Assembly (NCBI GenBank): GCA_964016885.1
Contig: OZ024760.1
Coordinates: 29,760,001 to 29,824,000 of the forward strand
Length of the DNA stretch: 64,000 bases
From: Eledone cirrhosa
Taxonomy: Eukaryota
Direction: 5' to 3'
Shown: piece after piece, positions 1 to 64,000 of the stretch
How the letters are laid out: every line of letters starts with the position of its first letter
Position numbering within the stretch: position 1 is the stretch's first letter
Notes under the pieces: generated by a model
What the model saw: the letters and a program-made list of their open reading frames with translations, nothing else
The model's database searches: none
Told to the model about the DNA's origin: nothing
Program-made: the position numbers and the translations under genes

Positions 1-1815
1 TGTGTAATGTAATGTAATGTAATGTGTAATGTAATGTAATGTAATGTAATATAATGTAATGTAATGTAATGTAATGTAATGTAACGTGTAATGTAATGTG
101 TAATGTAATGTAATGTAATGTAATTTAATGTGTAATGTAACGTAATGTAATGTGTAATGTAATGTAATGTGTAATGTAATGTAATGTAATGTAATGTAAT
201 GTGTAATGTAATGTAATGTAATGTAATATAATGTAATGTAATGTAATGTAATGTGTAATGTAATGTAATGTAATGTAATGTAATGTAGTGTGTAATGTAA
301 TGTAATGTAATGTAATGTACTGTAATGTGTAATGTAATGTAATGTAATGTGTAATGTAATGTAATGTAATATAATGTAATGTAATGTGCAATCTAATGTA
401 ATGTAATGTAATGTGTAATGTAATGTAATGTAGTGTGTAATGTAATGTAATGTAATGTAATATAATGTAATGTAACGTAATGTAATGTAATGTAATGTAA
501 TGTAATGTGTAATGTAATGTAATGTAATGTAATGTAATGTAATGTAATGTAATGTAATGTAATGTAATATAATATAATGTGTAATGTAATGTAATGTGTA
601 ATGTAATGTAATGTAATGTAATGTAACGTAATTTAATGTAATCTAATGTAATATAATGTAATTTGTAATGTAATGTAATGTGTAATGTAATGTAATGTAA
701 TGTGTAATGTAATGCAATGTAATGTCATGTAATGTGTAATGTAGTGTAATGTAATGTAATGTAATGTAATGTAATGTAATGTGTAATGTAATGTGTAATG
801 TAATGTAATGTAATGTAATGTAATGTAAAGTAATATATGTAATGTAATGTAATGTAATGTAATGTAATGTAATCTAATGTAATGTAATGTAATGTAATGT
901 GTAATGTAATGTAATGTAATGTAATGTAATCTGTAATGTAATGTAATGTGTAATGTAATGTAATGTAATGTGTAATGTAACGTAATGTGTAATGTAATGT
1001 AATGTGTAATGTAATGTAATGTAATATAATATAATGTAATGTAATGTAACGTGTAATGTAATGTAATGTAATGTAATGTGTAATGTAATGTAATGTAATG
1101 TAATGTAATGTAATGTGTAATGTAATGTAATGTAATGTGAAATGTAATGTAATGTAATGTAACGTGTAATTTAATGTAATGTAATGTGTAATGTAATGTA
1201 ATGTAATGTAATGTAATGTGTAATGTAATGTAATGTAATGTAATGTAGTGTGTAATGTAATGTAATGTAATGTAATGTGTAATGTAATGTAATGTAATGT
1301 AATGTGTAATGTAATGTAATGTAATGTAATGTAATGTGTAATGTAATGTAATGTGTAATGTGTAATGTAATGTAATGTAATGTAATATAATGTAATGTAA
1401 TGTAATGTAATGTAATGTGTAATGAAATGTAATGTAATGTAATGTGTAATGTAATGGAATGTGTAAGGTAATGTAATGTAATGTAATGTAATGTGTAATG
1501 TAATGTAATGTAATGTAATGTGTAATGTAATGTAATGTAATGTAATGTAATGTAATGTGTAATGTAATGTAATGTAATGTGTAATGTAATGTAATGTAAC
1601 TTGTAATGTAATGTAATGTAATGTAATGTGTAATGTAATGTAATGTAATGGAATGTGTAATGTAATGTGTAGTGTAATGTAATGTAATGTGTAATGTAAT
1701 GTAATGTATTGTAATGTAATGTAATTGTTTCTAATTTAGGCAGCAATTACCCTGTGCATTACTGGTACTTTATTTTATCGACCCCGTAAGGATGAAAAGC
1801 AAAGTCAACCTCGGT

Positions 1816-1828
1816 GGGATTTGAACTC
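1816..1828 (-). promoter_or_regulatory. RNA polymerase III B box (example from copy 1)
   Basis: GAGTTCAAATCCC matches the GTTCRANNC consensus, lies about 50 bp downstream of the A box and is intact in all 12 full copies. Confidence 0.88.
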
Positions 1829-1879
1829 AGATCGTAAAGGGACGTAACTATGCTGGAAAGCATGGCGTCCGACCCTCTA

Positions 1880-1891
1880 CCGATACTGCCA
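1880..1891 (-). promoter_or_regulatory. RNA polymerase III type-2 promoter A box (example from copy 1)
   Basis: TGGCAGTATCGG begins at position 11 of the element and fits a TRGCNNA..GG A box. It is present in all full copies and mutated to TCGC in the copy at 9804-9979. Confidence 0.8.
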
Positions 1892-3762
1892 ATCCACCGC
1901 CGTTTGTAATGTAATGTAATGTAATGTAATTTTTAATGTAACGTAATGTAATTTAATGTAATGTAATGTGTAACGTAATGTAATGTAATGAAAATGTAAT
2001 GTAATGTGTAATGTAATGTGTAATGTAATGTGTAATGTAATGTAATGTAATGTGTAATGTAATGTAATGTAATGTAATATAATGTAATGTAATGTAATGT
2101 AATGTAATGTAACGTGTAATGTAATGTGTAATGTAATGTAATGTAATGTAATTTAATGTGTAATGTAACGTAATGTAATGTGTAATGTAATGTAATGTGT
2201 AATGTAATGTAATGTAATGTAATGTAATGTAATGTGTAATGTAATGTAATGTAATGTAATATAATGTAATGTAATGTAATGTAATGTGTAATGTAATGTA
2301 ATGTAATGTAATGTAGTGTGTAATGTAATGTAATGTAATGTAATGTACTATAATGTGTAATGTAAGGTAATGTAATGTGTAATGTAATGTAATGTAATAT
2401 AATGTAATGTAATGTGCAATCTAATGTAATGTAATGTAATGTGTAATGTAATGTAATGTAGTGTGTAATGTAATGTAATGTAATGTTATATAATGTAATG
2501 TAATGTAATGTAATGTAATGTAATGTAATGTGTAATGTAATGTAATGTAATGTAATGTAATGTAATGTAATGTAATGTAATGTAATGTAATATAATATAA
2601 TGTGTAATGTAATGTAATGTGTAATGTAATGTAATGTAATGTAATGTAACGTAATTTAATGTAATGTAATGTAATATAATGTAATTTGTAATGTAATGTA
2701 ATGTGTAATGTAATGTAATGTAATGTGTAATGTAATGTAATGTAATGTCATGTAATGTGTAATGTAGTGTAATGTAATGTAATGTAATGTAATGTAATGT
2801 AATGTGTAATGTAATGTGTAATGTAATGTAATGTAATGTAATGTAATGTAAAGTAATATATGTAATGTAATGTAATGTAATGTAATGTAATCTAATGTAA
2901 TGTAATGTAATGTAATGTGTAATGTAATGTAATGTAATGTAATGTAATCTGTAATGTAATGTAATGTGTAATGTAATGTAATGTAATGTGTAATGTAACG
3001 TAATGTGTAATGTAATGTAATGTGTAATGTAATGTAATGTAATATAATATAATGTAATGTAATGTAACGTGTAATGTAATGTAATGTAATGTAATGTGTA
3101 ATGTAATGTAATGTAATGTAATGTAATGTAATGTGTAATGTAATGTAATGTAATGTGAAATGTAATGTAATGTAATGTAACGTGTAATTTAATGTAATGT
3201 AAGTGTAATGTAATGTAATGTAATGTAATGTAATGTAATGTAATGTGTAATGTAATGTAATGTAATGTAATGTAGTGTGTAATGTAATGTAATGTAATGT
3301 AATGTGTAATGTAATGTAATGTAATGTAATGTGTAATGTAATGTAATGTAATGTAATGTAATGTAATGTAATGTGTAATGTAATGTAATGTGTAATGTGT
3401 AATGTAATGTAATGTAATGTAATATAATGTAATGTAATGTAATGTAATGTAATGTGTAATGAAATGTAATGTAATGTAATGTGTAATGTAATGTAATGTG
3501 TAAGGTAATGTAATGTAATTTTATGTAATGTGTAATGTAATGTAATGTAATGTAATGTGTAATGTAATGTAATGTAATGTAATGTAATGTAATGTGTAAT
3601 GTAATGTAATATAATGTGTAATGTAATGTAATGTAACTTGTAATGTAATGTAATGTAATGTAATGTGTAATGTAATGTAATGTAATGGAATGTGTAATGT
3701 AATGTGTAGTGTAATGTAATGTAATGTGTAATGTAATGTAATGTATTGTAATGTAATGTAAT

Positions 3763-3938
3763 TGTTTCTAATTTAGGCAGCAATTACCCTGTGCATTACT
3801 GGTACTTTATTTTATCGACCCCGTAAGGATGAAAAGCAAAGTCAACCTCGGTGGGATTTGAACTCAGATCGTAAAGGGACGTAACTATGCTGGAAAGCAT
3901 GGCGTCCGACCCTCTACCGATACTGCCAATCCACCGCC
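3763..3938 (-). mobile_element. SINE copy 2 (lineage A, deleted form)
   Basis: Same sequence and same flanks as copy 1, located 2037 bp away. Confidence 0.9.
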
Positions 3939-4037
3939 GTTTGTAATGTAATGTAATGTAATGTAATTTTTAATGTAACGTAATGTAATTTAATGTAATG
4001 TAATGTGTAACGTAATGTAATGTAATGAAAATGTAAT

Positions 4038-4081
4038 TGTTTCTACTTTTGGCACAAGGCCAGCAATTACCCAGTGCATTA
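4038..4081 (-). mobile_element. 5'-truncated SINE fragment (3'-terminal 44 bp, lineage B-like)
   Basis: TGTTTCTACTTTTGGCACAAGGCCAGCAATTACCCAGTGCATTA matches the 3' end of the copies at 10792 and 60762, not the adjacent lineage A copy. Confidence 0.88.
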
Positions 4082-6970
4082 GTAATGTAATGTAATGTAA
4101 TGTAATGTAATGTTTAATGTAGTATAATGTAATGTAATGTAATGTAATGTAATGTAATGTAATGTTTAATGTAATGTAATGTAATGTAATGTAATTTTGA
4201 ATGTAATGTAATGTAATGTAATGTAATGTAATGTAATGTAATGTAATGTAGTGTAATGTAATGAAATGTAATGTAATGTGTAATGTAATGTAATGTAATG
4301 TAATGTAATGTAATGTAATGTGTAATGTAATGTAATGTAATGTAATGTGTAATGAGATGTAATGTAATGTAATGTAATGTATTGTTTAATGTAATGTAAT
4401 GTGTAATATAATGTAATATAATGTAATGTGTAATGTAATGTAATATAATGTAATGTAATGTGTAATGTAATGTAATGTAATGTAATGTAATGTAATGTGT
4501 AATGTAATGTAATGTAATTTAATTTAATTTAATGTAATGTAATGTAATGTAATGTAATGTAATGTAATGTAATGTAATGTAATGTAATGTAATGTAATAT
4601 AATGTAATGTAACGTAATGTAATGTGTAATGTAATGTAATGTAATGTAATGTAATGTAATGTAATGTAATGTTTAATGAGATGTAATGTAATGTAATGTA
4701 ATGTTTAATGTAATGTAACGTGTAATATAATGTAATGTAATGTAATGTGTAATGTAATGTAATATAATGTAATGTAATGTAATGTAATGTAACGTGTAAT
4801 GTAATGTGTAATGTAATGTAATGTAATGTAATTTAATGTGTAATGTAACGTAATGTAATGTGTAATGTAATGTAATGTGTAATGTAATGTAATGTAATGT
4901 AATGTAATGTAATGTGTAATGTAATGTAATGTAATGTAATATAATGTAATGTAATGTAATGTGTAATGTAATGTAATGTAATGTAATGTAGTGTGTAATG
5001 TAATGTAATGTAATGTAATGTACTGTAATGTGTAATGTAAGGTAATGTAATGTGTAATGTAATGTAATGTAATATAATGTAATGTAATGTGCAATCTAAT
5101 GTAATGTAATGTAATGTGTAATGTAATGTAATGTAGTGTGTAATGTAATGTAATGTAATGTAATATAATGTAATGTAATGTAATGTAATGTAATGTGTAA
5201 TGTAATGTAATGTAATGTAATGTAATGTAATGTAATGTAATATAATGTAATGTAATGTGCAATCTAATGTAATGTAATGTAATGTGTAATGTAATGTAAT
5301 GTAATGTAATATAATGTAATGTAATGTAATGTAATGTAATGTAACGTGTAATGTAATGTGTAATGTAATGTAATGTAATGTAATTTAATGTGTAATGTAA
5401 CGTAATGTAATGTGTAATGTAATGTAATGTGTAATGTAATGTAATGTAATGTAATGTAATGTAATGTGTAATGTAATGTAATGTAATGTAATATAATGTA
5501 ATGTAATGTAATGTAATGTGTAATGTAATGTAATGTAATGTAATGTAGTGTGTAATGTAATGTAATGTAATTTAATGTACTATAATGTGTAATGTAAGGT
5601 AATGTAATGTGTAATGTAATGTAATGTAATATAATGTAATGTAATGTGCAATCTAATGTAATGTAATGTAATGTGTAATGTAATGTAATGTAGTGTGTAA
5701 TGTAATGTAATGTAATGTTATATAATGTAATGTAATGTAATGTAATGTAATGTAATGTAATGTGTAATGTAATGTAATGTAATGTAATGTAATGTAATGT
5801 AATGTAATGTAATATAATATAATGTGTAATGTAATGTAATGTGTAATGTAATGTAATGTAATGTAATGTAACGTAATTTAATGTAATGTAATGTAATATA
5901 ATGTAATTTGTAATGTAATGTAATGTGTAATGTAATGTAATGTAATGTGTAATGTAATGTAATGTAATGTCATGTAATGTGTAATGTAGTGTAATGTAAT
6001 GTAATGTAATGTAATGTAATGTGTAATGTAATGTGTAATGTAATGTAATGTAATGTAATGTAATGTAAAGTAATATATGTAATGTAATGTAATGTAATGT
6101 AATGTAATCTAATGTAATGTAATGTAATGTAATGTGTAATGTAATGTAATGTAATGTAATGTAATCTGTAATGTAATGTAATGTGTAATGTAATGTAATG
6201 TAATGTGTAATGTAACGTAATGTGTAATGTAATGTAATGTGTAATGTAATGTAATGTAATATAATATAATGTAATGTAATGTAACGTGTAATGTAATGTA
6301 ATGTAATGTAATGTGTAATGTAATGTAATGTAATGTAATGTAATGTAATGTGTAATGTAATGTAATGTAATGTGAAATGTAATGTAATGTAATGTAACGT
6401 GTAATTTAATGTAATGTAATGTGTAATGTAATGTAATGTAATGTAATGTAATGTGTAATGTAATGTAATGTAATGTAATGTAGTGTGTAATGTAATGTAA
6501 TGTAATGTAATGTGTAATGTAATGTAATGTAATGTAATGTGTAATGTAATGTAATGTAATGTAATGTAATGTAATGTAATGTGTAATGTAATGTAATGTG
6601 TAATGTGTAATGTAATGTAATGTAATGTAATATAATGTAATGTAATGTAATGTAATGTAATGTGTAATGAAATGTAATGTAATGTAATGTGTAATGTAAT
6701 GTAATGTGTAAGGTAATGTAATGTAATTTTATGTAATGTGTAATGTAATGTAATGTAATGTGTAATGTAATGTAATGTAATGTAATGTAATGTAATGTAA
6801 TGTGTAATGTAATGTAATATAATGTGTAATGTAATGTAATGTAACTTGTAATGTAATGTAATGTAATGTAATGTGTAATGTAATGTAATGTAATGGAATG
6901 TGTAATGTAATGTGTAGTGTAATGTAATGTAATGTGTAATGTAATGTAATGTATTGTAATGTAATGTAAT

Positions 6971-7146
6971 TGTTTCTAATTTAGGCAGCAATTACCCTGT
7001 GCATTACTGGTACTTTATTTTATCGACCCCGTAAGGATGAAAAGCAAAGTCAACCTCGGTGGGATTTGAACTCAGATCGTAAAGGGACGTAACTATGCTG
7101 GAAAGCATGGCGTCCGACCCTCTACCGATACTGCCAATCCACCACC
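6971..7146 (-). mobile_element. SINE copy 3 (lineage A, deleted form)
   Basis: Same as copy 1 except CCACC for CCGCC at the element 5' end. Flanks are the same. Confidence 0.9.
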
Positions 7147-9803
7147 GTTTGTAATGTAATGTAATGTAATGTAATTTTTAATGTAACGTAATGTAATTTA
7201 ATGTAATGTAATGTGTAACGTAATGTAATGTAATGAAAATGTAATGTAATGTGTAATGTAATGTGTAATGTAATGTGTAATGTAATGTAATGTAATGTGT
7301 AATGTAATGTAATGTAATGTAATGTAATGTAATGTTTAATGTAGTATAATGTAATGTAATGTAATGTAATGTAATGTAATGTAATGTTTAATGTAATGTA
7401 ATGTAATGTAATGTAATTTTGAATGTAATGTAATGTAATGTAATGTAATGTGATGTAATGTAATGTAATGTAGTGTAATGTAATGAAATGTAATGTAATG
7501 TGTAATGTAATGTAATGTAATGTAATGTAATGTAATGTAATGTGTAATGTAATGTAATGTAATGTAATGTGTAATGAGATGTAATGTAATGTAATGTAAT
7601 GTATTGTTTAATGTAATGTAATGTGTAATATAATGTAATATAATGTAATGTGTAATGTAATGTAATATAATGTAATGTAATGTGTAATGTAATGTAATGT
7701 AATGTAATGTAATGTAATGTGTAATGTAATGTAATGTAATTTAATTTAATTTAATGTAATGTAATGTAATGTAATGTAATGTAATGTAATGTAATGTAAT
7801 GTAATGTAATGTAATGTAACGTAATGTAATGTGTAATGTAATGTAATGTAATGTAATGTAATGTAATGTAATGTAATGTAATGTTTAATGAGATGTAATG
7901 TAATGTAATGTAATGTTTAATGTAATGTAACGTGTAATATAATGTAATGTAATGTAATGTGTAATGTAATGTAATATAATGTAATGTAATGTAATGTAAT
8001 GTAACGTGTAATGTAATGTGTAATGTAATGTAATGTAATGTAATTTAATGTGTAATGTAACGTAATGTAATGTGTAATGTAATGTAATGTGTAATGTAAT
8101 GTAATGTAATGTAATGTAATGTAATGTGTAATGTAATGTAATGTAATGTAATATAATGTAATGTAATGTAATGTGTAATGTAATGTAATGTAATGTAATG
8201 TAGTGTGTAATGTAATGTAATGTAATGTAATGTACTGTAATGTGTAATGTAAGGTAATGTAATGTGTAATGTAATGTAATGTAATATAATGTAATGTAAT
8301 GTGCAATCTAATGTAATGTAATGTAATGTGTAATGTAATGTAATGTAGTGTGTAATGTAATGTAATGTAATGTAATATAATGTAATGTAATGTAATGTAA
8401 TGTAATGTGTAATGTAATGTAATGTAATGTAATGTAATGTAATGTAATGTAATATAATGTAATGTAATGTGCAATCTAATGTAATGTAATGTAATGTGTA
8501 ATGTAGTGTAATGTAGTGTGTAATGTAATGTAATGTAATGTAATATAATGTAATGTAATGTAATGTAATGTAATGTGTAATGTAATGTAATGTAATGTAA
8601 TGTAACGTAATTTAATGAAATGTAATGTAATGTAATGTAATTTGTAATGTAATGTAATGTGTAATGTAATGTAATGTAATGTAATGTGTAATGTAATGTA
8701 ATGTAATGTCATGTAATGTGTAATGTAGTGTAATGTAATGTAATGTAATGTAATGTAATGTAATGTGTAATGTAATGTGTAATGTAATGTAATGTAATGT
8801 AATGTAACGTAATATATGTAATGTAATGTAATGTATTGTAATGTAATCTAATGTAATGTAATGTAATGTGTAATGTAATGTAATGTAATGTAATGTGTAA
8901 TGTAATGTAATGTGTAATGTAATGTAATGTAATGTAATGTAATGTGTAATGTAATGTAATGTAATGTGTAATGTAACGTAATGTGTAATGTAATGTAATG
9001 TGTAATGTAATGTAATGTAATATAATATAATGTAATGTAATGTAACGTGTAATGTAATGTAATGTAATGTAATGTAATGTGTAATGTTATGTAATGTAAT
9101 GTAATGTAATGTGTAATGTAATGTAATGTAATGTGAAATGTAATGTAATGTAATGTAACGTGTAATTTAATGTAATGTAATGTGTAATGTAATGTAATGT
9201 GTAATGTAATGTAATGTAATGTAGTGTGTAATGTAATGTAATGTAATGTGTAATGTAATGTAATGTGTAATGTAATGTAATGTAATGTAATGTAATGTAA
9301 CGTAATGTGTAATGTAATGTAATGTGTAATGTGTAATGTAATATAATGTAATATAATGTAATGTAATGTGTAATGAAATGTAATGTAATGTAATGTGTAA
9401 TGTAATGTAATGTGTAAGGTAATGTAATGTAATGTGTAATGTAATGTAATGTAATGTAATGTGTAATGTAATTTAATGTAATGTAATGTGTAATGTAATG
9501 TAATGTGTAATGTAATGTAATGTAATGTAATGTAATGTGTAATGTAATGTAATGTGTAATGTGTAATGTAATGTAATGTAATGTAATATAATGTAATGTA
9601 ATGTAATGTAATGTAATGTGTAATGAAATGGAATGTAATGTAATGTGTAATGTAATGTAATGTGTAAGGTAATGTAACGTGTAATGTAATGTAATGTAAT
9701 GTAATTTGTAATGTAATGTAATGTAATGGAATGTGTAATGTAATGTGTAGTGTAATGTAATGTAATGTGTAACGTAATGTAATGTATTGTAATGTAATGT
9801 AAT

Positions 9804-9979
9804 TGTTTCTAATTTAGGTAGCAATTACCCTGTGCATTACTGGTACTTTATTTTATCGACCCCGTAAGGATGAAAAGCAAAGTCAACCTCGGTGGGATTT
9901 GAACTCAGATCGTAAAGGGACGTAACTATGCTGGAAAGCATGGCGTCCGACCCTCTACCGATACTGCGAATCCACCGCC
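9804..9979 (-). mobile_element. SINE copy 4 (lineage A, deleted form, A-box mutation)
   Basis: Same as copy 1 with AGGTAGC and ACTGCGAAT substitutions. Immediate flanks are the same. Confidence 0.9.
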
Positions 9980-10791
9980 GTTTGTAATGTAATGTAATGT
10001 AATGTAATGTAATGTAATGTAATGTTTAATGTAATGTAATGTAATGTAATGTGTAATGTAATGTAATGTAATGAAAATGTAATGTAATGTGTAATGTAAT
10101 GTGTAATGTAATGTAATGTAATGTTTAATGTAGTGTAATGTAATGTAATGTAATGTAATGTAATGTAATGTTTAATGTAATGTAATGTAATGTAATGTAA
10201 TTTTGAATGTAATGTAATGTAATGTAATGTAATGTAATGTAATGTAATGTAATGTAATGAAATGTAATGTAATGTGTAATGTAATGTAATGTGTAATGTA
10301 ATGTAATGTAATGTAATGTGTAATGAGATGTAATGTAATGTAATGTATTGTTTAATGTAATGTAATGTAATGTAATGTGTAATGTAATGTAATATAATGT
10401 AATGTGTAATGTAATGTAATGTAATGTAATGTAATGTAATGTGTAATGTAATGTAATGTAATGTAATGTAATGTAATGTAATGTGTAATGTAATGTAATG
10501 TAATGTAATGTAATGTTTAATGAGATGTAATGTAATGTAATGTAATGTTTAATGTAATGTAACGTGTAATATAATGTAATGTAATGTAATGTGTAATGTA
10601 ATGTAATGTAACGTGTAATGTAATGTGTAATGTAATGTAATTTAATGTGTAATGTAACGTAATGTAATGTGTAATGTAATGTAATGTGTAATGTAATGTA
10701 ATGTAATGTAATGTGTAATGTAATGTAATGTAATGTAATGTAATATAATGTAATGTAATGTAATGTGTAATATAATGTAATGTAATATAAT

Positions 10792-10976
10792 TGTTTCTAC
10801 TTTTGGCACAAGGCCAGCAATTACCCAGTACATTACTGGTACTTTATTTTATCGACCCCGTAAGGATGAAAGGCAAAGTTAACCTCGGCGGGATTTGAAC
10901 TCAGACCGCAAAGGGTCGTAATTATGCTGGAAAGCATGGCGTCCGACTCTCTACCGATACTGCCAATCCACCGCCC
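10792..10976 (-). mobile_element. SINE copy 5 (lineage B, full length, independent insertion with 19 bp TSD)
   Basis: Diagnostic variants are CTACTTTTGGCACAAGGCCAGC, GAAAGGC, CTCGGCGGG and GACCGCAAAGGGTCGTAATT. It is flanked by TAATGTAATGTAATATAAT at 10773-10791 and 10977-10995. Confidence 0.92.
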
Positions 10977-12125
10977 TAATGTAATGTAATATAATGTAAT
11001 GTAATGTGCAATCTAATGTAATGTAATGTAATGTGTAATGTAATGTAATGTAGTGTGTAATATAATGTAATGTAATGTAATATAATGTAATGTAATGTAA
11101 TGTAATGTAATGTAATGTGTAATGTAATGTAATGTAATGTAATGTAACGTAATTTAATGTAATGTAATGTAATGTAATGTAATTTGTAATGTAATGTAAT
11201 GTGTAATGTAATGTAATGTAATGTGTAATGTAATGTAATGTAATGTCATGTAATGTGTAATGTAGTGTAATGTAATGTAATGTAATGTAATGTAATGTAA
11301 TGTGTAATGTAATGTGTAATGTAATGTAATGTAATGTAAAGTAATATATGTAATGTAATGTAATGTAATGTAATGTGTAATGTAATGTAATGTGTAATGT
11401 AATGTAATGTAATGTAATGTAATGTAATGTGTAATGTAATGTAATGTACTGTGTAATGTAACGTAATGTGTAATGTAATGTAATGTGTAATGTAATGTAA
11501 TGTAATATAATATAATGTAATGTAATGTAACGTGTAATGTAATGTAATGTAATGTAATGTAATGTGTAATGTAATGTAATGTAATGTAATGTAATGTAAT
11601 GTGTAATGTAATGTAATGTAATGTGAAATGTAATGTAATATAACGTGTAATTTAATGTAATGTAATGTGTAATGTAATGTAATGTAATGTAATGTAATGT
11701 GTAATGTAATGTAATGTAATGTAATGTAGTGTGTAATGTAATGTAATGTAATGTAATGTGTAATGTAATGTAATGTAATGTAATGTAATGTGTAATGTAA
11801 TGTAATGTGTAATGTGTAATGTAATGTAATGTAATGTAATATAATGTAATGTAATGTAATGTAATGTAATGTGTAAGGTAATGTAATGTAATGTAATGTA
11901 ATGTGTAATGTAATGTAATGTAATGTAATGTGTAATGTAATGTAATGTAATGTAATGTGTAATGTAATGTAATGTAATGTGTAATGTAATGTAATGTAAT
12001 TTGTAATGTAATGTAATGTAATGTAATGTGTAATGTAATGTAATGTAATGGAATGTGTAATGTAATGTGTAGTGTAATGTAATGTAATGTGTAATGTAAT
12101 GTAATGTATTGTAATGTAATGTAAT

Positions 12126-12301
12126 TGTTTCTAATTTAGGCAGCAATTACCCTGTGCATTACTGGTACTTTATTTTATCGACCCCGTAAGGATGAAAAGC
12201 AAAGTCAACCTCGGTGGGATTTGAACTCAGATCGTAAAGGGACGTAACTATGCTGGAAAGCATGGCGTCCGACCCTCAACCGATACTGCCAATCCACCGC
12301 C
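12126..12301 (-). mobile_element. SINE copy 6 (lineage A, deleted form)
   Basis: Same as copy 1 with a CTCAACC substitution. Flanks are the same. Confidence 0.9.
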
Positions 12302-13049
12302 GTTTGTAATGTAATGTAATGTAATGTAATTTTTAATGTAACGTAATGTAATTTAATGTAATGTAATGTGTAATGTAATGTAATGTAATGAAAATGTAAT
12401 GTAATGTGTAATGTAATGTGTAATGTAATGTGTAATGTAATGTAATGTAATGTGTAATGTAATGTAATGTAATGTAATGTAATGTTTAATGTAGTGTAAT
12501 GTAATGTAATGTAATGTAATGTAATGTTTAATGTAATGTAATGTAATGTAATGTAATTTTGAATGTAATGTAATGTAATGTAATGTAATGTAATGTAATG
12601 TAATGTAATGTAGTGTAATGTAATGAAATGTAATGTAATGTGTAATGTAATGTAATGTAATGTAATGTAATGTAATGTAATGTGTAATGTAATGTAATGT
12701 AATGTAATGTGTAATGAGATGTAATGTAATGTAATGTATTGTTTAATGTAATGTAATGTGTAATATAATGTAATGTAATGTAATATAATGTAATGTAATG
12801 TGTAATGTAATGTAATGTAATGTAATGTAATGTAATGTGTAATGTAATGTAATGTAATTTAATGTAATGTAATGTAATGTAATGTAATGTAATGTAATGT
12901 AATGTAATGTAATGTAATGTAATGTAATGTAATGTAATGTAATGTAATGTTTAATGAGATGTAATGTAATGTAATGTAGTGTTTAATGTAATGTAACGTG
13001 TAATATAATGTAATGTAATGTAATGTGTAATGTAATGTAATATAATGTA

Positions 13050-15630
13050 ATGTAATGTAATGTAATGTAATGTAATGTAATGTAATGTAATGTAATGTGT
13101 AATGTAATGTAATGTAATGTAATGTAATGTAATGTAATGTAATGAAATGTGTAATGTAATGTAATGTAATGTAATGTAATGTAATGTAATGTAATGTGTA
13201 ATGTAATGTAATGTAATGTAATGTAATGTAATCTGTAATGTAATTTAATGTAATGTAATGTAATGTAATGTAATGTAATGTAATGTAATGTGTAATGTAA
13301 TGTAATGTAATGTAAAGTAATGTGTAATGTAATGTAATGCAATGTAATGTAATGTAATGTAATGTAATGTAATGTAATGTAATGTAATGTAATGTAATGT
13401 AATGTAATGTAATGTAATATAATGTAATGTAATGTGTTATGTAATGTAATGTAATGTAATGTAATGTAATGTAATGTGTAATGTAATGTAATGTAATGTA
13501 ATGTAATGTAATGTAATGTAATGTGTGATGTAATGTAATGTAATGTAATGTAATGTGTAATGTAATGTAATGTAATGTAATGTAATGTAATGTGTAATGT
13601 AATGTAATGTAATGTAATGTAATGTGTAATGTAATGTAATGTAATGTAATGTAATGTAATGTAAAATGTAATGTAATGTAATGTAATGTGTAATGTAATG
13701 TAATGTAATGTAATGTAATGTAATGTAATGTAATGTGTAATGTAATGTAATGTGTAATGTAATGTAATGTAATGTAATGTATTGTAATGTAATATGTAAT
13801 GTAATGTAATGTAATGTAATGTGGAATGTAATGTAATGTAATGTAGTGTGTAATGTAATGTAATGTGTAATTTAATGTACTGTAATGTAATGTAATGTAA
13901 TGTAATGTAATGTGTAATGTAATGTGTAATGTAATGTAATGTAATGTAATGTAATATAATGTGTAATGTATTGTAATATAATTTGTAATGTAATGTAATG
14001 TAATGTAATTTAATGTAATGTAATGTAATGTGTAATGTAATGTGTAATGTAATGTAATGTAACGTAATGTGTAATGTAATGTAATGTAATGTAATGTAAT
14101 GTAATGTAATGTGTAATGTAATGTAATGTAATGTAATGTGTAATGTAATGTACTGTAATGTAATGTAATTTAATGTAATGTAATGTAATGTGTAATGTAA
14201 TGTAATGTGTAATGTAATGTAATGTGTAATGTAATGTAATGTAATGTAATGTCATGTAATGTGTAATGTAATGTAATGTAATGTAATGTAATGTGTAATG
14301 TAATATAATGTAATGCAATGCAATGTAATGAATGTAATGTAATGTAATGTAATGTAATGTAATGTAATGTAATGTAATGTAATGTAATGTAATGTAATGT
14401 AATGTAATGTAATGAAATGTGTAATGTAATGTAATGTAATGTAATGTAATGTAATGTAATGTAATGTAATGTGTAATGTAATGTAATGTAATGTAATGTA
14501 ATGTAATCTGTAATGTAATTTAATGTAATGTAATGTAATGTAATGTAATGTAATGTAATGTAATGTGTAATGTAATGTAATGTAATGTAATGTAATGTAA
14601 AGTAATGTGTAATGTAATGTAATGCAATGTAATGTAATGTAATGTAATGTAATGTAATGTAATGTAATGTAATGTAATGTAATGTAATGTAATGTAATGT
14701 AATGTAATGTGTTATGTAATGTAATGTAATGTAATGTAATGTAATGTAATGTAATGTAATGTGTAATGTAATGTAATGTAATGTAATGTAACGTGTAATG
14801 TAATGTAATGTAATGTAATGTGTAATGTAATGTAATGTAATGTAATGTAATGTGTAATGTAATGTAATGTAATGTAATGTAATGTAATGTGTAATGTAAT
14901 GTAATGTAATGTAATGTGTAATGTAATGTAATGTAATGTAATGTAATGTAATGTAAAATGTAATGTAATGTAATGTAATGTGTAATGTAATGTAATGTAA
15001 TGTAATGTAATGTAATGTAATGTGTAATGTAATGTAATGTGTAATGTAATGTAATGTAATGTAATGTATTGTAATGTAATATGTAATGTAATGTAATGTA
15101 ATGTAATGTGGAATGTAATGTAATGTAATGTAGTGTGTAATGTAATGTAATGTGTAATTTAATGTACTGTAATGTAATGTAATGTAATGTAATGTAATGT
15201 GTAATGTAATGTGTAATGTAATGTAATGTAATGTAATGTAATATAATGTGTAATGTATTGTAATGTAATGTGTAATGTAATGTAATGTAATGTAATTTAA
15301 TGTAATGTAATGTAATGTGTAATGTAATGTGTAATGTAATGTAATGTAACGTAATGTGTAATGTAATGTAATGTAATGTAATGTAATGTAATGTAATGTA
15401 ATGTGTAATGTAATGTAATGTAATGTAATGTAATGTGTAATGTAATGTACTGTAATGTAATGTAATTTAATGTAATGTAATGTAATGTGTAATGTAATGT
15501 AATGTGTAATGTAATGTAATGTGTAATGTAATGTAATGTAATGTAATGTCATGTAATGTGTAATGTAATGTAATGTAATGTAATGTGTAATGTAATATAA
15601 TGTAATGCAATGCAATGTAATGAATGTAAT
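13050..15630. repeat. Tandem duplication of about 1.27-1.29 kb
   Basis: GAAATGTG at 13144 and 14414, GTGGAATG near 13821 and 15107, and GCAATGCAATGTAATGAATG near 14315 and 15606. Boundaries are approximate. Confidence 0.7.
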
Positions 15631-18600
15631 GTAATGTAATGTAATGTAATGTAATGTAATGTAATGTAATGTAATGTAATGTAATGTAATGTAATGTAAT
15701 GTAATGTAATGTAATGTAATGTGTAATGTAATGTAATTTAATGTAATGTAATGTAATGTAATGTAATGTAATGTAATGTAATGTGTAATGTAAAGTAATG
15801 TAATGTAACGTGTAATGTAATGTAATGTAATGTAATGTGTAATGTAATGTAATGTAATGTAATGTAATGTAATGTAATGTGTAATGTAATGTAATGTAAT
15901 GTAATGTAATGTAATGTAATGTGTAATGTAATGTAATGTAATGTAATGTAATGTAAAATGTAATGTAATGTAATGTAATGTGTAATGTAATGTAATGTAA
16001 TGTAATGTAATGTAATGTAATGTGTAATGTAATGTAATGTAATGTGTAATGTAATGTAATGTAATGTAATGTAATGTATTGTAATGTAATATGTAATGTA
16101 ATGTAATGTAATGTAATGTAATGTGGAATGTAATGTAATGTAATGTAGTGTGTAATGTAATGTAATGTGTAATTTAATGTACTGTAATGTAATGTAATGT
16201 AATGTAATGTAATGTAATGTGTAATGTAATGTGTAATGTAATGTAATGTAATGTAATGTAATATAATGTGTAATGTAATGTAATGTAATGTGTAATGTAA
16301 TGTAATGTAATGTAATTTAATGTAATGTAATGTAATGTGTAATGTAATGTGTAATGTAATGTAATGTAATGTAATGTAATGTAATATAATGTGTAATGTA
16401 ATGTAATGTAATGTGTAATGTAATGTAATGTAATGTAATGTAATGTAATGTGTAATGTAATGTAATGTAATGTAATGTAATGTGTAATGTAATGTAATGT
16501 AATGTAATGTAATTTAATGTAATGTAATGTAATATGTAATGTAATGTAATGTAATGTGTAATGTAATGTAATGTGTAATGTAATGTAATGTAATGTAATG
16601 TCATGTAATGTGTAATGTAATGTAATGTAACGTAATGTAATGTAATGTAATGTAATGTGTAATGTAATGTGTAATGTAATGTAATGTAATGTAATGTAAA
16701 GTAATATATGTAATGCAATGTAATGTAATGTAATCTAATGTAATGTAATGTAATGTGTAATGTAATGTAATGTAATATAATGTAATGTTATGTAATGTAA
16801 CGTAATGTAATGTAATGTAATGTAATGTGTAATGTAATGTAATGTAATGTAATGTAATGTAATGTAATGTAATGTGTAAGGTAATGTAATGTAATGTAAG
16901 GTAATGTAATGTAATGTAATGTGTAATGTGTAATGTAATGTAATGTGTAATGTGAAATGTAATGTAATGTAATGTAATGTTTAATTTAATGTAATGTAAT
17001 GTGTAATGTAATGTAATGTAATGTAATGTAATGTAATGTAATGTGTAATGTAATGTAATGTAATGTAATGTAATGTTTAATGTAGTGTAATGTAACGTAA
17101 TGTAATGTAATGTTTAATGTAATGTAATGTAATGTAATGTAATTTTGAATGTAATGTAATGTAATGTAATGTAATGTAATGTAATGTAATGTAATGTAAT
17201 GTAATGTAATGTAGTGTAATGTAATGAAATGTAATGTAATGTGTAATGTAATGTAATGTAATGTAATGTAATGTAATGTGTAATGTAATGTAATGTAATG
17301 TGTAATGAGATGTAATGTAATGTAATGTAATGTTTAATGTAATGTAATGTGTAATATAATGTAATGTAAAGTAATGTGTAATGTAATGTAATATAATGTA
17401 ATGTAATGTGTAATGTAATGTAATGTAATGTAATGTAATGTAATGTAATGTGTAATGTAATGTAATGTAATGTAATGTAATGTAATGTAATTTAATTTAA
17501 TGTAATGTAATGTAATGTAATGTAATGTAATGTAATGTAATGTAATGTAATGTAATGTAATGTAATGTAATGTGTAATGTAATGTAATGTAATGTAATGT
17601 AATGTAATGTAATGTTTAATGAGATGTAATGTAACGTAATGTAATGTTTAATGTAATGTAATGTGTAATATAATGTAATGTAATGTAATGTGTAATGTAA
17701 TGTAATATAATGTAATGTAATGTAATGTAATGTAATGTGTAATTTAATGTAATGTAATGTAATGTAATGTAATGTAATGTAATGTAATGTAAAATGTAAT
17801 GTAATGTAATGTAATGTAATGTAATGTAATGTAATGTGTAATGTAATGTAATGTAATGTAATGTAATCTGTAATGTAATTTAATGTAATGTAATGTAATG
17901 TAATGTAATGTAATGTAATGTAATGTAATGTGTAATGTAATGTAATGTAATGTAATGTAATGTAATGTAAAGTAATGTGTAATGTAATGTAATGTAATGT
18001 AATGTAATGTAATATAATGTAATGTAATGTAATGTAATGTAATGTAATGTAATGTAAAATGTAATGTAATGTAATGTAATGTAATGTAATGTAATGTAAT
18101 GTAATGTAATGTAATGTGTACTGTAATGTAATGTAATGTAATGTAATCTGTAATGTAATTTAATGTAATGTAATGTAATGTAATGTAATGTAATGTAATG
18201 TAATGTAATGTAATGTAAAGTAATGTGTAATGTAATGTAATGTAATGTAATGTAATGTAATATAATGTAATGTAATGTAATGTAATGTAATGTAATGTAA
18301 CGTGTAATGTAATGTAATGTAATGTAATGTAATGTGTAATGTAATGTAATGTAATGTAATGTAATGTAATGTAATGTAATGTAATGTGTAATGTAATGTA
18401 ATGTAATGTAATGTATAATGTAATGCAATGTAATGTGTAATGTAATGTAATGTAATGTAATGTAATGTAATGTAATGTAATGTAATGTAATGTAATGTGT
18501 AATGTAATGTAATGTAATGTGTAATGTAATGTAATGTAATGTATTGTAATGTAATATGTAATGTAATGTAATGTGTAATGTAATGTAATGTAATGTAGTG

Positions 18601-19888
18601 TGTAATGTAATGTAATGTGTAATTTAATGTACTGTAATGTAATGTAATGTAATGTAATGTGTAATGTAATGTGTAATGTAATGTAATGTAATGTAATGTA
18701 ATATAATGTGTAATGTAATGTAGTGTGTAATGTAATGTAATGTAATGTAATTTAATGTAATGTAATGTAATGCGTAATGTAATGTAACGTAATGTAATGT
18801 GTAATGTAATGTAATGTAATGTAATGTAATGTAATGTAATGTGTAATGTAATGTAATGTAATGTAATGTAATGTGTAATGTAATGTAATGTAATGTAATG
18901 TAATTTAATGTAATGTAATGTGTAATGTAATGTAATGTAATGTGTAATGTAATGTAATGTGTAATGTAATGTAATGTAATGTGTAATGTAATGTAATGTC
19001 ATGTAATGTGTAATGTAATGTAATGTAATGTAATGTAATGTAATGTAATGTAATGTAATGTGTAATGTAATGTGTAATGTAATGTAATGTAATGTAATGT
19101 AAAGTAATATATGTAATGCAATGTAATGTAATGTAATCTAACGTAATGTAATGTAATGTGTAATGTAATGTAATGTGTAATGTAATGTAATGTAATGTAA
19201 TGTAATGTGTAATGTAATGTAATGTGTAATGTAATGTAATGTGTAATGTAATGTAATATAATGTAATGTAATGTAATGTAATATGTAATGTAATGTAATG
19301 TAATGTAATGTGTAATGTAATGTAATGTAATGTAATGTAATGTAATGTAATGTGTAAGGTAATGTAATGTAAGGTAATGTAATGTGTAATGTGTAATGTA
19401 ATGTAATGTGTAATGTGAAATGTAATGTAATGTAATGTAATGTGTAATTTAATGTAATGTGTAATGTAATGTAATGTAATGTAATGTAATGTAATGTAAT
19501 GTGTAATGTAATGTAATGTAGTGTGTAATGTAATGTAATGTAATGTGTAATGTAATGTAATGTGTAATGTAATGTAATGTAATGTGTAATGTAATGTAAT
19601 GTAATATAATGTAATATAATGTAATGTAATGTGTAATGAAATGTAATGTAATGTAATGTGTAATGTAATGTAATATAATGTAATGTGTAAGGTAATGTAA
19701 TGTAATGTAATGTAATGTAATGTAATGTGTAATATAATGTAATGTAATGTAATGGGTAATGTAATGTAATGTAATGTAATTTGTAATGTAATGTAATGTA
19801 ATGTAATGTAATGTGTAATGTAATGTAATGTGTAGTGTAATGTAATGTAACGTGTAATGTAATGTAATGTATTGTAATGTAATGTAAT

Positions 19889-20064
19889 TGTTTCTAATTT
19901 AGGCAGCAATTACCCTGTGCATTACTGGTACTTTATTTTATCGACCCCGTAAGGATGAAAAGCAAAGTCAACCTCGGTGGGATTTGAACTCAGATCGTAA
20001 AGGGACGTAACTATGCTGGAAAGCATGGCGTCCGACCCTCTACCGATACTGCCAATCCACCGCC
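19889..20064 (-). mobile_element. SINE copy 7 (lineage A, deleted form)
   Basis: Same sequence and flanks as copy 1. Confidence 0.9.
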
Positions 20065-23000
20065 GTTTGTAATGTAATGTAATGTAATGTAATTTTTAAT
20101 GTAACGTAATGTAATTTAATGTAATGTAATGTGTAATGTAATGTAATGTAATGAAAATGTAATGTAATGTGTAATGTAATGTGTAATGTAATGTGTAATG
20201 TAATGTAATGTAATGTAATGTGTAATGTAATGTAATGTAATGTAATGTAATGTAATGTTTAATGTAGTGTAATGTAATGTAATGTAATGTAATGTAATGT
20301 TTAATGTAATGTGATGTAATGTAATATAATTTTGAATGTAATGTAATGTAATGTAATGTAATGTAATGTAATGTAATGTAATGTAATGTAGTGTAATGTA
20401 ATGAAATGTAATGTAATGTGTAATGTAATGTAATGTAATGTAATGTAATGTAATGTGTAATGTAATGTAATGTAATGTAATGTGTAATGAGATGTAATGT
20501 AATGTAATGTATTGTTTAATGTAATGTAATGTGTAATATAATGTAATGTAATGTAATGTGTAATGTAATGTAATATAATGTAATGTAATGTGTAATGTAA
20601 TGTAATGTAATGTAATGTAATGTGTAATGTAATGTAATGTAATGTAATGTAATGTAATGTAATGTAATGTAATGTAATGTAATGTAATGTGTAATGTAAT
20701 GTAATGTAATGTAATGTAATGTAATGTTTAATGAGATGTAATGTAATGTAATGTAATGTAATGTTTAATGTAATGTAACGTGTAATATAATGTAATGTAA
20801 TGTAATGTGTAATGTAATGTAATATAATGTAATGTAATGTAATGTAATGTAATGTAATGTAATGTAATGTAATGTGTAATGTAATGTAATGTAATGTAAT
20901 GTAATGTAATGTAATGAAATGTGTAATGTAATGTAATGTAATGTAATGTAATGTAATGTAATGTGTAATGTAATGTAATGTAATGTAATGTAATGTAATC
21001 TGTAATGTAATTTAATGTAATGTAATGTAATGTAATGTAATGTAATGTAATGTAATGTGTAATGTAATGTAATGTAATGTAAAGTAATGTGTAATGTAAT
21101 GTAATGCGATGTAATGTAATGTAATGTAATGTAATGTAATGTAATGTAATGTAATGTAATGTAATGTGTTATGTAATGTAATGTAATGTAATGTAATGTA
21201 ATGTAATGTAATGTGTAATGTAATGTAATGTAATGTAACGTGTAATGTAATGTAATGTAATGTAATGTAATGTGTAATGTAATGTAATGTAATGTAATGT
21301 AATGTAATGTAATGTGTAATGTAATGTAATGTAATGTAATGTAATGTAATGTAATGTGTAATGTAATGTAATGTAATGTAATGTAATGTAATGTGTAATG
21401 TAATGTAATGTAATGTAATGTAATGTAAAATGTAATGTAATGTAATGTAATGTGTAATGTAATGTAATGTAATGTAATGTAATGTAATGTAATGTGTAAT
21501 GTAATGTGTAATGTAATGTAATGTAATGTAATGTATTGTAATGTAATATGTAATGTAATGTAATGTAATGTAATGTGGAATGTAATGTAATGTAATGTAG
21601 TGTGTAATGTAATGTAATGTGTAATTTAATGTACTGTAATGTAATGTAATGTAATGTAATGTGTAATGTAATGTGTAATGTAATGTAATGTAATGTAATG
21701 TAATATAATGTGTAATGTAATGTAATGTAATGTGTAATGTAATGTAATGTAATGTAATTTAATGTAATGTAATGTAATGTGTAATGTAATGTGTAATGTA
21801 ATGTAATGTAACGTAATGTGTAATGTAATGTAATGTAATGTAATGTAATGTAATGTAATGTAATGTGTAATGTAATGTAATGTAATGTAATGTAATGTGT
21901 AATGTAATGTACTGTAATGTAATGTAATTTAATGTAATGTAATGTAATGTGTAATGTAATGTAATGTGTAATGTAATGTAATGTGTAATGTAATGTAATG
22001 TAATGTAATGTCATGTAATGTGTAATGTAATGTAATGTAATGTAATGTGTAATGTAATATAATGTAATGCAATGCAATGTAATGAATGTAATGTAATGTA
22101 ATGTAATGTAATGTAATGTAATGTAATGTAATGTAATGTAATGTAATGTAATGTAATGTAATGTAATGTAATGTAATGTAATGTGTAATGTAATGTAATT
22201 TAATGTAATGTAATGTAATGTAATGTAATGTAATGTAATGTAATGTGTAATGTAAAGTAATGTAATGTAACGTGTAATGTAATGTAATGTAATGTAATGT
22301 GTAATGTAATGTAATGTAATGTAATGTAATGTAATGTAATGTGTAATGTAATGTAATGTAATGTAATGTAATGTAATGTAATGTGTAATGTAATGTAATG
22401 TAATGTAATGTAATGTAAAATGTAATGTAATGTAATGTAATGTGTAATGTAATGTAATGTAATGTAATGTAATGTAATGTAATGTGTAATGTAATGTAAT
22501 GTAATGTGTAATGTAATGTAATGTAATGTAATGTAATGTATTGTAATGTAATATGTAATGTAATGTAATGTAATGTAATGTAATGTGGAATGTAATGTAA
22601 TGTAATGTAGTGTGTAATGTAATGTAATGTGTAATTTAATGTACTGTAATGTAATGTAATGTAATGTAATGTAATGTAATGTGTAATGTAATGTGTAATG
22701 TAATGTAATGTAATGTAATGTAATATAATGTGTAATGTAATGTAATGTAATGTGTAATGTAATGTAATGTAATGTAATTTAATGTAATGTAATGTAATGT
22801 GTAATGTAATGTGTAATGTAATGTAATGTAATGTAATGTAATGTAATATAATGTGTAATGTAATGTAATGTAATGTGTAATGTAATGTAATGTAATGTAA
22901 TGTAATGTAATGTGTAATGTAATGTAATGTAATGTAATGTAATGTGTAATGTAATGTAATGTAATGTAATGTAATTTAATGTAATGTAATGTAATATGTA

Positions 23001-26000
23001 ATGTAATGTAATGTAATGTGTAATGTAATGTAATGTGTAATGTAATGTAATGTAATGTAATGTCATGTAATGTGTAATGTAATGTAATGTAACGTAATGT
23101 AATGTAATGTAATGTAATGTGTAATGTAATGTGTAATGTAATGTAATGTAATGTAATGTAAAGTAATATATGTAATGCAATGTAATGTAATGTAATCTAA
23201 TGTAATGTAATGTAATGTGTAATGTAATGTAATGTAATATAATGTAATGTTATGTAATGTAACGTAATGTAATGTAATGTAATGTAATGTGTAATGTAAT
23301 GTAATGTAATGTAATGTAATGTAATGTAATGTAATGTGTAAGGTAATGTAATGTAATGTAAGGTAATGTAATGTAATGTAATGTGTAATGTGTAATGTAA
23401 TGTAATGTGTAATGTGAAATGTAATGTAATGTAATGTAATGTTTAATTTAATGTAATGTAATGTGTAATGTAATGTAATGTAATGTAATGTAATGTAATG
23501 TAATGTGTAATGTAATGTAATGTAATGTAATGTAATGTTTAATGTAGTGTAATGTAACGTAATGTAATGTAATGTTTAATGTAATGTAATGTAATGTAAT
23601 GTAATTTTGAATGTAATGTAATGTAATGTAATGTAATGTAATGTAATGTAATGTAATGTAATGTAATGTAATGTAGTGTAATGTAATGAAATGTAATGTA
23701 ATGTGTAATGTAATGTAATGTAATGTAATGTAATGTAATGTGTAATGTAATGTAATGTAATGTGTAATGAGATGTAATGTAATGTAATGTAATGTTTAAT
23801 GTAATGTAATGTGTAATATAATGTAATGTAAAGTAATGTGTAATGTAATGTAATATAATGTAATGTAATGTGTAATGTAATGTAATGTAATGTAATGTAA
23901 TGTAATGTAATGTGTAATGTAATGTAATGTAATGTAATGTAATGTAATGTAATTTAATTTAATGTAATGTAATGTAATGTAATGTAATGTAATGTAATGT
24001 AATGTAATGTAATGTAATGTAATGTAATGTAATGTGTAATGTAATGTAATGTAATGTAATGTAATGTAATGTAATGTTTAATGAGATGTAATGTAACGTA
24101 ATGTAATGTTTAATGTAATGTAATGTGTAATATAATGTAATGTAATGTAATGTGTAATGTAATGTAATATAATGTAATGTAATGTAATGTAATGTAATGT
24201 GTAATTTAATGTAATGTAATGTAATGTAATGTAATGTAATGTAATGTAATGTAAAATGTAATGTAATGTAATGTAATGTAATGTAATGTAATGTAATGTG
24301 TAATGTAATGTAATGTAATGTAATGTAATCTGTAATGTAATTTAATGTAATGTAATGTAATGTAATGTAATGTAATGTAATGTAATGTAATGTGTAATGT
24401 AATGTAATGTAATGTAATGTAATGTAATGTAAAGTAATGTGTAATGTAATGTAATGTAATGTAATGTAATGTAATATAATGTAATGTAATGTAATGTAAT
24501 GTAATGTAATGTAATGTAAAATGTAATGTAATGTAATGTAATGTAATGTAATGTAATGTAATGTAATGTAATGTAATGTGTACTGTAATGTAATGTAATG
24601 TAATGTAATCTGTAATGTAATTTAATGTAATGTAATGTAATGTAATGTAATGTAATGTAATGTAATGTAATGTAATGTAAAGTAATGTGTAATGTAATGT
24701 AATGTAATGTAATGTAATGTAATATAATGTAATGTAATGTAATGTAATGTAATGTAATGTAACGTGTAATGTAATGTAATGTAATGTAATGTAATGTGTA
24801 ATGTAATGTAATGTAATGTAATGTAATGTAATGTAATGTAATGTAATGTGTAATGTAATGTAATGTAATGTAATGTATAATGTAATGCAATGTAATGTGT
24901 AATGTAATGTAATGTAATGTAATGTAATGTAATGTAATGTAATGTAATGTAATGTAATGTGTAATGTAATGTAATGTAATGTGTAATGTAATGTAATGTA
25001 ATGTATTGTAATGTAATATGTAATGTAATGTAATGTGTAATGTAATGTAATGTAATGTAGTGTGTAATGTAATGTAATGTGTAATTTAATGTACTGTAAT
25101 GTAATGTAATGTAATGTAATGTGTAATGTAATGTGTAATGTAATGTAATGTAATGTAATGTAATATAATGTGTAATGTAATGTAGTGTGTAATGTAATGT
25201 AATGTAATGTAATTTAATGTAATGTAATGTAATGCGTAATGTAATGTAACGTAATGTAATGTGTAATGTAATGTAATGTAATGTAATGTAATGTAATGTA
25301 ATGTGTAATGTAATGTAATGTAATGTAATGTAATGTGTAATGTAATGTAATGTAATGTAATGTAATTTAATGTAATGTAATGTGTAATGTAATGTAATGT
25401 AATGTGTAATGTAATGTAATGTGTAATGTAATGTAATGTAATGTGTAATGTAATGTAATGTCATGTAATGTGTAATGTAATGTAATGTAATGTAATGTAA
25501 TGTAATGTAATGTAATGTAATGTGTAATGTAATGTGTAATGTAATGTAATGTAATGTAATGTAAAGTAATATATGTAATGCAATGTAATGTAATGTAATC
25601 TAACGTAATGTAATGTAATGTGTAATGTAATGTAATGTGTAATGTAATGTAATGTAATGTAATGTAATGTGTAATGTAATGTAATGTGTAATGTAATGTA
25701 ATGTGTAATGTAATGTAATATAATGTAATGTAATGTAATGTAATATGTAATGTAATGTAATGTAATGTAATGTGTAATGTAATGTAATGTAATGTAATGT
25801 AATGTAATGTAATGTGTAAGGTAATGTAATGTAAGGTAATGTAATGTGTAATGTGTAATGTAATGTAATGTGTAATGTGAAATGTAATGTAATGTAATGT
25901 AATGTGTAATTTAATGTAATGTGTAATGTAATGTAATGTAATGTAATGTAATGTAATGTAATGTGTAATGTAATGTAATGTAGTGTGTAATGTAATGTAA

Positions 26001-26350
26001 TGTAATGTGTAATGTAATGTAATGTGTAATGTAATGTAATGTAATGTGTAATGTAATGTAATGTAATATAATGTAATATAATGTAATGTAATGTGTAATG
26101 AAATGTAATGTAATGTAATGTGTAATGTAATGTAATATAATGTAATGTGTAAGGTAATGTAATGTAATGTAATGTAATGTAATGTAATGTGTAATATAAT
26201 GTAATGTAATGTAATGGGTAATGTAATGTAATGTAATGTAATTTGTAATGTAATGTAATGTAATGTAATGTAATGTGTAATGTAATGTAATGTGTAGTGT
26301 AATGTAATGTAACGTGTAATGTAATGTAATGTATTGTAATGTAATGTAAT

Positions 26351-26526
26351 TGTTTCTAATTTAGGCAGCAATTACCCTGTGCATTACTGGTACTTTATTT
26401 TATCGACCCCGTAAGGATGAAAAGCAAAGTCAACCTCGGTGGGATTTGAACTCAGATCGTAAAGGGACGTAACTATGCTGGAAAGCATGGCGTCCGACCC
26501 TCTACCGATACTGCCAATCCACCGCC
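26351..26526 (-). mobile_element. SINE copy 8 (lineage A, deleted form)
   Basis: Same as copy 7 and exactly 6462 bp away, inside a tandem duplication. Confidence 0.9.
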
Positions 26527-29500
26527 GTTTGTAATGTAATGTAATGTAATGTAATTTTTAATGTAACGTAATGTAATTTAATGTAATGTAATGTGTAATG
26601 TAATGTAATGTAATGAAAATGTAATGTAATGTGTAATGTAATGTGTAATGTAATGTGTAATGTAATGTAATGTAATGTAATGTGTAATGTAATGTAATGT
26701 AATGTAATGTAATGTAATGTTTAATGTAGTGTAATGTAATGTAATGTAATGTAATGTAATGTTTAATGTAATGTGATGTAATGTAATATAATTTTGAATG
26801 TAATGTAATGTAATGTAATGTAATGTAATGTAATGTAATGTAATGTAATGTAGTGTAATGTAATGAAATGTAATGTAATGTGTAATGTAATGTAATGTAA
26901 TGTAATGTAATGTAATGTGTAATGTAATGTAATGTAATGTAATGTGTAATGAGATGTAATGTAATGTAATGTATTGTTTAATGTAATGTAATGTGTAATA
27001 TAATGTAATGTAATGTAATGTGTAATGTAATGTAATATAATGTAATGTAATGTGTAATGTAATGTAATGTAATGTAATGTAATGTGTAATGTAATGTAAT
27101 GTAATGTAATGTAATGTAATGTAATGTAATGTAATGTAATGTAATGTAATGTGTAATGTAATGTAATGTAATGTAATGTAATGTAATGTTTAATGAGATG
27201 TAATGTAATGTAATGTAATGTAATGTTTAATGTAATGTAACGTGTAATATAATGTAATGTAATGTAATGTGTAATGTAATGTAATATAATGTAATGTAAT
27301 GTAATGTAATGTAATGTAATGTAATGTAATGTAATGTGTAATGTAATGTAATGTAATGTAATGTAATGTAATGTAATGAAATGTGTAATGTAATGTAATG
27401 TAATGTAATGTAATGTAATGTAATGTGTAATGTAATGTAATGTAATGTAATGTAATGTAATCTGTAATGTAATTTAATGTAATGTAATGTAATGTAATGT
27501 AATGTAATGTAATGTGTAATGTAATGTAATGTAATGTAAAGTAATGTGTAATGTAATGTAATGCGATGTAATGTAATGTAATGTAATGTAATGTAATGTA
27601 ATGTAATGTAATGTAATGTAATGTGTTATGTAATGTAATGTAATGTAATGTAATGTAATGTAATGTAATGTGTAATGTAATGTAATGTAATGTAACGTGT
27701 AATGTAATGTAATGTAATGTAATGTAATGTGTAATGTAATGTAATGTAATGTAATGTAATGTAATGTAATGTGTAATGTAATGTAATGTAATGTAATGTA
27801 ATGTAATGTAATGTGTAATGTAATGTAATGTAATGTAATGTAATGTAATGTGTAATGTAATGTAATGTAATGTAATGTAATGTAAAATGTAATGTAATGT
27901 AATGTAATGTGTAATGTAATGTAATGTAATGTAATGTAATGTAATGTAATGTGTAATGTAATGTGTAATGTAATGTAATGTAATGTAATGTATTGTAATG
28001 TAATATGTAATGTAATGTAATGTAATGTAATGTGGAATGTAATGTAATGTAATGTAGTGTGTAATGTAATGTAATGTGTAATTTAATGTACTGTAATGTA
28101 ATGTAATGTAATGTAATGTGTAATGTAATGTGTAATGTAATGTAATGTAATGTAATGTAATATAATGTGTAATGTAATGTAATGTAATGTGTAATGTAAT
28201 GTAATGTAATGTAATTTAATGTAATGTAATGTAATGTGTAATGTAATGTGTAATGTAATGTAATGTAACGTAATGTGTAATGTAATGTAATGTAATGTAA
28301 TGTAATGTAATTTAATGTGTAATGTAATGTAATGTAATGTAATTTAATGTGTAATGTAATGTAATGTAATGTAATGTGTAATGTAATGTAATGTAATGTA
28401 ATGTAATTTAATGTAATGTAATGTAATGTGTAATGTAATGTAATATGTAATGTAATGTGTAATGTAATGTAATGTAACGTAATGTGTAATGTAATGTAAT
28501 GTAATGTAATGTAATGTAATTTAATGTGTAATGTAATGTAATGTCATGTAATGTGTAATGTAATGTAATGTAATGTAATGTAATGTGTAATGTAATATAA
28601 TGTAATGTAATGTAATGTGTAATGTAATGTAATGTAATGTAATGTAATGTAATGTAATGTAATGTAATGTGTAATGAGATGTAATGTAATGTAATGTATT
28701 GTTTAATGTAATGTAATGTGTAATATAATGTAATGTAATGTAATGTGTAATGTAATGTAATATAATGTAATGTAATGTGTAATGTAATGTAATGTAATGT
28801 AATGTAATGTAATGTAATGTAATGTAATGTAATGTAATGTAATGTAATGTAATGTAATGTAATGTAATGTAATGTAATGTAATGTAATGTGTAATGTAAT
28901 GTAATGTAATGTAATGTAATGTAATGTAATGTAATGTAATGTAGTGTTTAATGTAATGTAACGTGTAATATAATGTAATGTAATGTAATGTGTAATGTAA
29001 TGTAATATAATGTAATGTAATGTAATGTAATGTAATGTAATGTAATGTAATGTAATGTAATGTGTAATGTAATGTAATGTAATGTAATGTAATGTAATGT
29101 AATGTAATGAAATGTGTAATGTAATGTAATGTAATGTAATGTAATGTAATGTAATGTGTAATGTAATGTAATGTAATGTAATGTAATGTAATCTGTAATG
29201 TAATTTAATGTAATGTAATGTAATGTAATGTAATGTAATGTAATGTAATGTGTAATGTAATGTAATGTAATGTAAAGTAATGTGTAATGTAATGTAATGT
29301 AATGTAATGTAATGTAATGTAATGTAATGTAATGTAATGTAATGTAATGTAATGTGTTATGTAATGTAATGTAATGTAATGTAATGTAATGTAATGTAAT
29401 GTGTAATGTAATGTAATGTAATGTAATGTAATGTAACGTGTAATGTAATGTAATGTAATGTAATGTGTAATGTAATGTAATGTAATGTAATGTAATATAA

Positions 29501-32500
29501 TGTGTAATGTAATGTAATGTAATGTAATGTAATGTAATGTGTAATGTAATGTAATGTAATGTAATGTAATGTAATGTAATGTGTAATGTAATGTAATGTA
29601 ATGTAATGTAATGTGTAATGTAATGTAATGTAATGTAATGTAATGTGTAATGTAATGTAATGTAATGTATTGTAATGTAATATGTAATGTAATGTAATGT
29701 AATGTAATGTTGAATGTAATGTAATGTAATGTAGTGTGTAATGTAATGTAATGTGTAATTTAATGTACTGTAATGTAATGTAATGTAATGTAATGTAATG
29801 TGTAATGTAATGTGTAATGTAATGTAATGTAATGTAATGTAATATAATGTGTAATGTAATGTAATGTAATGTGTAATGTAATGTAATGTAATGTAATTTA
29901 ATGTAATGTAATGTAATGTGTAATGTAATGTGTAATGTAATGTAATGTAATGTAATGTAATGTAATTTAATGTGTAATGTAATGTAATGTAATGTAATGT
30001 AATGTGTAATGTAATGTAATGTAATGTAATGTAATTTAATGTAATGTAATGTAATGTGTAATGTAATGTAATATGTAATGTAATGTAATGTGTAATGTAA
30101 TGTAATGTAATGACATGTAATGTGTAATGTAATGTAATGTAATGTAATGTGTAATGTAATATAATGTAATGCAATGCAATGCAATGTAATGTAATGTAAT
30201 GTAATGTAATGTAATGTAATGTAATGTAATGTAATGTAATGTAATGTAATGTAATGTAATGTAATGTAATGTAATGTAATGTAATGTAATGTAATGTAAT
30301 GTGTAATGTAATGTAATGTAATGTAACGTGTAATGTAATGTAATGTAATGTAATGTGTAATGTAATGTAATGTAATGTAATGTGTAATGTAATGTAATGT
30401 AATGTAATGTAATGTAATGTAATGTGTAATGTAATGTAATGTAATGTAATGTAATGTAAAATGTAATGTAATGTAATGTAATGTGTAATGTAATGTAATG
30501 TAATGTAATGTAATGTGTAATGTAATGTAATGTAATGTGTAATGTAATGTAATGTAATGTAATGTATTGTAATGTAATATGTAATGTAATGTAATGTAAT
30601 GTAATGTGGAGTGTAATGTAATGTAATGTAGTGTGTAATGTAATGTGTAATTTAATGTACTGTAATGTAATGTAATGTAATGTAATGTAATGTGTAATGT
30701 AATGTGTAATGTAATGTAATGTAATGTAATGTAATATAATGTGTAATGTAATGTAATGTAATGTGTAATGTAATGTAATGTAATGTAATTTAATGTAATG
30801 TAATGTAATGTGTAATGTAATGTGTAATGTAATGTAATGTAACGTAATGTGTAATGTAATGTAATGCAATGTAATGTAATGTAATGTGTAATGTAATGTA
30901 ATGTAATGTAATGTAATGTGTAATGTAATGTAATGTAATGTAATTTAATGTAATGTAATGTAATGTGTAATGTAATGTAATGTAATGTGTAATGTAATGT
31001 AATGTGTAATGTAATGTAATGTAATGTAATGTCATGTAATGTGTAATGTAATGTAATGTAACGTAATGTAATGTAATGTAATGTAATGTGTAATGTAATG
31101 TGTAATGTAATGTAATGTAATGTAAAGTAATATATGTAATGCAATGTAATGTAATGTAATCTAATGTAATGTAATGTAATGTGTAATGTAATGTAATGTA
31201 ATATAATGTAATGTTATGTAATGTAACGTGTAATGTAATGTAATGTAATGTAATGTGTAATGTAATGTAATGTAATGTAATGTAATGTAATGTGTAAGGT
31301 AATGTAATGTAATGTAAGGTAATGTAATGTAATGTGTAATGTGTAATGTAATGTAATGTGTAATGTGAAATGTAATGTAATGTAATGTAATGTTTAATTT
31401 AATGTAATGTAATGTGTAATGTAATGTAATGTAATGTAATGTAATGTAATGTAATGTAATGTAATGTGTAATGTAATGTAATGTAATGTAATGTAATGTT
31501 TAATGTAGTGTAATGTAATGTAATGTAATGTAATGTAATGTTTAATGTAATGTAATGTAATGTAATGTAATGTAATGTAATGTAATGTAATGTAATGTAA
31601 TGTAATGTAATGTAGTGTAATGTAATGAAATGTAATGTAATGTGTAATGTAATGTAATGTAATGTAATGTAATGTGTAATGTAATGTAATGTAATGTGTA
31701 ATGAGATGTAATGTAATGTAATGTAATGTTTAATGTAATGTAATGTGTAATATAATGTAATGTAAAGTAATGTGTAATGTAATGTAATATAATGTAATGT
31801 AATGTGTAATGTAATGTAATGTAATGTAATGTAATGTAATGTAATGTGTAATGTAATGTAATGTAATGTAATGTAATGTAATGTAATGTAATGTAATGTA
31901 ATGTAATGTAATGTAATGTAATGTAATGTTTAATGAGATGTAATGTAACGTAATGTAATGTTTAATGTAATGTAATGTGTAATATAATGTAATGTAATGT
32001 AATGTGTAATGTAATGTAATATAATGTAATGTAATGTAATGTAATGTAATGTAATGTAATGTAATGTGTAATTTAATGTAATGTAATGTAATGTAATGTA
32101 ATGTAATGTAATGTAAAATGTAATGTAATGTAATGTAATGTAATGTAATGTAATGTAATGTAATGTAATGTGTAATGTAATGTAATGTAATGTAATGTAA
32201 TCTGTAATGTAATTTAATGTAATGTAATGTAATGTAATGTAATGTAATGTAATGTGTAATGTAATGTAATGTAATGTAATGTAATGTAATGTAAAGTAAT
32301 GTGTAATGTAATGTAATGTAATGTAATGTAATGTAATATAATGTAATGTAATGTAATGTAATGTAATGTAATGTAATGTAATGTAATGTAAAATGTAATG
32401 TAATGTAATGTAATGTAATGTAATGTAATGTAACGTAATGTAATGTAATGTGTAATGTAATGTAATGTAATGTAATGTAATCTGTAATGTAATTTAATGT

Positions 32501-34277
32501 AATGTAATGTAATGTAATGTAATGTAATGTAATGTAATGTGTAATGTAATGTAATGTAATGTAATGTAAAATAATGTGTAATGTAATGTAATGTAATGTA
32601 ATGTAATGTAATATAATGTAATGTAATGTAATGTAATGTAGTGTGTAATGTAACGTGTAATGTAATGTAATGTAATGTAATGTAATGTGTAATGTAATGT
32701 AATGTAATGTAATGTAATGTAATGTAATGTAATGTAATGTGTAACGTAATGTAATGTAATGTAATGTGTAACGTAATGTAATGTAATGTAATGTAATGTG
32801 TAATGTAATGTAATGTAATGTATAATGTAATGTAATGTAATGTGTAATGTAATGTAATGTAATGTAATGTAATGTAATGTAATGTAATGTAATGTAATGT
32901 AATGTAATGTGTAATGTAATGTAATGTAATGTGTAATGTAATGTAATGTAATGTATTGTAATGTAATATGTAATGTAATGTAATGTGTAATGTAATGTAA
33001 TGTAATGTAGTGTGTAATGTAATGTAATGTGTAATTTAATGTACTGTAATGTAATGTAATGTAATGTAATGTGTCATGTAATGTGTAATGTAATGTAATG
33101 TAATGTAATGTAATATAATGTGTAATGTAATGTAGTGTGTAATGTAATGTAATGTAATGTAATTTAATGTAATGTAATGTAATGCGTAATGTAATGTAAC
33201 GTAATGTAATGTGTAATGTAATGTAATGTAATGTAATGTAATGTGTAATGTAATGTAATGCAATGTAATGTAATGTGTAATGTAATGTAATGTAATGTAA
33301 TGTAATTTAATGTAATGTAATGTGTAATGTAATGTAATGTAATGTGTAATGTAATGTAATGTGTAATGTAATGTAATGTAATGTGTAATGTAATGTAATG
33401 TCATGTAATGTGTAATGTAATGTAATGTAATGTAATGTGTAATGTAATGTGTAATGTAATGTAATGTAATGTAATGTAAAGTAATATATGTAATGCAATG
33501 TAATGTAATGTAATCTAATGTAATGTAATGTAATGTGTAATGTAATGTAATGTAATGTGTAATGTAATGTAATGTAATGTAATGTAATGTAATGTGTAAT
33601 GTAATGTAATGTGTAATGTAATGTAATGTGTAATGTAATGTAATATAATGTAATGTAATGTAATGTAACGTGTAATGTAATGTAATGTAATGTAATGTGT
33701 AATGTAATGTAATGTAATGTAATGTAATGTGTAAGGTAATGTAATGTAAAGTAATGTAATGTGTAATGTGTAATGTAATGTGTAATGTGAAATGTAATGT
33801 AATGTAATGTAATGTGTAATTTAATGTAATGTGTAATGTAATGTAACGTAATGTGTAATGTAATGTAATGTAGTGTGTAATGTAATGTAATGTAATGTAA
33901 TGTGTAATGTAATGTAATGTAATGTAATGTGTAATGTAATGTAATGTAATGTGTAATGTAATGTAATGTAATATAATGTAATGTAATGTAATGTAATGTG
34001 TAATGAAATGTAATGTAATGTAATGTGTAATGTAATGTAATATAATGTAATGTGTAAGGTAATGTAATGTAATGTAATGTAATGTAATGTAATGTGTAAT
34101 GTAATGTAATGTAATGTAATGGGTAATGTAATGTAATGTAATGTAATTTGTAATGTAATGTAATGTAATGTCATGTAATGTGTAATGTAATGTAATGTAA
34201 TGGAACGTGTAATGTAATGTGTAATGTAATGTAATGTAATGTGTAATGTGATGTAATGTATTGTAATGTAATGTAAT

Positions 34278-34461
34278 TGTTTCTAATTTAGGAACAAGGG
34301 CAGCAATTACCCTGTGCATTACTGGTACTTTATTTTATCGACCCCATAAGGATGAAAAGCAAAGTCAACCTCGGTGGGATTTGAACTCAGATCGTAAAGG
34401 GACGTAACTATGCTGGAAAGCATGGCGTCCGACCCTCTACCGATACTGCCAATCCACCGCC
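34278..34461 (-). mobile_element. SINE copy 9 (lineage A, undeleted form, 184 bp)
   Basis: Has lineage A flanks, retains the 8 bp segment (AGGAACAAGGGCAGC) and carries the CCCATAAGG variant shared with copy 12. Confidence 0.9.
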
Positions 34462-35104
34462 GTTTGTAATGTAATGTAATGTAATGTAATGTAATGTAAT
34501 TTTTAATGTAACGTAATGTAATTTAATGTTATGTAATGTGTAATGTAATGTAATGTAATGAAAATGTAATGTAATGTGTAATGTAATGTGTAATGTAATG
34601 TAATGTGTAATGTAATGTAATGTGTAATGTAATGTAATGTAATGTAATGTGTAATGTAATGTAATGTAATGTTTAATGTAGTGTAATGTAATGTAATGTA
34701 ATGTAATGTGTAATGTAATGTAATGTGTATTGTGTAATGTAATGTAATGTAATATAATGTAATGTAATGTAATCTAATGTGTAATGAAATGTAATGTAAT
34801 GTGTAATGTAATGTAATGTAATGTAATGTGTAAGGTAATGTGATGTAATGTAATGTGTAATGTAATGTAATGTAATGTGTAATGTAATGTAATGTAATTT
34901 AATCTAATGTAATGTAATGTGTAATGTAATGTAATGTGTAATGTAATGTAATGTAATGTGTAATGTAATGTAATGTAATTTGTAATGTAATGTAATGTAA
35001 TGTAATGTGTAATGTAATGTAATGTAATGGAATGTGTAATGTAATGTGTAATGTAATGTAATGTAATGTGTAATGTAATGTAATGTATTGTTATGTAATG
35101 TAAT

Positions 35105-35288
35105 TGTTTCTAATTTAGGCACAAGGGCAGCAATTACCCTGTGCATTACTGGTACTTTATTTTATCGACCCCGTAAGGATGAAAAGCAAAGTCTATCTCG
35201 GTGGGATTTGAACTCAGATCGTAAAGGGACGTAACTATGCTGGAAAGCATGGCGTCCGACCCTCTACCGATACTGCCAATCCACCGCC
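35105..35288 (-). mobile_element. SINE copy 10 (lineage A, undeleted form, 184 bp)
   Basis: Has lineage A flanks, AGGCACAAGGGCAGC and a private GTCTATCTCGG variant. Confidence 0.9.
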
Positions 35289-36679
35289 GTTTGTAATGTA
35301 ATGTAATGTAATGTAATGTAATTTTTAATGTAACGTAATGTAATTTAATGTAATGAAATGTGTAATGTAATGTAATGTAATGAAAATGTAATGTAATGTG
35401 TAATGTAATGTGTAATGTAATGTAATGTGTAATGTAATGTAATGTAATGTAATGTGTAATGTAATGTAATGTAATGTAATGTAATGTTTAATGTAGTGTA
35501 ATGTAATGTAATGTAACGTAATGTAATGTAATGTAATGTTTAATGTAATGTAATGTAATGTAATGTAATATTTAATGTAATGTAATGTAATGTAATGTAA
35601 TGTAATTTAATGTGTAATGTAATGTAATGTAATGTAATGTAATGTAATGTAATGTAGTGTAATGTAATGAAATGTAATGTAATGTGTAATGTAATGTAAT
35701 GTAATGTAATGTAATGTAATGTGTAATGTAATGTAATATAATGTAATGTGTAATGTAATGTAATGTAATGTAATTTAATGTAATGTAATGTAATGTAATG
35801 TAATGTAATGTAATGTAATGTAATGTAATGTAATGTAATGTAATGTAATGTTTAATGAGATGTAATGTAATGTAACGTAATGTTTAATGTAATGTAATGT
35901 GTAATATAATGTAATGTAATGTAATGTGTAATGTAATGTAATATAATGTAATGTAATGTGTAATGTAATGTAATGTAATGTAATGTAATGTAATGTGTAA
36001 TGTAATGTAATGTAATGTAATGTAATGTAATGTAATGTAATGTAATGTGTAATGTAATGTAATGTAATGTAATGTAATGTAATGTAATGTAATGTAATGT
36101 GTAATGTAATGTAATGTAATGTAATATAATGTAATGAAATGTAATGTGTAATGTAATGTAATGTAATGTAAAGTAATGTGTAATGTAATTTAATGTAATG
36201 TAATGTAATGTAATGTAATGTAATGTAATGTGTAATGTAACGCAATGTAATGTAATGTAATGTGTAATCTAATGTAATGTAATGTAATGTAATGTAATGT
36301 AATGTGTAATGTAATGTAATGTAATGTAATGTAATGTAATGTGTAATGTAATGTAATGTAATGTAATGTAATGTAATGTAATGTAATGTGTAATGTAATG
36401 TAATGTAATCTGTAATGTAATTTAATGTAATGTAATGTAATTTAATGTAATGTAATGTAATGTAATGTAATGTAATGTAATGTAATGTAATGTAATGTAA
36501 TATGTAATGTAATGTAATGTAATTTAATGTAATGTAATGTGTAATGTAATGTAATCTAATGAAAATGTAATGTAATGTGTAATGTAATGTGTAATGTAAT
36601 GTAATGTGTAATGTAATGTAATGTAATGTAATGTAATGTAATGTAATGTGTAATGTAATGTAATGTAATGTGTAATGTA

Positions 36680-39600
36680 ATGTAATGTAATGTAATGTAA
36701 TGTAATGTGTCATGTAGTGTAAAGTAATGTAATGTAATGTAATATGTAATGTAATGTAATGTAATGTAATGTAATGTAATGTAATGTGTAATGTAATGTA
36801 ATGTGTAATGTAATGTAATGTAATGTAATGTAATCTAATGTAACGTAATGTAATGTGTAATGTAATGTAATGTAATGTAATGTAATGTAATGTAATGTAA
36901 TGTGTAATGTAATGTAATGTAATGTAATGTGTAATGTAATGTAATGTAATGTAATGTAACGTGTAATGTAATGTAATGTAATGTAATGTAATGTAATGTA
37001 ATGTAATGTAATGTAATGTGTAATGTAATGTAGTGTAATGTAATGTAATGTAATGTAATGTAATGTAATGTAATGTGTAATGTAATGTAATGTAATGTAA
37101 TATAATGTAATGTAATGTGTAATGTAATGTAATGTAATGTAATGTATAATGTAATGTAATGTAATGTAATGTGTAATGTATTGTAATGTAATGTAATTTA
37201 ATGTAATGTAATGTAATGTAATGTAATGTAATGTAATGTAATGTAATGTAATGTAATGTAATGTAATGTAATGTAATGTAATGTAATGTAATGTTTAATG
37301 AGATGTAATGTAATGTAACGTAATGTTTAATGTAATGTAATGTGTAATATAATGTAATGTAATGTAATGTGTAATGTAATGTAATATAATGTAATGTAAT
37401 GTGTAATGTAATGTAATGTAATCTAATGTAATGTGTAACATAATATAATGTAATGTAACGTACTATGTAATGTAATGTAATGTAATGTAATGTAATGTGT
37501 CATGTAGTGTAATGTAATGTAATGTAATGTAATATGTAATGTAATGTAATGTAATGTAATGTAATGTAATGTAATGTGTAATGTAATGTAATGTGTAATG
37601 TAATGTAATGTAATGTAATGTAATCTAATGTAACGTAATGTAATGTGTAATGTAATGTAATGTAATGTAATGTAATGTAATGTAATGTAATGTGTAATGT
37701 AATGTAATGTAATGTAATGTGTAATGTAATGTAATGTAATGTAACGTGTAATGTAATGTAATGTAATGTAATGTAATGTAATGTAATGTAATGTGTAATG
37801 TAATGTAGTGTAATGTAATGTAATGTAATGTAATGTAATGTAATGTAATGTAATGTGTAATGTAATGTAATGTAATGTAATGTAATGTATAATGTAATGT
37901 AATGTAATGTAATGTGTAATGTAATGTAATGTAATGTAATGTGTAATGTAATGTAATGTAATGTGTAATGTAATGTAATGTAATGTGTAATGTAATGTAG
38001 TGTGTAATGTAATGTAATGTAATGTAGTGTGTAATGTAATGTAATGTAATGTGTAATGTAATGTAATGTAATGTAATATAATGTGTAATGTAATGTAATG
38101 TGTAATGTAATGTAATGTAATGTAATGTAATGTAATGTTTAATGTAGTGTAAAGTAATGTAATGTAACGTAATGTAATGTAATGTAATGTTTAATGTAAT
38201 GTAATGTAATGTAATGTAATATTTAATGTAATGTAATGTAATGTAATGTAATGTAATGTAATGTAATGTAATATAATGTGTAATGTAATGTAATGTAATG
38301 TAATGTAATGTAATGTAATGTAATGTAGTGTAATGTAATGAAATGTAATGTAATGTGTAATGTAAAGTAATGTAATGTAATGTAATGTAATGTGTAATGT
38401 AATGTAATGTAATGTAATGTGTAATGTAATGTAATGTAATGTAATTTAATGTAATGTAATGTAATGTAATGTAATGTAATGTAATGTAATGTAATGTAAT
38501 GTAATGTAATGTAATGTAATGTATGTTTAATGAGATGTAATGTAATATAACGTAATGTTTAATGTAATGTAATGTGTAATATAATGTAATGTAATGTAAT
38601 GTGTAATGTAATGTAATATAATGTAATGTAATGTGTAATGTAATGTAATGTAATGTAATGTAATGTGTAATGTAATGTAATGTAATGTAATGTGTAATGT
38701 AATGTAATGTAATGTAATGTGTAATGTAATGTAATGTAATGTAATGTAATGTGTAATGTAATGTAATGTAATGTAATGTAATGTAATGTAATGTGTAATG
38801 TAATGTAATGTAATGTAATGTAATGTAATGTGTAATGTAATTTAATGTAATGTAATGTAATGTAATGTAATGTAATGTAATGTAATGTAATGTAATGTGT
38901 AATGTAACGCAATGTAATGTAATGTAATGTGTAATCTAATGTAATGTAATGTAATGTAATGTAATGTAATGTAATGTAATGTAATGTAATGTGTAATGTG
39001 TAATGTAATGTAATGTAATGTGTAATGTAATGTAATGTAATGTGTAATCTAATGTAATGTAATTTAATGTAATGTAATGTAATTTAATGTAATGTAATGT
39101 AATGTAATGTAATGTAATATGTAATGTAATGTAATGTAATTTAATGTAATGTAATGTGTAATGTAATGTAATGTAATGAAAATGTAATGTAATGTGTAAT
39201 GTAATGTGTAATGTAATGTAATGTGTAATGTAATGTAATGTAATGTAATGTAATGTAATGTAATGTAATGTGTAATGTAATGTAATGTAATGTAATGTAA
39301 TGTAATGTAATGTAATGTAATGTGTAATGTAATGTAATGTAATGTAATGTGTAATGTATTGTAATGTAATGTAATGTAATGTAATGTAATGTAATGTAAT
39401 GTAATGTAATGTAATGTAATGTAATGTAATGTAATGTTTAATGAGATGTAATGTAATGTAACGTAATGTTTAATGTAATGTAATGTGTAATATAATGTAA
39501 TGTAATGTAATGTGTAATGTAATGTAATATAATGTAATGTAAAGTGTAATGTAATGTAATGTAATCTAATGTAATGTGTAACATAATATAATGTAATGTA

Positions 39601-42600
39601 ACGTAATATGTAATGTAATGTAATGTAATGTAATGTAATGTGTCACGTAGTGTAATGTAATGTAATGTAATGTAATATGTAATGTAATGTAATGTGTAAT
39701 GTAGTGTAATGTAATGTAATGTAATGTAATGTAATGTGTAATGTAATGTAATGTGTAATGTAATGTAATGTAATGTAATGTAATGTAATGTAATGTAATG
39801 TAATCTAATGTAACGTAATGTAATGTGTAATGTAATGTAATGTAATGTAATGTAATGTAACGTAATGTAATGTGTAATGTAATGTAATGTAATGTAATGT
39901 GTAATGTAATGTAATGTAATGTAATGTAACGTGTAATGTAATGTAATGTAATGTAATGTGTAATGTAATGTAATGTAATGTAATGTAATGTGTAATGTAA
40001 TGTAGTGTAATGTAATGTAATGTAATGTAATGTAATGTAATGTAATGTGTAATGTAATGTAATGTAATGTAATGTAATGTGTAATGTAATGTAATGTAAT
40101 GTAATGTAATGTATAATGTAATGTAATGTAATGTAATGTAATGTGTAATGTAATGTAATGTAATGTAATGTGTAATGTAATGTAATGTAATGTGTAATGT
40201 AATGTAATGTAATGTAATGTAATGTGTAATGTAATGTAATGTAATGTAATGTGTAATGTAATGTAGTGTGTAATGTAAGGTAATGTAATGTAGTGTGTAA
40301 TGTAATGTAATGTAATGTGTAATGTAATGTGTAATGTAATGTAATGTAATGTAATATAATGTGTAATGTAATGTAATGTGTAATGTAATGTAATGTAATG
40401 TAATGTAATGTAATGTAATGTAATGTAATTTAATGTAATGTAATGTAATGTGTAATGTAATGTAATGTAATGTGTAATGTAATGTAATGTAATGTAATGT
40501 GTAATGTAATGTAATGTAATGTAATGTAATGTAATGTAATGTAATGTGTAATGTAATGTAATGTAATGTAATGTGTAATGTAGTGTAATGTAATGTAATG
40601 TAATGTAATGTAATGTAATGTGTAATGTAATGTGTAATGTAATGTAATGTAATGTAATGTAATATATGTAATGTAATGTAATGCAATGTAATGTAATGTA
40701 ATGTGTAATGTAATGTAATGTAATGTGTAATGTAATGTAATGTAATGTAATGTAATGTAATGTAATGTGTAATGTAATCTAATGTGTAATGTAAAGTAAT
40801 GTAATGTAACGTAATGTAATGTAATGTAATGTGTAATGTAATGTAATCTAATGTAGTGTGTAATGTAATGTAATGTTATGTAATGTGTAATGTAATGTAA
40901 TGTAATGTTTAATCTAATGTAATGTAATGTAATGTAATGTGTAATGTAATGTAATGTAATGTAATGTAATGTAATGTGTAATGTAATGTAATGTGTAATA
41001 TAATGTAATGTAATGTAATGTAATGTAACGTGTAATGGAATCTAATGTAATGTAATGAAATGTGTAATGTAATGTAATGTAATGTAATGTAATGTAATGT
41101 AATGTAATGTAATGTAATGTGTAATGTAATGTAGTGTAATGTAATGTAATGTAATGTAATGTAATGTAATGTGTAATGTAATGTAATGTAATGTAATGTA
41201 ATGTAATGTAATGTGTAATGTAATGTAATGTAATGTAATGTAATGTATAATGTAATGTAATGTAATGTAATGTGTAATGTAATGTAATGTAATGTAATGT
41301 GTAATGTAATGTAATGTAATGTGTAATGTAATGTAATGTAATGTAATGTAATGTAATGTGTAATGTAATGTAATGTAATGTAATGTGTAATGTAATGTAG
41401 TGTGTAATGTAATGTAATGTAATGTAGTTTGCAATGTAATGTAATGTAATGTGTAATGTAATGTGTAATGTAATGTAATGTAATGTAATATAATGTGTAA
41501 TGTAATGTAATGTGTAATGTAATGTAATGTAATGTAATGTGTCATGTAGTGTAAAGTAATGTAATGTAATGTAATATGTAATGTAATGTAATGTAATGTA
41601 ATGTAATGTAATGTAATGTGTAATGTAATGTAATGTGTAATGTAATGTAATGTAATGTAATGTAATCTAATGTAACGTAATGTAATGTGTAATGTAATGT
41701 AATGTAATGTAATGTAATGTAATGTAATGTAATGTGTAATGTAATGTAATGTAATGTAATGTGTAATGTAATGTAATGTAATGTAATGTAACGTGTAATG
41801 TAATGTAATGTAATGTAATGTAATGTAATGTAATGTAATGTAATGTAATGTGTAATGTAATGTAGTGTAATGTAATGTAATGTAATGTAATGTAATGTAA
41901 TGTAATGTGTAATGTAATGTAATGTAATGTAATATAATGTAATGTAATGTGTAATGTAATGTAATGTAATGTAATGTATAATGTAATGTAATGTAATGTA
42001 ATGTGTAATGTATTGTAATGTAATGTAATTTAATGTAATGTAATGTAATGTAATGTAATGTAATGTAATGTAATGTAATGTAATGTAATGTAATGTAATG
42101 TAATGTAATGTAATGTAATGTAATGTTTAATGAGATGTAATGTAATGTAACGTAATGTTTAATGTAATGTAATGTGTAATATAATGTAATGTAATGTAAT
42201 GTGTAATGTAATGTAATATAATGTAATGTAATGTGTAATGTAATGTAATGTAATCTAATGTAATGTGTAACATAATATAATGTAATGTAACGTACTATGT
42301 AATGTAATGTAATGTAATGTAATGTAATGTGTCATGTAGTGTAATGTAATGTAATGTAATGTAATATGTAATGTAATGTAATGTAATGTAATGTAATGTA
42401 ATGTAATGTGTAATGTAATGTAATGTGTAATGTAATGTAATGTAATGTAATGTAATCTAATGTAACGTAATGTAATGTGTAATGTAATGTAATGTAATGT
42501 AATGTAATGTAATGTAATGTAATGTGTAATGTAATGTAATGTAATGTAATGTGTAATGTAATGTAATGTAATGTAACGTGTAATGTAATGTAATGTAATG

Positions 42601-45600
42601 TAATGTAATGTAATGTAATGTAATGTGTAATGTAATGTAGTGTAATGTAATGTAATGTAATGTAATGTAATGTAATGTAATGTAATGTGTAATGTAATGT
42701 AATGTAATGTAATGTAATGTATAATGTAATGTAATGTAATGTAATGTGTAATGTAATGTAATGTAATGTAATGTGTAATGTAATGTAATGTAATGTGTAA
42801 TGTAATGTAATGTAATGTGTAATGTAATGTAGTGTGTAATGTAATGTAATGTAATGTAGTGTGTAATGTAATGTAATGTAATGTGTAATGTAATGTAATG
42901 TAATGTAATATAATGTGTAATGTAATGTAATGTGTAATGTAATGTAATGTAATGTAATGTAATGTAATGTTTAATGTAGTGTAAAGTAATGTAATGTAAC
43001 GTAATGTAATGTAATGTAATGTTTAATGTAATGTAATGTAATGTAATGTAATATTTAATGTAATGTAATGTAATGTAATGTAATGTAATGTAATGTAATG
43101 TAATATAATGTGTAATGTAATGTAATGTAATGTAATGTAATGTAATGTAATGTAATGTAGTGTAATGTAATGAAATGTAATGTAATGTGTAATGTAAAGT
43201 AATGTAATGTAATGTAATGTAATGTGTAATGTAATGTAATGTAATGTAATGTGTAATGTAATGTAATGTAATGTAATTTAATGTAATGTAATGTAATGTA
43301 ATGTAATGTAATGTAATGTAATGTAATGTAATGTAATGTAATGTAATGTAATGTATGTTTAATGAGATGTAATGTAATATAACGTAATGTTTAATGTAAT
43401 GTAATGTGTAATATAATGTAATGTAATGTAATGTGTAATGTAATGTAATATAATGTAATGTAATGTGTAATGTAATGTAATGTAATGTAATGTAATGTGT
43501 AATGTAATGTAATGTAATGTAATGTGTAATGTAATGTAATGTAATGTAATGTGTAATGTAATGTAATGTAATGTAATGTAATGTGTAATGTAATGTAATG
43601 TAATGTAATGTAATGTAATGTAATGTGTAATGTAATGTAATGTAATGTAATGTAATGTAATGTGTAATGTAATTTAATGTAATGTAATGTAATGTAATGT
43701 AATGTAATGTAATGTAATGTAATGTAATGTGTAATGTAACGCAATGTAATGTAATGTAATGTGTAATCTAATGTAATGTAATGTAATGTAATGTAATGTA
43801 ATGTAATGTAATGTAATGTAATGTGTAATGTGTAATGTAATGTAATGTAATGTGTAATGTAATGTAATGTAATGTGTAATCTAATGTAATGTAATTTAAT
43901 GTAATGTAATGTAATTTAATGTAATGTAATGTAATGTAATGTAATGTAATATGTAATGTAATGTAATGTAATTTAATGTAATGTAATGTGTAATGTAATG
44001 TAATGTAATGAAAATGTAATGTAATGTGTAATGTAATGTGTAATGTAATGTAATGTGTAATGTAATGTAATGTAATGTAATGTAATGTAATGTAATGTAA
44101 TGTGTAATGTAATGTAATGTAATGTAATGTAATGTAATGTAATGTAATGTAATGTGTAATGTAATGTAATGTAATGTAATGTGTAATGTATTGTAATGTA
44201 ATGTAATGTAATGTAATGTAATGTAATGTAATGTAATGTAATGTAATGTAATGTAATGTAATGTAATGTTTAATGAGATGTAATGTAATGTAACGTAATG
44301 TTTAATGTAATGTAATGTGTAATATAATGTAATGTAATGTAATGTGTAATGTAATGTAATATAATGTAATGTAAAGTGTAATGTAATGTAATGTAATCTA
44401 ATGTAATGTGTAACATAATATAATGTAATGTAACGTAATATGTAATGTAATGTAATGTAATGTAATGTAATGTGTCACGTAGTGTAATGTAATGTAATGT
44501 AATGTAATATGTAATGTAATGTAATGTGTAATGTAGTGTAATGTAATGTAATGTAATGTAATGTAATGTGTAATGTAATGTAATGTGTAATGTAATGTAA
44601 TGTAATGTAATGTAATGTAATGTAATGTAATGTAATCTAATGTAACGTAATGTAATGTGTAATGTAATGTAATGTAATGTAATGTAATGTAACGTAATGT
44701 AATGTGTAATGTAATGTAATGTAATGTAATGTGTAATGTAATGTAATGTAATGTAATGTAACGTGTAATGTAATGTAATGTAATGTAATGTGTAATGTAA
44801 TGTAATGTAATGTAATGTAATGTGTAATGTAATGTAGTGTAATGTAATGTAATGTAATGTAATGTAATGTAATGTAATGTGTAATGTAATGTAATGTAAT
44901 GTAATGTAATGTGTAATGTAATGTAATGTAATGTAATGTAATGTATAATGTAATGTAATGTAATGTAATGTAATGTGTAATGTAATGTAATGTAATGTAA
45001 TGTGTAATGTAATGTAATGTAATGTGTAATGTAATGTAATGTAATGTAATGTAATGTGTAATGTAATGTAATGTAATGTAATGTGTAATGTAATGTAGTG
45101 TGTAATGTAAGGTAATGTAATGTAGTGTGTAATGTAATGTAATGTAATGTGTAATGTAATGTGTAATGTAATGTAATGTAATGTAATATAATGTGTAATG
45201 TAATGTAATGTGTAATGTAATGTAATGTAATGTAATGTAATGTAATGTAATGTAATGTAATTTAATGTAATGTAATGTAATGTGTAATGTAATGTAATGT
45301 AATGTGTAATGTAATGTAATGTAATGTAATGTGTAATGTAATGTAATGTAATGTAATGTAATGTAATGTAATGTAATGTGTAATGTAATGTAATGTAATG
45401 TAATGTGTAATGTAGTGTAATGTAATGTAATGTAATGTAATGTAATGTAATGTGTAATGTAATGTGTAATGTAATGTAATGTAATGTAATGTAATATATG
45501 TAATGTAATGTAATGCAATGTAATGTAATGTAATGTGTAATGTAATGTAATGTAATGTGTAATGTAATGTAATGTAATGTAATGTAATGTAATGTAATGT

Positions 45601-46370
45601 GTAATGTAATCTAATGTGTAATGTAAAGTAATGTAATGTAACGTAATGTAATGTAATGTAATGTGTAATGTAATGTAATCTAATGTAGTGTGTAATGTAA
45701 TGTAATGTTATGTAATGTGTAATGTAATGTAATGTAATGTTTAATCTAATGTAATGTAATGTAATGTAATGTGTAATGTAATGTAATGTAATGTAATGTA
45801 ATGTAATGTGTAATGTAATGTAATGTGTAATATAATGTAATGTAATGTAATGTAATGTAACGTGTAATGGAATCTAATGTAATGTAATGAAATGTGTAAT
45901 GTAATGTAATGTAATGTAATGTAATGTAATGTAATGTAATGTAATGTAATGTGTAATGTAATGTAGTGTAATGTAATGTAATGTAATGTAATGTAATGTA
46001 ATGTGTAATGTAATGTAATGTAATGTAATGTAATGTAATGTAATGTGTAATGTAATGTAATGTAATGTAATGTAATGTATAATGTAATGTAATGTAATGT
46101 AATGTGTAATGTAATGTAATGTAATGTAATGTGTAATGTAATGTAATGTAATGTGTAATGTAATGTAATGTAATGTAATGTAATGTAATGTGTAATGTAA
46201 TGTAATGTAATGTAATGTGTAATGTAATGTAGTGTGTAATGTAATGTAATGTAATGTAGTTTGCAATGTAATGTAATGTAATGTGTAATGTAATGTGTAA
46301 TGTAATGTAATGTAATGTAATATAATGTGTAATGTAATGTAATGTGTAATGTAATGTAATGTAATGTAAT
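36680..46370. repeat. Near-perfect tandem duplication, period 4832 bp
   Basis: Matching ORF coordinates at 38559/43391, 39805/44637 and 41042/45874. CATGTAGTGTAAAG at 36711/41543 and TTGCAATG at 41429/46261. Confidence 0.93.
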
Positions 46371-49300
46371 GTGTAATGTAATGTAATGTAATGTAATTTA
46401 ATGTAATGTAATGTAATGTAATGTAATGTAATGTAATGTAATGTAATGTAATGTAATGTAATGTAATGTATGTTTAATGAGATGTAATGTAATATAACGT
46501 AATGTTTAATGTAATGTAATGTGTAATATAATGTAATGTAATGTAATGTGTAATGTAATGTAATATAATGTAATGTAATGTGTAATGTAATGTAATGTAA
46601 TGTAATGTAATGTGTAATGTAATGTAATGTAATGTAATGTAATGTGTAATGTAATGTAATGTAATGTAATGTAATGTGTAATGTAATGTAATGTAATGTA
46701 ATGTAATGTGTAATGTAATGTAATGTAATGTAATGTAATGTAATGTAATGTGTAATGTAATGTAATGTAATGTAATGTAATGTAATGTGTAATGTAATTT
46801 AATGTAATGTAATGTAATGTAATGTAATGTAATGTAATGTAATGTAATGTAATGTAATGTAATGTAATGTGTAATGTAACGCAATGTAATGTAATGTAAT
46901 GTGTAATCTAATGTAATGTAATGTAATGTAATGTAATGTAATGTAATGTAATGTAATGTAATGTGTAATGTGTAATGTAATGTAATGTAATGTGTAATGT
47001 AATGTAATGTAATGTGTAATCTAATGTAATGTAATTTAATGTAATGTAATGCAATTTAATGTAATGTAATGTAATGTAATGTAATATGTAATGTAATGTA
47101 ATGTAATTTAATGTAATGTAATGTGTAATGTAATGTAATGTAATGAAAATGTAATGTAATGTGTAATGTAATGTGTAATGTAATGTAATGTGTAATGTAA
47201 TGTAATGTAATGTAATGTAATGTAATGTAATGTAATGTAATGTAATGTGTAATGTAATGTAATGCAATGTAATGTAATGTAATGTAATGTAATGTAATGT
47301 GTAATGTAATGTAATGTAATGTAATGTGTAATGTATTGTAATGTAATGTAATGTAATGTAATGTAATGTAATGTAATGTAATGTAATGTAATGTAATGTA
47401 ATGTAATGTAATGTAATGTTTAATGAGATGTAATGTAATGTAATATAATGTGTAATGTAATGTAATGTGTAATATAATGTAATGTAATGTAATGTGTAAT
47501 GTAATGTAATATAATGTAATGTAAAGTGTAATGTAATGTAATGTAATCTAATGTAATGTGTAACATAATATAATGTAATGTAACGTAATATGTAATGTAA
47601 TGTAATGTAATGTAATGTAATGTAATGTGTCACGTAGTGTAATGTAATGTAATGTAATGTAATATGTAATGTAATGTAATGTGTAATGTAGTGTAATGTA
47701 ATGTAATGTAATGTAATGTAATGTGTAATGTAATGTAATGTGTAATGTAATGTAATGTAATGTAATGTAATGTAATGTAATCTAATGTAACGTAATGTAA
47801 TGTGTAATGTAATGTAATGTAATGTAATGTAATGTAACGTAATGTAATGTGTAATGTAACGTAATGTAATGTAATGTGTAATGTAATGTAATGTAATGTA
47901 ATGTAACGTGTAATGTAATGTAATGTAATGTAATGTGTAATGTAATGTAATGTAATGTAATGTAATGTAATGTAATGTAATGTGTAATGTAATGTAGTGT
48001 AATGTAATGTAATGTAATGTAATGTAATGTAATGTAATGTGTAATGTAATGTAATGTAATGTAATGTAATGTGTAATGTAATGTAATGTAATGTAATGTA
48101 ATGTATAATGTAATGTAATGTAATGTAATGTAATGTAATGTGTAATGTAATGTAATGTAATGTAATGTGTAATGTAATGTAATGTAATGTGTAATGTAAT
48201 GTAATGTAATGTAATGTAATGTGTAATGTAATGTAATGTAATGTAATGTGTAATGTAATGTAGTGTGTAATGTAAGGTAATGTAATGTAGTGTGTAATGT
48301 AATGTAATGTAATGTGTAATGTAATGTGTAATGTAATGTAATGTAATGTAATATAATGTGTAATGTAATGTAATGTGTAATGTAATGTAATGTAATGTAA
48401 TGTAATGTAATGTAATTTAATGTAATGTAATGTAATGTGTAATGTAATGTAATGTAATGTGTAATGTAATGTAATGTAATGTAATGTGTAATGTAATGTA
48501 ATGTAATGTAATGTAATGTAATGTAATGTGTAATGTAATGTAATGTAATGTAATGTGTAATGTAGTGTAATGTAATGTAATGTAATGTAATGTAATGTAA
48601 TGTAATGTAATGTGTAATGTAATGTGTAATGTAATGTAATGTAATGTAATGTAATATATGTAATGTAATGTAATGCAATGTAATGTAATGTAATGTGTAA
48701 TGTAATGTAATGTAATGTGTAATGTAATGTAATGTAATGTAATGTAATGTAATGTAATGTGTAATGTAATCTAATGTGTAATGTAAAGTAATGTAATGTA
48801 ACGTAATGTAATGTAATGTAATGTGTAATGTAATGTAATCTAATGTAGTGTGTAATGTAATGTAATGTTATGTAATGTGTAATGTAATGTAATGTAATGT
48901 TTAATCTAATGTAATGTAATGTAATGTAATGTGTAATGTAATGTAATGTAATGTAATGTAATGTGTAATGTAATGTAATGTGTAATATAATGTAATGTAA
49001 TGTAATGTAATGTAATGTGTAATGGAATGTAATGTAATGAAATGTGTAATGTAATGTAATGTAATGTAATGTAATATAATGTAATGTAATGTAATGTGTA
49101 ATGTAATGTAGTGTAATGTAATGTAATGTAATGTAATGTAATGTAATGTAATGTGTAATGTAATGTAATGTAATGTAATGTAATGTAATGTGTAATGTAA
49201 TGTAATGTAATGTAATGTATAATGTAATGTAATGTAATGTAATGTGTAATGTAATGTAATGTAATGTAATGTGTAATGTAATGTAATGTAATGTGTAATG

Positions 49301-52300
49301 TAATGTAATGTAATGTAATGTAATGTAATGTGTAATGTAATGTAATGTAATGTAATGTGTAATGTAATGTAGTGTGTAATGTAATGTAATGTAATGTAGT
49401 GTGCAATGTAATGTAATGTAATGTGTAATGTAATGTGTAATGTAATGTAATGTAATGTAATATAATGTGTAATGTAATGTAATGTGTAATGTAATGTAAT
49501 GTAATGTAATGTAATGTTTAATGTAGTGTAATGTAATGTAATGTAAAGTAATGTAATGTAATGTAATGTAATGTTTAATGTAATGTAATGTAATGTAATG
49601 TAATATTTAATGTAATGTAATGTAATGTAATGTAATTTAATGTGTAATGTAATGTAATGTAATGTAATGTAATGTAATGTAATGTAGTGTAATGTAATGA
49701 AATGTAATGTAATGTGTAATGTAATGTAATGTAATGTAATGTAATGTAATGTAATGTAGTTTGCAATGTAATGTAATGTAATGTGTAATGTAATGTGTAA
49801 TGTAATGTAATGTAATGTAATATAATGTGTAATGTAATGTAATGTGTAATGTAATGTAATGTAATGTAATGTGTAATGTAATGTAATGTAATGTAATTTA
49901 ATGTAATGTAATGTAATGTAATGTAATGTAATGTAATGTAATGTAATGTAATGTAATGTAATGTATGTTTAATGAGATGTAATGTAATATAACGTAATGT
50001 TTAATGTAATGTAATGTGTAATATAATGTAATGTAATGTAATGTGTAATGTAATGTATTATAATGTAATGTAATGTGTAATGTAATGTAATGTAATGTAA
50101 TGTAATGTGTAATGTAATGTAATGTAATGTAATGTAATGTGTAATGTAATGTAATGTAATGTAATGTAATGTGTAATGTAATGTAATGTAATGTAATGTA
50201 ATGTAATGTAATGTGTAATGTAATGTAATGTAATGTAATGTAATGTAATGTAATGTGTAATGTAATGTAATGTAATGTAATGTAATGTAATGTGTAATGT
50301 AATTTAATGTAATGTAATGTAATGTAATGTAATGTAATGTAATGTAATGTAATGTAATGTAATGTGTAATGTAACGCAATGTAATGTAATGTAATGTGTA
50401 ATCTAATGTAATGTAATGTAATGTAATGTAATGTAATGTAATGTAATGTAATGTGTAATGTGTAATGTAATGTAATGTAATGTGTAATGTAATGTAATGT
50501 AATGTGTAATCTAATGTAATGTAATTTAATGTAATGTAATGCAATTTAATGTAATGTAATGTAATGTAATGTAATATGTAATGTAATGTAATGTAATTTA
50601 ATGTAATGTAATGTGTAATGTAATGTAATGTAATGAAAATGTAATGTAATGTGTAATGTAATGTGTAATGTAATGTAATGTGTAATGTAATGTAATGTAA
50701 TGTAATGTAATGTAATGTAATGTAATGTAATGTGTAATGTAATGTAATGCAATGTAATGTAATGTAATGTAATGTAATGTAATGTAATGTAATGTGTAAT
50801 GTAATGTAATGTAATGTAATGTGTAATGTATTGTAATGTAATGTAATATAATGTAATGTAATGTAATGTAATGTAATGTAATGTAATGTAATGTAATGTA
50901 ATGTAATGTTTAATGAGATGTAATGTAATGTAATATAATGTGTAATGTAATGTAATGTGTAATATAATGTAATGTAATGTAATGTGTAATGTAATGTAAT
51001 ATAATGTAATGTAAAGTGTAATGTAATGTAATGTAATCTAATGTAATGTGTAACATAATATAATGTAATGTAACGTAATATGTAATGTAATGTAATGTAA
51101 TGTAATGTAATGTGTCACGTAGTGTAATGTAATGTAATGTAATGTAATATGTAATGTAATGTAATGTGTAATGTAGTGTAATGTAATGTAATGTAATGTA
51201 ATGTAATGTGTAATGTAATGTAATGTGTAATGTAATGTAATGTAATGTAATGTAATGTAATGTAATCTAATGTAACGTAATGTAATGTGTAATGTAATGT
51301 AATGTAATGTAATGTAATGTAACGTAATGTAATGTGTAATGTAACGTAATGTAATGTAATGTGTAATGTAATGTAATGTAATGTAATGTAACGTGTAATG
51401 TAATGTAATGTAATGTAATGTGTAATGTAATGTAATGTAATGTAATGTAATGTAATGTAATGTAATGTGTAATGTAATGTAGTGTAATGTAATGTAATGT
51501 AATGTAATGTAATGTGTAATGTAATGTAATGTAATGTAATGTAATGTGTAATGTAATGTAATGTAATGTAATGTAATGTATAATGTAATGTAATGTAATG
51601 TAATGTAATGTAATGTGTAATGTAATGTAATGTAATGTAATGTGTAATGTAATGTAATGTAATGTGTAATGTAATGTAATGTAATGTAATGTAATGTGTA
51701 ATGTAATGTAATGTAATGTAATGTGTAATGTAATGTAGTGTGTAATGTAAGGTAATGTAATGTAGTGTGTAATGTAATGTAATGTAATGTGTAATGTAAT
51801 GTGTAATGTAATGTAATGTAATGTAATATAATGTGTAATGTAATGTAATGTGTAATGTAATGTAATGTAATGTAATGTAATGTAATGTAATGTAATTTAA
51901 TGTAATGTAATGTAATGTGTAATGTAATGTAATGTAATGTGTAATGTAATGTAATGTAATGTAATGTGTAATGTAATGTAATGTAATGTAATGTAATGTA
52001 ATGTAATGTGTAATGTAATGTAATGTAATGTAATGTGTAATGTAGTGTAATGTAATGTAATGTAATGTAATGTAATGTAATGTAATGTAATGTGTAATGT
52101 AATGTGTAATGTAATGTAATGTAATGTAATGTAATATATGTAATGTAATGTAATGCAATGTAATGTAATGTAATGTGTAATGTAATGTAATGTAATGTGT
52201 AATGTAATGTAATGTAATGTAATGTAATGTAATGTAATGTGTAATGTAATCTAATGTGTAATGTAAAGTAATGTAATGTAACGTAATGTAATGTAATGTA

Positions 52301-53350
52301 ATGTGTAATGTAATGTAATCTAATGTAGTGTGTAATGTAATGTAATGTTATGTAATGTGTAATGTAATGTAATGTAATGTTTAATCTAATGTAATGTAAT
52401 GTAATGTAATGTGTAATGTAATGTAATGTAATGTAATGTAATGTGTAATGTAATGTAATGTGTAATATAATGTAATGTAATGTAATGTAATGTAATGTGT
52501 AATGGAATGTAATGTAATGTAATGAAATGTGTAATGTAATGTAATGTAATGTAATGTAATGTAATGTAATGTAATGTGTAATGTAATGTAGTGTAATGTA
52601 ATGTAATGTAATGTAATGTAATGTAATGTAATGTGTAATGTAATGTAATGTAATGTAATGTAATGTAATGTAATGTGTAATGTAATGTAATGTAATGTAA
52701 TGTATAATGTAATGTAATGTAATGTAATGTGTAATGTAATGTAATGTAATGTAATGTGTAATGTAATGTAATGTAATGTGTAATGTAATGTAATGTAATG
52801 TAATGTAATGTAATGTGTAATGTAATGTAATGTAATGTAATGTGTAATGTAATGTAGTGTGTAATGTAATGTAATGTAATGTAGTGTGCAATGTAATGTA
52901 ATGTAATGTGTAATGTAATGTGTAATGTAATGTAATGTAATGTAATATAATGTGTAATGTAATGTAATGTGTAATGTAATGTAATGTAATGTAATGTAAT
53001 GTTTAATGTAGTGTAATGTAATGTAATGTAAAGTAATGTAATGTAATGTAATGTAATGTTTAATGTAATGTAATGTAATGTAATGTAATATTTAATGTAA
53101 TGTAATGTAATTTAATGTGTAATGTAATGTAATGTAATGTAATGTAATGTAATGTAATGTAGTGTAATGTAATGAAATGTAATGTAATGTGTAATGTAAT
53201 GTAATGTAATGTAATGTAATGTAATGTGTAATGTAATGTAATGTAATGTAATGTGTAATGTAATGTAATGTAATGTAATTTAATGTAATGTAATGTAATG
53301 TAATGTAATGTAATGTAATGTAATGTAATGTAATGTATGTTTAATGAGAT
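46250..53350. repeat. Tandem duplication, period about 3.48-3.50 kb
   Basis: TTGCAATG at 46261/49761, GTATGTTTAATGAGAT near 46468 and 49963, GTCACGTAG near 47629 and 51114, and TTTAATCTAAT near 48900 and 52380. Confidence 0.82.
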
Positions 53351-55779
53351 GTAATGTAATATAACGTAATGTTTAATGTAATGTAATGTGTAATATAATG
53401 TAATGTAATGTAATGTGTAATGTAATGTAATATAATGTAATGTAATGTGTAATGTAATGTAATGTAATGTAATGTAATGTGTAATGTAATGTAATGTAAT
53501 GTAATGTAATGTGTAATATAATGTAATGTAATGTAATGTAATGTAATGTGTAATGTAATGTAATGTAATGTAATGTAATGTGTAATGTAATGTAATGTAA
53601 TGTAATGTAATGTAATGTAATGTGTAATGTAATGTAATGTAATGTAATGTAATGTAATGTAATGTAATGTGTAATGTAATGTAATGTAATTTAATGTAAT
53701 GTAATGTGTAATGTAATGTAATGTGTAATGTAATGTAATGTAATGTAATGTAATGTAATGTAATGTAATGTAATGCGTAATGTAATGTAATGTAATGTAA
53801 TGTAATGTAATGTAATGTGTAATGTAATGTAATGTGTAATGTATTGTAATGTAATGTAATGTAATGTAATGTAATGTAATGTAATGTAATGTAATGTAAT
53901 GTAATGTAATGTAATGTAATGTAATGTAATGTAATGTAATGTTTAATGAGATGTAATGTAATGTAACGTAATGTTTAATGTAATGTAATGTGTAATATAA
54001 TGTACTGTAATGTAATGTGTAATGTAATGTAATGTAATGTAATGTAATGTGTAATGTAATGTAATGTAATCTAATGTAATCTGTAACATAATGTAACGTA
54101 ATATGTAATGTAATGTAATGTAATGTAATGTAATGTGTCATGTAGTGTAATGTAATGTAATGTAATGTAATATGTAATGTAATGTAATGTGTAATGTAGT
54201 GTAATGTAATGTAAAGTAATGTGTAATGTAATGTAATGTGTAATGTAATGTAACGTAATGTAATGTAATGTAATGTAATGTAATGTAATCTAATGTAACG
54301 TAATGTAATGTGTAATGTAATGTAATGTAATTTTATGTAATGTAATGTGTAAGTAATGTAATGTAATGTAATGTGTAATGTAATGTAATGTAATGTAATG
54401 TAACGTGTAATTTAATGTAATGTAATGTAATGTAATGTGTAATGTAATGTAATGTAATGTAATGTAATGTAATGTGTAATGTAATGTAGTGTAATGTAAT
54501 GTAATGTAATGTAATGTAATGTAATGTAATGTGTAATGTAATGTAATGTAATGTAATGTAATGTAATGTAATGTGTAATGTAATGTAATGTAATGTAATG
54601 TAATGTAATGTATAATGTAATGTAATGTAATGTGTAATGTAATGTAATGTAATGTAATGTGTAATGTAATGTAATGTAATGTGTAATGTAATGTAATGTA
54701 ATGTAATGTAATGTGTAATGTAATGTAATGTAATGTAATGTTTAATGTAATGTAGTGTGTAATGTAATGTAATGTAATGTAGTGTGTAATGTAATGTAAT
54801 GTAATGTGTAATGTAATGTGTAATGTAATGTAATGTAATGTAATATAACGTGTAATGTAATGTAATGTGTAATGTAATGTAATGTAATGTAATGTAATGT
54901 AATGTAATGTAATTTAATGTAATGTAATGTAATGTGTAATGTAATGTAATGTAATGTGTAATGTAATGTAATGTAATGTAATGTGTAATGTAATGTAATG
55001 TAATGTAATGTAATGTAATGTAATGTAATGTAATGTAATGTAATGTAATGTAATGTGTAATGTAATGTAATGTAATGTGTAATGTAGTGTAATGTAATGT
55101 AATGTAATGTAATGTAATGTAATGTAATGTAATGTAATGTAATGTAATGTGTAATGTAATGTGTAATGTAATGTAATGTAATGTAATATATGTAATGTAA
55201 TGTAATGCAATGTAATGTAATGTAATATGTAATGTAATGTAATGTAATGTATAATGTAATGTAATGTAATGTAATGTAATGTAATGTAATGTGTAATGTA
55301 ATCTAATGTGTAATGTAAAGTAATGTAATGTAATGTAATGTAAGGTAATGTGTAATGTAATGTAATCTAATGTAGTGTGTAATGTAATGTAATGTTATGT
55401 AATGTGTAATGTAATGTAATGTAATGTTTAATCTAATGTAATGTAATGTAATGTAATGTGTAATGTAATGTAATGTAATGTAATGTAATGTAATGTGTAA
55501 TGTAATGTAATGTAATGTAATGTAATGTAATGTGTAATGTAATGTAATGTGTAATATAATGTAATGTAATGTAATGTAATGTAATGTGTAATGGAATGTA
55601 ATGTAATGTAATGAAATGTGTAATGTAATGTGTAATGTAATGTGTAATGTAATGTAATGTAATGTAATGTAATGTAATGTAATGTAATGTAATGTGTAAT
55701 GTAATGTAATGTAATGGAATGTGTAATGTAATGTAATGTAATGTTAAGTAATGTGTAATGTAATGTAATGTAATGTAAT

Positions 55780-58700
55780 GTAATGTAATGTAATGTAACG
55801 TAATGTAATGTAATGTAATGTGTAATTAAATGTAATGTAATGTAATGTAGTGTGTAATGTAATGTAATGTAATGTAATGTAATGTAATGTAATGTAATGT
55901 AAAGTAATGTGTAATATAATGTAATGTAATGTAATGTAGTGTGTAATGTAATGTAAGGTTATGTGTAGCGTAATGTAATGTAATGTGTAACGTAATGTAA
56001 TGTAATGTAATATGTAATGTAATGTAATGTAAAGTAACTTAATGTACTGTAATGTGTAATGTAATGTAATGTAATGTAATGTAATGTAATGCGTAATGTA
56101 ATGTAATGTAATGTAATGTAATGTAATGTGTAATGTAATGTAATGTAATGTGTAATATAATGTAATGTAATGTAATGTAGTGTGTAATGTAATGTAAGGT
56201 ATTGTGTAATGTAATGTAATGTGTAATGTAATGTAATGTAATGTAATATGTAATGTAATGTAATGTAATGTAATGTAATGTAATGTAATGCGTAATGTAA
56301 TGTAATGTAATATAATGTAATGTGTAATGTAATGTAATGTAATGTGTAATGTAATGTAATGTAATGTAATGTAATGTAATGTAATGTGTAATGTAATGTG
56401 TAATGTAATGTAATGTAATGTAATGTAATGTGTAATGTAATGTAATGTAACGTGTAATGTAATGTAATGTAATGTAATGTGTAATGTAATGTAATGTAAT
56501 GTAATGTAATGTAATGTGTAATGTAATGTAATGTAATGTAATGTAATGTAATGTGTAATGTAATGTAATGTAATGTAGTGTGTAATGTAATGTAATGTAA
56601 TGTAATGTAATGTAATGTACTGTAATGTGTAATGTAATGTAATGTAATGTGTAATGTAATGTAATGTAATATAATGTAATGTAATGTGTAATGTAATGTA
56701 ATGTAATGTAATGTGTAATGTGTAATGTAATGTAATGTAATGTAGTGTGTAATGTAATGTAATGTAATATAATGTAATGTAATGTGTAATGTAATGTAAT
56801 GTAATGTAATGTAATGTAATGCGTAATGTAATGTAATGTAATGTAATGTAATGTAATGTAAGGTTATGTGTAACGTAATGTAATGTAATGTGTAACGTAA
56901 TGTAATGTAATGTAATATGTAATGTAATGTAATGTAAAGTAACTTAATGTAATGTAATGTGTAATGTAATGTAATGTAATGTAATGTAATGTAATGTAAT
57001 GTAATGCGTAATGTAATGTAATGTAATGTAATGTATTGTAATGTAATGTAATGTAATGTAATGTGTAATGTAATGTAATGTAATGTAATGTAATGTAATG
57101 TAATGCGTAATGTAATGTAATGTAATGTAATGTAATGTAAGGTTATGTGTAACGTAATGTAATGTAATGTGTAACGTAATGTAATGTAATGTAATATGTA
57201 ATGTAATGTAATGTAAAGTAACTTAATGTAATGTAATGTGTAATGTAATGTAATGTAATGTAATGTAATGTAATGTAATGTAATGTAATGTAATGTGTAA
57301 TATAATGTAATGTAATGTAATGTAGTGTGTAATGTAATGTAAGGTATTGTGTAATGTAATGTAATGTGTAATGTAATGTAATGTAATGTAATATGTAATG
57401 TAATGTAATGTAATGTAATGTAATGCGTAATGTAATGTAATGTAATATAATGTAATGTGTAATGTAATGTGTAACGTAATGTAATGTAATGTGTAATGTA
57501 ATGTAATGTAATGTAATGTGTAATGTAATGTAATGTAATGTAATGTAATGTAATGTAATGTAACGTAATGTAATGTAATGTAATGTGTAATTAAATGTAA
57601 TGTAATGTAATGTAGTGTGTAATGTAATGTAATGTAATGTAATGTAATGTAATGTAATGTAATGTAATGTGTAATGTAATGTAATGTAAAGTAATGTGTA
57701 ATATAATGTAATGTAATGTAATGTAGTGTGTAATGTAATGTAAGGTTATGTGTAGCGTAATGTAATGTAATGTGTAACGTAATGTAATGTAATGTAATAT
57801 GTAATGTAATGTAATGTAAAGTAACTTAATGTACTGTAATGTGTAATGTAATGTAATGTAATGTAATGTAATGTAATGCGTAATGTAATGTAATGTAATG
57901 TAATGTAATGTGTAATGTAATGTAATGTAATGTAATGTGTAATATAATGTAATGTAATGTAATGTAGTGTGTAATGTAATGTAAGGTATTGTGTAATGTA
58001 ATGTAATGTGTAATGTAATGTAATGTAATGTAATATGTAATGTAATGTAATGTAATGCGTAATGTAATGTAATGTAATATAATGTAATGTGTAATGTAAT
58101 GTAATGTAATGTGTAATGTAATGTAATGTAATGTAATGTAATGTAATGTAATGTGTAATGTAATGTGTAATGTAATGTAATGTAATGTAATGTAATGTGT
58201 AATGTAATGTAATGTAACGTGTAATGTAATGTAATGTAATGTAATGTGTAATGTAATGTAATGTAATGTCATGTAATGTAATGTGTAATGTAATGTAATG
58301 TAATGTAATGTAATGTGTAATGTAATGTAATGTAATGTAGTGTGTAATGTAATGTAATGTAATGTAATGTAATGTAATGTACTGTAATGTGTAATGTAAT
58401 GTAATGTAATGTGTAATGTAATGTAATGTAATATAATGTAATGTAATGTGTAATGTAATGTAATGTAATGTAATGTGTAATGTGTAATGTAATGTAATGT
58501 AATGTAGTGTGTAATGTAATGTAATGTAATGTAATATAATGTAATGTAATGTGTAATGTAATGTAATGTAATGTAATGTAATGTAATGCGTAATGTAATG
58601 TAATGTAATGTAATGTAATGTAAGGTTATGTGTAACGTAATGTAATGTAATGTGTAACGTAATGTAATGTAATGTAATATGTAATGTAATGTAATGTAAA

Positions 58701-59600
58701 GTAACTTAATGTAATGTAATGTGTAATGTAATGTAATGTAATGTAATGTAATGTAATGCGTAATGTAATGTAATGTAATGTAATGTAATGTAATGTAATG
58801 TAATGTAATGTGTAATGTAATGTAATGTAATGTGTAATATAATGTAATGTAATGTAATGTAGTGTGTAATGTAATGTAAGGTATTGTGTAATGTAATGTA
58901 ATGTGTAATGTAATGTAATGTAATGTAATATGTAATGTAATGTAATGTAATGTAATGTAATGCGTAATGTAATGTAATGTAATATAATGTAATGTGTAAT
59001 GTAATGTGTAACGTAATGTAATGTAATGTGTAATGTAATGTAATGTAATGTAATGTGTAATGTAATGTAATGTAATGTAATGTAATGTAATGTAATGTAA
59101 TGTAATGTAATGTAATGTGTAATGTAATGTAATGTAATGTAATGTGTAATCTAATGTAATGTAATGTAATGTAATGTAATGTAATGTAATGTGTAATGTA
59201 ATGTGTAATGTAATGTAATGTAATGTAATGTGTAATGTAATGTAATGTAACGTGTAATGTAATGTAATGTAATGTAATGTGTAATGTAATGTAATGTAAT
59301 GTAATGTAATGTGTAATGTAATGTAATGTAATGTAATGTGTAATGTAATGTAATGTAATGTAGTGTGTAATGTAATGTAATGTAATGTAATGTAATGTAA
59401 TGTAATGTAATGTACTGTAATGTGTAATGTAATGTAATGTAATGTGTAATGTAATGTAATGTAATATAATGTAATGTAATGTGTAATGTAATGTAATGTA
59501 ATGTAATGTAATGTGTAATGTGTAATGTAATGTAATGTAATGTAGTGTGTAATGTAATGTAATGTAATGTAATATAATGTAATGTAACGTAATGTAATGT
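55780..59600. repeat. Distinct sub-array with ~1.77-1.79 kb duplication and private variant motifs
   Basis: TTAAATG at 55826/57591, GTAGCG near 55965 and 57752, and AAAGTAACTTAATG at 56031, 56936, 57215, 57818 and 58698. Confidence 0.8.
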
Positions 59601-60761
59601 AATGTAATGTAATGTAATGTAATGTAATGTAATATAATATAATGCGTAATGTAATGTAATGTAATGTAATGTAATGTGTAATTTAATGTAATGTAATGTA
59701 ATGTAATGTAACGTAATTTAATGTAATGTAATGTAATGTAATGTAATTTGTAATGTAATGTAATGTAATGTGTAAAGTAATGTAATGGAAAGTGTAATGT
59801 AATGTAATGTCGTGTAATGTGTAATGTAATGGAAAGTGTAATGTAATGTAATGTCGTGTAATGTGTAATGTAGTGTAATGTAATGTAATGTAATGTAATG
59901 TAATGTAATGTGTAATGTAATGTAATGTAATGTAATGTAAAGTAATATATGTAATGTAATGTAATGTAATGTAAAGTAATATATGTAATGTAATGTAATG
60001 TAATGTAATCTAATGTAATGTAATGTGTAATGTAATGTAATGTAACGTAATGTAATGTGTAATGTAATGTAATGTGTAATGTAATGTAATGTAATGTGTA
60101 ATGTGTAATGTAATGTAATGTAATGTAATGTGTAATGTAATGTAATATAATGTGTAATGTAATGTAATGTAATATAATGTAATGTAATGTAATGTAATGT
60201 AATGTAATGTAATGTAATGTAATGTAATGTAATGTAACGTGTAATGTAATGTAATGTAATGTAATGTAATGTGTAAGGTAATGTAATGTAATGTAATGTA
60301 ATGTAATGTAATGTGTAATGTGTTATGTAATGTAATGTAATGTGTAATGTAATGTAATGTAATGTGTAATGTAATGTAATGTAATGTGTAATGTAATGTA
60401 ATGTAATGTAATGAAATGTAATGTAATGTAATGTGTAATGTAATGTAATGTAATGTAGTGTGTAATGTAATGTAATGTAATGTAATGTGTAATGTAATGT
60501 AATGTAATGTAATGTGTAATGTAATGTAACGTAATGCAATGTAATGTGTAATGTAATGTAATGTAATGTAATGTGTAATGTAATGTAATGTGTAATGTAA
60601 TATAATGTAACGTAATATAATGTAATGTGTAATGAAATGTAATGTAATGTAATGTAATGTAATGTGTAATGTAATGTAATGTAATGTAATGTGTAATTTA
60701 ATGTAACGTAATGTGTAATGTAATGTAATCAAATGTAATGTAATGTGTAATGTAATGTAAT

Positions 60762-60946
60762 TGTTTCTACTTTAGGCACAAGGCCAGCAATTACCCAGTG
60801 CATTACTGGTACTTTATTTTATCGACCCCGTAAGGATGAAAGGCAAAGTCAACCTCGGCGGGATTTGAACTCAGATCGTAAAGGGACGTAACTATGCTGG
60901 AAAACATGGCGTCCGACCCTCTACCGATACTGCCAATCCACCACCC
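60762..60946 (-). mobile_element. SINE copy 11 (lineage B, full length, independent insertion with 19 bp TSD)
   Basis: Carries CTACTTTAGGCACAAGGCCAGC, GAAAGGC and CTCGGCGGG variants. It is flanked by ATGTGTAATGTAATGTAAT at 60743-60761 and 60947-60965. Confidence 0.92.
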
Positions 60947-61213
60947 ATGTGTAATGTAATGTAATGTAATGTAATGTGTAAGGTAATGTAATGTAATGTA
61001 ATGTGTAATGTAATGTAATGTAATGTGTAATGTAATGTAATGTAATGTGTAATGTAATGTAATGTAATTTGTAATGTACTGTAATCTAATGTAATGTAAT
61101 GTAATGTAATGTAATGTGTAATGTAATGTAATGTAATGGAATGTGTAATGTAATGTGTAATGTAATGTAATGTAATGTCTAATGTGATGTAATGTATTGT
61201 AATGTAATGTAAT

Positions 61214-61397
61214 TGTTTCTAATTTAGGAACAAGGGCAGCAATTACCCTGTGCATTACTGGTACTTTATTTTATCTACCCCATAAGGATGAAAAGCAAAG
61301 TCAACCTCGGTGGGATTTGAACTCAGATCGTAAAAGGACGTAACTATGCTGGAAAGCATGGCGTCCGACCCTCTACCGATACTGCCAATCCACCGCC
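61214..61397 (-). mobile_element. SINE copy 12 (lineage A, undeleted form, 184 bp)
   Basis: Has lineage A flanks and shares AGGAAC, CCCATAAGG and the upstream GTGATGTAATGTATTG with copy 9. Confidence 0.9.
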
Positions 61398-64000
61398 GTT
61401 TGTAATGTAATGTGTAATGTAATGTAATGTAATGAAAATGTAATGTAATGTGTAATGTAATGTGTAATGTAATGTAATGTGTAATGTAATGTAATGTAAT
61501 GTAATGTAATGTAATGTGTAATGTAATGTAATTTAATGTAATGTAATGAAATGTAATGTTTAATATAGTGTAATGTAATGTAATGTAATGTAATGTAATG
61601 TTTAATGTAATGTAATGTAATGTAATGTAATCTTTAATGTAATGTAATGTAATGTAATGTAATTTAATGTGTAATGTAATGTAATGTAATGTAAAGTAAT
61701 GTAGTGTAATGTAATGAAATGTAATGTAATGTGTAATGTAATGTAATGTAATGTAATGTAATGTAACATGTAATGTAATGTAATGTAATGTAATGTGTAA
61801 TATAATGTAATGTAATGTAATGTAGTGTGTAATGTAATGTAAGGTAATGTGTAATGTAATGTAATGTGTAATGTAATGTAATGTAATGTAATATGTAATG
61901 TAATGTAATGTTATGTAATGTAATGTAATGTAATGTGTAATGTAATGTAATGTAATGTAATGTAATGTAATGAGTAATGTAATGTGTAACGTAATGTAAT
62001 GTAATGTAATGTGTAATGTAATGTAATGTAATGTGTAATGTAATGTAATGTAATGTAATGTAATGTAATGTAATGTAATGTGTAATGTAATGTAATGTAA
62101 TGTAACGTGTAATGTAATGTAATGTAATGTAATGTAATGTAATGTAATGTGTAATGTAATGTAATGTGTAATGTAATGTAATGTAATGTAATGTGTAATG
62201 TAATGTAATGTAACATGTAATGTAATGTAATGTAATGTAATGTAATGTGTAATGTAATGTAATGTAACGTAATGTAATGTGTAATGTAATGTAATGTAAT
62301 GTAATATAATGTAATGTAATGTAATGTGTAATGTAATGTTATGTAATGTAGTGTGTAATGTAATGTAATGTAATGTAATGTAATGTACTGTAATGTGTAA
62401 TGTAATGTAATGTAATGTGTAACGTAATGTAATGTAATATAATGTAATGTAATGTGTAATGTAATGTAATGTAATGTAATGTGTAATGTAATGTAATGTA
62501 GTGTGTAATGTAATGTAATGTAATATAATGTAATGTAACGTAATGTAATGTAATGTAATGTAATGTAATGTAAGGTAAGGTAATGTAATATAATATAATG
62601 CGTAATGTAATGTAATGTAATGTAATGTGTAATGAAATGTAATGTAATGTAATGTAACGTAATTTAATGTAATGTAATGTAATGTAATTTGTAATGTAAT
62701 GTAATGTAATGTGTAAAGTAATGTAATGGAAAGTGTAATGTAATGTAATGTAATGTAATGTCATGTAATGTGTAATGTAATGTGTAATGTAATGTAATGT
62801 AATGTAAAGTAATATATGTAATGTAATGTAATGTAATGTAATGTAAAGTAATATATGTAATGTAATGTAATGTAATGTAATCTAATGTAATGTAATGTAA
62901 TGTGTAATGTAATGTAATGTAATGTAATGTAATGTGTAATGTAATGTAATGTGTAATGTAATGTAATGTAATGTAATGTAATGTAATGTAATGTAATGTA
63001 ATCTAATGTAACGTAATGTAATGTGTAATGTAATGTAATGTAATGTAATGTAATGTAATGTGTAATGTAATGTAATGTAATGTAATGTAATGTAATGTGT
63101 AATGTAATGTAATGTAATGTAATGTAACGTGTAATGTAATGTAATGTAATGTAATGTGTAATGTAATGTAATGTAATGTAATGTGTAATGTAATGTAGTG
63201 TAATGTAATGTAATGTAATGTAATGTAATGTAATGTAATGTAATGTGTAATGTAATGTAATGTAATGTAATGTAATGTGTAATGTAATGTAATGTAATGT
63301 AATGTATAATTTAATGTAATGTAATGTAATGTGTAATGTAATGTAATGTAATGTAATGTGTAATGTAATGTAATGTAATGTAATGTGTAATGTAATGTAA
63401 TGTAATGTAATGTAATGTGTAATGTAATGTAATGTAATGTAATGTGTAATGTAATGTAGTGTGTAATGTAAGGTAATGTAATGTAGTGTGTAATGTAATG
63501 TAATGTAATGTGTAATGTAATGTGTAATGTAATGTAATGTAATGTAATATAACGTGTAATGTAATGTAATGTGTAATGTAATGTAATGTAATGTAATGTA
63601 ATGTAATGTAATTTAATGTAATGTAATGTAATGTGTAATGTAATGTAATGTGTAATGTAATGTAATGTAATGTAATGTAATGTGTAATGTAATGTAATGT
63701 AATGTAATGTAATGTAATGTAATGTAATGTAATGTAATGTGTAATGTAATGTAATGTAATGTAATGTGTAATGTAGTGTAGTGTAATATAATGTAATGTA
63801 ATGTAATGTAATGTAATGTAATGTGTAATGTAATGTGTAATGTAATGTAATGTAATGTAATATATGTAATGTAATGTAATGCAATGTAATGTAATGTAAT
63901 GTGTAATGTAATGTAATGTAATGTGTAATGTAATGTAATGTAATGTAATGTAATGTAATGTAATGTGTAATGTAATCTAATGTGTAATGTAAAGTAATGT

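Follow-up and report, generated by a model that had tools for sequence, protein, structure and literature searches.

A young, abundant SINE inserted genome-wide at Y|ATTAT, whose fixed orientation and phase in a megabase TAATG satellite likely reflect site availability

The window studied here, a 64-kb (64,000-nucleotide) stretch of Eledone cirrhosa DNA, carries copies of a young, abundant 185-bp SINE which, in our confident assessment, inserts genome-wide at Y|ATTAT, likely via an L1/Tx1-type LINE, and which likely owes its orientation and phase within the surrounding satellite to sites on the CATTA strand. We therefore regard the SINE as likely an ordinary sequence-biased element and not a satellite-homing one. 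This reading draws on its copy number, its junction spectrum, tail-less duplications that start with ATTAT, an asymmetry of sites between the strands of the array, the lack of enrichment within it, and a small number of insertions that were amplified in tandem.

The window lies within a (TAATG)n array of ~1.3 Mb on contig C21 (about 29.66-30.96 Mb), and the TAATG repeat had a single orientation in every stretch read. As a preliminary description of this DNA had reported, the window holds 13 SINE copies, all on the minus strand and all joined to the satellite at TAAT|TGTTTC, with GTAAT as the junction flank of 12 copies and ATAAT as that of one (10792). The features are as follows.

1..64000, plus strand: (TAATG)n satellite of pentamers, some of them variant, that includes tandem duplications on the kb scale; belongs to the ~1.3-Mb array
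1709..1725, no strand: target-site duplication of lineage A, 17 bp, 3'-side copy (partner copy 1904-1920; 2 extra bases at 1902-1903)
1726..1901, minus strand: SINE lineage A, 176 bp, lacking 8 bp close to its 3' end
3763..3938, minus strand: SINE lineage A, 176 bp, tandem duplicate
4038..4081, minus strand: SINE fragment, 5'-truncated, last 44 bp, independent event B
6971..7146, minus strand: SINE lineage A, 176 bp
9804..9979, minus strand: SINE lineage A, 176 bp
10792..10976, minus strand: SINE of 185 bp from independent event C, its target a variant monomer that reads ATTAT (10773-10791 and 10977-10995 form the 19-bp duplication)
12126..12301, minus strand: SINE lineage A, 176 bp
19889..20064, minus strand: SINE lineage A, 176 bp
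26351..26526, minus strand: SINE lineage A, 176 bp (matches the 19889 copy exactly over 300 bp of flank on each side)
34278..34461, minus strand: SINE lineage A, 184 bp
35105..35288, minus strand: SINE lineage A, 184 bp
60762..60946, minus strand: SINE, event D, 185 bp (19-bp duplication, 60743-60761 and 60947-60965)
61214..61397, minus strand: SINE lineage A, 184 bp

Flanks and diagnostic bases separate the same four insertion events that had been recognized earlier. The 10 copies of lineage A have their diagnostic bases and both flanks in common, seven of them with the 8-bp deletion, and events B (4038), C (10792) and D (60762) each have flanks and bases of their own. Five empty paralogous sites of event C are present in the window (at 330, 2359, 5034, 5591 and 8246), and the event D copy has dispersed counterparts on other chromosomes that match it at 100% identity. 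Relative to a paralogous unit near 7230-7330, ~60 bp of target is missing at the event B fragment, for which no clear target duplication was found.

The element has the features of a SINE, being short, non-coding and high in copy number, with target-site duplications and 5'-truncated copies. Octopus SINEs include OK, OR1 and OR2. Using A- and B-box patterns, we noted a B-box-like motif at element position 77-85, seen in the event D copy, and an A-box-like stretch visible near 12-23; a strict A-box pattern gave 0 matches. ARAGORN found no tRNA in the SINE and Rfam gave no tRNA match on 60600-61500, where a weak match to U2 (E 0.015; 23.9 bits, the gathering score being 46) was treated as chance. 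The predicted fold of the whole SINE was not more stable than shuffles (z -0.85), and by eye the element did not resemble the bivalve MetaSINE alignments in the accessible part of PMC4824008; MetaSINEs carry a 66-bp Meta domain after the head.

We surveyed 824 kb of the ~1.3-Mb array and found all 143 of 143 SINE copies on the minus strand, derived from ~16 events as assigned by hand-written rules that pool D and E and omit three internal fragments. ATTA is the junction with the satellite in each of the 16 events that retain a 3' end. The preliminary description had conceded that four events in one orientation are weak evidence alone; with 16 of 16 events on the minus strand (P ~3e-5), the orientation lock is more than chance, and such a fixed orientation and phase is what a satellite-targeting element would display within its array. 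Apart from the SINE, no non-satellite sequence of at least 25 bp with transposon character was found in the window, as noted before, or in the 824 kb. Array copies have satellite on both sides, duplications of 17-20 bp and empty paralogous sites. Raw copy density is higher in the array (174/Mb) than in background DNA (~103/Mb, from 40 copies of at least 89% identity in 390 kb, some of them tandem duplicates) because of tandem duplication, with lineage A alone, a single event, supplying 77 of the 143 copies. Independent events amount to ~19/Mb, rarer than background copies, a density not to be taken for a rate of insertion, since arrays both grow and shrink and could postdate the background.

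Genome-wide, the exact 34-nt SINE 3' end has 35,600 matches (17,841 on the forward strand, 17,759 on the reverse), only 23 of which fall in the 824 kb of array. The sequence that follows it is ATTAT in 28,935 cases (81%), ATTAC, the satellite's own form, in 494 (1.4%) and (ATT)5 in 1,646 (4.6%). A three-monomer satellite junction occurs in 114 copies, mostly tandem duplicates within one array; of the 13 listed outside C21, all of which were inspected, most are short runs of only 2-3 monomers surrounded by non-satellite DNA, and (TATTA)n tracts hold two. A pattern for the opposite orientation, which detects only intact ends at most 8 bases from two monomers, had 7 matches genome-wide, none of them on C21 and each with a junction that reads ATTA or GTTA. 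When we surveyed 81 dispersed copies of at least 93% identity for target duplications, 52 had a duplication starting exactly at the junction, 3 had an offset one and in 26 none was found; the 52 begin with ATTAT in 47 cases and ATTA in 51, and have T or C at position -1 in 47. These duplications, beginning at Y|ATTAT, are 9-21 bp long with a peak at 16-18 bp, and the dispersed copies themselves lack a tail.

On the minus strand of the array ATTA sites occur at 164.9/kb, compared with 0.48/kb on the plus strand, with Y|ATTA ~340 times commoner on the CATTA strand than on the TAATG strand, and this asymmetry likely accounts for the orientation and phase of the array copies. From per-site rates taken genome-wide, the exact-end events expected in 824 kb are ~18.9 on the minus strand and 0.14 on the plus strand; an exact end is present in 5 event groups. 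Per site, ATTAC is used ~23-fold less than ATTAT. Even within the array the rare ATTAT monomers are over-used: they account for 5 of 16 events, compared with an availability of 3.6% (P = 2e-4) and with the 47% to be expected if the genome-wide preference applied (P = 0.22), a pre-insertion ATTAT being proven among these five for event C only. Mechanistically, we propose that an endonuclease would nick the complementary strand at ATAAT|R (GTAAT|G in the satellite), that the short AU-rich 3' end of the RNA would pair with the freed DNA end to prime reverse transcription, and that a second nick ~16-18 bp away would create the target duplication; unequal exchange may later have spread the inserts along the array. 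The interpretation in the preliminary description is borne out in part: a short ATTA motif at the 3' junction is needed for insertion, and homing to the satellite is not supported.

The earlier proposal of a SINE that, together with its LINE, homes into the (TAATG)n satellite finds support in the uniform orientation and phase, in the absence of any other element from the surveyed array and in the raised raw density; however, we consider it very improbable, given that the copies are overwhelmingly dispersed, that the preferred junction is not that of the satellite, that the raw density stems from duplication of one event with no enrichment of independent ones, and that the 3' end of the candidate LINE was not found in the array. 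For a target-specific element, the accessible part of PMC4494074 uses a threshold of at least 20% of copies flanked by the target repeat; here, 114 satellite and 494 ATTAC junctions stand against the 35,600 exact ends. A majority of copies outside the satellite, with no enrichment inside it, is also the outcome that the preliminary description had named in advance as refuting its proposal.

It is scarcely credible that the satellite instead grew from SINE tails and inherited its orientation and phase from the SINE, even though a SINE adjoins a short (TAATG)n tract on C13 and another lies at the right-hand boundary of the large array. Dispersed copies lack such a tail, array copies show the flanks, duplications and empty sites of insertions, and both edges of the large array grade into (TAATA)n-like sequence. 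We give similarly little credence to symmetric insertion followed by loss of plus-strand copies through selection or array turnover. Tandem SINE duplicates, together with lineages restricted to particular sub-domains of the array, make turnover evident, but site availability alone predicts ~99% minus-strand events, so no removal is needed.

Returning to insertion at Y|ATTAT, the partner is probably a young, (ATT)n-associated L1/Tx1-type LINE family or a sister family. This candidate (L164/L253) encodes an apurinic-type endonuclease, a reverse transcriptase (RT) and a zf-RVT domain, its closest solved structure being human L1 ORF2p (E 4e-51, against 1e-21 for R2), and has at least 150 copies identical across 200 aa; a homologue search with it returned 23 proteins, one of them named, generically. 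Its 5' end abuts (ATT)n in 20 of 20 stretches examined and ATT repeats follow its 3' end in 30 of 30 loci. It shares with the SINE the motif CCTTGTG and the same 16-nt spacing from loop to ATTAT junction; the two 3' ends are similar, not identical, and a small hairpin in the predicted fold of the L253 end is absent from that of the SINE. The LINE sharing the SINE 3' end that had been anticipated has a candidate counterpart with a similar end, and a microsatellite-specific partner probably exists, but its target is (ATT)n and not the satellite.

It is less likely, though worth weighing, that the site bias is as described and the partner is a CR1-type LINE or a LINE family not seen here. The top RT matches belong to a young, abundant family with a 945-aa frame that we take, from its motifs, to be CR1-type and that also ends in C|ATTATT, and no LINE was found with the exact SINE 3' end: among 153 ends with the exact SINE hairpin scanned in the loci retrieved, 146 were SINE-type and 7 other, none a convincing LINE, and a search with one narrow pattern, designed to catch this hairpin in elements other than the SINE, gave only 14 raw matches. 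However, the CR1-type 3' end is unlike that of the SINE, its copies ending in a variable (ATT)n tail, absent from SINE copies, and then ordinary flank. An element that is presumably R4/Dong-like was rejected as partner for its TAA repeat on the opposite strand, and the RTE-like and R4/Dong-like elements of the background loci for their other tails.

Elements such as SART/TRAS and Waldo are telomere- or microsatellite-specific and largely confined to their repeat. The present SINE resembles them in having one orientation and one phase in a short-unit tandem array, and differs in being dispersed and not enriched there. In the accessible part of PMC4494074, Tx1-clade LINEs with microsatellite targets include Kibi in (TC)n and Koshi in (TTC)n, and SINEU is paired with Tx1-Mar. 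Like Kibi and Koshi, the candidate, a putative Tx1 member, is a LINE of the L1 group that has an endonuclease and an RT and occupies a microsatellite, and like SINEU the present SINE shares the target preference of its LINE more weakly; unlike in those systems, the LINE target here is (ATT)n and the SINE target a single Y|ATTAT, and the SINE head looks tRNA-like rather than snRNA-derived as in SINEU. Base-pairing at priming has also been proposed for RTE-related SINEs, whose duplications likewise begin with bases matching a repeat-like 3' end, although the available text of PMC6007223 describes a match of 1-2 bases and most animal duplications as at most 13 bp, compared with five bases in 81% and a peak of 16-18 bp here; no RTE with the SINE 3' end was found. 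According to the portion consulted of PMC13282606, SINEs make up 11.6% of the O. vulgaris genome and L1-Tx1, CR1, RTE and Dong-R4 were recently active; elements of broadly similar kind are seen in the present genome. Our literature search, with Repbase and most subscription papers outside its scope, found no paper on the SINE target site or the TAATG satellite, so an earlier description of the family may exist.

Nearly all copies of the LINE sit in (ATT)n tracts, as do only 4.6% of the exact SINE ends. We tentatively suggest, at somewhat less than even confidence, that the tail-less SINE rides an (ATT)n-specific Tx1-type LINE yet needs just one Y|ATTAT pentamer. If so, one enzyme would combine strict microsatellite targeting for its own RNA with relaxed five-base targeting for a passenger SINE that reached >35,000 near-identical copies. 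Nature would then have uncoupled the choice made by the endonuclease from RNA-primer pairing, and sub-domains of a 1.3-Mb satellite that had arisen from a (TAATA)n microsatellite would be datable by their SINE lineages. The finding that stands is a tight insertion signature, with most junctions at one pentamer, long duplications and no tail, together with a plausible Tx1-type partner. Any strand-asymmetric short-unit array can make a motif-biased retroposon look targeted, and the SINE insertions are usable as markers of the expansion of a megabase pentamer array.

Re-checked on the sequence, the window proved to be nearly all (TAATG)n in a single orientation, and the preliminary description of its SINE copies was accurate in their number, strand, junction and separation into events. 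All 13 copies of this 176-185-bp element lie on the minus strand and join the satellite at TAAT|TGTTTC; common flanks and diagnostic bases unite ten as lineage A, from which the other three are distinct:

Lineage A, 10 copies, minus strand: one ancestral insertion, 17-bp duplication
4038, minus strand: SINE fragment
10792, minus strand: SINE copy, 19-bp duplication; five empty copies of its site within the window
60762, minus strand: SINE copy, 19-bp duplication
61189-61299, minus strand: Rfam U2 match spanning a SINE 3' half and satellite; probably chance, at E 0.015 and a score far under the gathering score

Given the five empty copies, the variant ATTAT monomer at 10792 predates the insertion, the only event for which this is proven.

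The proposal that the SINE and an unseen LINE home into the satellite is refuted by the distribution of the element across the 3.0-Gb genome. Its exact 3' end (the last 34 bases) has 35,600 occurrences, split evenly between the strands, and is followed by ATTAT in 28,935 cases (81.3%), by (ATT)5 in 1,646 (4.6%) and by ATTAC in 494 (1.4%). Three-monomer satellite junctions number 114; of 100 listed, 87 belong to the array on contig OZ024760.1 (C21) and the remaining 13 are mostly 2-3 monomers within ordinary DNA. When the 60762 copy served as query, 27 of its best 30 matches lay outside satellite despite the 46 satellite bases it included, and several of the best were 100% identical. A background sample of 39 stretches at round coordinates (390 kb) held 51 matches that extend to the SINE 3' end (27 minus and 24 plus, with ATTAT in 41), and identity is >=89% in 40. 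Background density is ~103 copies/Mb versus ~19 events/Mb in the array (174 copies/Mb raw, mostly duplicates), a comparison made rough by array turnover and by tandem background copies, and there is no sign of enrichment. SINE copies nested in one another's target duplications form short tandem clusters in five fetched stretches (L004, L012, L058, L169, L170). An older, longer form carries ~30 extra bases ahead of the 3' motif (L006, L015, L017, L152, L164 and others) and was not found in 824 kb of array; the window subfamily looks like its deletion derivative. The SINE appears to resemble octopus SINEs.

The fixed orientation, phase and exclusivity of the SINE within the array are nevertheless real. 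Among 289 non-satellite segments of at least 25 bp in 824 kb of array, window included, 143 are SINE and the remainder variant monomers, with no other transposon seen. All 143 copies are on the minus strand, 77 of them belonging to lineage A and spanning 744 kb. With one group of three internal fragments left out, and with 60762 counted together with a similar lineage that lies 850 kb from it, rule-based grouping resolves 16 events that have a 3' end. All share one orientation (P about 3e-5), and four to five further array stretches added three copies, all minus strand and all at ATTAT. A SINE fragment with neither end, covering only internal positions 68-145, recurs at C21 positions 30,617,526, 30,647,129 and 30,650,706; it terminates at a TAAT inside the element, perhaps through recombination with the satellite.

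Orientation and phase are what a short target motif would produce in such DNA. We examined 81 distinct dispersed copies from 99 loci (>=93% identity, 3' end intact): the target duplication begins exactly at the junction in 52 and at an offset in 3, and none was detected by the rule used in 26. Those 52 duplications start with ATTAT (47), ATTAA (3), GTTAT (1) or ATTAC (1), and position -1 is T or C in 47. Duplication lengths are 9-21 bp, save one in a microsatellite, and 16-18 bp in 25/55. Because duplications start at the junction with ATTAT, this motif is part of the target and the copies are without a tail. In the array, ATTA occurs at 164.9/kb on the minus strand versus 0.48/kb on the plus strand. 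Per-site usage genome-wide is about 23x higher for ATTAT than for ATTAC, and at such rates a static 824 kb would be expected to hold 8.9 exact-end events at ATTAT, 10.0 at ATTAC and 0.14 on the plus strand; the observed number of event groups with the exact end is five. ATTAT monomers make up 3.6% of array sites but 5/16 events (P = 2e-4), consistent with the genome-wide preference (P = 0.22). The same one-site effect occurs outside satellites: in four loci (L005, L015, L062, L203), a single ATTAT site within the 3' UTR of a young CR1-type LINE has received the SINE recurrently, in the same orientation.

Exclusivity calls for a further cause. The background 390 kb contains 10 Tx1-type, 3 CR1-type, 2 R4-type and 7 long-SINE motif matches, and 824 kb of array contains none of these, whereas our arithmetic, scaled by the SINE's own deficit, anticipates about 9. 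Likely contributors are the near absence of ATTATT (0.08/kb in the array versus 2.2/kb), older families that would predate the array, and loss of long inserts through turnover.

The C21 array (~29.66 to 30.96 Mb), which contains the window at 29,760,001-29,824,000, appears to be the genome's sole large (TAATG)n array. A query of six perfect monomers finds 31,974 forward and 78 reverse matches genome-wide, and matches preceding the array, among the first 100 places listed, are short tracts. Since both array edges, ~29,659,540 (end of L137) and ~30,956,060 (L302:5845-6070), grade into (TAATA)n, as do two small tracts (L297, L298) on C13 and C3, the satellite's suggested origin is a (TAATA)n microsatellite with one A-to-G change. 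Between 29.73 and 30.91 Mb the array is layered: sub-domains hold separate SINE lineages (lineage A between 29.73 and 30.47 Mb, further lineages at 30.58-30.78 and 30.90 Mb; L031-L136), and variant monomers are also regional, CAATG occurring in runs at 30.12-30.33 Mb and TAATA in runs from 30.47 Mb onward. Pure (TTAAT)n extends over 141 bp at 29,840,250-29,840,390, and other parts of the array contain shorter runs of (CGTAA)n and (AAATG)n. The flanking stretches (L137, L138, L140) have higher G+C and other repeats, and a shorter-class RT match lies at 29,642,335-29,642,811, ~17 kb beyond the left edge.

Insertion most likely proceeds by target-primed reverse transcription. The strand complementary to the RNA would be nicked at ATAAT|R, the DNA end thus released would pair with a few AU residues at the end of the RNA, and the second cut would come ~16-18 bp away. 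Because the element has A at -1, the T or C found at that position lies outside any pairing and points to the endonuclease. Either the enzyme or the primer could account for the five matched bases, and sequence alone cannot tell these two apart. Within the satellite, on one strand only, CATTA monomers would serve as weak sites and TATTA or ATTAT variants as good ones, and tandem duplication would then multiply a few insertions. Short-motif priming or cutting is supported in kind, without satellite homing. For RTE-related elements, PMC6007223 describes 3' repeats that match the start of the duplication, and it cites base-pairing at the priming step in several clades; PMC4758252 and PMC3747384, as far as available, give general background only. 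By eye, the SINE did not match the Meta domain in the available portion of PMC4824008. No account of its target signature was found in the literature searched, Repbase and most subscription papers being outside its reach.

For the elements here, the names CR1, RTE and R4/Dong are provisional assignments from motifs. The most frequent RT matches belong to a CR1-type family whose (ATT)n tail varies between copies; we consider it the less likely partner for that variability and for a 3' end unlike the SINE's. On balance we favor, with some reservation, the L164/L253 LINE family or a sister. This element is about 6.0 kb long with two frames, and its ORF2 (1,195-1,204 aa; endonuclease, RT and zf-RVT domains) is closest among solved structures to human L1 ORF2p. 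A homologue search returned no useful family name, and the Tx1 label is provisional, given for the layout of the domains and the targeting of a microsatellite rather than from a tree. The last 200 residues are identical in at least 150 copies, many tandem; copies of the young L1/Tx1-type LINE (L217-L266) are often spaced ~6.07 kb apart in tandem and often lie within TAA tails of opposite-orientation R4/Dong-like elements. (ATT)n adjoins the LINE 5' end in 20/20 fetched stretches, and in copy L254 the duplication begins at a single ATTATA. At the 3' end, CCTTGTG and the 16-base distance from loop to ATTAT junction are common to both elements. The predicted fold of this LINE end includes a hairpin with that loop, and that of the SINE does not. 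No LINE end of this type was found in the array.

According to PMC4494074, some Tx1 elements insert specifically into (TC)n and (TTC)n, and there are SINEs with a weaker preference for a Tx1 target; PMC13282606 reports that L1-Tx1, CR1, RTE and Dong-R4 are active in Octopus vulgaris, which also has many families of SINEs. In Eledone cirrhosa, a related L1/Tx1-type family (L149:1715-4894, minus strand) carries a similar 3' motif and has an (ATCT)n tract at its end, and sister LINE families may therefore target different microsatellites.

Follow-up and report, generated by a model that had tools for sequence, protein, structure and literature searches.

A SINE-like insertion flanked by a direct repeat, and its empty paralogous sites, in a pentamer satellite array of Eledone cirrhosa

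Structure of the satellite array and of the inserted element

The window analysed here is a stretch of 64,000 nucleotides that is filled by about 12,000 TGTAA monomers, together with TG spacers and variant monomers. The only non-satellite islands in this window are 12 full copies (177-186 bp) of one element and a single 44-bp piece. Near-exact long higher-order duplications were found at 15259-28300 with a period of 6,462 bp, at 36681-46400 with a period of 4,832 bp and at 47600-53100 with a period of about 3,485 bp, and a higher-order period of about 3,210 bp extends across the first 9 kb. Owing to a 168-bp local duplication at 5060-5265 and 8272-8477, the units there contain a pair of anchors whose left contexts differ. 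A region of 25.5 kb at 35292-60761 is free of the element; its higher-order units differ from those of the rest of the window, with which it has landmark monomers in common. Monomers in minus-strand orientation amount to 13 in the window, and every one of them is located inside an element. The features are compiled in Table 1.

Table 1. Features of the satellite window and of the element copies, with positions in the 64,000-nt window
Feature	Position	Strand	Remarks
(TGTAA)n / (ATTAC)n pentamer array	1..64000		Variant monomers and higher-order periods of ~3.2, 3.5, 4.8 and 6.5 kb
SINE-like element, copy 5, 185 bp, 5' GGGCGG ... GAAACA 3'	10792..10976	-	Only copy of its lineage in the window
A-box-like Pol III motif, element positions 12-23	10954..10965	-	Match to consensus pattern
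B-box-like Pol III motif, element positions 77-85	10892..10900	-	Match to consensus pattern
19-bp direct repeat, element 3' end	10773..10791	.	Target-site duplication, of which 4-5 nt may be tail/target overlap
19-bp direct repeat, element 5' end	10977..10995	.	Exact match to 10773..10791
Left context of copy 5	10746..10772	.	A instead of G at 10772, otherwise as in the empty units; a 91-101-bp block is missing at ~10755
GTGCAATCT anchor marking the paralogous unit position	11006..11014	+	8 copies, none of them beyond 11.1 kb
Empty paralogous site	357..375	.	46-nt left match, one mismatch
Empty paralogous site	2385..2403	.	37-nt left match
Empty paralogous site	5060..5078	.	37-nt left match
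Empty paralogous site, absent from the sequence-only reading	5617..5635	.	37-nt left match
Empty paralogous site	8272..8290	.	37-nt left match
Empty anchor site, rearranged left context	5228..5246	.	Differs from filled left side
Empty anchor site, rearranged left context	8440..8458	.	Differs from filled left side
Distal empty paralogue without the anchor variant	56657..56675	.	Others at 58419, 59452, 62425
Copy 11, second single-copy insertion	60762..60946	-	Exact 19-bp repeats at 60743-60761 and 60947-60965
Copy 11 empty site	34790..34837	.	Sole exact match in the window to the rebuilt 48-nt pre-insertion core
Family A, representative	1726..1902	-	Flanking repeat of 17 bp exact, 18 bp with one mismatch
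Family A, 10 copies	1726, 3763, 6971, 9804, 12126, 19889, 26351, 34278, 35105, 61214		
44-bp 3' fragment of the element	4038..4081	-	Replaces 58 bp of satellite (7246-7303) in the paralogue starting at 7150

The element is SINE-like at the level of the class, and no family membership is claimed. Its size lies in the range of about 100-600 bp, and it is interspersed, with 12 full copies at three independent sites in addition to the fragment; a length of 185 bp excludes an encoded reverse transcriptase. Motifs resembling the A and B boxes, as judged by consensus patterns, start near the 5' end at positions 12 and 77 in all three copies tested and occur on the minus strand only. Three independent full-length insertions are flanked by putative target-site duplications of 19, 19 and 17-18 bp, two of them with empty sites. 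No tRNA gene was detected by ARAGORN, the Rfam search of positions 9700-12400 gave no match at E values up to 10, and the element alone gave three Rfam matches, none of them significant and none to a tRNA. Since no tRNA and no Rfam family matched, it is the size, the boxes, the dispersal and the flanking repeats that underlie the term tRNA-derived SINE. The folding of the element RNA was no better than that of shuffled sequences (z -0.53, with 50 of 200 shuffles as good).

A plus-strand orientation of the element was ruled out, the box-like motifs being confined to the minus strand and the fragment retaining the GAAACA end. A MITE or another DNA transposon was likewise rejected in view of the non-complementary ends GGGCGG and GAAACA, the repeat of 14-19 bp and the existence of a fragment that consists of the 3' part only. 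No LINE was found in the 64-kb window. Among three copies checked, only copy 5 has no run of four T within its sense strand, and the next such run follows 715 nt downstream; runs of this type, which could stop Pol III early, are located at position 43 in copy 11 and at position 105 in the first copy of family A.

The element may resemble an abundant interspersed repeat of octopus. Searches for relatives yielded none in bacterial or archaeal genomes with two pattern scans, and no blastn match among plasmids and phages. No report of the element or of the array was found among the papers listed by literature searches, although repeat databases and supplements may hold one, and when full texts were searched for strings of the sequence, the matches listed were all unrelated papers. 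Membership in the MetaSINEs is unsupported by the supplement of PMC4824008, in which five short element strings had no match and the alignment of BivaMeta-SINE1 shows no likeness by eye. With respect to other octopods, PMC13282606 gives a SINE content of 11.6% for the O. vulgaris assembly and 4,544 recently active SINE insertions.

Flanking repeats and empty sites of the insertions

An identical 19-mer, TAATGTAATGTAATATAAT, lies flush with both ends of copy 5, as the sequence-only reading had stated, and it carries a variant monomer. Since this 19-mer occurs 142 times in the 64 kb, a flush repeat of this length or longer is expected by chance at 2.9% of the positions: when the right flank was kept fixed, 313 of the 10,673 in-phase left satellite positions gave a flush repeat of at least 19 nt, and 140 gave exactly 19. 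With the left flank fixed, at least 15 nt were obtained at 725 of 61,152 right-flank positions, 140 of which gave 19. The repeat together with 46 nt of context was matched at 22 of 10,674 positions, a number that includes the paralogues themselves, and the string across the filled left junction occurs nowhere else in the window. By itself, the repeat of copy 5 is suggestive, modest evidence and not decisive.

The same unit position also exists in an empty state. The GTGCAATCT anchor is present eight times in the window, and seven of these units contain a single 19-mer 29 nt upstream of the anchor and no element, the eighth being the filled site. This extends the list of four empty sites given previously, and in none of the seven empty anchor units is the 19-mer doubled at this site. 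The alignment of filled and empty units that had been proposed as a check thus gave a single 19-mer and no element in the empties, whereas a full match to both flanks was not provided by any empty unit. In five of the seven anchor units the left context agrees with that of the filled site over 37-46 nt, apart from a single mismatch at 10772 (A for G); the alignment of the left context was restricted to these five, the units at 5228 and 8440 being without the upstream landmark. When the element and one repeat were removed, the filled site differed from the five units by 2-4 substitutions in 289 nt and was 96-101 nt shorter. A block of 91-101 bp of the empty units is missing from the filled unit at about 10755, with a breakpoint that is not resolvable within the repeat.

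Four distal paralogues (Table 1) are empty as well and have retained the block, which indicates that the empty and block-present state is the ancestral one. Moreover, the unit containing copy 5 (9983-12125) is a contracted form of its paralogues: over about 2 kb it shows nine deletions of 20-99 nt relative to the nearest empty units and no gain of at least 20 nt. In view of these nine deletions, there is no need to connect the missing block with the insertion. The substitution at 10772 and the loss of 91-101 bp are likely to be separate events in the turnover of the array.

Copy 11 and its empty site form a cleaner pair than copy 5, with a less distinctive repeat. The repeat alone is weak, being matched by chance at 2,325 of 10,673 positions (22%); the rebuilt core has one perfect match in the window and many with one mismatch. 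The ten copies of family A have their flanks in common and are 0-6 substitutions apart from one another, and therefore represent one older insertion that was amplified by duplication of the array. A repeat of 17 bp is exact in seven of the ten copies (63 of 10,673 positions by chance); copy 4 at 9804 was left out of this count owing to a mutated right anchor, and the repeats of copies 10 and 12 have decayed to 12 and 11 nt. At 17 places with the left 19-mer of family A, nine filled and eight in another context, no empty site was recognised. Close to the 3' end, seven of the ten copies (c1-c4 and c6-c8; 1726-26528) have an 8-bp deletion, which is absent from c9, c10 and c12 (34278, 35105, 61214) and marks a later wave of amplification in the left half of the window.

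The 44-bp fragment keeps the GAAACA end, and its flanks are identical to those of the paralogue starting at 7150 at 344 of 345 positions, with a flanking repeat at chance level. It represents either a 5'-truncated insertion with loss of target or the result of a later deletion, it is probably the youngest event, and it shows that the element can here come with target loss instead of duplication. Over its length, the fragment is one base away from copy 5, likewise one from copy 11, and 4-5 bases away from family A, and it breaks exactly at the only internal inverted monomer of the element, with a CATTA-G-TAATG junction at 4077-4087.

In all 13 copies, which derive from four independent events, GAAACA is joined directly to ATTA on one strand and in one phase. 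The shared phase of the four events has a chance probability of 0.008, and phase and strand together 0.001; the joint chance probability of the three flanking repeats (copy 5, copy 11 and family A) is 3.8e-5, calculated post hoc. The ATTA at the 3' end is inseparable from the target sequence. The first four junction bases fit any tail of the ATT(A) type, and for copy 5 an (ATT)n tail would agree with five bases, so that the same sequence is generated by a duplication of 15-19 bp with up to four overlapping bases or by a duplication of 14 bp with a 5-nt ATTAT tail. If the variant base came from the target, the duplication measures 15-19 bp, and if it came from the RNA, 14 bp. Accordingly, the proposed duplication of exactly 19 bp has to be widened to 14-19 bp. 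The companion claim that the element brought no (ATTAC)n tail holds insofar as no base separates GAAACA from the maximal repeat, but a lack of tail cannot be shown from junction bases that fit tail and target alike. It is fair to state that no tail was inserted beyond the overlap, from which a tail-less RNA does not follow, and the similarity of the repeat totals at three sites is a mild argument against long added tails of variable length.

Origin of copy 5 and alternative explanations

Between copy 5 and each of the 11 remaining full copies there are 10-17 substitutions at about 180 sites, with 12-17 substitutions to family A and 10 to copy 11. The surrounding unit is separated from its three nearest empty units by only 8-9 substitutions in about 1,144 nt (<1%), from a fourth by 17 and from the distal units by 29-33, divergences that are to be read as relative figures since substitution counts inside a pentamer repeat can trade against gaps. 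The filled unit thus nests among the empties. A sister relation to the unit at 8440, with one block absent in both, was considered, but by the number of substitutions the units at 357, 2385 and 5617 are the better candidates; the nesting among empties is retained under either placement. Since about 0.7 private substitutions are expected in copy 5 since the split of the units, the 10-17 differences observed indicate that copy 5 is not a neighbour copied by recombination within the array but derives from an outside source. Taken together, the divergence of the element and that of the units point to another source lineage and to an arrival after the units had separated. The sequence-only reading had proposed retrotransposition after duplication of the higher-order units, and this proposal is strengthened by the distal empty units, by the divergences and by the repeats of similar length at the other insertions.

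Copy 5 is therefore very probably the product of ordinary LINE-driven target-primed reverse transcription into a unit of the array after unit duplication. In such an event, SINE RNA from a source copy outside the 64-kb stretch would have been taken up by a LINE, and the plus strand would have been nicked after ...TAAT. The nicked TAAT end likely paired with the AUU(A) end of the RNA and would then have primed cDNA synthesis, a cut of the opposite strand 14-19 nt away and subsequent fill-in giving rise to the direct repeat.

The missing block might alternatively be explained by an insertion accompanied by a target-site deletion, with priming some 80-100 bp further to the left, an ATTAT tail providing the left variant base and a coincidental repeat. 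Such a course would cover block loss and insertion by one event, the breakpoint of the block being placed no finer than the repeat allows; the fragment at 4038 does replace 58 bp, and 5 nt at the junction of copy 5 would coincide with a hypothetical (ATT)n tail. The right flank would, however, have to reproduce the variant in register by chance (at least 15 nt at 725 of 61,152 positions, 19 nt at 140), and the other three insertions continue with ATTAC rather than ATTAT. Deletions of 20-99 nt are frequent in the filled unit anyway, and copy 11 combines a repeat of the same length and an exact empty site with the absence of a deletion, which makes a target-site deletion at copy 5 very unlikely. 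Gene conversion or unequal exchange as the route by which the filled segment came from another array, with the retrotransposition taking place earlier and elsewhere, would be in line with the turnover of the array by block duplication and deletion, through which family A reached its ten copies. Such an import is highly improbable in the light of both flanks, which show landmarks typical of the local units, among them the anchor that is confined to the first 11.1 kb of the window, and of the 64 kb containing no second element of the copy-5 type; moreover, an import would shift the date and place of the event and would not remove the duplication.

Loss of an ancestral element from the other units is conceivable in mechanistic terms, since recombination between the two 19-mers leaves a clean empty site and homogenisation could spread the loss. 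The empty state is nevertheless found in all seven other anchor units and in four distal paralogues, that is in 11 of the 12 paralogous sites examined, and the distal lineage and the near units, at the least, would have had to lose the element separately, so that ancestral presence is extremely improbable. Simple-sequence arrays are error-prone, and an assembly or consensus artefact at the junctions has to be weighed for this reason, but it is hardly credible given that copy 5 has substitutions of its own that are absent from the other copies, that paralogous segments of 1.35 kb with no substitution between them point to an accurate sequence, and that the same geometry recurs at three separate insertions.

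Significance and comparison with known systems

The probable retrotransposition of copy 5 into a duplicated unit is textbook in its mechanism, and it would gain greater weight only if genome-wide data showed targeting of this satellite. The case is instructive in that a target-site duplication and its empty site are readable inside a simple-sequence array without a second genome, the variant monomers serving as landmarks. Four insertions of different ages, with family A as the oldest and the fragment as the youngest, provide a relative clock of array turnover. These data suggest that the element family was mobile recently, which makes these insertion sites candidate presence/absence markers.

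A bolder reading, which we regard as doubtful, is that the SINE lineage is steered into the pentamer satellite. The 3' end of the RNA would pair with the nicked satellite strand and thereby fix strand and phase, with a constant stagger of about 19 bp, and copies within the satellite that, like copy 5, have intact boxes but lack an internal T4 stop might be read through into (AUUAC)n and re-target the array. If true, element and satellite would form a self-feeding loop, and stacked insertions would date the duplications of the array.

An overlap of 3' tail and target has been described for CR1, L2, RTE and L1 elements (PMC6007223, PMC13295347). The element shares with the RTE-mobilised tRNA-derived SINEs treated there (Sauria SINE, Au SINE and AFROSINE) the short length, A- and B-box-like motifs, direct repeats, and a 3' end running into a simple repeat, where tail and target would overlap. 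PMC6007223 gives target-site duplications of 7-15 bp (mode 10-12) for RTE and 7-18 bp for L1; a repeat of 19 bp exceeds both ranges unless the overlap is subtracted, so that only the lower readings fit, and the 14-19 bp observed here, depending on how the 4-5 overlapping bases are assigned, stand against mostly 7-15 bp for RTE-dependent SINEs. Since duplications of 20 bp are reported for Utopia elements of reptiles (PMC4640811), the length of the duplication does not identify the LINE partner. The Tn-TA signature of RTE, a T run about 10 nt upstream as described in these sources, is illegible here, all four sites being located in the pentamer array.

Insertion of SINEs and non-LTR elements into simple repeats is already known (PMC3812793, PMC9659126). 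Entry into a pre-existing simple-repeat tract is shared with the microsatellite-targeting elements Dong (TAA), Waldo, Mino, Kibi and Koshi (PMC3812793) and with the HERO and Togen families (PMC4640811). In contrast to the 185-bp non-coding element of this study, the elements named in these sources are autonomous LINEs with shown specificity. Compared with specificity of the Dong type, all four events share strand and phase, but the window consists entirely of satellite.

L1 and Alu in alpha-satellite DNA represent retroelements that are embedded in satellite arrays and amplified with them. The array described here resembles this situation: family A is an old insertion that multiplied as the array duplicated, and younger insertions in single units, with empty paralogues, stand next to it. 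Unlike alpha-satellite, the array has a monomer of 5 bp, and without the variant monomers the duplication would not be readable.
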